Below, in pieces: positions 1 to 64,000 of a stretch of 64,000 bases of DNA. Position numbers and translations under genes: made by a program. The DNA comes from Podarcis erhardii (lineage: Eukaryota), in assembly GCA_964252035.1 (NCBI GenBank), contig OZ176206.1; one strand, given 5' to 3'. Position 1 is the stretch's first letter. Each line of letters begins with the position of its first letter. The notes beneath the pieces are model-generated. The model did no database searches, was not told where the DNA came from, and was given only the letters and a program-made list of their open reading frames with translations.

Positions 1-689
1 CACTGCCCCCCCCTCCACTGCAGTGCCAGCCACTCTGAGATTTTATACGCTCAGACACGGAATCCACAAAGTCTGTTTTCTTTTTGAAAGGGGGTGTTGA
101 AGAGAGAGGGGAAGAGAGATAATTTGGGAAGGGGGGGGATTGCTACAGGGGCAGCAAGGGGTTTGGATGGAGGGAGTATGCCAGTGGGGTGGACTGTAAG
201 GAGGGTTTCATCTGAGCCAATGTGCAGAACCCATTTTGAATTCCACATGACAGTCCTAGAACATGCAACGGTAGAAGCATCAGGTCATGGGTATCCCTAA
301 GCATGTGCAGAGAGCTTTTCCTCCCAGGCAAGGGAAACCATCCCACTCCTATCTGTTTGGGATTAGGGTGGCAGGACTTCCAATATAAGTTGATCCCAAC
401 CCCCCACCCACCCACTCACTTCTCTGCCGAGGAATTAAGCATATTTTAAAAGCATCTGGTATTTTCCATTGGTCTGGGGTAAGACAGCTTTTCCTGGCAT
501 AATTGTGGTGAAACAGGTGAGTGGACCTCACTTCGAAGCTGTGTGCTTGCTAGACACCTGGGTGATACCTGCATCCCCCTGAATTAAAGGATAGACAACC
601 AGGAGATGCCCTGACCAGAAGAGAGAGGACAAGGCAGATGCCATAAATGCAGCACTGTTGATAGGGATTGCCTTCCCTGTAAAAGCATC

Positions 690-690
<1 letters not shown>

Positions 691-732
<42 letters not shown>
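691..732. repeat. (AC)21 microsatellite
   Basis: Direct reading. Confidence 0.97.
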
Positions 733-733
<1 letters not shown>

Positions 734-1674
734 ATTGCTCTTCCCAAACCTCTGGGACTGCTGGGGTCACCAGGGCTGTTGCTTACCTTGGTGGATCTGC
801 CTGCCTGCAGGGGATGCCCACCGCAGGTGCGAAGTTTGAAGAGCAGGAGGGAGCGCTTAAGCCATCCACTGAAGGAGACGCTGCCTGCTGTTCTGACTGC
901 TCCTCTTGCTGCTGCTGCTGCTGCTGCTTGGCACCTTCTTCCTCCTCCTTCACCTGCTCTGCCTTCTGAATTGCTTCTCCGCCTCCTCTTGTATCAGTAT
1001 GTGCCCCTCCTAGCAGGGAGAAGGGAGGGGCCCCACTGACCTGCCTCTCAGCCTCATTGGCTGCAGCGAGTGCCTGTCAGCGCACACTGCTCCAGGTGGG
1101 GCTCTGCCTTTCACTCTTGTTCCTCAGCCCAGACCAAGGCTGAAAGGAGAGCTGCCAGGGCACGGTGCCCGCCTGGCATCAGGCAAGTCCCAGCCTGCTT
1201 GCCTGAAGGGCTCTCCCACCCGACCCTTTTGTTTTTGGACAACAAGGGATGCTCATAAGTCACAGCGCTGGAGACAGATGCATAGTGCTTGGAGGAAAGT
1301 AATTGCAGCAGGCTGCCAGCCCCAGTGCCGAGGCTCAGTTGCTGCCCTCAGGACCCAGAAGCCCTTAGACAGAGTTGAAAAGACATCCTCTAAAAAGCCT
1401 CAGCTCTCCCTGATCAGGGTTCTTTCCAGCCCTTCTTTAGCCTGATACTCACATACAGTCACAGTTACATGCTGTGGAAGGGGGCAGAGGGGCAAAGCAA
1501 GCTGTTTTATCCCCAGTTAGTTCATTGCTCAATCTAGCTTAGTACTGCCAACACTGACTGGCAGCAGCTCTCTGGGGTTTCAGATAGGGGTCTCTCCCAG
1601 ATCTGTCTGGGAGATGCCATAGATTGATTGATTCCTGCATGCAAAACATGTGCTCCCCCACTGACCTACAACCA

Positions 1675-1928
1675 CAGGGTGAGCTCCCGTTGTTCGGTCC
1701 CAGCTCCTGCCAACCTAGCAGTTTGAAAGCATGTCAAAGTGCAAGTAGATAAATAGGTACCACTCTGGTGGGAAGGTAAACGGCGTTTCCGTGCACTGCT
1801 CTGGTTCGCCAGAAGCGGCTTAGTCATGCTGGCCACATGAGCTCCCTCAGCCAATAAAGCAAGATGAGCGCCGCAACCCCAGAGTCAGCCACGACTGGAC
1901 CTAATGGTCAGGGGTACCTTTACCTTTA
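1675..1928 (+). mobile_element. Sauria SINE, 5'-truncated and internally deleted
   Basis: GAGCTCCCGTTG...AGTGCAAGTAGATAAATAGGTACC core and (CCTTTA)n tail. Confidence 0.85.
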
Positions 1929-2169
1929 AGGAACCTTTGGCCCTCCAGATGTCATTGAACTACAACCCCACCACCCCTGGCCACTAGCCATGCTTGCTGA
2001 GGCTGATGGGAATTGTAGGCCAGCGCCATGTGGAGAGGCAGAGGTTCCCCATGCCTGCTTTAAAGTAAAGGCAGTGTCTCTGCACATGCTGAGAGGCACG
2101 CTTGACTTTCAGTCTAAGGATGTGTTGGCACTGCAGATATGCAGTGGGGTGACTCCTGACTAAAGTCAC

Positions 2170-2373
2170 GTTACATTACATTTATAGCCCACCTTTTCTT
2201 CGAAGAAGCTCAAAATGGTGTACATACTTCTCCTCTCCTCACAACAACCCTGTGAGGTGGGTTAGGATGAGAGTGAGTGACTGGCCCAAGTGAGTTTCAT
2301 GGTTGAGTGGGAGTTTGAATCCTGGTCTCCCAGATCTTAGTCCCACACTCTAACCACTGCACCACCCTGGCTA
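2170..2373 (-). mobile_element. Older MIR-like/L2-tail SINE
   Basis: CAACAACCCTGTGAGGT core and CTAACCACTGCACCAC head, adjacent to the younger copy. Confidence 0.6.
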
Positions 2374-2595
2374 GTTAACCGAGCCTTGGAGGTGAGACCC
2401 TCCTCCTGCTTGAATCTGGCTGGAATATTTGGGCAAGGAATGGCAACAGAGCAAACAGGAGTTCTGGGTAAAGTAAGCTCTGGACTCTTTTTCCAAAATG
2501 GAAGTTGGGATTCTGAGTTCTGCAACAGAACAGGTGGATGGGAATCCACAAGATAGGGTGTGTGGTTGTGTCAAGACTGAGGGAAATGATGGTAT

Positions 2596-2834
2596 AGAGT
2601 TTGGATTTGATATCCCGCTTTATCACTACCCAAAGGAGTCTCAAAGCGGCTAACATTCTCCTTTCCCTTCCTCCCCCACAACAAACACTCTGTGGGGTGA
2701 GTGAGGCTGAGAGACTTCAAAGACGTGTGACTGGCCCAAGGTCACCCAGCAGCTGCATGTGGAGGAGCGGAGACGCGAACCCGGTTCACCAGATTACGAG
2801 TCTACCGCTCTTAACCACTACACCACACTGGCTC
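2596..2834 (-). mobile_element. tRNA-derived SINE with L2-type tail (Squam3-like)
   Basis: Minus strand GAGCCAGTGTGGTGTAGTGGTTAAGAGC...GGGTTCG...GCCGCTTTGAGACTCC...GATATCAAATCC. Confidence 0.8.
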
Positions 2835-5429
2835 ACACAAATTTAATGCCCAGTACAGGATCTCGAGCAAGCTTCCCCAATCTACTGCCCAGCCAGTGTA
2901 GGAGTTGTAGTCAAAAAGTATATGGAGGGCACCCGGTTTGGGAAGTCTGGGCTCCTGCACACTCCCTTGTTTAGTTTCTCCTTTCCCTCCGCAATGCCTT
3001 TTCAAGAGTCAGCATTTGCTCTGTAACTTCCTTGGGGAAGGAACCTTTTGTTGATGAAATTCTAAAGCGAAAAGTAAATTGAGTAAACTACTCTGTTGTT
3101 AATAAACAAGCAAAGGCAACAGAAGCAGGTCCCGTAGATACCCCATGACCTGAAGGTCACTGGATGGGCAATGTATCTTCCCTTTTGACTCTGATCCTTT
3201 AAGGAATCCATGCCAGTTGGATGGACTGGTCCTTCCCACCCTTTGAGTGTGAGGAAAATCAACTACCCATTCCCTTGCCCCCCAGTTGTCACAATCAGCA
3301 GGAGCCCTCTGAGACCAGGCAGCTTCACTCTCCACTCAGCTCCTGGGCAGGATTGAGGTCTCACCTGCTCCATCACTACACAAGGCTCAGACAGAGGGAA
3401 GGAGATACAGTTTCTTTTGTGAGAAATCTGTCGTCATGATCTTTAAAAAGAGGGAGAAGCAGATTTCAGAAACAAATGTGAAGCATTTCCATGGCAACTG
3501 CCCATGATATGGAAGATTCCCCCCCTTCCTCCTCAGTGCTTCACTGCAACAGCCGATCCTGAAGGTTACAGAGACATTTTTTTTTTTTTTGAGGGGGAGC
3601 TTCTTTTATAACCAAAAGGGACCTATTTGAACAGAAGGAGGGGGCCGGGCTACCTCCCCTGGCCCCCCAAAGCCAGCCAATCCTGTTTGAAATGTCACAG
3701 AGAAACATTTAAGCAACCGAGACAGTAGAAATGGCAAAAAGGGGCATCTCCCTGAGGACAGCCATAAAGACACCAGGCTAGGCAAGGGCCCATCACTCAG
3801 GCATAGAACAGCTGCTTTGCATGAAGAAGGCATCCAGTTTCATCTCTGATATCGTTGATTAAAAGGGTGCAGTCGCAGGGGATGCAAGAGACCGTTCCCT
3901 GCCTGAGACCCTAGACGAAGCAGGAAATTTGGGGCACGACAGACTCAGTGTCTGAAGGCTTCATACATTCACTAAGCACATGCAGAGTTCAGTGGGAAGG
4001 ACCGTAGCTCAGGGATAGAGCACCTGGTGGCAGCTTGGCATGGGACCGGGAAACCTCTGGAGAGATGGTGCTGGCCCCTGTGGACAAGCCTCCTTTAGCT
4101 TTGGATCCTCAGGTGTTATTGGACAGCAGCTCCCACCAGCTCCAGCCACCTTAGCCAGTAGTCCAGGATGTTGGGAGTCACAGGAGCCAACTCCTAAGGG
4201 TCAAGGTCCATTCAGCTCCCTCCAATAAAGTATTTGAGGAGACTGCTCCCCCCCCCCCCAGTTAATGGGCATTGCCATTCAAATGGTGTGCATGCGCATT
4301 GTCTTGTGGCTGATTATGCAGGGCTTGGCTTACCTGACCCCCTCCTCCCCATATTTTATTCAAGTTGGCACTCCTGATGGAAATTGTAGTCCAACAACAT
4401 CTGGGGACCCAAAGAAGGTTGGTGTAGACAATCCTGAGCTGTACTGACCAAGGCTCTTAGTGTATATCAAGTGTAATTAACCCAGCTGCCTGCATTTTTG
4501 GACTGCCATGGGGGGCGGGCTGTCATGATGAACTCTTGCACTTCAAAATTTACCATTGCACCATTGTGAGTGTGTGTGCACACCAGGGCTGGCTGGTCCA
4601 TTAGCATCGATGAGACAGTTCCATTGCTTTCCCCTTCAAAAACCTGCTCAGTAACACTGAATAGGAACAAACAGCAATTCAGGTTTCCTATGGATTGCCG
4701 TTTGCTCTGATCCAGCGGCAAAGAGTGGGGTTGTGGGGGGAAACAACAATACCTACTTAGACAAGGCACTTTAAAGTGTGGACTGGTGTTACCAACAGGT
4801 TCGTGAAAGAGGGGGGAAAGAGAGCTATCAATTAAAAATCCCACAACATTCCCCCCCTTTCCATGATCCTCTGAAGCCTTGAAATATTTATGAAAGATTA
4901 ATTGAATCAGATAATTTGTGAGGCCAAGGGAATCCAGGATCTCTGACTGTTGGGGTAGGGGAGGCAGGATCCACCTTTCAAAACATTAGCAATTAAGGTG
5001 GATTGTGTTTTGTTGTCCCCACTCCACTTCTGGAGGTCAATAGATCATTGGCTACTGGATCATTTTCTCTGCCAGCAAAGCACACACATTCCCCAAGAGC
5101 ATGGAAGAAGGAGGATGCAAGGGTGGTTGTGCGGATTATTTTTGTTTTCATATTACAGTCTTTCAGCAAAGCAAAGGCATTGCTTTTCATCCATCAGCTA
5201 GATGCAGAATTAAAATGCAAGCACTGTGTAGCACGTATAGTGCTATGTTTGGCAACACCTTTTGCTACAGCCAATATCTGTCTAGAATGTATACTCAACA
5301 GTTTGTCCCATGGAGCAAAGTTCCCTTGCAATATTAGTTAAAAGTTGTTTTTTTTACTTTCAGATTTAGTCCTTTTTATTGCTTCCTGTGGAGTGCAAAC
5401 TGAGGGATCAGTGGTGAATTGTCTCTCAA

Positions 5430-5596
5430 TTGTTGTTGTTGTTTAGTCGTTTAGTCATGTCCAACTCTTCGTGACCCCATGGACCAGAGCACACCAGGCA
5501 CTCCTATCTTCCACTACCTCCCGCAGTTTGGTCAGACTCATGTTTGTAGCTTCGAGAACACTGTTCAACCATCTCGTTCTCTGTTGTCCCCTTCTC
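5430..5596 (-). mobile_element. RTE-clade (BovB-type) LINE 3' end
   Basis: Minus-strand RWLNSVLEATNMSLTKLREVVEDRSAWCALVHGVTKSWT followed by a (CAA)n tail. Confidence 0.8.
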
Positions 5597-5819
5597 AATA
5601 GAAGAGGACTAATTAAGGGATTATTCATCACTCCTCCCACAACTGCATTAGACAGGAAGGGATAAAATGAGCTGAATATGCAAGAGGAATTTTTCTGTAA
5701 AAGCCACAATAGCCCTTAGAAGTCTCCATCCCATGTTGTTTTTCCACACTTCCATACTGCATATTCCATACTGCAATTGTGTTTTGCTACAAACAATCAC
5801 CCTGAATCAGGGTGTCATG

Positions 5820-6121
5820 CAGGGGTGTTGCAAGGGGGGTGCATTCCACCCTGAGTGTCATGCTTGGGGGGGTAACAAAATCCCCCCATGTGGATTAGCG
5901 TGGTGGCGCTCTCACCCCCGGCTGGAGGATTTTCACAATTTGCGCAATAGTCGATGTGAAAATCCGCCCGCTGATTGCACAAAAATGTCCTACGATCAGC
6001 CTGGCACCCCTGGCAGGCGTCCTTTGCACCCCCCGGGTGGTGGTGGTTGCATCCCTGATGGGCACTTTAATGCGATTAGTGGTTGGTTTATTGTGATTGC
6101 CAGGTGGCGTTGGCACCCCTG
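5820..6121. mobile_element. GC-rich MITE-like element
   Basis: CAGGGGTG / CACCCCTG termini; no TSD recognised. Confidence 0.35.
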
Positions 6122-6229
6122 GCGGGCCAACCCTTCCTAAAAAGGTCAACAACTCTGGGCAACGTTCCCAAAAATTGCAATGTGGGGTGGTGACAAAAAA
6201 AAGAAAATCGCAGTGGGTACCACCTGACC

Positions 6230-6600
6230 TGGAGCTCAGAGCTCAGGAGTGGTGGTGGGAGAATGATGAATAGTAAGAGGGGAAAGATAAGAAAATACTG
6301 GGAGGACGAAGCTGAAGAGGTAACAGGTCTTAGTGAGCTGGGAGAGTCTTTGACAGAGAGCAGTCAAGAAGCAGGAGCAGAAGCTGAAGCAGGAGAGCAG
6401 AATGGGGAAGGCCAAGAGGCAAAGATCAGCTGGGCTGGTGGAGTCATGAGGGTCTCCTCCCTTGTCTCCCAGAACCAGAAGAGGCATGAAAAGGGCAGAG
6501 GAGAGCTTGGCTGCCTGCAATTGCTTGGAAAAAGTCATGGCAACTGATTTCATGAATGAAGACCACTGGGAATGAGCTGCTCTGCTCATTAGGCCTGACA
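6230..6600. mobile_element. Probable degenerate Gypsy-type solo LTR
   Basis: Purine-rich GAGCAGAAGCTGAAGCAGGAGAG interior ending in CCTGACA; a similar tract lies near 36640-37330. Confidence 0.35.
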
Positions 6601-6750
6601 CTCTGCCAAGTCTGTGGAGGTCATGTTTTTGCTAAGAAAGAGTTAACTCCATCTTTGAATTACAGATAGGTAGCCGTGTTGGTCTGCCATAGTCAAAACA
6701 AAACAAATTCCTTCCAGTAGCACCTTAAAGACCAACTATGTCAGTTCTTG

Positions 6751-6788
6751 GTATGAGCTTTCGTGTGCATGCACACTTCTTCAGATAC
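6751..6788 (-). ncRNA. Second, identical minimal hammerhead ribozyme in the inverted pLTR
   Basis: Exact reverse complement of 7872-7909. Confidence 0.85.
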
Positions 6789-6959
6789 ACTGAAACAGAA
6801 GTTTCCAGACCCTTCTATATAGTGAGAAGGTGGGGAGGGGTATTACTCAGAAGGGTGGTGGGAATGGGTGATTGGCAGATAGCTGTGATGAGCCTGTTGA
6901 CGACTCTTAACGACTGCAATAGGTCTTACAGGAAAAAGCAAGGGGTGAAAAGGTGAAAA

Positions 6960-7691
6960 ATGGCTTTGGTCCAGACCCTTCTATATAGTGAGAAGGTGGG
7001 ACTGATACCCAGAGAGAACTTGCTACAAGACAAACCCAAAAAAGAAAATAACAGAACACCTCTAGTCATCACATACAGCTCCCAAGTTAAAACAGTACAA
7101 TGCATCATCAGAAATCTACAACCTCTCCTGGACAATGACAGTTCTCTTTCTCAAGCTCTGGGAGGAAGACCTTTCATTGCCTACAGACAGCCACCCAGTC
7201 TTAAACAACTCCTAACCCACAATAATACTACAACCAGACCTAACACGGACACTGGCACCAGAGCCTGCAATAAACCCAGATGCCAACTTTGCTGCCACAT
7301 ACACCCGGACAACACCATTACTGGCCCCAACAACATCACACATACCATCTCGGGACTATTTAATTGCTCATCGTCTAACATTGTGTATGCCATAAAATGC
7401 CAACAGTGTCCTTCAGCTCTCTATATTGGACAAACAGGCCAGACCTTACGCCAAAGAATAAACGGACATAAATCGGACATCAGGAATCACAAGACAGAGA
7501 AACCAGTAGGAGAACACTTCAATCTCCCAGGACATTCTATACAAGATCTCAAAGTAGCTGTTTTACTACAAAGGAATTTCAGAAATAGACTGGAAAGAGA
7601 AGCTGCTGAATTACAACTTATCACCAAACTTAAAACCATGGAGAAACCTGGTCTGAACAAAGACCTTGGATTCTTATCTCATTATACATGA
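6960..7691 (+). CDS. Penelope GIY-YIG endonuclease ORF with Cys-rich linker (243 aa, no RT catalytic core)
   Basis: VYAIKCQQC...LYIGQTGQTLRQRINGH...GEHF...REAAE...GLN motifs; upstream CNKPRCQLC linker; uninterrupted frame. Confidence 0.9.
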   Translation: MALVQTLLYSEKVGLIPRENLLQDKPKKENNRTPLVITYSSQVKTVQCIIRNLQPLLDNDSSLSQALGGRPFIAYRQPPSLKQLLTHNNTTTRPNTDTGTRACNKPRCQLCCHIHPDNTITGPNNITHTISGLFNCSSSNIVYAIKCQQCPSALYIGQTGQTLRQRINGHKSDIRNHKTEKPVGEHFNLPGHSIQDLKVAVLLQRNFRNRLEREAAELQLITKLKTMEKPGLNKDLGFLSHYT

Positions 7692-7871
7692 CAAAGCCAT
7701 TTTTCACCTTTTCACCCCTTGCTTTTTCCTGTAAGACCTATTGCAGTCGTTAAGAGTCGTCAACAGGCTCATCACAGCTATCTGCCAATCACCCATTCCC
7801 ACCACCCTTCTGAGTAATACCCCTCCCCACCTTCTCACTATATAGAAGGGTCTGGAAACTTCTGTTTCAGT

Positions 7872-7909
7872 GTATCTGAAGAAGTGTGCATGCACACGAA
7901 AGCTCATAC
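7872..7909 (+). ncRNA. Minimal type I hammerhead ribozyme in the Penelope pLTR
   Basis: GTAT-CTGAAGA-A-GTGTG(CATG)CACAC-GAAA-GC-TC-ATAC: conserved CUGANGA/GAAA core, helix I GTAT/ATAC, palindromic helix II, AGCT helix III. Confidence 0.85.
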
Positions 7910-8606
7910 CAAGAACTGACTTAGTTGGTCTTTAAGGTGCTACTGGAAGGAATTTGTTTTGTTCCATCTTTGAAGTGTGTGATCACTGACTGGCACACTC
8001 CTGTGATACACAGTCTGGTTTACTCTCTTAGGTTGTCTTCAGGGTTACTGCTATTGTTATAATTAACGTAGTATATTTATTAGTCTATTTTATTTTGGTG
8101 GACATACATTAATTCAGGTTCTTGGTGCAATATGAAAGTGGTGGCTGCTTTTAAGTAATTCCTGTTTGTATAGTATATTTTTGTTATGTTATTTTCCTGT
8201 TTTTTAAAACTTGTGTGACCCATTCCAGCTTGCTTTAAAAATGTGGAAGATAGATTTTTAAAAATAACTCATTACATTTTACCTCATCCATGTTTCATTG
8301 TCTGTATCTTAAGCATTTCATGCCTTCTTAAATATTTGTTAGCTGCCCTGAATGTTTCCTAAAACAGAAATGAAGGGGGGGGGGAGGGAAGCTGCCTTAC
8401 ACAGAGTCAGGCCATTGGTCCACCTCCCTAAGTACTGTCCTGGTTGGCTTCCCTGGTTTCAGGCAAGGGTCCTGACTTGGAGATGCCAAGGACTGAACAT
8501 TCAGCCCTTCCACAAGAAAAGTAAATAATCTACTACATTAGACGCTTAAATTCTAAGACACTTGATTTGCCATGACACTGGATCAATACTGAATTGAAAA
8601 GTAGAA

Positions 8607-8700
8607 GTAACTGTGTGAGCCCATAAGAAAAATGTCAAAATGCGACTTTTATTAGGCCACAAAAGGGTATGCCAGTTTTTGAGCTCTCCAGAACTCCAGA
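8607..8700 (-). mobile_element. Old degenerate Penelope pLTR remnant
   Basis: Minus strand gagttctggagagctc-aaaa-ctggcata...ggcctaataaaag...atgggctcacacagttac parallels the hammerhead-plus-tail layout of the young pLTR. Confidence 0.4.
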
Positions 8701-9539
8701 AATGGGAGGCAGGGGGGAGAGAGAGATTGGCTAGTTATGAAGCCGGAGAGTCTGCACTGGATACAATGCAGTAATCTGTTACCTGATTACAGTTCTAGAC
8801 AAGATGTGTTATCAAATATATTTTGAAGCCAGGTAGTTTTCATCCTGCTCTAGACATTCTGCAGTTGCTGGCTGGCCTTCGGCAGCAGCAGGAGGCAGTC
8901 CTCCCTCTTATTTTTCCAAAATACCCCTCTCTTTTCAAAACAGAACCTCCAAGCTAGAGCCATATTTGAAAGGATGTCATGACCAAGGCGAGACCAGCAG
9001 AGGGTGCAGGAGGACATACTGTAGTTATGAGTTTTTTTAATGCTCATTTCTACGGAATGAAGCAAAAAGTGGTGGGATTCTGATCCATCTATTTTCAAGC
9101 ATCCAGAAGTCAGAGGGTACTTGCCCTCCATGAATTTGCCTAAGCCAAGCCATTCAAGTTGGTGGCCATCACTATCTCCTTTTTTTTTTTAGTAGTAGCA
9201 GGCATCTAACAAATGTAATCAACAAACAATCTAATTTAGAGTACAGTGATAACCTCTGCACAGGGCTTTTCGGAAACTTCAGCAGGTTCAGAATGTTGTA
9301 GCCAGGCAAATTATAAGGAACATATGGCACTCTGCATTAAAACAATGGCATCACTGGTGACCCATCTGTTTTCCAGGCACAATTCAAGGTGCTAGTCATG
9401 ACCTACAAAATCCTACAGTGGAAAACAAGTGTGGTGTTGTGATTAGTTTTGGGCTAGGACCTGGGAGACCAGGGTTCAAATCCCCACTCAGCCAAGAAGT
9501 TGAATTTAGAGCCATCCAGTTCAGCACAGTATAGACCTG

Positions 9540-10110
9540 TTAATCAAAATTGGGGAAAGTCACATCAAACTGGGTGATTACATATTCATGTGTGTCCATG
9601 TTGGCACAGCTTGGACTCACAATGCCAGATTGGGCAAAGTCATGACAAAGCCATGCATCAGTCTGCTGTCCTGATTCAAAATGGAGCCCAGCACCAAACA
9701 CAGAGGAAGATTGTCTCCCCCTCAGGAACCCTCATTTAAGTTGGGCCCTGATACCTTCAAATGTATCCATACTGGCACAGGTTGGAACCGTCACAGAAGA
9801 TTGGGCAACAATATTTTCAGAACTGTGTGAATTGCTGCACATTGGTCTGGACCATCATGCCAAATTTGGTGATGTCCCAGCAAATGTGGTGACAATGTCT
9901 TCAGAGCTATCCAAATTGGTGCAGTTTGGCCCATCACACTGAAAATCAGTTGATAACACGCCAAAGTCATATTTCAGTGCACCATCTTGATTCAAATGGC
10001 ACCTGGCATACCAGTCTACAAAGATCACTGCCCCCACCCCAAGAACCCTTGTGCCAAGTTTGGTGATATCTCCAAATGGACCAACAACTTTCCAAAATTT
10101 ATAGTAGATA
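9540..10110. repeat. Degenerate ~170-195-bp periodic repeat, unclassified
   Basis: Recurring TGGCACAG.TTGGA (9602, 9773), GATTGGGCAA (about 9628, 9799), TGATTCAAA(A)TGG (9672, 9988), TGCCAA(A/G)TTTGGTGAT (9858, 10052). Confidence 0.5.
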
Positions 10111-11022
10111 CACACACATGGGATGCTTCAAAGAATGGCAAAAATATATTTCTAGATTTATATGGCAAGGGAAGAAACCAAGAATAAAATATAAATTACT
10201 ATCAGATACGAGAGAAAGAGGAGGTTTCGCCCTGCTGGATTTGAGATTATACTACGAGGCATCTTGCATTTGTTGGATCTGGGACTGGATAATTTTGAAA
10301 AATAAAGATGTGTTAGATCTAGAAGGACACCATAATAGATTTGGATCGCATGCATATTTATGGTATGACAAAGTGAAAGTACACAAAGGCTTTCAGAATC
10401 ATATAATAAGAAAATCAGTTTTTAAAGTATGGGAGAAGTATAAAGATTTACTAGAACAAAAAACACCCTGGTGGCTTTCCCTGTTAGAAGCACTATCTGT
10501 GAAGAAAGTAAATATGAGGACAAATTGGCCAATATATAGAGAGCTGTTAACCAAGGTAGAAAACCACATAAAACTAAAATATTTCGAAGAGGTGAGAGAA
10601 CAGGTAACAGATTGGTTACAATATCATCAATTAAATTACTTTTTAAAAACAGATAAAAAGAAAGGTTCTAGTTATGAATTATCAAGATTTCAAAAAGAGA
10701 TTTTGGAAAATAACTTTAAACTACTGTCTAAAATGTACAATTTGCTCCAGGAATGGGATACGAAAGATGAACAGGTAAAATCTGTGATGATAAAATGGGC
10801 GAAAGATATAATATACAAATGGCGGATTGGGAGAGGCTATGGAAAACTGATCTGAAATTTATGTCATGCTCTTAATTGAAAGAAAACAGCATGAAAATGA
10901 TGTATCGGTGGTACTTAACCCAAGTAAAACTAGCAAAAATGTATAGAACAAGTAACAATATATGCTGGAAATGTAAAGAAAAAGAGGTTACCTTTTATCA
11001 TATGAGGTGGAACTGTAATGTA

Positions 11023-11264
11023 CAGTAGTACCTCAGGTTACATACGCTTCAGGTTACATACGCTTCAGGTTACATACTCCACTAACCCAGAAATAGTGCT
11101 TCAGGTTAAGAACTTTGCTTCAGGATGAGAACAGAAATCGTGCTCCAGCAGCGCGGCGGCAGTGGGAGGCCCCATTAGCTAAAGTGGTGCTTCAGGTTAA
11201 GAACAGTTTCAGGTTAAGTACGGACCTCCGGAACGAATTAAGTACTTAACCCGAGGTACCACTG
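11023..11264. mobile_element. Tc1/mariner (Tigger-like) MITE inside L1
   Basis: TIRs CAGTAGTACCTCAGGTTA / TAACCCGAGGTACCACTG; TA TSD at 11021-11022 and 11265-11266. Confidence 0.88.
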
Positions 11265-11405
11265 TAATCAAAAGATTATGGGAAATGATATATAATGAAA
11301 TGAAAAAAATGTTTAAATTAACCTTTGTTAAAAAACCAGAAGCTTTTTTACTAGGAATTATAGGTACCGAGATTCTAAAAGAACAGAATAAATTATTTAT
11401 GTATA

Positions 11406-11646
11406 CAGTGGTACCTCGAGTTACAAAGGCCTCAGGTTACAAACGCTTCAGGTTACAAACTCCACTAACCTGGAAGAGTTACCTCAAGTTGAGAACTTTG
11501 CCCCAGGATGAGAACAGAAATCGTGTGCCGGCGGAGCAGTGGCAGCAAGAGGCCCCATTAGCGAAAGCACGCCTCTAGTTAAGAAGAGTTTCAGGTTAAG
11601 AACAGACCTCCGGAACGAATTAAGTTCATAACTAGAGGTACCACTG
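11406..11646. mobile_element. Second Tc1/mariner (Tigger-like) MITE inside L1
   Basis: TIRs CAGTGGTACCTC / GAGGTACCACTG; TA TSD at 11404-11405 and 11647-11648; internally related to 11023-11264. Confidence 0.88.
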
Positions 11647-12684
11647 TACTACAACGGCTGCCCAGATACTGCTAGCCCAGAGATGGAAGGAAGAGACAAC
11701 CCAGACAAAAGAAAAATGGCAGACCAAGTTGACGGACTATGCCAAAATGGCAAAATTAACTGGGAAGCTTAGGAACCAAGAAGACAAGAAATTTATAAAA
11801 GAATGGGAAATGTTTATAATGCATATACAAAATGATTGTAAACAGTTTAAAACATTAGCAGGATTTTAAATACACTTATAATGTAATAGAAACTATAGAT
11901 AACTTAGGAAGATGAAAATTTTGGAGGGTACTGATATGCAGATGAAAACAGAATTAAGAGGACTTCCGGGTTGGCGCCATCAATTAATGGCGGATTCCCT
12001 CCGAGCATAGTGACTCGGCGGGCACCATTTGCGCCCCCCCAAACTGCGAAGGAGCCTTTTTAAAGGCTCCGGAACGGGGACGGGGTGCGGCGCGGTGCTG
12101 AGAGTACTCCTTCTGCGGAGTGAAGCCGCAAGCCATTATCGGAGAGGGCTGACTTTTTCCTTGGAACAATCGGACTTTAAAACATCAACCTGTGAATAAT
12201 GCGGAAATTCGAACTTTAAAGAAAAATTTTGGATCAGGAACGAGCGGGAAAGGGTTAAAAAGGAAGTCCACCCCCCCCCCTTTGTAAACAATTTAAAGCA
12301 AAGGACCTGTTAGCTAAGGTCGAGAGAATTTTCTATTTCTTTTTAGTAAAAGATTTTAACTTCACGGTTTTGACATTACAAGAATTTTTACTGGAGGATA
12401 AAAGATCAATTTTGGGAGCTGAAGTTTCACCCCCCCCCCCCGGACCCGGGAGCGTCCCGCGAGAGAGCCTGTTGATGAAATACTGAAGAGTTTGACAGCT
12501 GTCAAGTTAGCTGTCAAGACGGGAAAAGAGAACCTTGTTTTTGTTGCTTCTGCTGGTTACATTGATTATAATCTGTTGAAAATAAGGAAGGGCTGATACA
12601 AAATAACCTGACTTTTGGACTTGAGCTGAAAGAAATATTAAGGAACTAAAATCCCCTTAGAGGGGGTTTAGTGACATTACAGGA

Positions 12685-13026
12685 ATGGCTGGAGGAGGGA
12701 AAATCCAAGCTGAATTAAACATAACATTTGTTCTCTTGGGAAAGTTACAAGATCAAATCGATGTTTTGGCTATAAACGTTACAACTCTGGACTTGATAGT
12801 AAATAACATTGTTGAATCTGATAAGGATTTGAAACAGGAAGCCTATTCAACTGAACAAATAGAGAAAATTGAGAGCTTTGACAATATTGAGAGCTTTGAC
12901 AATATGGAGCAGGAGACATATGTTGCTCCTGAAGAAAAGAAAGGAGGAGCTGAAATTTTACAGATGCTAAAGGAGAGTTGCAATTTGAAGCCTGACATGA
13001 TGACAAAAAAGGAAAATAAAATCTGA
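12685..13026 (+). CDS. ORF-A of the HAL1-like element (113 aa, heptad/coiled-coil-like N-terminus)
   Basis: ATG-initiated ORF after a ~720-nt UTR; regular hydrophobic spacing LNITFVLLGKLQDQIDVLAINVTTLDLIV; in-frame 18-bp duplication (IESFDN x2). Confidence 0.45.
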   Translation: MAGGGKIQAELNITFVLLGKLQDQIDVLAINVTTLDLIVNNIVESDKDLKQEAYSTEQIEKIESFDNIESFDNMEQETYVAPEEKKGGAEILQMLKESCNLKPDMMTKKENKI

Positions 13027-13349
13027 TGTGGAAAACCTGGCCTGAATTGGAGAGTGGAGCACTGAGAGATCTCCTTATGTGGAGATCTGAAGACCGAAGG
13101 ATTATAAATTTGATTAAGGTGGAAGGTGGAGCTTGGGGGTCATCTGGACTTGAAAGGAGTACAAAACAAGATCTGAAGTACCCCATAGGCTTTACTATTA
13201 AATATGGAGGTCTGGCTGGTAGAAACATGGATCCTGTTGGGCCAGAGCCTCTTCGAGACTTGGAGTTTAACATCAAGGACTATCAAAAACACCGGCAGAG
13301 AGGAACTGAGAGAGAATTGAGAGCCTCGGACGTGAGATCTCCAGGCTAA
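13026..13349 (+). CDS. ORF-B of the HAL1-like element (107 aa; weak resemblance to the L1 ORF1p C-terminal domain)
   Basis: ATG overlaps the ORF-A stop (TGATG at 13024-13028); LKYPIGFTIKYGG recalls the YP..L.F..G motif of the ORF1p CTD. Confidence 0.4.
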   Translation: MWKTWPELESGALRDLLMWRSEDRRIINLIKVEGGAWGSSGLERSTKQDLKYPIGFTIKYGGLAGRNMDPVGPEPLRDLEFNIKDYQKHRQRGTERELRASDVRSPG

Positions 13350-14377
13350 ACAGTATATTGAGACTGATGGATTTTTGTTGGGGACTGAAACCGGGAAAAG
13401 GGTGGGTGGAGTTTGGGAATCCAAAGGGTATATAAATATAGTTTGTTTTGTTCTTAATTTGCTTTGTTATTGGTATGGAAATTGGGAAAGTCGTGGAAGG
13501 GAAATTTTGGTCGACTTTAGGAAAAATGTTTAAGGAAAAATAATGAGGTATAAATATTGATGTGTAAATTTGGACAGGTTAAAATTGGTTTTTAAAACGG
13601 TTTAAACTAATTGAAAATAAGGTTTGTAAACATAAATTGAGGAAATGGAAGAAAGAAAGAAAAAGTAAAATAATAACAGGTTAGAATAAATTATTAAGTC
13701 AAAATGGAGAAATAAGTTAAGGACTTGCTGAGCTAATAACTTAAATTGGAATACAAGAAGGGGAGGTGTGAGGAGGTCTGAGAAACAAGTTAAAAGAAAA
13801 TAAGTATTTGAATTTTTATGTGTTTTTAATTGTTTTTAAGTTTTGGTTTTTTGTATTTTTGTTATTTTTTGTTTAATTTTTGTTTTTGATTTTATATGTA
13901 TTTTGAAAACGCCAATAAATATTTATTTTTTAAAAAAAGAAAACAGAAAACAGAATTAAGAGGACCCACAGATGGGACGGGGGAAGTCAGGAGATTCAGA
14001 GTAATCTCAATACGTGAATGTGTAACACATTTTGATGTAATTTTGCCACCTTTCTTCTTTGTTTTTTTCTCTTTCTCTTTTTTTTGAAAATCAAATAAAA
14101 AAATTATAATAAAAGATACACACACATGGGAAATACTGCATTTTTCCATACAAGTTTGCCAGGAGAGGCTTGTCTTTTTGCCCCACCGATATCTGAAGCA
14201 CATCTAGTGGAACTCAAGGGAGGGTCTTCTTGGTGGCTGCCTCCAGGCTCTGGAACTCCTTGCCAAGGGAACCTGGCTAGTCCCATTTCCAATGACCTTT
14301 TGCTAGCAACCAAATGATTTTTTATTTAGACCAGCCTTTGGCCTGTAAGCTGACTTGAAAATATTTTGCATTTTGTT

Positions 14378-14785
14378 TAAGGATGGGAGAGAATGCAAAC
14401 CTATCTAATTCATACTTCCTGAAACAATATGTGAATGGAAACACAGCTATCCTTTGAAATTCGCACTTCTCTGAATTTTGTGGTGCACTTCTCCAACCAA
14501 AACAGGAACACAAATGTGTGAACTGGGGGGAAATGTGCATAAAAATGCATATATTAGTGAAAATAACATACAGAAATGCATTATATTACGGGAAATAATT
14601 TGCAAAAATGCAAACATCAGGCAAAATTACATTAAAAATGTATTTATTAGGAGACACGGGCACTAAAATATTGGTGAATGGTTAGGTCTTTTACTTATTT
14701 ATTTAAAGCAAATTTATGTGGGAGAACTGAAAAGGGGGGGGGGGAGGATGAGAAGCAGAAAATGACAGATTTATCCACCCCCAAC
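14378..14785. mobile_element. AT-rich non-autonomous DNA element (hAT-Ac-like termini)
   Basis: TAAGGATGGGAGAGAA start, repetitive AAAATGCATATATTAG interior, CCACCCCC end. Confidence 0.45.
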
Positions 14786-16448
14786 TTGCTTTGAAATGGT
14801 TACTTTCATTGATGCTTAAGCTGCCTTGTTTTTATTTTATTAATTTTGCATTTGATTGCTGTATAATTAATAGATTGTATCGGGTTTGTATTGTTGTTTT
14901 AGCCAACTTGTGGAGCATATGGTGGGAAAAGGGGGTGCAAATTGAACAAATAAAGAAAAAAAACCAAGAACTGGGATGTGTCAAACAGGGTGCTAATGCG
15001 TTGTCTCTCTTCAAGCATCAGGCCCTGGAAGAAGAAGGCTTGATCTGGGCATTCCTCCTGATTGGCTCAAGGCAGGGGAGGGTTTTATTATCTGGTCTGA
15101 GCATCTGTCCTGGGGCAGTTACACAACAATGTCCTGCATTGGTCCTCATTTGCTTGTTTACAGACCTTCCCCTTGATCATTCCTTCACCCTGCCTATTTT
15201 TTGCAGCAAAAGGTCTGTTGTTGCTTTTTTAAAAGTGGAATGTTGCACCAGAGCTACAGAACTGCCCTGAGACCTCTGGGTATAGGGCGGTATATAAATT
15301 CAATAAATAATAATAACCCTTTAATCTGCTTTAACTGAGCATTATCCGCTTGGATCCCTCTTGCAAAATACTGGAGGCACCCCAAGTGTGGGGGGAGAGA
15401 ACCAGCCCCAACACAACCATATCCTTTTTCCCATGGTCGGTTGCCAACGTTTTTACCGGCCCTGCTCCTCTGCCTCCAATAGTAGCCTGAGACGCAGAAA
15501 AGAAACAAGTGGTATCTTTTGCTGCTACTTCTCCCCATGCCAGGAACAGTTCCTCTTGCTAAACGTTTATCCACCAAGTGGCTGTTAAAGGCTTGAAAGC
15601 AGGGAGGACAAGCCCCCTCCCACCTGCATTCCTTCCCAGGAATTATTCCAAAGATATAGGGGAGGGAGGACTATCACTGGAGAGAGCGTCACAATGGAAC
15701 CAGCCCCTGGTGTCTCTTAGCACTCCTCCTCCTCCTCTCCTTGGGAGTATGGCAAGTAGCAAGAGGTATCCTGGAGCCAGAAGTCAGAAGGGAATCTTGT
15801 ACAGATAACCTCCAGGGTCAAGCTGCAGAGCTGAGAGAGGACCCTCCAGGAGGAAGGGAAGGGTGTCGGTGGGGGTGGGAGAGAGGAGACCCTGCCACGA
15901 TCTGACCTGGTTTTTCCTAGAAGCCTCTTTCCTGATAGGTTGCAGCATCAGTTGCACACGGATGAATCTTTTTTTGCAGGGCTCTGCTAAGCACAGCTAT
16001 GACCATATATGGGATAGTTGAGGATTGGCTCACAGCAGCAGCAACAGCGGCGGCGGCATCTGAGGTAGAGAGAGGAGGGGGTCCCCAGTGGGCAGTTTTC
16101 TGTGTCACTGTGCAGCTTCCTTTATACGCACAGTCAGCTCCTTCCAAGCAGAAGGCAATGCCTTCCCCTTAGTAGTATTGTATCCCCAAGGGGGGCAGGG
16201 CAGGGACCCCTTGGATTGCTTCTTGCTGCGTGCGCTCATGGAGAAAAGCTGCCTCAGAAAACTTCTGTCCGTTTCCGAGTACAGGGAACTGAGGGAATCA
16301 GAAAGGGTACAGAACAAGCAGGAGCTAGCATTTAGAGGGTGCTTCTAGAATGCTTAAAACACTTCACATACTTAACCACAGTTGCAGGGGGTTAGACTAG
16401 AATACTCATGGGGTCTTCCCAACTCTACAGTTCTGACAAGCCTTCAGA

Positions 16449-16802
16449 GGTAAAGGTAAAGGGACCCCTGACCATTAGGTCCAGTCATGACCGACTCTGG
16501 ATTTGCGGCGCTCATCTCGCTTTATTGGCCGAGGGAGCCGGCGTACAGCTTCCGGGTCATGTGGCCAGCATGACTAAGCCACTTCTGGCGAACCAGAGCA
16601 GCGCATGGAAATGCCATTTACCTTCCCGCCGGAGCGGTACCTATTTATCTACTTGCACTTTGACGTGCTTTCGAACTGCTAGGTTGGCAGGAGCAGGGAT
16701 CAAGCAACGGGAGCTCACCCCATCACGGGGATTCGAACCGCCGACCTTCTGATCGGCAAGTCCTAGGCTCTGTGGTTTAACCCACAGCACCACCCACATC
16801 CC
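16449..16802 (-). mobile_element. Sauria SINE, full length
   Basis: tRNA-like head, conserved core, (ACCTTT)n tail; 11-bp TSD ACAAGCCTTCA at 16436-16446 and 16804-16814. Confidence 0.9.
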
Positions 16803-17039
16803 AACAAGCCTTCAAAACAGGCTTATATCCTTATCTTAAGAGGCTGAATATGAAAGGTCTTAGCCTACCTATGGCCACCTTGTGGGTTTGCAGGTGGGAG
16901 GGTGAGATTTGATTGGGGAGCCTTCCTAATTCACCAGCCGCAAGGCTATCAACAGCTACTAGCCGCAATGGCTCTGTTCTACCTCCACTGTAGAGGCATT
17001 ATGCTTCTGAATATTAGTTGCTGAGAACAGCGGGTGGGC

Positions 17040-17152
17040 AGGGTCCAGCTTGCAGGCTTCCCACAGACATTGAGTGGGCTGCTGCAAAAATAGGCTGCTG
17101 GACTGGGTGGGCCATCGGCCTGGTCCTGCTACAGGCTCACCTTATGTTCTTA
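17040..17152 (+). mobile_element. CR1 LINE 3' end; other CR1 pieces near 16380-16435, 19580-19692, 20450-20520, 21955-22010, 57860-58020
   Basis: CTGGACT..GTGGGCCAT..GGCCTG..TCC...CTTATGTTCTTAT terminus. Confidence 0.65.
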
Positions 17153-18482
17153 TAGTAATGCTCATGTACTAGCGGTCTTTCCAGTTCAGTGCAAATATCA
17201 CAACACATTAATGGAGAGTGGTTAACCTGGAGAGAAGCTTTCATAGCCCATAGCATGCAGTTCATCCTCCTAGAAACTGAAATTGCTCCCCCTCCATAAT
17301 ATCACATTCCACATGGCTCCTAGTCTGACGTGTACAGCTGAAAGTAAGGGGGCACCCGCAGTGTGGGCATCAGGAAAAGGGAGTGTACTAGGCAGGCAAG
17401 GCAGAACTTGGTGGTCTCCCAAAGTCACCCCTTTCTGCCTTGTGGACAGGGAGCGGGCTCAGGCAAGTGAAAGCCCAGCGGCATTCATCCTTTGGAGACT
17501 GAAAACAGGGAGGAGTAACACGTTTGTTCACTGAAGTGAGACAGGACCAGGAAGCCTCTCTCAACCTGGTGCCCTCCAGATGTTTTGGACTGGGATTCCC
17601 ATCTGCCACAGTCATCATCAGCCCCAACGTCATTCAGTCTGTGGGGTAATGGGAGCTGTAGCCCAAAGCATCTGAAAGGCACCGGGTTGAGGAAGGCTGG
17701 CTTAGGACCACGTTGCCCATCATGTTGGCCTCCATCTCCTTCAATGTCCTCTGCACAGGAGCATAATCTCTTATGCCTTATCCCCTCTTGAAAATCCCGA
17801 CACTGAACACCCTCCCAATTTTTTGTTTGTTTGTTTCACTGCTGAGATGCATCCTGAGCTTAGGATGTCCCTAGAAATGCAGCCCTTTGCACCTCACATC
17901 GATAATTACAGCACAGGCAACAATTTGCATTTTGTCTTTAAACACCCCAGTGGGACCAAGCAGTGATGAATTTCAGGGTGGAGAGAGAAAAGAAGATGTC
18001 TGCCCATGATTGGCTGTCTCCATGGAGATACAGGACTGACCGAGCCACCAGTAGAGATGCTGAGCAAGGCACAGAGGAAGATGGCCAGACACACCCTGCC
18101 TGCCTTCCTGCCTGCCTGCCTGCCTGCCTGGTGCCTTTCCAAGGGGGCAGATGCATTTTGCCAGGATGCATCAGGGCATCCAAGTAAGGGGGTCTGTGAC
18201 AGGTGTGGCAAAGGGGAAAGTTGCCTTTCTCAGTTCAGGTGGGTTGGATGCTGCAGCCTGCAAGAAAGTGTGTGAGAAGCATCCTGAGGACAGGCGTGCT
18301 CTGACTATGGCCAGAAGCAATACAAGTAGCAGTTTGAGGGCAACAGTATCTGGATTTAAACAGTGCGTGCCAGAGAGGTGCCCGAGGGTATCAATGACTG
18401 CTTCCTGATGGCCACTATTTTGCAAGAGGAATTCAAGCATATATCAGATTTAGGTTTGCACAATTAAAGAGGATCAAAGCAT

Positions 18483-18520
18483 TTCATTCATTCATTCATT
18501 CATTCATTCATTCATTCATT
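18483..18520. repeat. (TTCA)n microsatellite (probable L2 tail)
   Basis: Direct reading. Confidence 0.9.
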
Positions 18521-20539
18521 TCATAAAGTTTATACACCGCCTGATAGTAAAAAAACAACACTTCAGAGCAGTTTACAAAAAGATAAAATAATAATAGCGA
18601 GAAAAATTCACAACCCTACGTTAAAGCATGCAAAAGTTAAAATACTAAAGCAGATTAAAATTACTTCAACTTCCTAAGCATCTGGGTTGTCTAAACAAGA
18701 GTTTTTAGCAGGCACCAAAAAGAGTACAGCCTGCTAATCTCAGTAGGCAGGGAGTTCCAGTTTAATATAGACAATAGGCAGCAAATCCCAAAAAACACCA
18801 CACACAACCTAGACCTTTTGCGGGGTGGAATGTGACAGGAAAATGCACTGAAACATGTGGCATGAACAAATGCTCACCAAAGGTCAGACATAGCCTAACC
18901 TCTGTGTAAGCTTTGCGCAAGCAGATCAGGATGGATGCTCTGTAAATAGTTACCTGGAGGAGCCTGATGCTTGTGGCCATGCTGCAAAAGGAAGGATGCT
19001 CACCTGCAGAAAGGCTGCAGTAGTGCATCTCCTAGGAGTGGCAGAGTGGACTGGGTCACCCTACCTGGGGAAAGGTAGTTTCCTTTCTCCACAGGGTTTT
19101 CTGTGGATGGCCATTTGCCCCAATTCAGTGGTAAAATGTGGGTTTTCCTGAGAGAAGCACCAGGACAACAACAAGAAAACCTACTCAGGCATGGAACTTT
19201 AAAGTGCAGACCTGTGCAGAGAAAGCGCTACACAAAAGGACGTCTGGATGAGCCCTGAGTGATGTGGAGAAAGCCCACTTCACTTCTGCAGTTGTGCCAC
19301 AAGCTCTGGGACTCAGCCCTGTTTGCAAATAAGGTCTCTGTTCCAGGTCTACCCAAAAGGGTCCTTCACTACACCCTACTCTGCATCAATCGCCATTCAA
19401 TATTTTTCAGATAGAATCCAGACCAAGGGCCAGGTGGCTTGATATGCCCAGTTGCAGAGTTTGCTATATATGTACCTACTAGCCACAGTGCCTGGATTCT
19501 ACCTCCACTGTCAGAGGTAGCACGTCTCTCTGAATACCAGTTGCTGGGAATCAGAGGAGGGGAGAGCGCTGCCACCATCAAGTCCTGCTTGTGGGTTTCC
19601 CACAGGCATCTGGTTGGCCACTGTGAGAACAGGATGCTGGACTAGATGGGCCTTTTGTCTGATCTGGCAGGGCTCTTCTTACGTTCTTATATCTAACCAA
19701 ATAATTAAAATCAGCACTGGAGCTTCAGCGAGGGAATTCAAGTCCTAGATATCTGCTTTCTCGGCCTGTCAGAGGTATGCCATCTTGCCTCTTCCTCAGA
19801 ATCTGCAATCTTGGATCCACTCCACTGGCCCTACATCCTACAGTCAGACCCTGTAAGGCTTAGCCCATGTTTCTTTCCATCTTACCCAGAGAAACTAATT
19901 ATTCCTCGCTGTGGGGCAACTCATGCGTTCTGCATCGCCAGCTACGTTCAAAGGAGGAGAGAGTAGTAGTGGCTGCTTGTCAGTGCTGATCAGCATCACC
20001 TGGGTTGCCACTTGCCTAAGATGAGAGATCTGGTTCAGGAGGCTAATGCATTCATGTCAGGCCCGGAGAAGCAGAAACAGCCCCCTCCCCACCACGTTCC
20101 CTCCTCGACCATCGTGCTTTGGGAATGGGGCCAAGACACTTCCCTTTCCCTCTCTGGGCGACAGCAGGCAGCTTTTGTGCCCCAGATTTCCGTGCCGCTC
20201 CCTCCTCGTGGCATTTGCAACCCAAATGGATGAGCCAGCAAAACTCCAGCCTCTGCAGATCACCCAGCCTCCTCCTGCTGCTGCCTTCATTCCAAGCGGA
20301 TGCCCACCACAAGCTGAGCATCCCTAACCGCCTTCAGAGACAGCTGTTGTCATCATCACCAGGGTGTGTCCAGAGGGCTGTTGCTCTAGACTGCACAGCT
20401 GGAAGCCTGGTGGGAGGGAATGCATGCAAGCAATTTAGATATAGGAGAAAAATGTGGGAGAAGAAAGTAATCTTCTTTCCTCACTTGCATTAAACCAGAC
20501 GTCAGGATCACCCACTGACACTTCACCACCACCAGGTTC

Positions 20540-20814
20540 ACTGGGCCGGACCTACCATTAAGCAGAGTAATATGGCTGCCTCAGGCGGCAGATGCTGCGG
20601 GGCAGCAGTGCCCAGGAGATGCTGAGGTGTGCCTTGCCTACATTACCTTAAATTAACCTTCTTTTCACCCACCTCCTGCTGTGGTGGATGATGTCCCATC
20701 AACAGTGTTGAAATAAGAGCTAACTGGCAATCCAGTCAGTTTCTGTACCTAGATGGGGAGGGAGAATAATCTTGTCTTTTGCTTCAGGCAGCAAAAAGTT
20801 TGTGACTGGCTCTG
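20540..20814. mobile_element. Degenerate hAT-type MITE (GGGCCGG/GCCTCAGGCGGCA family)
   Basis: GGGCCGGACCTACCATT...GCTGCCTCAGGCGGCAG and terminal TTTGCTTCAGGCAGCAAAA..GACTGGCTCTG. Confidence 0.5.
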
Positions 20815-22749
20815 AAGGTTCTAGTCAGGAAACAGAAAATATGGAATTTGCTGCCACAGAATGAAGGAATGTTAACAAAGACGTCTTGCAACAGCCTTTA
20901 CCTAACCTCCAGGTGCTTTGGAGTACAGCTCTCATCAGTCCCAGTCGGCGTGGTTTATGGGAGTTGCAGTCCAAAACACCTGGAAGGCACCAGGTTGTGC
21001 ATGGCAATCTGTGGCCTCTGCCACTACAGATGAGACAAGGTCAAGGATCTTTGACATTGTCTGTTCAATTGTTCAGTGACACAAGGGAGTGGGGGGGGGA
21101 GGAATCACGTGGATCTGTTTAAAAATTGTGCCAACAAAAATTTTTCTTTTTGACAAGGAATTCAGAGCTCGTGAATTCCTAATGGTGCTACCCGTGGCAG
21201 GTGGCAGTGGCATGTGAAGACACTTCTGGACAAGTTTTAATATGTTTAATAGTTACTTTCTGAAGATGTGAATATGTTGGAATTCTTAATCCAGGCCTAT
21301 CATTGGCTGAGATGGATCTCATAATTATGCCTTTTGTTGGGTCACCTGCAAGGTTTTAATTAAGTTGCTTTTTATTGACTTGTGCTTGATTTTGCTTCAT
21401 TTCTCACCTCATTTGCTACCTCATGTCCATCTGCACAGGCTCTGGTGGTTTTAAGAAGGGAATTAGACAAACTCATGAAAAATATAAGCTCTGAGACTTA
21501 AATGGACCCTCTTTGGTGAGAAGCAACTGAGCTGCAGCCCTTCCCAAAAATATAAGTAATGAATGAGACATAGGGCTCATCCAGACTTCCTTTTGTGCCA
21601 CACTTTCCAGGCACAGGTCCACACTCTGGGTCTGAGCATTTTTATTATTTTGACCTGGTGCTTTCCCTGGGAAAATCTGCTCTTTAGTGCTGAATAGGAG
21701 AAAATGACAATCTACAGAAGACTGGATTCAGCAGTAAAACATGGGTTTTACTTGGGGAAAGCACTGGGACAAAAAACAAAACGTTTGGACATGGAGCTTT
21801 AAATCCCAGAGCTGTGCCTAGAAAAACTCAACAACTTGGGCTGCCCCACCCCCAACAAAAATCCTGGCTACACCCCGAGTGAAACACTGACAACAGGCCA
21901 CAGATCTCCCTTTAACCAAGATTCTGATTTGGGGTTGTTATGCGTACAGCTCCTGTCTGGGACAGGAGGGACAGGCTGGATGACCTCTTGGGTGCCTTCC
22001 AATTCTCCATATCCTGAACCCAGGCTTCCCTTGCCTGGCTCTTGAGACTGAGAGAGCGAGAGAGGAAAAGAGGGCCTGGCGCAGCAAGGCAAGGGTTAAT
22101 CTGCCCTGGCTTCCTTGCACTGCAGACGTCACAGATGTTTTAGAAGGAGGGGAGGGGGCCGAGTAGTGGTCTATGGTGGTCTTTGTGATGCATTTTATAC
22201 TGATAGCAGCAGCTGCACCAGCAAAGCTCCCTTCGTTGGATTGACACACACAGGGAGGGCAGCGCTCCTTCTGCAATCTCTCTCTCTGCAAAGGGGCTAC
22301 TCTTCCCAGGCACAAGCAAGGATCTGCAGAAGATTGGGAGAAATATTATTGCATCCTCCCCAGCGTGTCTTTCTGAGATCTCTGGCTTTGCCTTGTCGTC
22401 CTCGGCAGAAAGGTGGGTGTCTCTTCCATTGGCAAGTGGGGAGGAGGAGGGGTGCGAGGACGGAATCAGACGAACTGAAATAGAGATTAATTATTTTTTT
22501 TGCAAGAACAAAAGATGCATATGAGCACCTGGTATTTCCAGAGCAGTCCAAAACAGGATTTCTCATGAATCTTCCTGGCTGGCGGCAGGGGCACCCTTTC
22601 TACACAGTGACAGGGAGGGTGGGGGGAAGAACTGCTGAGTTGGGTGGGGGTCAGGGTCTCCCCAGTAGATTTTCTGAGCTCTCTTTATGCAGGTCGCCAC
22701 CTGCTCGCCACCTGCACTGGCTTTCTATGTTGAAAACCTGGGCACCATC

Positions 22750-23332
22750 TCGCTCTAGGGTTGCACAGCCTCAGCGCTCTGTTCCCGACCCACACCCTGT
22801 TTACTGTTGCCGTCGGGCGCTGAGCAAAGGCGCTCTGGTCCCCTTCCGTGTCCCATGTGCAGGCAGGGACGGCGCTGGGGTAGCCGCTGCCTTTGGAAGC
22901 AAGAGCACGCTCCCCATTTTGTGCCGCGCAAGGCCAGGGTCTCGGTCTCTCTCTGATCTGTGAAATGGGTGGAGCGCAGGGAGATGTGCTGTGCCTGTGC
23001 CCCTCTCCTGCAAGGCGGCACTCATCGCTGCTTCATCCTTAGCCCCCTGCGGAATTTTCTTTCCCCCCTCCCTGCCTGCAGTCGCAGGAAATGAGATGCC
23101 AGCGGCAGCGGTAGCGGTAGCGGTAGCACATGGCTCTCTCTGCCTCTTCTGGGGGGGGCGGGTTAAAAAATAGCTGGGTCTGCTCAGTGAGATTCTTTTG
23201 TGTGTGTTGGCCAAGGAAGGGTATAGCTCCTGGAGCTGGAGCGCAATGGGCTTTTGTCCAGAAGTTCTGCCCATAAATCGGTACCCAGGTGGTCCAAGGT
23301 GCTGGTTACCTTGCAAGTGATGCTGCTGACCG
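22750..23332 (+). promoter_or_regulatory. Putative distal promoter and first exon of the CYRI-like gene
   Basis: Local CpG enrichment, GC box GGGGCGGG (23155-23162) next to TTAAAAAA (23163-23170), (AGCGGY)4 repeat at 23101, consensus donor CG|GTGAGT at 23333. Confidence 0.45.
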
Positions 23333-25118
23333 GTGAGTGTGTATCGGCAAGGGTGACTATTGCAACCTGGGAAAGGGATGGACTTATCAGAGTGTGTCAG
23401 CGTTTAAATTCACCTGTACATCTTTGTCTTCCTCCCACTGACATTGGTCCAGACAGAGGTCAAAGTCTCCTGAGATACTGAGCAGATAGATATAGAGAGT
23501 ATTGTCTATTCTGTAATAATGAATGAAGATTCAGGTTTGGTCTCCCTTGTCAAACTGCACCCCCACCCCAGCACTCTTTACTAGTTCCTAGAAGGGAGAC
23601 TTCCTCTGAAGTGTGGGGGATAGGCAAGCTACCTCCATACCCTTAGAAGCATTGAGCTGTCCCCTGTTGGAGGCCGGACCAGGTGGTTGCTAAGGTCGTT
23701 TGGATGCTCATGTTCATATGTGCAAAGAGCTTTCCAGGTGCATCTCCCTTGCAGTTGAATGAAGGCTACAGGCAACTGCCCCTAGGAATAGGTCGTAACC
23801 ACTCAATAATTGTTGGATGTCTGGAGTAGATTCTGTTTGGGAGGATAATTATAGATGCTGCAGTGAAATCTACACTATGGGAGCTTCTCTTGGGAGAACT
23901 CATTAAGGAAAAAAAAGGGGGGGACAGATCTGCTCAAAATCCAAGGCCTGCCTGGGGTTGATTTAGGTCACTCATTGATGGAACTTGAATGAGTGTGTTC
24001 CTTCCACAGCCAGCATTGTGTCTCCTTTCTCACAACCTCTTGAAGCCTGTGAGTGGTCTCCTCTGTAGTTTCCCCCTCTTCCATTCTTTGTCTGGAAACA
24101 AGAGCAGAATCTCAGACTCTGGTCTCCTTCATGCATTCGCTTGATATGGTGAGAAGAACAAGGTGCATGATTCAGGCTTGGTGTTGGCTATGTGAGATCT
24201 GGGGCACTAGGCACTTTCCTAGACAAGAAGCAAAATAGCCCCAACAGCATATGCAAAGGATTTTGATGCCCCAATGAGCAAAACCTGATTGCACATCTTG
24301 GACCAGAGGAAGCATGTGCTCCTAGATGGAGATGAAGAGGTAGCAGCAAAGGCTGGTCCACAACACATTGGAGGAAAGTGCCAGGCTTTGCTCGGTGGGC
24401 CTGGAGTTGGAGCCTTTGCCTCCTGGTATCAAACAAAGTGGAACTCAAGATTCTGAATGAAGGGCTGATTTAATAGAAAAAGAGGAAGCTGCCTTAAACT
24501 GGGTCCAATCTAGCTCAGTACTGTCCATATTGACTGGCAGTAGATCTCCAGGGTTTGAGGATCCAAGCCACTAATGCCATTTCCCCTCTTCCCAGAGCCA
24601 GGTCCCTCCTTTACCCTCGAAGCCAGTCTTTCTTCAAAGCTGGTTCCCTCTTCCAAACAATTCAGAGTCCAAATCCATGCATGGTTAATGATTAGGGATG
24701 ATGGGAACTGTAGCATCTGGAGGGCACCATCTTGGCTGCTGCCTATGGCCCAGGTCAGTCTTCATCCCCCATCCTGGTGCCCTCCAAATGTTTTGCTGCC
24801 CTAATGGGCAAAGGAACGCAGCCAGCACAGCTGCAGAGAGCACCAGGTGCAGGAAGGTGGCGGCTGCAAAGTGTAGGCTTGCCTGATTTGGCTGCAGAGC
24901 ACGGTGACAGTGAACTGGGAAGGTCTCAGACTGTGAGCAGTCAGTTTGCTCCTCCAATCCACCCCCCTTCCCAAACTACTTAGGTGTGAACCTGCAGAAT
25001 TTATTTGCCTCTGAGTTGAAATACTCCCTTCCTCCTTGGCAGAGCAGGAAAGGAGAAGCAGAGGGGCGACAAGGCAATGCATGCCATTCTCCCATCTTAG
25101 CGCTGGTTGCCAGAGGCA

Positions 25119-25120
<2 letters not shown>

Positions 25121-25164
<44 letters not shown>
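25121..25164. repeat. (GT)22 microsatellite
   Basis: Direct reading. Confidence 0.97.
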
Positions 25165-25168
<4 letters not shown>

Positions 25169-26025
25169 CAGACCAAGAAAACCTGGGTGGCATAAAACCT
25201 ATGATGTGGTGTGCTTCCAGACAAGGGTTTGTTGTGGGATGTCTGCTCCTCATGCATTCCACCTGACACCATCAGATCAAAATGCTGGCCTGTGTCCCCC
25301 ACCCCATTTAATCCACATTCACCCTTCTGAAGGGAAATCTGATAAGTTTTTTTAAAACCAAAATCATAACCTGTTTCCAGTCATTCATCTGTGATATCTG
25401 AACAACCAGTTTATAATATTGTCCCCATCTAGAAGCCCCTGCAGAGACCATGAATTGTGTTCCTCTACCCAGCTCTCAGGACAGACTGCTTCCTCCTGAA
25501 TTTACCTTCCTGGATCAAAACATTTGGTTCTCCTCTCCCAAAGGCTGACTCCTGCATCTCCTCACCCCTTGCAAAGCACAGAAGGTAGTTGGCAAAGTCT
25601 AGAGAAGGTGGACATAGCGCAGAGTGAAACCAGAAGCAGGGCAAGATCTAGAGCAAGGAAGCAGGTTCCAGGCAGCTGGTCAGAACTGGGTAGTGCAGGT
25701 GAAGGGAGACATCCCAAGCAGCACAGAAGGAAACTTCACAAAATCCCCATAGATGGTGCCCAGCAAAGGAAGCCACCAAGCATTTACAAGCACAGCAAAC
25801 TGGAACAGAAGCATGAATTATGGCGGCAATGCATGGATAGTGTCCATTGCAGGAATCTGATGAACAGGTGAGAGGCTGAGACAGACTCCTCACCTGAAAG
25901 GTCACAGGTGCAACCAGTAGGTCCTACTTCTCACTAGGGAGGCTGTCAGTATATCCCTTTCCAAATTCTAGTGAATTCAAGGGGTCACAATACCTTCCAC
26001 GTTGTCAATCTTAACTCAAAATGGA

Positions 26026-26220
26026 GCACAGGAAGCTGCCTTATACTGAGTCAGACCAATGCTCCATGTAGTTCAGTAGTGTCTACACTGCCTGGCAGCA
26101 GCTCTCCAAATTGTCAGGCAGGGTTCTCTCCTAGCCCTAACTGGACATGAGATTGAGGACTGAACCTGGGACCTTCTGCATGCAAAGCAGATGCTTCACC
26201 ACTGAGCCACGTCTCTCCCT
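26026..26220 (-). mobile_element. tRNA-headed SINE with CR1-type tail; related copies near 1497-1670, 8387-8535, 24484-24555, 48522-48610, 57037-57180, 60405-60466
   Basis: GGCTCAGTGGTGAAGCATCTGCTTTGCATGCAGAAGGTCCCAGGTTCA head and GACTCAGTATAAGGCAGCTTCCT tail. Confidence 0.7.
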
Positions 26221-29200
26221 GATCAAAGCAATTATCAAAGGCATCCCCATTGGAGAGATCTGGGACCAAATCACAACACCAGCATGCAGCTCCTGGCTCT
26301 GTTTCCCCTTTTCAGATGACAAGAGTGCTCTGAGCATGTGCAAAATGTCTCACCACTTGGCTTGCTCACATGCACTGGAACTAAGGGCTAGGAAGCTGCA
26401 TGAGCCCCAGCACCTCTCTCAGAGTACCTTTTACTTCCCTCTCATTTCCAGCTCCCACTCACACCATTTTCTCATGAGCAAGGTTGCCAGTGGGCTCATT
26501 TTGCACCATGGACGCATTTCGGAAGCCCCCCACCAACCTCCTAAAAGTTGGCATAATTAGGAGCACAGATCCATTAACATTTGAGCATGCATAATGCGGG
26601 TCTGTGTAGCTCCCCTCCATTTTGTACTGATGCAGGAAATTGAAAAACCAAAGCAAATTTCTATTTTGAAAGCCCTCCTTGTGCCCTTCAGAATGGGGAC
26701 CACAAAGGACTCACCAGAGCATGTCTGGCCTTATGGCACGTTTAAAGACACTCTCCCCCCTCACAAGCCCCTGAAGTCAGTTAAATCACTGTAAACAATG
26801 CAAATAAACTGATCATTAGTTTACTGTTCAACTTTCACAAGAGACACTGCTTGTGCAGAAAGGAGGGGGAACGAAAGGCAGGCCAAGCCACCAGCTTCAG
26901 TGACTTCACCCTGCAGCAGAGGCGGTTTAGGATAGATCTTAAGACACATCTAGGGCTAAGTTCACACAGCAGCTTAAAACTGTGTGTCCTAGGTGTGCAT
27001 GCCTTTTTGCATTGTCCACAAGATGTCATCCTTACCCAAGTGTTAGCCTGCATTTTCCCCACCCTCTTATTCCACACTCTCTGGGCTCACCCACACTTCC
27101 CTGGGAAAACCTGATAATTAGCACTGAACTGGAGCAAATGTTGGTTGGGTTTTCTCCAAATTGACATTTGCTCTGATTTAGTACTAAAGAGAAGGTTTTC
27201 CAGGGCAAAGCAGCAGGGGAATGGCAAAACTGCTCGGAGCCATGCCTAGAAAGCATGTGACAAGTGGAACACCGCTCGGACCCGTGGACAAGCCCTCTCT
27301 TTTTTGAAATTACAAAGAATTGTGAAGAACCTGCAGCCAGGGCTTACCTCTTCATCTACTGGTCTTTCTTACAAGTTTGCTGCTAGGTGCTGAAACTGCA
27401 GGGCACACACCTTCAGGAAACGGGAGGCTGAAGAAGACCAGCAGGCTTGCAGAGAAAAAGGAAGTTGCTCACGTTGCTAATGAATTTCCCAGACTCAGGG
27501 AAATGTGAAGAACTGGGAACTTATAAGTAGCAATAGCAGTGGATTGGCCCTCAGTTGTCACCTGATTCAATGGCCCAGGAGGATTCTGGGACGTTGTGCA
27601 TAGCCCCCACTGGAGCTACCTCTGGTTCCTTCCTCCAACCCATGGAGCCAGTGCCTGACCTGGTTCTTGCCTCACAGCTCCTGATACTGGTTGCATAGAA
27701 GAATGTTACAAAAATGTGTTGGAAGAACCCTGGGACTACCCTGGGCCTAGCTGTCCTTTCCTCCCTCCCCCCAATCAATGAGGGTGGTTTTAAAAAAGAA
27801 AAGAAGAAGATTTTAATCTGATATTTGCTGTGAGCCACTGACTTCTATGGATGTAGCCCTGGCAGTAACCTTCATCAATGCTATATTACACCAGCAAGAG
27901 GTCTGGAGTAGAATGTGAAAAGAGAAAGAAATGACCAGGAGGGGACAGCATTGTCTGTGAGCCTAGAAATAAAGCAGTTTGAAAAATGAGACCTGCCTCT
28001 GCTCAGTTACTGAAACATGGTGTCAGAAGCAACCAACCCTTGCCGCCACCACTTTCTGCAAAAGCTGAAGAAAAGCTCAGGAAAGGCCAGGAAGGACTTA
28101 GCTAACTTTGAGCCAGGCTGCAGATAAAGTTCAAGGGTTGAGATTCATGAAGCAAGTGCTCTATGGTATGAAACAGACAGTGGAAGCCTTTTTGAACCAG
28201 GCAAAATGGGTTTTTGCAGTCAAGGACCTTCAGATGCTGTGAACAGGTCCATCCTGTCTGTGCACACATTGGTACATTCCCATGCATCATCTGGGGATCC
28301 TCCAAGGTGGGCCTTGTAGGGACTGTCTTGGAGCAGCTGCTCAGTCTGAGTAGGTCAAGTAGCAGCAAAGAGCTCTTGAGAAGACTAATAAGGAGAGAGA
28401 TTTAGACGCCATTCTGCACACTGCAAGGGGGGGGGGTGCGGTGCGCAGAGCAGAGCAGAAGACAAGCTGATGTACCACAAAGTTGGGTGGCCAGGTGCGT
28501 AGGACAGCTCTCTTTTGATACACTTGCCCAGTATCCTTAATTGACCTCTGAAATCCTAGTGGTTTGAATGGTTACAAAAGGTTTCTGAATTGTCTCTGTG
28601 TGTGTGTGTTTGCATAAATATTTGCATATGTGTGTGTAGTTTTCTAAAGCTCTGTTTTGCTCTGTTAAACTGCTGGGACCCCAGCAAGGTGGCTGGGTTT
28701 GTTGCTGGTGATGTTAGCAGCAGCAGTAGCTGTACACATTATCAGGAGAACGGGCAGAAGAACTGCTTGGTGGTCAGAGCTTAACCTCCCACTCAAGCCA
28801 TGATCTTGCAGGTGGGGAGCTTGATAAAACTCTGCCTCTTCCTCCAGAACTTCCCAAAGAGAAAGAGAGAGGGCAGGTCTTCAAGTCAGTTGCAGAGTGC
28901 ATCTCTCCTGCCCTCTCCACAGCTGCTCCCATAGGAGAAGGCTACTGAATCTGGGAAGGGGAGGCTCAGGAATCTCAAAGTTATTCAGAGGAGAAATAGA
29001 CATGGATAAGAAAGAGGAAACGGCTGGGCAGTGGTGCTAGCCTGGTAAAGCAAACACAGACCCCAGCCTGGATTGGGCCAGAGTTTACAGCAAGTGGCTT
29101 CTTCAAGCATTCACTGTTCGCTACAACATGTTGTGCCCATGTTGTGCTTCCAGAGGCTGAACAGTTGTATGGAAAGTTGCAGCTTGAGTCCACAGTGAAC

Positions 29201-31689
29201 AGTTCCAATGACCTGTTCACGACAGGTGAGGAAAATGTTGCCAGCCAGAAGCAAAGGGGGGTGGGAAGCAGTAGACTGAGGGTGATAACGCACTGAAGTT
29301 TGACGGGGGGAGGGTGAATTTCACAGCAATTTCCCTGCTAGTTGTTCACATCAACATGGCTTCAATTTGTTTTTGTTTGTGTACACACCAGGGCAAAGCG
29401 GGGGGGGGGGGGAGCAGTGGGCAGGGATATATTTACCCTATACAAAGTTGTTGGTAAGAGACAAATCAGGATCAGCTTAAGGGCTCTGATCAGTGTGAAG
29501 GTAGTTTGAGAAACAGGGCACCAAACAGGAGTCTTTTGTAATATTGGATACATATGCATTTTGGATATTGTTGTGTGAATGTGGATTAAAACTCTGCTCA
29601 GCCTTCCTCTCCCCTTGTCCTGTTTTACCTCTAGACATGTGGATATAGACAACAGTGCCTTTCTGAATGCATAAAGACCCCTGCATAGCTAGAGCTGGCT
29701 TCAAAACATCAGAGATTAGGGGGATGCTACTGCTGGGAAGGAAATGCCTTTTAGCCTGCTGGAATGGCCAGTGCAGGCCCTTAGGAACAGATAAAAAGAC
29801 AAGGCCTCGGCCCTTTATAACAAGCCCCTGTGTACCTGCCATTCATCCCAATGGGGCATGTGATGTGGGGGACCTCCTCATGGACTGTATCCAAATAGCA
29901 AACTGATAGGTCATGAGGGATGAACCACCATGGCAGAATAACTCCAGGAATGGAAGAAGTACTTCATGCTTCTACTGAATAATGCTTGCCTTGGCCCGTG
30001 TGGCAATGTGAGGGAATAAAATGACTTGTTCTGTGGTCAAAGAGCCACACTGTGGCCTTTGGTCATCACCCTCTCCATTCCTTCTTGTGCGATGCACTTG
30101 ATGAAGTGAATATTTTCTCTCTCTATCTCTGGCATGCATGCATGGGGTTCAGTTTTCACAATTCCAGGTTTCCACCAAGGACACAGCTTCATTTCAGGCA
30201 CCTTCGATCAGCAATTTGAAGGCGAATTGCTTAGCTCATGAGAATGGTCTAAATCTGGATGCCTAACGGTGCGTTTTCTCCCCCCCCCCCCGCCCCCTTC
30301 TCTCTCATGCTGCAGGATTCTCCCAGTTAATGAAGTGTTTTATGAACCCTACAGAAGCCTGCTTCTTGCTGTAGAGGTTACTGAAGCATCACAAACTGAG
30401 GTAAAAAATACAGCCCCCTTTGCTGCTTGTGTGATGCAGGGACCTATCCAGTCTTAGAGTTCAGAGGGCGCTGGGTGAGGCCTAGAAAATCAAGTGTAAA
30501 GGCAGGTCTTCCTCTAAACATGTAGCAGAACAAGGTGGCAGAATCCTGAGGGAGTGGAGTGCACTGTGCCACATCAGATGGAACATAATATTTTTTTAAT
30601 AAACAAAATACTCTTATGTAAAGAACTTGCAATCAAAACATGAGTTTGGGGGTGCAAATAAGTATTTCTAAAATGTGACAACTCCCCTCCAACACCTGCA
30701 TTTTGATATTTGCAATCTGAAATTATAACCATCTATTCTGCCACATCACAACTTATTTATTTGCAATATTTACAGACCGCCTTTCACCACAGATTGTCAC
30801 AAAGCGGTTTACGCAAAAATCAATAAAACACTTCCTCGTATATCAGTTTAACACAAACCAAAATCACAGATAAAAACATAACTTGAATAAATGAACTTGG
30901 ACAAATACACTTGAATAATGTACAATTATTTAAATACCTGCTAAAATAGAAAGGTCCTTGAGAAGTGTTTGATTGAAGTCCAGTAGAGAAGGGGTCTGTC
31001 AGATCTCAACTAGTGGGGAGTTCCACAGAATCAGGCCCACAATATGGACTGCCTGGCCCTTAGGAGACACAAGCCATGCATATCTGAGCCACAAATGGTG
31101 CTAAGTTCTTCTTTAATGCTAGGGGCTGCCTCCCCTGCTCACTCCACTTGCCAACTCCACCTGCCCCTTTGCCAACAGTCCTTTCCCCACACTTGACCCC
31201 CCCCTGCTTTACACCTCACCCATGCCCTTGCCTGTGCTCTCTCACAGCTCACTCTGCACACCCTCCCCCACCCAAGCTCACCCCAGGCCCCACCACCTTT
31301 TAAAGGAGAGTCAAGTGCTTCACAGAGCAGCTTGCTAAACTGCTGTGTGAAGTGTTTCCTGTCCTCCATTAAACCTTGCTGCAGGCCCATTGGTTGGTGT
31401 GGCTGTCTATTGGCAAGCCACACAAACTCCAGAGCATGACAACACTTTACATTTCTATGTATATAGACAGATAAAGCAAGGATATTCACTTTGTAGGCCC
31501 AAAACAAGTGGCTTTTTATCCACAAGCTGGCTAACACAGGAAAATGAAAGTAACCACAAGAAGAAACTGAAGGATTGATTCTTAGCTCCAACCCATAATA
31601 ACTGGAGACAATATTTAACTCTGTAATTACCAATTACTACATTGGCTTGCTAGCAGTGATTCCCTCAAAGACCTCAATGATCAGGGAAA

Positions 31690-31915
31690 GTTATAACTCT
31701 TTTAAGTGTCCTGGGCCCAAGTTGTTAAGGGTCTTGTAAATTAACACCATAACCTTTAAGTTGGTCTGGTAGCATATGGGCATAATACGAGTTATGTGCT
31801 GGCAATAGGCTGTCTCCACCAGCAGTCTAGCTGCAGCATTTTTCACCAGCCAGAGCTTCCAGACAAGGCGCAAGGGCAGCCCCACATTGAGTGTATTGCA
31901 GTCATCAAGTCTTTA
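31690..31915 (-). mobile_element. L2 LINE ORF2 fragment; other L2 pieces near 9350-9420, 15260-15320, 18480-18770, 30740-31100, 41130-41440, 62990-63060
   Basis: Minus-strand RLDDCNTLNVGLPLRLVWKLWLVKNAAARLL...CYQTNLKVMVLIYKTLNNLGPG. Confidence 0.75.
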
Positions 31916-32939
31916 CTGCTTCATTCGCTGTATGGTTAGGTCAGGCTTACAAAGCATTCATTGGTGCACAGTAGCAAGGAAGCAGAGAGCAGAGAGCCAA
32001 TCAGGAGGACAGGTCATTGACCAAGAGGCTCACTGTTTATCCAAAGTGCAACAGACCCTTCTCCCAGTCCCAGGCCGGTCTTAATCGATGACTACCAGGC
32101 TCAACTCACATGAAGTCACAAGGAACTGAAAAGGGTCGCTGTTGTTAATGATGCCAAGAAAGGCTTCACATCACCCTGTACGGTGTCAGGGATAGACCTT
32201 GTTGGGCACTTGCCAAGGCCCGCACACTTGCAGGGAGAGCCACTGCAACTCTCTGGAGACTCCTAGCCCTGCTGCAACTCCTCTTTGCTGTCACCTGCCT
32301 CCTCTGAGCATGCAAGGAGCAGCAGCAACAGCACCCTCAGTGCTGCCTTGTGCTTTCCCTCTGGGTAATTGTATGGATTGGGCCTGGAAAGAGAGGACAA
32401 AGTGAGCAGGCAGACATGCTGTGGAGGAGCGGGCCCACTGAAAGTGCCTTACCCGAAACCTAGAGCTGCCCCAGTAGAGAACTTTAGGAGAGCAAACTGG
32501 ACTAGTGGGTGGCTACTGCCAGGATCAGATTGTAGTCTGTCATTGGCAACAAGTGCCCATTCATACCCTAGTCAAGGGGTGGGAAAATCTGTAGCCCACC
32601 ATATGTTGTTGGATTTCAGCTCCCATCAGCCCCAGCCAACATGGCCAATGGCCAGGGGTGATGGGAGTCGTAGTCCAGCAAAGATGTCTATGGCCACAGG
32701 CTCCCCAGTCCTGCTGTAGGCATTGCGTGGTGGAACTGAAGCTGCTGAGCTACGGTTGTTCTGCTGCTGAGCTGGGAGGAAGGGGAAGTCCAGTGGAGGC
32801 TGAGGGCTCTGGAAGCACGCAGAAAGCTCTCACAGGAAGTCTGAGGTGCAGCACAGCACACTCTGCTTCCCTCTGGGAGTCCAAAATAGAAAATATAGAA
32901 GTGGTTGTGGGATTTCCACACAGACAAGGCTGCAATGAG

Positions 32940-33053
32940 ATTTACAGACAGAGCTGAGCTGCCTGCAGCAGCAGCAGTGACACGTGCCCTCTTCACTCAC
33001 TCAAGCCCTTCAGAGAGGACCTGTTTGAGGACAGAGGGCTCTCTCTGAAGCAG
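32940..33053 (+). promoter_or_regulatory. Candidate proximal alternative 5' UTR exon of the CYRI-like gene
   Basis: Strong donor CAG|GTAAGC at 33054, 547 nt upstream of the coding exon 1 acceptor; CACGTG E-box at 32981; no ATG in the segment. Confidence 0.35.
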
Positions 33054-33600
33054 GTAAGCTGGGAGGTCCTGCTTTCCCAAGGGTGCTGTGGGCGGGATGG
33101 TTTAGGAAGGAGAAAGGTAGTGGTGAGAAGCATTAAGAAGGAGGAGGGTCTACACTGGGCCAAAAAGGGGCTATGGACAGGGACCCCATTGGAAAAGGGG
33201 CTCTCAGTAAACACCCATTTCTGAATTTTGTACCATACATCTACATGGCGGAAGTGGTGCTGCTGCCACCCACCTTAGAACAGGCCGTGTGACCCAATTG
33301 TGGGCTCCGACCCCTCAACTGAAGACCAGTGTTTCTGAGTAGGGGAAGCCAGTGTGGTGCCCTCCAGAAGTTCCCTCACTCCCAGTTCCCACCCTCACTG
33401 ACCATTGGCTATGGGGGCTGCTGGGAGTTGGAGTGCCACACCTGGAAGGTACCACATGAGCTGCTCCTCCTTCTCTAGAGGAACTCTGTGCTCAGAGGAG
33501 CTTTCTTGCAGCCTTTCTCTTCCTCTCTCTCTCAATCTCTCTTTATTTCTCTCTGCCTCGGTTGTTTTCTTCCATCTTCTGTTCTGTTTCTCCCGCTCAG

Positions 33601-33681
33601 GTCTGCTGGCCATGGGCAACCTGATAAAGGTATTGGGCAAAGATTTAGAAAACTGTCCTCATTTTTTCCTGGATTTTGAAA
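33601..33681 (+). CDS. CYRIA-like: CYRI-like coding exon 1 (11-nt UTR; ATG at 33612; [23 protein letters not shown])
   Basis: Long pyrimidine tract ending cag at 33600, gccATGg Kozak context, donor A|gtaagt at 33682. Confidence 0.95.
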
Positions 33682-34197
33682 GTAAGTCCCATGCGCAAAG
33701 AAGGGACGGGGGTGGTGTCTGTGATTACTGACAGAAGGAGTTGCTGTTCTCCACAAATTTTGGGGGTTACACTTTACTATATAAATATTTGAGGTGGTGC
33801 CAATATACTTTTTTTAAAAAATAAGAAGACTTTGTTGGGAAGCAGCAGGCAGTGACAACCAGACACTGTAACAGACTGGGCATAACTACACTACAGATTT
33901 GCAATTTAGCTGCCATGGCTGCTCCCAGAGAATCTTGGGAACTGGCCCCTCCCCCAAGCTGTCTTTGATGAACTGCAAAGTGAATGGGGTGGAAGCTGGC
34001 TTGAGGGAAGATGCATCAAACCACAGTCTTTCACAGGAAACTTCAGAATAGATATGGATTGTGGCTAATATCATGTGTACACAGCTTCAAACACCAGCAG
34101 TGGGAGTGCACTAGGGTCAGAGTAGACAATCATGTGTACACAGCCTAAGAAGAACTTTAACCTTGCAAAAGTGGGACTTAGGAAGTGAATATTAATA

Positions 34198-34240
<43 letters not shown>

Positions 34241-37200
34241 TGCATAGAAAGTTAAGTTCCACTTTTCCTGTTGAAAGCAATAGGATGAATATTAGTTGTG
34301 ACCAACATCCAACATGCCCTGCTGTTCCCAGTCAGGTGTGGTAACTAAAGTGTGAGCTGAGAACTGGGCAGTCCCTCCTTCAAATTGTGTTCACCACACT
34401 CAGACTACTATTTATTGGCCTTGGAATTTCCATCTGTAATATGTGGATATTAATTTATCTGGAAGAAACAGTTAAAGGATTACTGTGAAAGTGTATCTGA
34501 ATCACTCTTGAGTACTTAAAAGGACTATATTAAGTATTATTGTTTCCAAGAGGAGTTGGATAGAAATATCTTTCTCTGTCTGAGGGCCAATTTCCACAAC
34601 TTTTCAAACATTTGCCAAGTGTTTTACAGTTGACTGTCTTCACAATATTTCTTTCTTCAGAAGAAATCCATAGACTGACTAATAATAATAAAAATCTTTT
34701 AAGTGGCATACATAAAATAATATAAAATAATTATCAATAACACAGAAACAAAATCAACAGCATTTTAAAAACAATACACCTGCAAGGAATGCCAGGGTTT
34801 GAGAGATTTGTCCAAAACTACTCAAGGAACTTCATAGCAAGGAGAGATTTGGGCCTTGAACTCATGGGTCTAATCCCCAAACTCTAGGGTCAGTGACATC
34901 TTGGACTCATCAAAGAGGGAAAAGAAAAGGCAGCCTCTGATCTGGGCAGCAGCAAACCATTTCGTGCCAGCTGTTCTTATGCCCTTTCTGTGCTCCCAAC
35001 CTGGTGCCCTCCAGATTTTTTGCACTACAACTCCCATTGGCCCCAGCAGCATATCTGTATGATACTGGGGCTGATGAGAATTGGAGTCCAAATCATCTGG
35101 AGAACACCAGGTTGGGGAAAGCTGTTGCAGGGCTTTGTCTGTTGTTCCCTTTCCAAAGAGGTAAGGACTGATTCACAAAGGCCCTGCAGCATTTCTGGCC
35201 TGTTGCTATGGCCGCCAAGGCTATTGGGTCCTGCTAAGCAAACATGACTGACACCTGTGCCAATGTGTGGGCTGAACGAAGGCCTGATGGCTAAATAGAG
35301 CCCCTATGTGGGCAAATGCTTTGGCTGCCATCATAAATTAAACCTTTGGTGAGACTCTCCCAAACTTGCCAGCCATAGGTCCTGTTGAACAACCACGCTC
35401 CCCTTAGCCCCCAAATCTGGTTGGAGAACAGTGACTCTTGTCCTCCTCTGTTCCCTATCATTGGTCTTCCTCCCCATCAGTCAATGCACATCTCCATTCA
35501 GGGGCAGGAAGAGGTGGGGTGGGCCTCTCTATACTCAAACGTGGACCACCAACAGTTGTTTATTTTCTTCCCCTCTAGTCTAGCCTTCACTAGCCTGGTT
35601 CTCTTCAGGTGTTTTGGGCTACTACTCCATTGGGCTGATGGGAGTTGTAGTCCAGTACACCAGGAAAGAACCAGGCTGGCAGAGACTGGTCCAATTAATT
35701 GAGAACTGACTAAAACATATCTCTGAATGCTACAAAGTTTGTGGGCATGTTCACCTCATCACCAAGCACTCGCAGCCAAATAAGCCGTAACGTCTGGTTA
35801 GTGGTCCTATTTGAATGTAGAAATTGTTTGCTGAATGACTCTTCCTGCCACCCAGAAAGGGGCACCTTTCCCAGTGACATTCTCCCACAGACCTCTCCTT
35901 CCTTCCCCACCTCACTACCCATCATGCTTTTCTCCCTCTTGTCTCTTCTCTTGCAGGTAGCACATGGGGAACCTTCTTAAAGTGTTGACTTATAACGAGC
36001 TTGACCAAGGCCCTAATTTTTTCCTTGACTTTGAACGTGAGAAGGGATTTTTTTATTTTTTTGCCTTTGTTTTCATTCATGACTTTCTTTCATTGATTTA
36101 ATTCATGATTAAAATTGATTTATTTCGTTTTGTGTAGAGGTGTAGAGGCAAGGGCTTGTATCCTCAGGGCAGTTTCTTGTGGATTCAGTGCTGCTCAGGC
36201 ATACAAATGGTTTTTTTGCAGCATCCACACAATGTTGACCTCACCAAAATGCCATCCCATGTCCCTATCCAGATTTACCACTTCCACAAGTTATTTACTT
36301 ACCAGATTTCTCATGGAAGTGGTAAAAAAACAAAACAAAAATTCCATATAAAAAAGGAGAATAATATGGGACAGTATTTTTGTGAGGTGGGTGTCATGTG
36401 GATGCTGCAAAAACATTACTGAATGAGCAGCCCCGAGTCAGCAATAAACTGCCATGTGGAATTCCCCAAGAAGCTTCAGGGTGAGATCTAGAGAGGCAGA
36501 GGAGGGAGTCAGGAACCAGACAAGATAATGGCTGCTGGGCTGTGCACAGCAGAAATATGCTTCTGTTGCAGGTGCAATGCCTTCTCTCTGGCAAGATTAT
36601 CATTATATAGCAGTGAGAAAGGGCAGTAGCCAATCACACTGAGAGCAAAGGAGGTGGAGCAAGGGAAGAGATTGGTGGACCTTCTCAGAACCCTGGATAG
36701 TGGACAGTTGTTTTCTGAAGGGGAGGGTGATGGGCCAGAAAGTAAGGCTTCTCCTCCAGCAAAGCGCTCAGAAGCTCCCACATTTGGAGACGTCCTACAG
36801 GCAGCAGTCTGCATCTCCTCCAGAGTGACGGCCTGACTGCAGCCACATTTCCAGGATTTGTTAGAGTTGTGCTAGCTTCTCAGTGAAGAGGCATTTAGCA
36901 GCCCTGCGGTGTCCAGGCAGCACTGCCAAACAATTAACTTTCAGGGTTTGAATGGCACATTGCCACACCTCCTCACAAGCAGACACCAGCCTGGACCTCG
37001 ACTGCTGTAGGTGGGCTCTGTGTGCCTGACCCCCTCCCCCTTCTCAAGCTCCCATAGGGTGTGCATGAGAACTGCTGGGCCCTAGGACTGCTGAAGGTAT
37101 GTGGTCTGGGGAGAGAGGCATGGAAGACGAGTTAGCGCTAGATAAGGCAGACAGGCCAACAGCCCTGGAGCCCTGCTTTGGGGAGGAGAGTGGGGGGCAG

Positions 37201-40200
37201 CTCACTGCCTAGGATGCCACTGGTTTAGTGCCTCCTAGTGTTTTGTTTTTTATACTTTGTGGTTTCTTTTTGGTCCTCCTGTATATTTATTTTCTAATAT
37301 TTTCCCAGTACAGCTAAGGGCCAAAGGTCTGTGGCAGCCCTCCCCAGCTTGTTGCCCTTAAGATATTTCGGACTACAGTTCCCACCAGCCCCAGCCAGCA
37401 TGGTTGTATGAGTCAGGGTTTCTCCATATTTACGTTTGTCCTGTGGCAAGGAAGCACATGTCTGGGAGGTTTTCTGCTTCTCCCATGCTTTCTAGGCACA
37501 CGTCCAAGTGGTTTTCAGTTTGCTTGGCCGTTTTCTTTGGGGAAACCCACTCTTTAACCACTAAATCAGAGCAAACGTCAATCCGTGGAAAACCCAGTTG
37601 ACATTTGTGGATGAGCCCTCGCTGAGGCTCATGGGAGCTGTAGTCCAAAATGTTTGGAGGGCTACCGATGGTAAGGGTGGTCTGTGGGCTTCCGAGGGGC
37701 TCTGTTGCAGCTCACAGGCCGGGCCATGGCTTCCCAGTGTTCTTTGGGGGCAGCCCAAGACCTCATCCCCTCCCCAGGCGGTTGCACAACGTGACCTGTG
37801 TACACCCAACAAGCCTTGCCCATGATGCCAAGGGGTTTGGGGGGAGGCAGAACTCTCTGGTTGCAAATGGCTACTCCCCTGGTCCCCCTGACATTCCTTG
37901 GGTTGCCCCCCCAACCCCTGACCAGGCCAAGGGAGCTCTTGGACCCCCTCATTCCAAGCAAGCCATCCCAATGTCCCTCTCTCCCTTCCCCCTGGGGCTG
38001 GGCTGAAAAAGTGTCCTGCAGCACGAGTGTCCTGACCTCTCCCTTTCTCTCTGGGTGGGGTTCACTGCAGATGCACAGCCCACAGAAGCCGAGACAGCTG
38101 TGTGGAACCAGGTGAACGCTGTCCTAGAGGAGGCGCAGACCATTCTGGCGGAACTGCAGTCCTACACCGGAGCTGGGCAAGAGATCAGAGAGGTACTAGG
38201 AAGAGCCTGCTGGCCAACCAGATTAGTCAGTGGGAAACCAGCAAGCAAACAAGAGTGCTCTCCCCTCTTGCGGCATTCAGCAACTAGTGTTTAGAAGCAT
38301 TGCTGCCTTGGACTGTGGAGGGCAGAGCATAACCATCATGGTATAACCTGAGCCCTTCCCAAAGCTGACCCTCATATCCCAGAGCTAGGAGCAATGCTAG
38401 CAAGTGGTCTGGATTTCCCCCCCTCTCCCTACAATGATTTTTGTACTTTTGCAAAGCTAACATTTCAGGAAGAAAACTTAGCATCTTGTGTTACTTTATT
38501 GCAGGCCATCCAAAACCCCAGTGACTTGCAGCTCCAAGAAAAGGCATGGAATGCCGTGTGTCCCCTTGTGGCAAAGCTGAAGCGTTTTTATGAGTTTTCC
38601 CTTAGACTTGGTAAGTGCCCTCCCCTATATCAGCAACAAGTCTCATTTTCTCATTCTTCTCATCTTCAGTCCAGTTCGACCCACTTCCACATTAGTTTGA
38701 AAACCTCTTTTTTTTTTAACATAAGGAAACAGTGCCACATGAAAATGTCTTTCTTCCTAATATGCCAATCTGGATACATGGCTTTGTTTAGCATATACAT
38801 TTTTAAGAGGCAATTTGTCCCTAATACAATGCATTTCCTTATGGTGATTTCACGCAAATACTTGCTTCTGCATTCCCTTCTCATTACTATAAACGTTTTT
38901 GGTGTGAATTTTTGAAGGAGAAGCTGTGCTTTGGTTCCAGAAGCAAAGCTTTGGCAGGTTCACATTAAAATGTTAATTGCACTAATCCTGCAAGCTGTGC
39001 AGGGATTGGCCGGGTGAGGGGGCTGCTGCCTAACTTAACCATCTCCCTCCTTCTGTCTCTCCCAGAGAATGCCTTGCGGAGCTTGCTGGAAGCTCTCACC
39101 AGCCCACCTTACGCCCCGACTCAGCACCTGGAGAGGGAACAGGCTCTCGCCAAACAGTTTGCAGAAATCTTACACTTCACCCTCAGTTTTGACGAGCTCA
39201 AGGTATGTGTGGGAGGAGGCAGCCGCCAACAGTGGTTGGTCCAGCGGCAGCAGGGAATGTGATCTGAGCATAATAACAAGTAAAAAAACTCCCACAGGGG
39301 CTTCTGACTCTTGCTCCTGTGGAACAATATTAGGCACTTTGCACAGCACCCACTCTGGATGGTTGGCACAGGTGCAGATGTAGCCTACAAAACACACCCC
39401 CCCCCACCCCCCCCACACCCATCATCATCCCTTTCCCTCCCATATGTGGAGAAAAGCCTTCTGCTTCATCTTCTTCATCATCCCTGAATGAAGTCTCCCT
39501 TCTCTGTCTCCCAGATGACCAACCCTGCCATCCAGAATGATTTTAGCTACTATAGAAGAACCATCAGTCGAAACCGGATCAACAACCTGCAGGTAAGGAA
39601 CGGTGCCTTCCTTTCGCTGGGAGGCAGAGTAAAAACCCAGGCTGGGCAAAATGAATGGAAATTCTAATGGCAAAGGAATGGTGGGAACTCGAAGCTGCAA
39701 TGCAAGTGTAAATGTGCAGAGCAAACAGAGTATGTTCACCTGAGAGCCAGGGCTCATCCGCACTTCCTCTTGACCCATATTTTGATTGCCTTGGGTACTG
39801 ATTACTGTAATTCCCTCTGGCCCAAGAGCTTTTCTCGTTCTTCCATGGCTGTACCTTGCAAAAATCCAAATTTACCTACTGAACTGAAGCTCAATTAAGC
39901 AAAATCACTCTTTGGATTTTCTGCATATCCGATTCAGCAGGCAAGATCGGATTTTCGCAAGACACAGTGAGAAAAGCTTTCGGATCTGGGAGAATTAATC
40001 AGCACACAACACAATCAAATTAGGGGTCAAGCAAAAGTGTGGATGAGCTCTAACTGTCAAGAAAAAGAATAACGGAAAGCCAAGTGGGAGGGGGAATGGA
40101 ACGGAATGACTGGAAAAGGAGAGAGATATAGATATAAAAAGAGTAAAATGAACTATCTTGTCTGGATAGGTGGTTTCCTGTTTCACACTGAGAAGTTATT

Positions 40201-43200
40201 TTTAAATGTCCCCAGGGATGGAAATGAGAGCTGTCCATAGAAATAAACATAGAAATTCAACATTTTAAGGTAGCTGGGGTTGGGCAACATGGTGCCCACC
40301 CTCTACCACCCACCCACCCACCCACCCACCCACACAAAAGTAACAACAGTAACAACCTAGTAAGGACTGAGCATGCCCAGTGGGCATGGAATGTTGGCTG
40401 GTTTTGGTGGGGAGGCGATGAAAAACTGATGGAGTAGAGTGGCTGGGACCTTAAACAGAAGCCCTCCATGCCGCAACATTTTGCTGCAACTGATCTCCAT
40501 TCCTGCCCTGCAGTTAGACGCTGAGAGTGAGGTGAACAATGAAATGGCCAACCGGATGTCCCTCTTCTACGCAGAGGCCACCCCGATGCTGAAGACTCTC
40601 AGCAATGCCACGACCAAATTTGTTTCAGAGGTGAGTGATGCCTCCCAAGGCGCAGAGAAGTCAGAGGCAAGAGTTGCCAAGACCACCTTAACATGACAGC
40701 CTGCTGCAAAGTCCAGGCTTGCTTGGTTGTTCATGCAAGGTTAACACTGCACACTGGCCTGGTGGGCTGATGGGCAGAATCCACCCCAAGGAATCTGTGC
40801 TGTGGTGGCACAGGGACTGGGGCTGCCTCTCTCCCTTCAGATATTCAGCTTGCTCTCTCCCTGGGGAGGAAGAGAAGGGGGTAATCAGCATGCAAACTGG
40901 GTCTCCTTTCAGAACAAAACTCTTCCCATTGAGGACACGACTGACTGTTTGAGCACCATGGCCTGTGTCTGCCGGGTGATGCTGGAAACGCCGTGAGTAC
41001 AATGCCCTACATGATTATAGGCTCCAAAGACTGAGCATAAGTGGGTTGCACACGTACAGCAGTCTAAAAAGCCACACAATTGACAATTAAAACCCGACTA
41101 AACTGAGACCCCATGTTAAAAATATGGGGTTACCGTACTCAGAAACTACAATTAATCCAGAAAGTGGCTGCTAGACTGATGACTGGGAGTGGCCACTGGG
41201 ACCACATTTATTATTATCATTATTATCAAATGAATGTGCAAAAATGTAAACAAAGAGTCACCAAGGGCCACCGTACAATGGGATTGGTCAGCCTTCCAAA
41301 TGCCGCAAAGCAACTTACCTGGTGAGCCTCTCTAGGGATGGAATTCCACATCAGAGGGGCAACCACTGCAAAGGCCCTGTTCCTGGTCACCAGCATTTTG
41401 ACCTCTGGACCAGGCATCTGTAGCAAGCCCCCACCCACTAGATGACTTTAAGGGACCCATACCGGAAATCACATATTTTTAGAGTCTTTAGGCTATGTTA
41501 AGCAGTACCATGGTATGAGCTCCCCAGGAAAGCTGGGAAGGAAATGTGGGGCATGACAGCTGGTCCAAGGAGGCTTGTTCATGAAGCTCTTTCTTGTTTG
41601 CAACAGGGAATATCGGAGCCGCTTCACCAACACCGAAACTCTCCTTTTCTGCATGCGGGTGATGGTGGGGGTCATCATTCTTTATGACCATGTCCATCCT
41701 GTGGGGGCTTTTGCCAAGACCTCCAAAATTGACGTGAGTGACATTTCTCTCTTCATATAGAAACATCAATTAGAGAAACTCAGGGAGCTGACAAGCCAGC
41801 CTTTGATGACCTTGACCTTCTTGATGTTTTGGACTACAACTCAGCAGCCTCAGAATAATATAGCCTTAATGGCTGGTGCTGATGGGTGTTGTAGTGGAAA
41901 ACACCTGGAGGGCACCAGGTAGGGGAAGGCTGGAGCCTCCAGTGTTTTTAGTGACAATTGATCCTCAATTAGCTTTTAAAGGGAAGGAGGAGCAAAGATC
42001 CATAGGAGCAACCAAGCATCAGAAGAACCACGCTGGGTGGGACTTTCCATTCCAGTTTAAATGCGGGGTTTTCCCCCTCTCTTGCTGCACCTCCCATATC
42101 CACATGTTCTGGAAGACCCTATTTTGCCTTTCTCAAATCTCGTGAATCTGCTCACAGACAAAGGGACTGTTGTCAGTATAAGTGGGTGCACTTTTCCAAC
42201 ATTTCCCCCTTTGAAATTTGACTAACAAGGGTGTTTTTTTGTTTGTTTGTTTTTAATGCCGGTAGATGAAAGGATGTATCAAGGTCTTGAAAGACCAGCC
42301 TTCCAACAGCACAGAAGGCCTTCTGAATGCACTGAGGTAAGGCAGCCCAAGAGGCACATTTGAGGAAATGGGCTTTGGCAGCCAGAAAAGGTCTGCTGCA
42401 ACTCTCAAAAAAGAACTGCAAGCGCATGCACACATGCACACACACACGTATCTTGCACAAGCACCAGGACTGCACTGGGATGACTTTGGCAGCCTAGGCA
42501 TGTGCTGGAGTTGAAGATAGGTAGCATGGAAGGATTTTCAGAAACTGAAATTGGTTTTGTAGACATGAGCAGTTCTTATTGAAGGAGTGCTGTGGCAGGA
42601 ACTGGAGAAGTTGACTGTTACTAAATGACCATTGACCTGGCTTCACAGAAGGAACTCCCTCGTGCATTGTCCTCACATCACAATTATCCTGTGGGGCAGA
42701 CCATTATTCCCATTTTACAGCTGGGGAGTTGAGGCCAGCAGCCCTTCCAGTGTGCATCGCACAGGAGGGGCTGGCCTGAGTCCTGGATTCCAAACCAGCT
42801 CATGCCCACCAGCCGGTGCTTTGGTATCAAGGGAGCTGCAGTTTCTCAGCACTCAGACCACTGTATGCTGTTCAGGGACACTGCATCTTCCCCATTCCCA
42901 ACAACTGGCACTTTAATTGCTTTGGCCAGCATCACAGAAACCTACCTTTTAGTCCAGGCGTGGGCAGCCTTTGGCCATCCAGATGTTGCTGGACTACAGC
43001 TACCATCAACCCTGACTATTGGCTATGTTGGCTGGGCCTGATGGGAGTTGATGTCCAACAGCACCTGGGGGTTAAGCTATTGGCTACACCTGGGCATTCA
43101 GGTTCCTACCCTCTACTCACCGGCAAACTCCCCCTATATCCACGCTTCCTTTCTGCCAAACTAGTCCCTACTAAGAAATCCCACATTTTTACCTTTGATC

Positions 43201-43371
43201 AGGGGCTTAGACATGCATTGCACCTGTTCCCACAGCGGCCAGCACAATTGGCTCCTTTTCTCTACAACTGGTGTGCCCTTTCCCACTGCCTCCCTGCTTC
43301 TTCCTAGGTACACCACCCGGCACCTCAATGATGACACCACATCCAAGCAGATCCGGGCCTTGCTGCAATGA
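33612..43371 (+). CDS. CYRIA-like: CYFIP-related Rac1 interactor A-like (FAM49/DUF1394 family), complete CDS, join(33612..33681,38071..38192,38505..38610,39066..39202,39515..39592,40514..40630,40913..40992,41607..41733,42266..42336,43308..43371), 323 aa
   Basis: Ten GT-AG exons of 70,122,106,137,78,117,80,127,71,64 nt sum to 972 nt with consistent phases. They translate [31 protein letters not shown]...[17 protein letters not shown]...[16 protein letters not shown]. Sequence, length and exon sizes match the CYRI/FAM49 family as I recall it. Confidence 0.96.
34199..34240. repeat. (ATT)14 microsatellite
   Basis: Direct reading. Confidence 0.95.
36213..36413. mobile_element. Small MITE with TTTTTGCAGCATCCACA inverted termini
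   Basis: tttttgcagcatccacac..gacctcaccaaaat pairs with atttttgtgaggt..tgtggatgctgcaaaaa. Confidence 0.6.
38071..38192 (+). CDS. CYRIA-like: CYRI-like coding exon 2 ([15 protein letters not shown]...GAGQEIRE)
   Basis: ctgcag acceptor, GAG|gtact donor, 122 nt. Confidence 0.95.
38505..38610 (+). CDS. CYRIA-like: CYRI-like coding exon 3 ([35 protein letters not shown])
   Basis: ttgcag acceptor, G|gtaagt donor, 106 nt. Confidence 0.95.
39066..39202 (+). CDS. CYRIA-like: CYRI-like coding exon 4 ([16 protein letters not shown]...FDELK)
   Basis: tcccag acceptor, AAG|gtatgt donor, 137 nt. Confidence 0.95.
39515..39592 (+). CDS. CYRIA-like: CYRI-like coding exon 5 ([26 protein letters not shown]; Rac1-binding motif)
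   Basis: tcccag acceptor, CAG|gtaagg donor, 78 nt. Confidence 0.95.
39749..40050. mobile_element. MITE with GGGCTCATCCACACTT-type TIRs (PIF/Harbinger-like); relatives near 19060-19258, 21584-21830, 27030-27290, 37410-37620
   Basis: GGGCTCATCCGCACTT ... AAGTGTGGATGAGCTC inverted termini. Confidence 0.65.
40514..40630 (+). CDS. CYRIA-like: CYRI-like coding exon 6 ([39 protein letters not shown])
   Basis: ctgcag acceptor, GAG|gtgagt donor, 117 nt. Confidence 0.95.
40913..40992 (+). CDS. CYRIA-like: CYRI-like coding exon 7 ([27 protein letters not shown])
   Basis: tttcag acceptor, CC|gtgagt donor, 80 nt. Confidence 0.95.
41607..41733 (+). CDS. CYRIA-like: CYRI-like coding exon 8 ([42 protein letters not shown])
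   Basis: caacag acceptor, GAC|gtgagt donor, 127 nt. Confidence 0.95.
42266..42336 (+). CDS. CYRIA-like: CYRI-like coding exon 9 ([24 protein letters not shown])
   Basis: cggtag acceptor, AG|gtaagg donor, 71 nt. Confidence 0.95.
43308..43371 (+). CDS. CYRIA-like: CYRI-like last coding exon ([20 protein letters not shown])
   Basis: tcctag acceptor, TGA at 43369-43371. Confidence 0.95.
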
Positions 43372-43493
43372 GCACCCCCTGCAGTCGAGGGGTGGGTGGC
43401 ATTCACCAGAGACCCAAGAAGGGGATTTCTCCATGGAACCTTCAGCAGAAATTTTAATGTTGACATATTGCTATAAATAACCATTGGCCATCA

Positions 43494-43667
43494 NNNNNNN
43501 NNNNNNNNNNNNNNNNNNNNNNNNNNNNNNNNNNNNNNNNNNNNNNNNNNNNNNNNNNNNNNNNNNNNNNNNNNNNNNNNNNNNNNNNNNNNNNNNNNNN
43601 NNNNNNNNNNNNNNNNNNNNNNNNNNNNNNNNNNNNNNNNNNNNNNNNNNNNNNNNNNNNNNNNNNN
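43494..43667. other. Assembly gap (174 N) in the CYRI-like 3' UTR
   Basis: Run of N. Confidence 0.99.
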
Positions 43668-44245
43668 TCCAGCTCAGTGCCAATCTGCCCCATCTCCCAA
43701 GACACTCCACGTTCAACTCTGGCAGAAGTGCAGCTTTGCCAGAGAAGCGCCATGTTGCCAAGGCCGTTCCTCTTCACCGTTCCAGTCCCAGTCCCACCCA
43801 TGTTGATGTGACATGTCTAGTTCTCAGCCCTCAAAGGCTGACATCGAGTCTGACCAAGCTTCAGGAGAGACAAAGGGGGCAGGGTTTGGCCCAAGCTGGT
43901 AAGAGGTTAAACCACCATCTTGGAACCAGGTGGATGGTCTGTTCCTAAACTCTTGAAAGGTCCAGAGATGGATCTCCTTAACTAGCCCAGACTCCAGAGG
44001 AGGGTGGGGGGCTAAGTGAGAAAGATGGAGAGATGTTCTCCTGTTTAAGATGTAAATAATGTGTCGGGAAATGACTGTTGATCAGGAATGACTAGGATGA
44101 TTGATACAGGATGATGATGATGGTGGACATCATCATTAAAATCTTCAACACTGATTCCATTCAAAATGGCTCAGTCACACCTTTTAGATTTTTAATATAA
44201 ACAATTAAAATCCACTCACCTGTTATTTTGTACATTTTTGTGTCA

Positions 44246-44256
44246 AATAAAATAAA
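44246..44256 (+). terminator. Candidate polyadenylation signal of the CYRI-like gene (tandem AATAAA); distal alternative at 45197-45202
   Basis: Overlapping AATAAA hexamers preceded by a U-rich TGTA element and followed by GU-rich ctgttgtgtg. Confidence 0.5.
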
Positions 44257-47200
44257 AAGAAAAAAATAATCTGTTGTGTGAGAGAATTGCCTGGTTGTCT
44301 GTTTTGCTATGTTGGCAAAATGCACATGCTCAGAGGGGTCCCATTTTATTATGATTTCATGTTCCAAACAAGGCTTGGGCAAAGGTGATCAAAAGTGAGA
44401 TTTGTGTGCATGTGCGCACAAACACGTTATTCAGACATGTTTGTTAGGAGTAGGGAGTAATCTAGGTGGATAGGGAGAAGAAAGTGACAAGATTTAAAGT
44501 GGTTGTGTAATCTGACCCACAGATCTGAGCACAAAAGCCACATTCTTTCCTTTATCCAAAATAATAGCACAACAGAAAAAAGGGTTCACATCGATATATT
44601 ATACATAATCAAAATATTGTCAGTACTTAAATCAAGCCTTAATAGCTCATGTAGCTGGGCAATGTATGGGCATACACACACACCTGAATAAGATTAAAAA
44701 TGTAGATGTGTTTCGATATTATCTTCACCATCTGCTATTACAAATCAGGAAACTCATCCTTCAGAGCTTTCAGAGCACAGTCCACATTTCCTTAATTTCT
44801 GACTCTTGATTAAAAAACAAAACAAAACAATATTACCAGTCCCTTTGTTGACTAGTGGGTTTAGCATCTCAAGGCCATTCACCTCTTTCAATGCCCATCA
44901 TGGCCTATGAATGGCTTTAAAGACCCCTTTTCACCCACTGATCAATAACAAGATTGTGCTCTCCAGATGTTTTGCTGTGCTGGCTGGGACCAACAGGGGT
45001 TGTAGTTCAAAGCATGTGGAAGGTATCTGGTTGGGGGAGGCTATATGAGACTACTGGACTATGAATAAAAAAGTAATTTATTTGTTGTTTTAAGCTAGAG
45101 CCACAACTTGAGGGAGGGGAAACTCTGGATTTCCAAATGCTTCCTCTGGATACAAAACACACAGCCACATTGTTCCACTGACACTTGATTTATGTCAATA
45201 AAGAGTGACAATATTTTGGTAATACTGGTTGATGCTAAGCTTTCTTCTGGCTAAAGCTCAATCACACTGAATCCCATCAAAAGCAACTGGGCTCCATTAG
45301 CCACAGCCACTTACTGACATCCCATTGTTATCCAGGGCACAAGGGCAAGATGCTTCCTCTGCCTTGAGATCTATTTATGTATTTATTGAAAAGTTTCTAT
45401 ACTGCTTTTCATTTACAGAAAGAAATGCCAAAGTAATTGACACAATAACAAAGCAACAAAGGGTTGCAGTCAACTAACTTTTATTCAGAGCAGACGGGTC
45501 CAAGTTATGCATGGCCATTCATTTGAATGGGACTACTCTGAGTAAAACTTAGTGGAATGCAACTCAATGGCTGATAAACAATAATCGCCATAATGCCTGG
45601 TATTAACAATACAAAGGGTCAGGGAACACCTGGGTGAACAAGTATGTATGTCTCCAATGGATGGGGGAAACACCTTGCAGGTGGTGCCAGCCTGATCGCA
45701 ACAGGGAGAGCCTTTTGCATGACAGGTGCCACAGTGAAGAAGGCTCTCCTTCACACCCCCACAGATAGGACTCCATAGGTCATGGTATGGTCAAAATGGC
45801 CCCACCAGCAGAACCCAGTGGCTTGAGCCATCTATATGTCAGAAGATGGACCCTCACACCCATCAGGCTGTGGTGGTTAACTCAACACTGTGGTGTAGTA
45901 GAGGCAGCCCCACCAACCTCAGCTTGCCTTCAGCCAGCCCATACCTGCCTGCCTTCTTGCTTACAACTAGTCCAGGGGGTGGTCCTGCCTGGCAGTTTCC
46001 TCCTTCTCCTTCATCTCAGTGCTCCCCTTGTAGAACATGGCTGGGAGGAGGATGGGGACAAAACTGGCATGAGTTGGCTCTACTTGTTATTGGCTTTGGC
46101 ACCACCTGTTGGGATCCCTGCCTTCCGTTCTACCAGTCCCAATGGGCACCAGCCGCCATGCTGGTTTGTGGCTTATGGCTACAAGCGCTGTTTTGCTCAA
46201 TCAGCCCGGCTCCTGTCTTGCCTCCCTTGGCAGGTAGGGGGCACTTGGGTACCACAAACAGCTGGTTAATTGCCTCGACTGTGGCACTCTCTTGCCCAAA
46301 CTGGAGCTGTGCTCTAGGCCTGCACAAACATGTGTATTGTACCCATATATTCTTGGTGCAAACCTGGGTTTCATGTCATGTGTGAAAAGGCCCTTAGACC
46401 ACTTTTACAAACAAGCCCAGCTTTCCACAACCTGGTGCCCTCCAGCTGTTTTGGACTAACAAACTGCCCTGAGATCTTTGGATGAAGGCCGGTATACCAC
46501 CACCACCACCACCACCAACAACAACAACATCCTACACTAAAAATGTGGGATGGATCTCCTAAGTAAAATATTGCATTCTAATCAGTGCAACTGTTCGTTC
46601 ATATTGTAGGCAGATCTAGAAACAAGTGAAAATGTGCCCTGCCCCCTCTCCAATCACACAGGAGAAAGACCCACCACTGTGCTGGACCATATGAAAGTTC
46701 AAGGACCACCCAATGAGGAATATTCATCTTTCCCACATTTTCTACCTTTCCACGACAATTTCTTTGCTGAGGGGCCTCAGCCCATTGCAAAGGATTCTGG
46801 GACATGGCCACCCATAGTATGCATTTGAGTCATGCTCAGCTCCTTGCTGCTGCCTTGAGCCAACTGACAGATTACACCCACCCAAGGCCCCCCCTTGTGG
46901 TTGTGCAGTGCAGGGGATGAGAGCTGACTCTCCAAAAGGTTTGCCTGCCATAACTGAGCTTCTCTGGGGTACCACAGTACTGTACGTATTTGGAAAATCC
47001 CTGATCTAAGCTTATCGGTGGCACTCGCAGACATCTTCCCAGCATGAGCAGGATGTGGGAGAAGGGTTTCCAGGGAACAAGGCCTTGGTTTCCAGGGATC
47101 CCAGAGCCCTGAGCACCTCTCCCCTGAGAAGCTAAGCAAGATACTCCCTTAAAGTGCACACACTCCACTGTGTACAACGGCAAACTTTTCCAGGCAGCCA

Positions 47201-50200
47201 GCCCAAAGCGCTGCCTCCTGGTCTCAGGCGGCTTGCTCTCCTAACCGCCACTCTCCCGCTCCGCTTCAAAGAAGGGCAAAAGTCCAAATTCTGAGAGGTT
47301 GCATTTACCATGCATGCAAAACAAATACAGTGGGTGAGTTTTGCCGCCAAACCTCCAAGGCTTTCCCGCCAGGGAGCTGCTCTCTTGAATCTTTGTCGTT
47401 GGTTTGACACAACAAGCACCTCGCCATGAAACTGCCCCAAACCAAAGCCACCAACATCTCTAGGGGCATCTTTATGCAAGTCTGAACCAGAGTTTGGGCT
47501 TAGCCCCCAGAACCTATTTTTAATTAAAAGTCCCAGGAGGACAAGAACATCAATATTTATTTTTCTAAAGCATTTGAGCCCGGTCTCGCCAGGTTTTGGG
47601 TCCAGAGCCTACCTTGAGTGCTTAGGTTTAACCTGTGAACTTGGTGTTGGAGAACTGGGACTACAAAATCATCCAATCCTCCTCAAAAGACAGACCCACT
47701 TGCACTTTCCCCTTCCCTCCAGGACAATTTGTATAGCTAATAAGGCAAAGGATGACCCTGGGCCTATGCAGACTGCATTTCCCTCAACTCAGACCAAACT
47801 GCAGATTCCCAGGATTAAGGGACGGTATTGCCAAGCAGACCATCTGAAAGTTTCCAGCTGCAGAGGGCAGGACTGCAAGGCAATGGTGGCTCGTGCCTGT
47901 TGGGCCTGGTAGGGCAGAAAGCAGGGAGCCCAACAGTAGGTTGCACCAGAACCTATGACAGGCAGAGCCAACTTATCCCAGCTTTCCCTCCACCCTGCTG
48001 AGTTCTACAAGGACAGCAGTGAAATGGAGAAGGAAGCTGACAGCCTCCCCATGGCCAGGTTGCAAGGCAAAAAGCAGGCAGGTATGGGCTGGCTGAGGGC
48101 AGGTTGGACTAGGCAGGGCAGTGCCCCATTTGCCCAAGCAACAACCCAGAGCCCAAGAACGGCCTCAGATCATGGTGGCCTCAGATCATGAGGTCCTTCA
48201 CTAGCACCCCAGGAGACCCTTGGGCTGCTGGGAGCAGACGGAAGGTCAGTTGGCAACAATTGGGAACTGGACCTGCCCCACTGGTGGAGGGGGTTAGGGC
48301 AGGCAGGGGGAGGGAGTGACGGCTGCAAGGGGGAAGCTTCCGTCAAATGGTAGAGAAAGCCATAGGAAATTGAAGACGGCGGGAAAGCGTGGCAGGTGTG
48401 GGCCAGCATGAGCGGAGGGAGAAGGGAGAGAGAACTCTTTGTTGCAGGTGGTTTCTCCAACTGTTGAGCTGGGCCTGGAGCCAGCAGCCGGGGAGGGCAG
48501 GACATTCTCCATACAAGCACACAGGGAAGGGCTGTGGCTCAGGGGAAAGCGTCTGTTTCGCATGCAGAAAGTCCCATGTTCAATCCTGAGTGGCATCTCC
48601 AGGCAGGTCTATAATGCTTTTGAATTCCCATTCTTGAATATCCTTTACCTGCTTAGAATCCTTACAGCAACCCTGAAAGGTAGGCTGGGAGAAAGGAGGA
48701 AATGAGAAGTGCTAGCATCAGGCCACCTTGTGAGTTACACAGAAGTCAGATTCAAACCAGCAGCTTCCTTGATAAGCAACTCAGCCCCTCCCCCTGCAAT
48801 AGCTCCTTTGTGCTGATATTCCTGATATTCCTCCCACCGACCTGACCCCCTCCCCGGAGCTGATGGGAGTTGTAGTCCAAAACAGCTAGGGCACTAGGTT
48901 GTAGAAAGCTGCTCTACAGTCAGACAGCTGGAATGTTTTGCTTTCAAACTTCTGGCTTGAGACAATGCACACAATTGCTCTTTATGCTTCCTGGAGGGGC
49001 CTGTGTTTGCTTTGCACTCTGGAGTGCAGCGTTTGGGGAGAACAGCTGTGGGGGGGGAGAGAGAAGGAGCACTAGATAGCACGTGAGCCATCGCTGCACA
49101 GCTGCAAAACTTTGCAACCTGTTTGCAGGGGCAACTCCTGCCATTGGAAGTTAATACTAAGCACACAGAATCAGCAAGAATTATTTGTAACGCCTCCACT
49201 TAAAAACATTTTCGAAATGTCATTCTGAATTGTACCAAATTTCTGTAATTGGGTAAAAAAAATCAAAGTGTTCCTATTCTAGTGTCAACCCCTGTCCCAT
49301 ATCCCAGAGAGTTTCCTATAGACCTGCCTTCTCCAAGCTGGTGCCCTCGAGATGCTTTGGACTACTAACACTCCAGACCGTGAAGCCGGGGTTTGAAGAC
49401 CATCAGTCTCTGCCTAACCTACCTCACAGGTTTGTGAGAGGTAAAAAAGGAGGAGGAGAGAACAGTGTGTGCCACTTGGAGCTCCTTGGAGAAAAGGTGG
49501 GACAGTAATGCAGTGATGGAGAAAAGTAGTGCCCAAATACCAGGTTGGGGACTTGGGGTGGCAGATCTATCCTAGACCACTTCACTGGCCTCCTTCTCAC
49601 AACCACTATCCACCTCTCCTTCCACAGTCTCAGAGCTTTTTGTTCTGCTTACCCAAATGTTCAGTCCAACCACCTATACACCATCCTGAGATTTAATCTG
49701 GGGACCTGTCTCAGGCACCTTTTGCCTCTTTCAACTTAGCAAACAACCCACGCCTTTTAGACGTGCTTCTGTATGCTGCTTTGAGTGCACTTTTTTTTTT
49801 TTTTTTTTGAGGAAAAGCAAGGCATAAATGTCACAAAATAGACACGAACAGACAAAGCCAACCCCCGACCCCATTCATTTTAATGCCACTAGGCCTTCAA
49901 GCTACCTTGAAGTCACAGCTGCTGCTAGCCAGAGACCCCCATCTCTCTTTAATTCCCTTCTTCCGCATGCTAAAAGTGGCTACTTAGGGACGGCCACTCT
50001 GCACACACCCAGAGGCATTCTGCTTCCTTTTATGCCACATTTTTTAAAAATTCAAGGCAGGTTGTGCAGTTGAACTTTCAGACTGAAACCCCCCCCCCCA
50101 ATTTGCAACAAGGGAGGCTGCAGTGAGGATGGCTGGGGGTCAGTGCATGTGTAAAACAGGGTTTGCATAAAAGATACAGACAGAGGGGAGGGACAGTGAT

Positions 50201-50388
50201 GGTGGGCTTGCGCTGCCTTTTAATCCCACTGTAATTAATGACCTTATCTTTGGCCCAAGCCATTTAGCTAAAGTGGCTGGAGGAAAGAAAGGGGGGGCAC
50301 AGGGTGGCCAGATGGGAGGCTGGCATTTGTCTGCGGATTAGCTGTAGGCAGATGGAGCTAAGTGGCCTTCCTAGTCCCCACCCCCTTG

Positions 50389-50391
<3 letters not shown>

Positions 50392-50462
<71 letters not shown>

Positions 50463-50465
50463 ACA
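50392..50465. repeat. Compound (CT)n(CA)n microsatellite
   Basis: Direct reading. Confidence 0.95.
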
Positions 50466-51184
50466 GGCACTCCAAGTGATAACAGCCCCAAACCTGAGAA
50501 TGTACAACTGGTGATTGTGCCCATGGGAGTAAATGCAAGAGGGCTTTTTGATCCTTGCCGTTTCTTCTGTAAGGGGCAGGGAAGGATATGACCTTTGTGA
50601 GCTCAGTAGGCAGACCTACTGATTCTCCATGCAGCGTCTATCCCTAGTGGCATCTCCAGAAAGGGCTGGGAGAAATTCCCTGCCTGTCAGTCACAGCAGA
50701 AAATGTGAGACTAGATGGGCCACAGGTGAAAGGAAGCTTCCTCTACTCCAAGACTTTTGGGTGCCTAAGGCAGGGAGTTCAAATGCTCCCATTAACTCAC
50801 AACGGGGACATTTGCACAGTTCATGGCACTTCTCTCGTCAGGGCACCCTGAATCTGCCCCCTCTCTGGGCCAGGCCTGGCCTGGGCATAGAGTCAGCTCT
50901 GGTCTTTGGTCTGGGCACAAACAGGCTTCCCATTTCACACAGCTTTGTCCTGCTGCGGACAGCTGCTTGCCTAAACTACCCTCACCAGGCCACTGTGCCA
51001 GCCTTGACACAGCACTGCTCTGCAAAGCAACGGGCTCCCTGCATCCCCACAGACCTATAACTCCCTCCCTCCCTCCCAGTCTCCAGGGGGAAGCCTCCTT
51101 GAAACAAAGCCTGCTCCCAAGAGGGCAGTTCTCCTTTCTCAACCCCATTAACCATTTCTCCAGCAGCCACAGGAAGGCCTAAAC

Positions 51185-51430
51185 CAGGGGTCAGCAAACT
51201 TTTTCAGCAGGGGGCCAGTCCACTGTCCTTCAGACCTGGGGGGGGGACTATATTTTTTTGGGGGGAATGAATGAATTCCTATGCCCAACAAATAACCCAG
51301 TAATGCATCTTAAATAAAAGGACACATTCTACTCATTTAAAAACATGCTGATTCCTTGACCGTCCGCAGGCTAGATTGAGAAGGTGATTGGGCCGGATCT
51401 GGCCCCCAGGCCTTAGTTTGCCTACCCATG
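51185..51430. mobile_element. hAT-Charlie-type MITE
   Basis: CAGGGGTCAGCAAAC...GTTTGCCTACCCATG termini; perfect 8-bp TSD GCCTAAAC at 51177-51184 and 51431-51438. Confidence 0.85.
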
Positions 51431-51750
51431 GCCTAAACCTTTCAAAGCAGTGATTTCTAAAGTAGGCAGTACTGCCCCCTGGGTGGGGGATTCCCTGCGG
51501 GGCACTAAGAGGCAAAGGGGCGGCAGGGGGGTGCTGGAGGTGGGAAAGACTATCAGAATTTGAAAAGCTGGTATCACTGGATCAAGTTCATTGCTTTTGT
51601 TGAATTAATTAAACCAAATAGATTTAATTGGGTTTTGAATAAATGTGCAATTAACTGTTGCTGTTTTGAATTTTATTGTGCGATTATCTTCCTTAGTGGG
51701 TCGTGTAAACTGCTGCCCTGAATAATGCTTTTTGTAGGGTAGGGGCATAG

Positions 51751-52115
51751 GGGACGCGGGTGGCACTGTGGTCTAAACCACTGAGCCTAGGGCTTGCCCA
51801 TTGGAAGGTTGGCGGTTCGAATCCCCGCGACAGGGTGAGCTCCCGTTGCTCGGTCCCAGCTCCTGCCAACCTAGCAGTTCGAAAGCATGTCAAAGTGCAA
51901 GTAGATCAATAGGTACCGCTCCGGCGGGAAGGTAAACAGCGTTTCTGTGCACCGCTCTGGTTTCACCAGAAGCGGCTTAGTCATGCTGGCCACATGACCG
52001 GAAAAACTGACTGCGGACAAACATTGGCTCCCTCGGCCAGTAAAGCGAGATGAGCGCCGCAACCCCAGAGTTGTTCGCGACTGGATTTAATGGTTGGGGT
52101 CCTTTACCTTTACTT
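51751..52115 (+). mobile_element. Sauria SINE, full length
   Basis: Starts GGGACGCGGGTGGC, B-box GGTTCGAATCC, CCTTTACCTTTA tail; 13-bp TSD TAGGGTAGGGGCA at 51735-51747 and 52120-52132. Confidence 0.9.
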
Positions 52116-52466
52116 TTTATAGGGTAGGGGCAGGGTTTTTTTCAGCTGGAACTCACCGGAACTCAGTGCCGGCACCTCTCAGGTGGGCGCCATTTCCAAA
52201 TGGAACAAGGAAGGCATTCATGGTGACTTCTGGCACCTCTTTTTCTAGAAAAATAGCACTGGGTGGGAAGCACTGGGGATGGGTTTATGGAACCACAGGG
52301 GCAGTGGCCCAAAAAAGTTTGGGAACCATGGTTTTTAAAGTCAGAAAACCCCACATAGAAGGAATCCTATCACAGGCTGAGATTTATCTCCTTCGACAGC
52401 CAGAGGGTTTGGAGGAGAGGGCCAGAAGAAGAGGATTGCATTTTAAAGTTGCAGATACAGGTGGAT

Positions 52467-52716
52467 GAAGAAGAAGAATTTGGATTTGATACCCCGCCTT
52501 TCACTCCCTTTAAGGAGTCTCAAAGCGGCTAACATTCTCCTTTCCCTTCGTCCCCCACAACAAACACTCTGTGAGGTGAGTGGGGCTGAGAGACTTCAAA
52601 GAAGTGTGACTGGCCCAAGGTCACCCAGCAGCTGCATGTGGAAGTGCGGAGACCCGAACCCAGTTCCCCAGATTACGAGACTACCGCTCTTAACCACCAC
52701 ACCACACTGGCTCTCT
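52467..52716 (-). mobile_element. tRNA-derived SINE with L2-type tail (Squam3-like)
   Basis: Close match to 2596-2834, with a (TTC)n tail. Confidence 0.8.
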
Positions 52717-53512
52717 CAAGCAATTCCTATCAGTCCATTCAGAACTCAGTCCAGATACTAGTCAAGTACCACAACAGGGTATTCAGATGTCAGGACCAAA
52801 CATGAAATACCCTCCAAAATCTGCACACACTTTGTGGGAGGAACATCATCAGCTGTGTAAGCTTCCAGCCATGGAAAAATCCTGAGTAGTACCAAGAAAA
52901 CCCTTAAAAAAATCATATCATCCAAAAAAGGCTCTATTTATGTGTTCAACTTGTATGAGGAGATGAACAGAGGAAGGTGACGGTCCCCCCCCCCAAAAAA
53001 AAGTATTTTGTAGTTACTTAGGAAAGCTGTTCCCACAATGCTACAAAAAGATACAACTAAATGAGAAATACACACTGACTACAGAAGCTTGTAGCTATGC
53101 TTGTGTTTGTTTCAGTTCATGGGGGCACATTCAAACCCTTTAAGTCAGCCTTTGCCAACCTGGTGTCCTCCAAATGTTGTTGGACTACAACTCCCATGAG
53201 CTGCAACCAGCATGGCCAATAGCCAAGGATGATGGGTGCTGGAGTCAAGCTATATCTGGAGGGAGAACAGGTTAGCAGCAACCCCCAAGTTACTAGGGAA
53301 CCTTGCCTTATGGTGACATTTCCCTGTTAAAAACAGATGGAACAAAATATGAGAAAGTGAAGCAGCTTAAAATGATTGGGGATGTTTTGCAGCAGACCGT
53401 TTCCTCACATGTCTTCTTCCTCTATTCCCCAAGAGGATGCTCAGTGGAACTTTGCAGACACGCTGGTCCAATAATAAAAAGTCACTGTATTGGAATGTTT
53501 AAAAATATAGCC

Positions 53513-53526
53513 TTTATCTTTTTATA
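53513..53526 (-). terminator. Candidate TRIT1 polyadenylation signal (TATAAA/GATAAA variants)
   Basis: Adjacent variant hexamers about 200 nt after the stop, followed by U-rich downstream sequence on the minus strand. Confidence 0.3.
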
Positions 53527-53725
53527 TAAATAAAAAAATAGTCAGGAAGTAGAGCAGCACGCTGGCATTCATGCCTGGATCAACTCGATTATTTGCATAA
53601 AATGGAACCGTCCATCTCTGGAGAAAGGCGACTCGGCATTTTTTAGATGAGAGATCCTTGGTGAGGGTAGGATCCTGCCTCCCGGGCCAGCGTTCCCACC
53701 AACAACCTCCTCCCAAAGATGGAAT

Positions 53726-53892
53726 CTACATTTCACAGGCTTCCACGCTCCCGTCCTTCTCCTCCTCTCTCTCGTTCCCACCAGTCGTGGCACTTCCTTC
53801 ATGGCGCTTTGTGGAAAGGGGATCTGAGGTCAGGTGTCGCTGGTGTTGCTGCTGCTTCTGGTGGAAACGGTGGCCTTTGGATTTTATGTGCT
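53726..53892 (-). CDS. TRIT1: TRIT1 last coding exon ([20 protein letters not shown]...VEACEM*)
   Basis: tggcag acceptor; HIKSKGH completes the zinc finger; TAG at 53728-53726. Confidence 0.92.
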
Positions 53893-56800
53893 CTGCCAAC
53901 ACAGGTTAACAGGAGGTCATTTTGGAAACAAAACCATGAACAGTGCTGCTTTTATATAATATTGCAAAAATCAGAATACAATACTGTTTATTATAAACAC
54001 ACACTCGTTCCGCACACTGAATGTGTTTTGTACCTTTTGGGGTGGAAACTACAGATAAATCGGTGTGGTCTGAGAGTCTCTTATCCAAATCCTCCAAGCA
54101 AAGTGCTAACCAGAAGTTCCATCCTGTATTTCAATTCTATTCTGAATCTATGATTGTGTGGATATACTGGGCACTGTCCAGTAAAGGTCAATCATGATTT
54201 TGGCCAGGTCTACACACCTGCCACAGGTAGGTCTGAGATAACAGAGGAATCCTGAGCTAACAGTCCCACTGCAAGAAGAGTACTTTTTAAATGCTCTCCA
54301 ACTTAAAACATACACACACAAAAACACAAAACTCCTTGCAAGAAGAAAACTGGCACAGAACAAAGAGGCCTGGGGTCCTAGTCTGTCTTTACTTGCAGGA
54401 AAGTTTTTTGTTTTTGTTTTAATATGGGGCAGCGTTCAAGAATGGCATTCTCCACATGAAGAGTTAGGTGATTCTTGAGAAAGTCACTTCAGACTGCAGA
54501 GGCTGCCTTTTTAAAAAAAAAATGTTCCAAGTAATATTCCTTCATGGAATAAGCATCTAGTAAATACAAGGGGCCATTAAGGACAGCATTGCATACTCAA
54601 TCTGGCAATCTGAGACGGTAAATACCAGGATTCCACCACTTCCACCTACTGCCTCAGGCAGGCATAGGCAAGCCCAACCCTCCAGATGTTTTGAGACTAC
54701 AATTCCCATCATCCCTGACCACTGGTCCTGTTAGCTAGGGATGATGGGAGTTGTAGTCCCAAAACATCTGGAGGGCTGAGTTTGCCTATGCCTGGCCTCA
54801 GAGGTTTATCAGCTCTAGGCTGGCCTATGAACACGCATGGAAATAAGGTAGTAAACTCCTGGGCTGGTAGAGGGAATTGTAAAACAGCAGGTGGGGAGGA
54901 CATTTCCAGATGATTTTCACTTTTGGAAAGGATCCCTGCAAATAAAGGTAGAAATGTTCTAACACAGCCAGTTCTCATCTCATGAGCCAGTTTTCTTCTT
55001 GTAGGGAGGCATGTATGTATATACGTATATTTAAATCTTTCCAAAAAGAGGGTTCTTTAAGAGAACCATGATTTGAAGTGATGGATGCCATCATATCACT
55101 ACCAAGCCAGCTGGAGGCATGTGCAAACTACAACAGACTCTCATTTAAAAATAAATCTTTCAGACGTTACCTTCAAAACAAGCCTTTGGCTTCTTTGTTT
55201 CTGCTGCACTAAAAAAAAAAACTTTCAACTCTTCCCACTGCATTCTTAAAGGACTGAATTACAGACAGCCTTCCAGATGTTTTAGACTACGACTCCCATC
55301 AGCCCCAGTGTCACACAGCCCCGCTGGCTGAGGCTGATGGGAGTCGTAGTCCAAAACGCCTGGAGAAGGCCAAGCTCAGACAAGAAAATCCAAGCGCATC
55401 CCTTTCACCTTCAATGGCCAGCTTCCTGCTGTTCTAAGCAGGTGGAAGTAGCTTCTCCCTGAAGAAATGCTAATTTCTCTCCCGCACTCCACATTTAACA
55501 CAGAAGTAGATCACTCCTGCCTTGCATGCGATTGCTGGGTTCACGATCCCTTTACCCAAGGAGGCAACTGCTTTTACAGCTACAGTAGTGGAAAGTTCGG
55601 GGGGCGAGGGGGAGATGGGAGAGGAGGATAAAATGACAGATGGCGGCTCCTGGAAGGGTTTATGATTCTCCCCACCCCCTTGTAAAGTGGCTCCTTTTAT
55701 AAGAATGCTGTAAACAGCCCTCCAGGAGCTGATCACTCCGGCAGGCAGGAAGAGGTTGAGGAAATTTGGGGGGCGGGGAGCAGGGCTTTGTTCCCGGGAA
55801 CTGGGAGAGCTTTGTTCCTTTTGCTCCCTCCCCATTCCCACCCCACCCCCCCGGCCACGATTTCCCCCTCCCCCCACCCAAAACCTCCTGCAAGCGCAAT
55901 CCTTCACCTTTCCACTCTCTGTCCCCAATGATGACTCTGCTGCACAGCTCACACATGTGCCGCCTCCGCTTGCCCTCCTGGGCCTCTCCTGCCTCGTCCG
56001 CCATCGTGATGGGCTCGGCCGGTGGCTGCCGCCCCTTGCGAGGAAATGACATTTTGGATCAGTGGTTGCCAGCTGTCCCCTCGGACTCATCCCCAGCTGC
56101 CCCCTACCATGCCCTTTAAAAAGCATTGCTCAGAATAGTGGTTTGTACGACCCACTAAGGAAGGAAACCACACAGTAAAATACAAAACAGGAACCATTTA
56201 ATGGTGCATTTGTTCAAAACCGAATCAAAAGCATTTAGTTTAATTAATTTAACAGAATTAATGGACTTGGTCCCATGATACTAGCTTTCAAAGCCTAATA
56301 GTCATTTACACCCCTTGCCTTTAAGCACCCCATCTAGGGAATCCCACAACCCCCCAGGAGGTGGTGCCATCTACTTTGGGAACCACTGGCTTAGAAGAAA
56401 GGTCCAGCAAAAGAAGAGGGTGACAGAGGGGCTGCCCCTCCATTCCTTAAAAGGCAAGCGGGCCCCTGGCCTCAGAATTTAAGCAAGCCAGGCCTCTTCC
56501 CACCCTGTGAAGCTTCCCCACAATTCAGTTCCAGATATGGGGAGAGATGGTCAGTGGAACTCATTACATGTGAACTAAACTGGACTCTGCAGGGCTCAAG
56601 AGGAACCCCTGAAGGAACTCAAGATGCCACAGGTTTCTTTTGTCAACCTGGTGCCTTCCAGATGTTTCAGACTACAACTTCCAGCACTGTCTGGGGCTGA
56701 TGAAAGCTGCAGTGGAAAACATCCCGAAGGCACCAGGTTGGTGAAGGCTACATTGCACACATGCCCTGTGGAGTCCCTGTGTGTAATCCAGGGCCAAGAG

Positions 56801-59800
56801 GTGATGCCTGCCCCTGGTAATCCTATCTTTTGCCTGTAGCCTGTTTACTTTCCCCATAGAACAGAATGGAGCCAGAAGCTGGCTGCTATCTGCACTGCCT
56901 CCCTGCAGCCCCAGCCTGAATGGTATTTCTTGGTCACATTAAGGTGTGACAACCCCTGGACAACTGCTTTCAATTTATTTGCAAATTTATGTACCCTCAT
57001 ATAAAATGGGCAAATGCATGTTTCAAGTCACATAATAAACTGCCTTATGCAGAGTCAGACCATTGGTCAACCAGCTCAAAATCGTCTAGACTGGCAGTCA
57101 CTCTTCAGGATTTCTGACAGGGGTCTCTAGAAGTGCCACTAGGAATTGAACCCAGCACCCGGGACCTTGTGCGAGACATGCTGTTGAACTGAATGGAAAC
57201 AGTAGCCAGAGCGCTACCAAAGTCAGCATAAAGTAGAAGTGGACGATTGCCACAGTCACAAAAGAGGAAACTTCTTGAAAATGAGAGAACTGGTAAAAAG
57301 GAAGTTGAAACGGAAGGCCAAAAGGGTCAAATCTCTGCAGAACACTTGGGGGTGATTAAAAAAAATACAATCAGGGCTCATCTAGGATGCATCTGTGAGC
57401 TGCCGGTTCTCAGCCTGGAAAAGTCCATACTGTATAGGTGAAGGAGGAAGCCAGACAGAATGTCAGCAGCTAGTTATTTTCTTTCTTTGCTTAGCAGAAA
57501 TAAGGTTTTCAGCAGCAGCAAGGGGACATTTGGAGGGGAGAGCACTTGGGTCTGCCCTCATCAGCACATGCAGCCCCTCCATGGACAGAATGAAAAACAC
57601 CTCAGCAAAGGCTCCTGAGAAAACTTAGCAGTTTGCATGAGGTAAGAGGACAGGCCCTTTACTGGATCTGTCCATAGTTAAAAACACAGGTAGCACAGAA
57701 TAAGAATAAATGGGCAGTTCTCAAAGGGGTAGGAGAGATGAGGCCTGGGCTCTTTCATTTCTTCATTAATGATCTATAGAGTCAGGGGTGAGGTGTGAGG
57801 TGGCCAACTCTGTGGATGACACCAAATGATTCAGAAGGCAAAAAAACAGATTGCAAAGAATTCCCAAAGGCTCTCTCCAAACTGGGCAAATGGGCACTGA
57901 AATGGCAGCTGCAGTTCACTGTAACTCAGAATTGTAGATTTGCAAGGCACCCAATAGGTCATCTAACCCAACCCCCTGCCGTGTAAACCGATCCATAATC
58001 ATGAGATGAGGCACTTCTGGCTGCCTTGAGGTTTCTGTGGGTTCCTGCAGGTCCTCCTCAACTGCCTGGGGGTTCTCCACAGAACTCCAAGCCCCACTCA
58101 TAAGAGACGGCTTCCCCAGAGTTTGGGTCAGGCAAGGTCCTGCAAAAAGGCATTTCTCTTGTCCTCTGGCCTTAGAGTGCAACTGCCAGTCAGAGCAAAC
58201 AAGACTAGGCTACAGAAACCAGGGAGCTGACTCAGCATAAAGGTGGCTTCCACTTTCCTAGCACTGAGTCTCTGTTGATTTGAAAAAGGGTCCTCCACAT
58301 TTTTAAATGCTGTTTCTAGCTCCCTTGCCTACCACGTACCTGGACAAAGCTCTCCACAATCTGCACGGCAGGTTCCAGCACTTTCTCCTCCCACTGAGAG
58401 AGATCCGAGACTTCCAAGCCATAAACAGGGGGCACGTTTGGGCCGGGCCCTAGAGAGACCACGGTAAGAAATGGGGGGGGGGGAGGGAAGGCAGCAGTGA
58501 GGGTCAGCAGCCTGCTCACCCCATTTGCCAGTCTGGCAGAGGACCATTTGCTCCCACCCCGCCTGGCATAAAAGCAGAAGGCTAAGCAACAGAGAGGACA
58601 ACTTCACATTATTCCTTTAAGGGACATTCATAAGCTCAAGGAAAGGAGAGTGGTCAAGCATCTTTTGGAAGGGGGGAAACCACCACATGGGTACCAAGGG
58701 CCCCACCCACCACCGAAGTCTGGCCCTTGGAATGTTGCCCAGAAAAGAAAAGGATCCCCCAGCACCCCAATTTAAAGAAAGGTGCAAACCATTGCGCTTT
58801 CTTCCATGAGATCTAGAAACTTGTTCTTTTCAAAACAACTTCTGCTGTAGGCATTCCAAATCCTGCATCAAATTCGTACCATGGGGCCTGCAGCCTCAAA
58901 TCCCACCTGAGAAATCCAGGGGTGTGGCAGCCCACCCCACTCCCCACTTCCTACCTCCACCTCCTGCAGGATGCCTCCAGCCAAAAACAACTCCTGGTTT
59001 CCCCCCTCCAGCTCCTGCCCTTCTGAGGTCCAACTGCCAGCTGGCTGGGCAAGCTCAGTGGCACCAGATGAGACAAAAGGCTTCCCAAGTGCCAAACCCT
59101 AAGCAGGTGATGCCTCTTAATGCCCTGACCACAAAAACCACCAGCCCAGGGAGCACCTGTCGGCTTTTTGGCTGGAGAGGGAGCGCGGGCTGCGCTGCAC
59201 CTGTGCCGGGAAAAGACTGGGCCATCAACCCAAAGCCTCTTCTTGTTCCTCCTCCCTTCTTGGGTTTCTTGAGGGCTCCTCCCCACCCCTGCCCCCGTCA
59301 CCCTGCCTCGCAAACCTGCCAAGGACTTTTCAACAAGTGCTCGGCTCCCAGCTGTCAATCTTGGCTCTCCTCCAAGCCTGGAGCAAAGGGAGGGAAGTCC
59401 GGTTGGCTCCCAGCCAGAGGAGGCTGTGCAGGAAGGAGCCAATCGGATTGGGAAGGGCAGCTGTCTCTCCCCCCGCCCCCCCCCCGTCTTTCACTCCAGG
59501 ATGATTCAATGGGGAGGGGCACAGTGTGTGGGTGTGGGGGGGTGTCTGCGTAGGGTCCCAACACATTTCTCTCTCTCTGCCTGGCCAGTGACTGACAGGG
59601 AACAAGTTGCTTCACAGTTCATACTCTGCTTACAATTCACAGGCCTAGGTATGGCCTCAGGCCCAGCCTGCATAGGGAGAGACAGGGAAGAGGATCAGAT
59701 CAAAGGCGGGGCTTGAATCAGAAAGGAAAGCCACACCCTCTTGAGTAGGTTGTGGGTGACGGCTATGTCACTTTGAGGAGAAGGCACTCTGCACATGCTC

Positions 59801-61830
59801 AAAGGAACAGAAGATTTTCACAAAACTGAGCACTGGCTGTTTTTGAGGCAAGGGCAGAGGAATCCGGGTGAGCATTGGCCCCAATGAAGAGCCAAGGGAA
59901 GAGGGAGAAATGCAAAGACTTCAAGGAGGCAGAAATAGGAAATAGAGGGAGAGGAGGACAGCCGGCAGAGAGCAAAACGGCGGGAGAGAATGGAGGCAGG
60001 AAAGAAGGACTTACGTCTCAGGAACCGGTTCCGGACCCACTTGTTCTGCTTTCGGGCGTACCTTTTGGTCACTATCTTCAGGGCCTGGATTCCTAAAATC
60101 ATAAACAGAGGAGAGGTCACAGAGGACAAGGACCCTGGGCAGGGAGCAAGCCTGGGAAAGGGGACGTGCTCACATATTGCAAGAACTGATGCCCCAAGGG
60201 GACAAAGGACAGATCCTTCTCAGCAAGACAGGGGAGGAGAAAACACCAAAAGAACCACCCTCTCGCAAAGAGTCTGAAACTGCAAAGCAGCATTTACACT
60301 GCAAATTCAAACCAGCCACTTCCCTCAAAGAATCTTGCCCATGCCACACAGGTGCTGGGAATTCTTTTCTAGAGGTCCAATTATTCTTCTCTGATTTTTT
60401 TCTCAGTGTTAGCTACACTGACCTAGATGGGCCAAGGGTCTGACCTGGTATAAAACAGTTCCCTACAGATGCAAAGTAGGGTTTTCAAAAGCAGCAGAAC
60501 GTTTGTTCCATCTGCAATACATAAATCCAAAATGTATGGCCGTGAAACCCAAAACTCGCTGGCCAAATGTTGAAAAACATTGCCCATCCCTTCCCTGCAG
60601 CAAAAGCGGCCCCTTTCCTGCCAGCCCGGTCCCCACCTTGGTTCAGGAGCTGCTGGCTCATCTCCTCTGAGCACTTGCCCTCTGCAATCAGGAACTGGTG
60701 GAATTCCTTGAAGCCGATGGACTGGAAAATGCCGTGCTGATAATCCTGGCTGAGGCAGAAGAAGGGGGGGGGGGAAGCAGGCAGGTCAGCCTGTTCTCCA
60801 TCTGCAAAACACCACAAGCCCCTCTGCGCACTGGGGGCTGAGATCCAGGCTGGCCAGTCCGTCAGGCGACAGGTACACCTGTTCCAGCCATTATGAGCCA
60901 TGCACAGGGTGCATTTCAGATCAAGTCGCAGCACTTCAGAAGTAGAAAACCGCTGCATGGGTGCTTGGTGCTCTCTGCCACTCCCCCCCCCCCCCCCCAG
61001 CATCCTGCAACCACACTGAGTCCCAGTCTTTGACCTCTATCCCCATCCTGGGTGGATGAATGCCAGGACAGGAAGTGGCAAGGTGGGCTGTGGGGGGAGA
61101 TGGGAAGAAACTAACCTGTTCTCATCTACCCTCTCCTGGTTATATCGCTGGTGGAAGTTCCGCAGCTCTCCCAGCAGCCCAGCCTCCAGCATCGCATCTA
61201 CCCGCTGGTCCAGCCGTTCTTCTAGAACTGATGAGCACCCAGAAGGTTAAGGATGCAGCCACGCAAAGGGACGCCCCACCCCATGGAACAGGTTGGGAAA
61301 TATCGCTCTGGATGCCACGGGCAAAATCAGGTCACACATGGCACCAAGCCACATCATCCACCTGATCTCAGAGGGTGAGAGGGAAGCAGCATCGCTAGTT
61401 CCTCCATTCGTTCTCTGGAATAATCTGGTTGGTTTGGAATTTACTGGGGGCTGGGGAAGTGGCCCACCTCTCCAACCCCTGAAATGGACCAGGTAATTTT
61501 CTAAAAATGCATACTATGCAAAAGCCAGGAATATTCACATTTTTCATGCAGATTAAGTGGGCCTTGTAAAAGGATCTGAAAAGCAACATTTTCACCACTG
61601 CCCAGGGGGTGGAGGACAGGTGTAGGCAAAGCAGGAAGAAATACTCAGTCGAAGGGCTGTGGCCTTTAGTCCCTCCCTCTTTTTTACCTGCCTGCTCTGC
61701 ATGTAGCCAGAGGATGCAAGGGTTGGGGTACTTCAGGGGGCCGCTCAGCGGCCCTCCCCCTTCTTCCTGCTGCTGCTGCTGCAGTAGCTCGCTGTGGGGG
61801 ATGCCCGTTTTTTCAAACACTTGCAAACTC
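53726..61830 (-). CDS. TRIT1: tRNA dimethylallyltransferase (tRNA isopentenyltransferase 1), partial: exons 5-11, complement(join(53726..53892,55908..56034,58340..58449,60015..60092,60637..60749,61116..61227,61688..61830))
   Basis: Seven phase-consistent GT-AG exons (143,112,113,78,110,127,167 nt) translate [14 protein letters not shown]...[17 protein letters not shown]...[17 protein letters not shown]...[10 protein letters not shown]...[25 protein letters not shown]. This matches the TRIT1/Mod5 core and C-terminal matrin-type zinc finger. Exons 1-4 were not found in the window. Confidence 0.95.
54659..54794. mobile_element. Palindromic ~135-bp hAT-type MITE (best copy of a family with about 20 copies in the window)
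   Basis: TIR CAGGCATAGGCAA/TTGCCTATGCCTG; 8-bp TSD GCCTCAGG/GCCTCAGA; internal CCTCCAGATGTTTTG..ACTACAA..CCCATCA palindrome. Relatives near 1930, 2867, 4060, 17551, 20890, 24617, 32575, 34990, 35580, 37333, 41800, 42955, 44960, 46415, 48860, 49330, 53147, 55270, 56630, 62080. Confidence 0.85.
55908..56034 (-). CDS. TRIT1: TRIT1 exon 10 ([42 protein letters not shown])
   Basis: AAG acceptor (ttcctcgcaag), G|gtgaag donor, 127 nt; zinc-finger CxxC half. Confidence 0.9.
58340..58449 (-). CDS. TRIT1: TRIT1 exon 9 ([36 protein letters not shown])
   Basis: ctctag acceptor, CAG|gtacgt donor, 110 nt. Confidence 0.94.
60015..60092 (-). CDS. TRIT1: TRIT1 exon 8 ([26 protein letters not shown])
   Basis: ttttag acceptor, C|gtaagt donor, 78 nt. 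Confidence 0.94.
60637..60749 (-). CDS. TRIT1: TRIT1 exon 7 ([38 protein letters not shown])
   Basis: cctcag acceptor, AAG|gtgggg donor, 113 nt. Confidence 0.94.
61116..61227 (-). CDS. TRIT1: TRIT1 exon 6 ([38 protein letters not shown])
   Basis: catcag acceptor, AG|gttagt donor, 112 nt. Confidence 0.94.
61688..61830 (-). CDS. TRIT1: TRIT1 exon 5 ([47 protein letters not shown])
   Basis: ctgcag acceptor, G|gtaaaa donor, 143 nt. Confidence 0.94.
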
Positions 61831-63745
61831 CTGCAGGCAAAAAAGACAGGCAGGCAGGTTGAGTGGGCAGAAGAGCATTTGGCCTCCCTCCCTCAAGCTT
61901 CACGCCTGGTGGGGGACAGGCATGGCTGACTTAGACAGGACTGCCATGAGGCAGAAATCCCGCCCCCCATCCCTCTGGCACAAGTGAGATGCTTTTGAAC
62001 GTGCAAAAATCTATCTTTAGAGCATTCCTTTCCTGTTGGCCACAACCAATCCTGACAATTGCTAGGAAGGGAAACCTGCAGGCCTTTGCGGGTTGTGGGA
62101 CTCCAACTCCCATCAGCCCCAGCCACCATGGCCACTGAACAGGGATGATGGGAACTGCAGGCAGTAACAGCCGGGGGGGGGCACAAATTCTCCACCTGCT
62201 GGCTTAATGTGGACGCCCAGGGGGGAACCCTGAGGCCCTTGCAGATGTTGCTGGCATGCAGCTTCCATCTGCTCTGACCAGTGACCATGCTATCCAGGGA
62301 TGAAAGGAGCTGAAGTCCAGCCACATCTGGAGGGCATCAAGTGCTCAACCGCTGGGAAGAAGGAAGCTAGCTGAGCAGGCCACTGTGAGCCCCAGGAATC
62401 CACAAGGCACCTAGGATGCATACAGCTTCTCTCAAAGATGCAAACCCCTTTGCTGGAGAAGGGCAGGCAGCACCTTTCAGCTGAGGAGCAACTCAGCTCC
62501 ATTCTCCTTCTGGGCTCACACGACTGCCTTCCTCTCAGACAGGCAGCACAGTACCCAAGTCGGGGGGGGGGGTGCTTTTTGGAGCTGTAGCAATGGAGAA
62601 CACTGCTACCCCTGAAGGCAGCTTGGTGGACAAGTGTTCATGCAACAGGACTCACATAAAAAAACAGGTATTACCATGAACAGCAAGACCGCCAAGGAAG
62701 GCAGTCCAACGTGACACAAGCCCCAAGGAGCCCACACAAAAACTGCTGCCAGAGGCCAGCAAGCCAGTAACATGATATCTCAATCAGCCGGATGCTGCTG
62801 CCTTCCCCCACCCCCAATGTAGGGAGCAGAACAGCCAGCCAGCTTTTTGTGAAGTCACCAGAGATGCCTTTAGCGGCTACGGTGAAATTCCCAGCGTTTG
62901 TGTCGACGTTGATATTAGCTCCTAGTTCCCAGCTGGGCAAAAAGCTAAGTGCTGGGCCCAGACACGAAGATGAGTGAAGAATCTTGCCTTTAATAATAAT
63001 AATAATTATTAAATTAACATACTGTCCTTCATCTGAAGATCTCAGGGCAGCTCACAAGACAGGCTGCACAGCCTTCTGATGGTGGGTGTTGTGGGTGTGT
63101 GACGTTTGGGGTGAGCACAGGGTACAACGTCTTCCCCATGTTCCCTGATCCTAAAGTGTGGCCTATTGCACAAGAAAGAGAGAGTGTGTGCTCTGGCATC
63201 TCACAGGGGACAGTCTCCAGGGGGTGGCCTAGCCCTAACGTAGGGTAGCTCAAGGCTCATTTGGGATATGCATGTAAACTTCCGTTCCTTACTCAGGCTG
63301 TTGTAATAAAAAAGGAACTGGGAACAAAGAAGTCACTCTGGCCTCATGCATAAAACAGCCCCAGTCCTTGATTCTGTGCTCAGTTTGTAAAGCAAGAGGA
63401 AGGCAGCTCCACCCCGCTCTCCCAAATTCTCAGGAGAAAATCATCCCCAGCAACCAGCCAGCCAGCCAAGAAGTCCCAGGGCTATGCAGGACAGCTCTGG
63501 CTCAGCCCCATCCCAGACACACCCCTGATCCATGTGAACGGGGTGGGTGTCTCTCTGCCTGGCTCCCAGGCAGGGCATGGCAGGGCAGGTCCGGCTAAGG
63601 CGGCAAGCTGAGGCTCGTCACTGCCCCATTTCCCACAGAGCTGCGGCACGCAGTCCAGCCGGAAAGGTGGCTTTCTCTCTTGCTGAAGTGAAAAGCATCA
63701 GCCAACACCAGCAGAGGAGCAGAGCAGCTGGCAGGGGGGCGCGGG

Positions 63746-63750
<5 letters not shown>

Positions 63751-63776
<26 letters not shown>
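63751..63776. repeat. (TG)n microsatellite
   Basis: Direct reading. Confidence 0.93.
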
Positions 63777-64000
63777 CAGCGGCTGCTTTGCAATGCATGA
63801 AACAAAAAGGCAGGAGGGGAGGGGAAGCAGTTCACCTCCAGGGCAGCCTGCTTGAAGCCCTGGAGGGAGGAGGCTCTGCAACCGGGGAAGGAAGAACTGA
63901 CTGTAAAAAAAGAAAGAGCATTCGCTGTAGGCCAGGCAGGAAGAGTGCAGAACCCCACAGCTGGCTTTGTGGTCACGGCTGTGCAGGCAGGGAGAGCGGA

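What the first reader, a model, noticed from the sequence alone, without database searches (positions are those of the whole stretch)
33612..61830. Probable third CYRI/FAM49 ohnolog next to TRIT1 (MYCL paralogon), not known from human
Seen: an intact 323-aa CYRI-family gene converging on TRIT1. Established: human CYRIA lies near MYCN (2p24), CYRIB near MYC (8q24), and TRIT1 is next to MYCL (1p34), where I know of no human CYRI gene. By hand against recalled human CYRI-A the protein is only about 80% identical, low for a family whose orthologs are usually very conserved. It has the CYRI-A-type 70-nt first exon and [10 protein letters not shown], but CYRI-B-type MTNPA, KQFAE, ATTKF, LKDQP and ALRYTT. 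Inference: this is a separate 2R whole-genome-duplication paralog (a CYRI-C), kept in squamates and lost in at least placental mammals. It would be a largely uncharacterised Rac1/WAVE-pathway inhibitor.
Basis: partly seen in the sequence, partly recalled or inferred. Interest (0 to 1): 0.8.

Follow-up and report, generated by a model that had tools for sequence, protein, structure and literature searches.

The report
Third CYRI gene beside TRIT1
This lizard window holds an intact, expressed third member of the CYRI (FAM49) family of Rac1 inhibitors; it dates back to early jawed vertebrates and was not found in placental mammals, but databases already list it as "CYRIA-like/fam49al" and no paper found here describes it.

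Summary
A 10-exon CYRI gene lies on the + strand (33612-43371). All splice sites are GT-AG and it encodes 323 aa. It runs tail-to-tail with TRIT1. The assembly gap (43494-43667) starts 122 nt after the stop codon and touches no coding exon.

- In an ML tree the protein falls in a third gnathostome clade (support 98.6/100). That clade holds sharks, a chimaera, paddlefish, teleosts, frogs, turtles, birds, squamates and two marsupials. It is sister to CYRIA.
- Forcing the protein into the CYRIA clade is rejected (AU p = 2e-11).
- Wall lizards have separate CYRIA and CYRIB proteins.
- Chicken shows NT5C1A-HPCAL4-this gene-TRIT1, which matches human 1p34.2.

The gene is under strong purifying selection (dN/dS 0.002-0.04). 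It keeps Gly2 and all 13 Rac1-contact residues. Spliced RNA contigs confirm five of its splice junctions and indicate a sixth.

It is not new to databases. RefSeq, Ensembl and ZFIN list it as "CYRIA-like" or "fam49al". No paper found here describes it, and the CYRI literature speaks of two isoforms.

Retention is much wider than squamates. No placental copy appeared in my searches.

Extra finding: the gene has two alternative first coding exons, one A-type and one B-type. Both are used, and both are unusually conserved at the nucleotide level.

The scan has already reported similar retained ohnologs in this genome for other genes.

The parts
33612..33681 (+). CYRI-C first coding exon 1a (A-type, 70 nt; encodes [23 protein letters not shown])
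   Evidence: ATG and GT donor. RNA contig joint 33681>38071 in 3 runs. 70/70 nt identical to chicken.
35964..36036 (+). Alternative first coding exon 1b (B-type, 73 nt; encodes [24 protein letters not shown]). When spliced from exon 1a, the exon starts at 35957.
   Evidence: Joints 36036>38071 (3 runs) and 33681>35957 (2 runs). The 1b form is 99.4% identical to Anolis model P0094.
38071..38192 (+). exon 2
   Evidence: AG/GT sites. Joints to exons 1a and 1b and to exon 3.
38505..38610 (+). exon 3
   Evidence: Joints 38192>38505 and 38610>39066 in all 4 runs.
39066..39202 (+). exon 4
   Evidence: Joint. A loose end at 39202 in run X5 reads the start of exon 5.
39515..39592 (+). exon 5 (holds the YYRR Rac1-binding arginines)
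40514..40630 (+). exon 6
40913..40992 (+). exon 7
41607..41733 (+). exon 8
42266..42336 (+). exon 9
43308..43371 (+). exon 10, coding part, with TGA stop at 43369-43371
43494..43667 (.). Assembly gap (N), 122 nt downstream of the CYRI-C stop codon and outside all coding exons
53726..53895 (-). TRIT1 last coding exon (second half of the C-terminal zinc finger, with stop). Boundaries are approximate.
   Evidence: ORF. tblastn match to the 3' end of the Sceloporus TRIT1 gene.
55870..56037 (-). TRIT1 exon with the first half of the zinc finger ([14 protein letters not shown]). Boundaries are approximate.
58325..58414 (-). TRIT1 exon (approximate)
   Evidence: Match to the chicken IPPT gene
59917..60108 (-). 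TRIT1 exon, end of the IPPT domain (approximate)
   Evidence: Pfam IPPT positions 222-242
60632..60748 (-). TRIT1 exon (approximate)
   Evidence: 72% identical to the chicken IPPT gene ORF
61103..61222 (-). TRIT1 exon (approximate)
   Evidence: Pfam IPPT E = 4e-5, positions 167-195
61680..61841 (-). TRIT1 exon (approximate). The gene continues beyond the right end of the window.
   Evidence: Pfam IPPT positions 125-159; 80% identical to chicken

Best explanation
The feature is the lizard ortholog of the gene annotated as 'CYFIP-related Rac1 interactor A-like' or 'fam49al'. I call it CYRI-C here for convenience. It is a third member of the vertebrate CYRI/FAM49 family and the sister of CYRIA. 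It arose before jawed vertebrates radiated, most likely in the 2R genome duplication, because it sits in the HPCAL4-TRIT1(-MYCL) block that is paralogous to the VSNL1-CYRIA-MYCN and MYC-CYRIB blocks.

It is a working gene: intact, spliced, transcribed and under strong purifying selection.

By inference from CYRI-B and CYRI-A, the protein is N-myristoylated on Gly2, sits on membranes and binds active Rac1 through the conserved Arg-Arg surface. It would thereby compete with the Scar/WAVE complex and locally damp Arp2/3-driven protrusion. It is made with either of two alternative N-terminal helices (exon 1a or exon 1b).

Shown: gene structure, orthology, phylogeny, local synteny, selection, transcription and splicing. 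Inferred: myristoylation, Rac1 binding, the cellular role, the 2R origin and the loss in placentals.
For: - Gene model: intact 323/324-aa model with canonical splice sites.
- Family: Pfam PF07159 over the full length, E = 1.7e-144. CYRI-B crystal chains 6yjj and 7ajk match at E about 1e-174.
- Orthologs: the protein is 100% identical to residues 86-408 of Sceloporus 'CYRIA-like' P0069. On the 299-aa core it is 92-98% identical to 'A-like' proteins of frogs, teleosts, birds, turtles and Monodelphis, but only 81-82% identical to Podarcis CYRIA and CYRIB.
- Tree: clade C 98.6/100, clade A 97.7/99, clade B 100/100, A+C 86.6/95, lampreys outside.
- AU test rejects placement inside clade A, p = 2e-11.
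- Podarcis has separate CYRIA (P0302) and CYRIB (P0278).
- Synteny: chicken NT5C1A-HPCAL4-gene-TRIT1; Sceloporus gene-TRIT1.
- Selection: dN/dS is 0.002 against Sceloporus (dS 0.60), 0.005 against Python and 0.04 against chicken.
- Function: Gly2 and all 13 Rac1-interface residues listed for CYRI-B in PMC7955166 are conserved.
- Expression: GT..AG joints at exons 1a-2, 1b-2, 1a-1b, 2-3 and 3-4 in contigs of 4 runs from 3 studies.
Against: - MYCL is not in the window. Its adjacency to TRIT1 rests on the human map, recalled and not tested here.
- Flanks in opossum, Python, Astyanax and turbot were too short or unannotated to show neighbours. Conserved synteny is therefore shown only in sauropsids.
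- The A+C node has moderate support (86.6/95).
- A gene tree cannot distinguish 2R from an older segmental duplication.
- Absence in placentals rests on the lack of hits in capped hit lists and on knowledge of the human gene set, not on a genome search.
- No biochemical data exist for this paralog.
- The runs are only guessed to be RNA; their spliced contigs are what indicates RNA.
Confidence: 0.88

Rival explanations
1. The gene arose by an ancient small-scale (segmental or tandem, then translocated) duplication of a CYRIA-like ancestor before the gnathostome radiation. On this view it is not a product of the 2R whole-genome duplication.
For: The tree shows only that the A/C split predates the split of cartilaginous and bony vertebrates. 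It says nothing about the mechanism. Synteny was shown only for chicken and Sceloporus.
Against: The neighbours belong to families with matching paralogs next to the other CYRI genes, according to the human map. These are HPCAL4 versus VSNL1 near CYRIA, and MYCL versus MYCN and MYC. FAM49A is co-amplified with MYCN (PMC10911929). The topology ((A,C),B) with lampreys outside is what two rounds of duplication followed by one loss would predict.
Confidence: 0.1
2. The gene is simply the CYRIA ortholog, moved next to TRIT1 in reptiles and evolving unusually.
For: Some annotations call orthologs 'CYRIA' (Anolis carolinensis P0094, Gallus P0070, Cuculus P0087). It shares the [10 protein letters not shown] motif with CYRIA.
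Against: The AU test rejects this placement (p = 2e-11). Podarcis, snakes, geckos, crocodiles and birds each have a separate true CYRIA. The core is only 81.3% identical to Podarcis CYRIA but 94.6% identical to a teleost A-like protein.
Confidence: 0.01
3. The gene is a silent or decaying copy, such as a pseudogene or an annotation artefact.
For: None was found. The only candidate issue is the assembly gap nearby.
Against: The frame is open with 10 canonical introns. There are 0 amino-acid differences from Sceloporus despite 90 nucleotide differences. Spliced contigs are present in four runs. The gap lies outside the CDS.
Confidence: 0.01

Closest known systems
CYRI-A (CYRIA / FAM49A)
   Same: It has the same PF07159 single-domain architecture and about the same length. 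Both have a 70-nt A-type first coding exon and the [10 protein letters not shown] loop. All Rac1-contact residues are the same. CYRI-A is the sister clade in the tree.
   Different: The core is only 81% identical to the CYRIA of the same genus. The gene lies at a different locus, next to TRIT1 and HPCAL4 rather than near MYCN. Among bony vertebrates it is more constrained than CYRIA: lizard to teleost is 94.6% for this gene against 85.3% for CYRIA. No placental mammal copy was found.
CYRI-B (CYRIB / FAM49B), with crystal structures 6yjj, 7ajk and 7ajl
   Same: About 82% identical. It shares the MTNPA, ATTKF, LKDQP and ALRYTT motifs and the B-type alternative first exon. Gly2 and the Arg160/Arg161 surface are conserved.
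   Different: CYRI-B forms a separate clade with 100/100 support. 29 core positions in this protein differ from both Podarcis CYRIA and CYRIB. At dimer-contact positions 166, 320 and 321 it follows CYRIA (N, R, A) rather than CYRIB (M, K, S).
Database entries 'CYFIP-related Rac1 interactor A-like' (RefSeq) and 'fam49al' (Ensembl/ZFIN naming)
   Same: These are orthologs of this gene. Examples are Sceloporus P0069 (100% identical), Elgaria P0230, Python P0227, Monodelphis P0235, Bufo P0051 and teleost P0077.
   Different: There is no biological difference; this is the same gene. The names hide that it is an ancient separate paralog. Some records misname it CYRIA or CYRIB, and some models carry spurious N-terminal extensions or read both first exons in tandem.

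Membership tests
CYRI / FAM49 family (PF07159, CYRIA/CYRIB Rac1-binding domain) | Full-length match to the DUF1394/CYRIA-B_Rac1-bd domain in a single-domain protein of about 323 aa | tested here: met
   PF07159 E = 1.7e-144, profile positions 2-301 of 301. CYRI-B PDB chains match at E about 1e-174.
CYRI / FAM49 family (PF07159, CYRIA/CYRIB Rac1-binding domain) | N-terminal Met-Gly (Gly2 myristoylation site) | tested here: met
   Both first exons start with MGNL. Actual myristoylation cannot be tested here.
CYRI / FAM49 family (PF07159, CYRIA/CYRIB Rac1-binding domain) | Rac1-contact residues in CYRI-B numbering: R64, Q68, M147, P150, Q153, N154, S157, R160, R161, N185, S188, L189, A192 | tested here: met
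   All 13 are identical to human and Podarcis CYRIB. The residue list comes from PMC7955166.
CYRI / FAM49 family (PF07159, CYRIA/CYRIB Rac1-binding domain) | Binds GTP-loaded Rac1 and antagonises Scar/WAVE | not testable with these tools
   This needs a pulldown or a cell assay.
Separate third gnathostome paralog ('CYRI-C' = CYRIA-like/fam49al) | Forms its own supported clade, distinct from the CYRIA and CYRIB clades, and contains both cartilaginous and bony vertebrates | tested here: met
   Clade support is 98.6/100. Placement inside the A clade is rejected, p-AU 2e-11.
Separate third gnathostome paralog ('CYRI-C' = CYRIA-like/fam49al) | The same lineage also has distinct CYRIA and CYRIB genes | tested here: met
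   Podarcis CYRIA P0302 and CYRIB P0278. That the window is from a wall lizard rests on earlier scan notes.
Separate third gnathostome paralog ('CYRI-C' = CYRIA-like/fam49al) | Conserved neighbourhood: tail-to-tail with TRIT1, with HPCAL4 upstream | tested here: met
   Met in chicken, Sceloporus and the window. Fish, snake and opossum flanks were uninformative.
2R ohnolog of the MYC paralogon | The three CYRI loci lie on paralogous chromosome segments next to MYCL, MYCN and MYC | tested here: inconclusive
   MYCL is not in the window. HPCAL4, NT5C1A and TRIT1 in chicken match human 1p34.2. FAM49A is co-amplified with MYCN. The rest is recalled from the human map.
2R ohnolog of the MYC paralogon | Duplication dated between the agnathan/gnathostome split and the gnathostome crown | tested here: inconclusive
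   The tree has lampreys outside the three gnathostome clades, but the basal node has 76.8/90 support. Lamprey duplications complicate dating.

The most novel reading that the evidence does not exclude
All three vertebrate CYRI genes carry an ancient pair of alternative first coding exons, an A-type and a B-type N-terminal helix. Synonymous sites in these exons are nearly frozen: exon 1a is 70/70 nt identical between lizard and chicken. The most novel reading is that this pair is a regulated switch of membrane anchoring or autoinhibition that the CYRI literature has not described. On the same reading, CYRI-C is a non-redundant Rac1 brake, more constrained than CYRI-A, whose presence in zebrafish, Xenopus and chick confounds CYRI loss-of-function studies there.
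Probability: 0.3. Interest if true: 0.55.

Novelty: new member of a known kind. Interest (0 to 1): 0.4.

Why it matters
CYRI proteins are a recently recognised brake on Rac1-Scar/WAVE actin assembly. They act in cell migration, macropinocytosis, T-cell activation and resistance to invasive bacteria. The papers read here treat the family as two proteins, CYRI-A and CYRI-B (PMC7543656, PMC7955166).

A third member is kept nearly unchanged from ray-finned fishes to marsupials; the core is 92-98% identical. Knock-outs of cyria and cyrib in zebrafish, frog or chick may therefore be buffered by an unstudied gene. Placental mammals would be the reduced case.

It also adds one more retained ohnolog to the MYC/MYCN/MYCL paralogon.

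The practical novelty is modest, because gene models already exist in public databases. What is added here:
- explicit orthology and phylogeny;
- retention in marsupials;
- evidence of expression;
- the conserved pair of alternative first exons.

Tried and rejected
- A spliced protein has no single reference. To get protein ids I searched with a stop-free 187-aa frame around exon 3, limited to residues 49-88. I then used P0069:86-408, which is identical to the window protein, as its stand-in.
- Whole-ORF Pfam scans of TRIT1 pieces gave nothing. Tight exon coordinates gave colinear IPPT hits. The last TRIT1 exon had no Pfam support and was confirmed only by similarity to the Sceloporus gene.
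- One search failed because I gave a reference that contained stop codons.
- The look-up of encoding contigs gave no record for wombat or Bufo. It gave no DNA for opossum and no neighbours within 10 kb for Astyanax, turbot and Python. Synteny outside sauropsids is therefore untested.
- The window is not Sceloporus. Exon DNA is only about 88-96% identical, although the proteins are identical.
- Nothing upstream (1-33000) looked like HPCAL4 or another gene. That stretch holds only repeat-derived ORFs. Rfam found nothing.
- Searches of the scan's own notes for CYRI, FAM49 and MYCN found nothing.
- Paper searches for fam49al, FAM49A-like, CYRIA-like, CYRI-C and FAM49C found no relevant paper.
- The long 'isoform X1' N-terminal extensions and the 349-aa models were considered as real isoforms and rejected. 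The extensions are unrelated between species, and the 349-aa models read both first exons in tandem.
Full report
**What is in the sequence**

A CYRI/FAM49 gene lies on the + strand from 33612 to 43371. I rebuilt it exon by exon. It has ten coding exons:
- exon 1a, 33612-33681
- exon 2, 38071-38192
- exon 3, 38505-38610
- exon 4, 39066-39202
- exon 5, 39515-39592
- exon 6, 40514-40630
- exon 7, 40913-40992
- exon 8, 41607-41733
- exon 9, 42266-42336
- exon 10, 43308-43371

Every exon has an AG acceptor and a GT donor. The CDS is 972 nt and encodes 323 aa, ending in TGA at 43369-43371.

The assembly gap that the scan's program flagged (43494-43667) starts 122 nt after the stop codon. It interrupts no exon and cannot affect the frame. 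I did not try to fill it, and I could not test continuity across it.

A second possible first coding exon, 1b (35964-36036, 73 nt), lies 2.3 kb downstream of exon 1a. It has its own ATG and GT donor in the same phase, and it gives a 324-aa protein.

**The neighbour**

On the - strand, ORF pieces at 61680-61841, 61103-61222 and 59917-60108 hit Pfam IPPT at colinear profile positions. They match the chicken gene that carries PF01715 next to the orthologous CYRI gene. A zinc-finger exon lies at 55870-56037. The last coding exon, at about 53726-53895, matches the 3' end of the Sceloporus TRIT1 gene.

TRIT1 therefore converges on the CYRI gene. The two stop codons are about 10.35 kb apart, and TRIT1 runs off the right end of the window. 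MYCL is not in the window. Positions 1-33000 hold only repeat-derived ORFs, and Rfam found nothing.

**Which gene it is**

The 1a protein is 100% identical to residues 86-408 of RefSeq 'CYFIP-related Rac1 interactor A-like isoform X1' of Sceloporus undulatus (P0069). The 1b form is 99.4% identical to an Anolis carolinensis model (P0094). The DNA is not Sceloporus, because the exons are only about 88-96% identical. Earlier notes of this scan call the genome a wall lizard.

Identity on the 299-aa core (everything after the first exon) is as follows:

| Compared with | Identity |
|---|---|
| Monodelphis 'A-like' | 97.7% |
| Chicken 'A-like' | 96.3% |
| Teleost (Scleropages) 'A-like' | 94.6% |
| Bufo 'A-like' | 92.3% |
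| Podarcis CYRIA | 81.3% |
| Podarcis CYRIB | 81.9% |
| Rodent CYRIA | 81.9% |
| Human CYRIB | 82.3% |

Identities to the 65 full-core hits of the first two searches fall into two groups with nothing between: 91.6-100% and 80-86%.

**Phylogeny**

I ran IQ-TREE on 56 core sequences. The best model was Q.plant+I+R3, with two invertebrate outgroups. Support values are SH-aLRT / UFBoot.

- CYRIB clade, 100/100: chimaera, frogs, a caecilian, a newt, Podarcis, birds and mammals.
- CYRIA clade, 97.7/99: chimaera, skates, bichir, sturgeon, teleosts, lungfish, coelacanth, frogs, monotreme, marsupial, rodent, birds, crocodile, gecko, snake and Podarcis.
- Third clade, 98.6/100: sawshark, chimaera, paddlefish, teleosts, frogs, turtles, birds, Elgaria, Python, Anolis, Monodelphis, wombat and the window protein.

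The A clade and the third clade are sisters (86.6/95), and lampreys fall outside all three. A tree constrained to put the window protein inside CYRIA is worse by 54.6 lnL units and is rejected (p-AU 2e-11).

Squamates have a separate true CYRIA. Examples are Pantherophis P0239, Lacerta, Eublepharis, Varanus and Podarcis muralis/raffonei P0302. They also have a CYRIB, Podarcis muralis P0278.

**Synteny**

In chicken the gene order is a 5'-nucleotidase gene (NT5C1A-type), a 191-aa EF-hand gene (HPCAL4-type), the CYRI gene, then the IPPT gene TRIT1. This is the order of human 1p34.2 as I recall it, minus the CYRI gene. Sceloporus shows the same tail-to-tail pair with TRIT1.

HPCAL4 is a paralog of VSNL1, which lies beside CYRIA in human (recalled). 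FAM49A is a recurrent passenger on the MYCN amplicon (PMC10911929).

Neighbours could not be seen in opossum, Python, Astyanax or turbot. The 2R origin therefore remains a well-supported inference, not a result.

**Is it functional?**

- Against Sceloporus there are 90 nucleotide differences and no amino-acid difference (dN/dS 0.002 at dS 0.60). Against Python dN/dS is 0.005, and against chicken 0.04.
- Pfam PF07159 covers the whole protein (E = 1.7e-144). CYRI-B crystal chains match at E about 1e-174.
- Gly2 and all 13 residues listed as the Rac1 interface of CYRI-B are identical. These include Arg160 and Arg161, whose mutation abolishes binding (PMC7955166).
- Contigs of four public runs from three studies carry GT..AG joints exactly at my exon borders: 33681>38071, 36036>38071, 33681>35957, 38192>38505 and 38610>39066. 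One contig end also reads into exon 5. The runs are only guessed to be RNA, but spliced contigs can hardly come from DNA.

The gene is transcribed and spliced as modelled.

**Mechanism**

I infer the mechanism from CYRI-A and CYRI-B. The protein would be a myristoylated, membrane-associated protein that captures active Rac1 through the conserved Arg-Arg surface. It would thereby compete with CYFIP in the Scar/WAVE complex and limit Arp2/3-driven protrusion.

At three dimer-contact positions (166, 320 and 321) it follows CYRIA rather than CYRIB. 29 core positions differ from both paralogs of the same genus, so some specialisation is likely. None of this was tested biochemically.

**Comparison with what is known**

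The gene is already in databases. RefSeq calls it 'CYFIP-related Rac1 interactor A-like'. Ensembl and UniProt use 'family with sequence similarity 49 member A, like'. Some records call it CYRIA, CYRIB or FAM49B-like.

I found no paper that mentions it under any of these names. The structural papers state that two CYRI isoforms exist (PMC7543656; PMC7955166).

No placental sequence appeared among the high-identity hits of two large searches. Monotremes are unresolved, because only an echidna CYRIA was seen.

Among bony vertebrates the third paralog is more constrained than CYRIA and less than CYRIB. Lizard to mammal identity is 99.0% for B, 97.7% for C and 90.3% for A. The two cartilaginous-fish copies sit on long branches.

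**The two first exons**

Both exon 1a and exon 1b are used. Exon 1a encodes a peptide that is invariant from teleosts to lizard. Its DNA is 70/70 identical between the lizard and chicken, and exon 1b is 70/73 identical. The remaining exons are only 80-89% identical to chicken. Conservation extends about 35-45 nt into the flanking introns. This is typical of regulated alternative exons.

A transcript that joins 1a to 1b also exists. In it the 1a start codon reaches a stop after 33 codons (my translation).

The same A-type plus B-type exon pair is visible in gene models of CYRIA (P0139, P0058) and CYRIB (P0157). The whale-shark CYRI-B crystal protein carries the A-type N-terminus. The exon pair therefore appears older than the gene duplications. 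I did not follow this up further.

**Verdict**

The feature is a real, expressed, ancient third CYRI gene. It is catalogued under misleading names and has not been characterised. Interest is moderate.

Noticed in passing
window 33612-33681 and 35964-36036 (with flanks 33578-33715 and 35919-36072): The gene has two alternative first coding exons, an A-type and a B-type N-terminal helix. Both are spliced to exon 2 in RNA contigs, and a 1a-to-1b joint also exists. Their nucleotides are far more conserved than the rest of the CDS: 70/70 and 70/73 against chicken, compared with 80-89%. The same exon pair shows up in CYRIA and CYRIB gene models, so it probably predates the gene duplications.
   Followed up: partly
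P0069, P0094, P0067, P0070, P0071, P0072 (orthologs); P0139, P0105, P0038 (349-aa-type models): Many public 'isoform X1' models carry 60-240-aa N-terminal extensions that are unrelated between species. These are translated 5'UTR and would remove the Gly2 myristoylation site. Other models read both first exons in tandem. Both look like annotation artefacts.
   Followed up: partly
window 6960-7691 (+) and 10076-10855 (+): The 243-aa ORF has a GIY-YIG-like motif, which suggests a Penelope-like element. The 259-aa ORF looks like the tail of a LINE ORF2.
   Followed up: no
L001 7200-8090 and 10001-15326 (chicken): In chicken an HPCAL4-type EF-hand gene ends only about 2 kb from the start of the CYRI-C gene. 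This mirrors the VSNL1-CYRIA neighbourhood recalled from human 2p24. In the lizard window no such gene lies within 33 kb upstream.
   Followed up: no
P0155 (Callorhinchus) and P0164 (Pristiophorus) in the tree: The cartilaginous-fish members of the third clade sit on long branches (0.17-0.21 substitutions per site). The bony-vertebrate members are almost invariant. Constraint on this paralog therefore differs sharply between the two lineages.
   Followed up: no
window 50264-50524: There are (GA)n and (CA)n microsatellite runs in the intergenic stretch between the two genes. They explain a spurious six-frame match to the chicken intergenic region.
   Followed up: no
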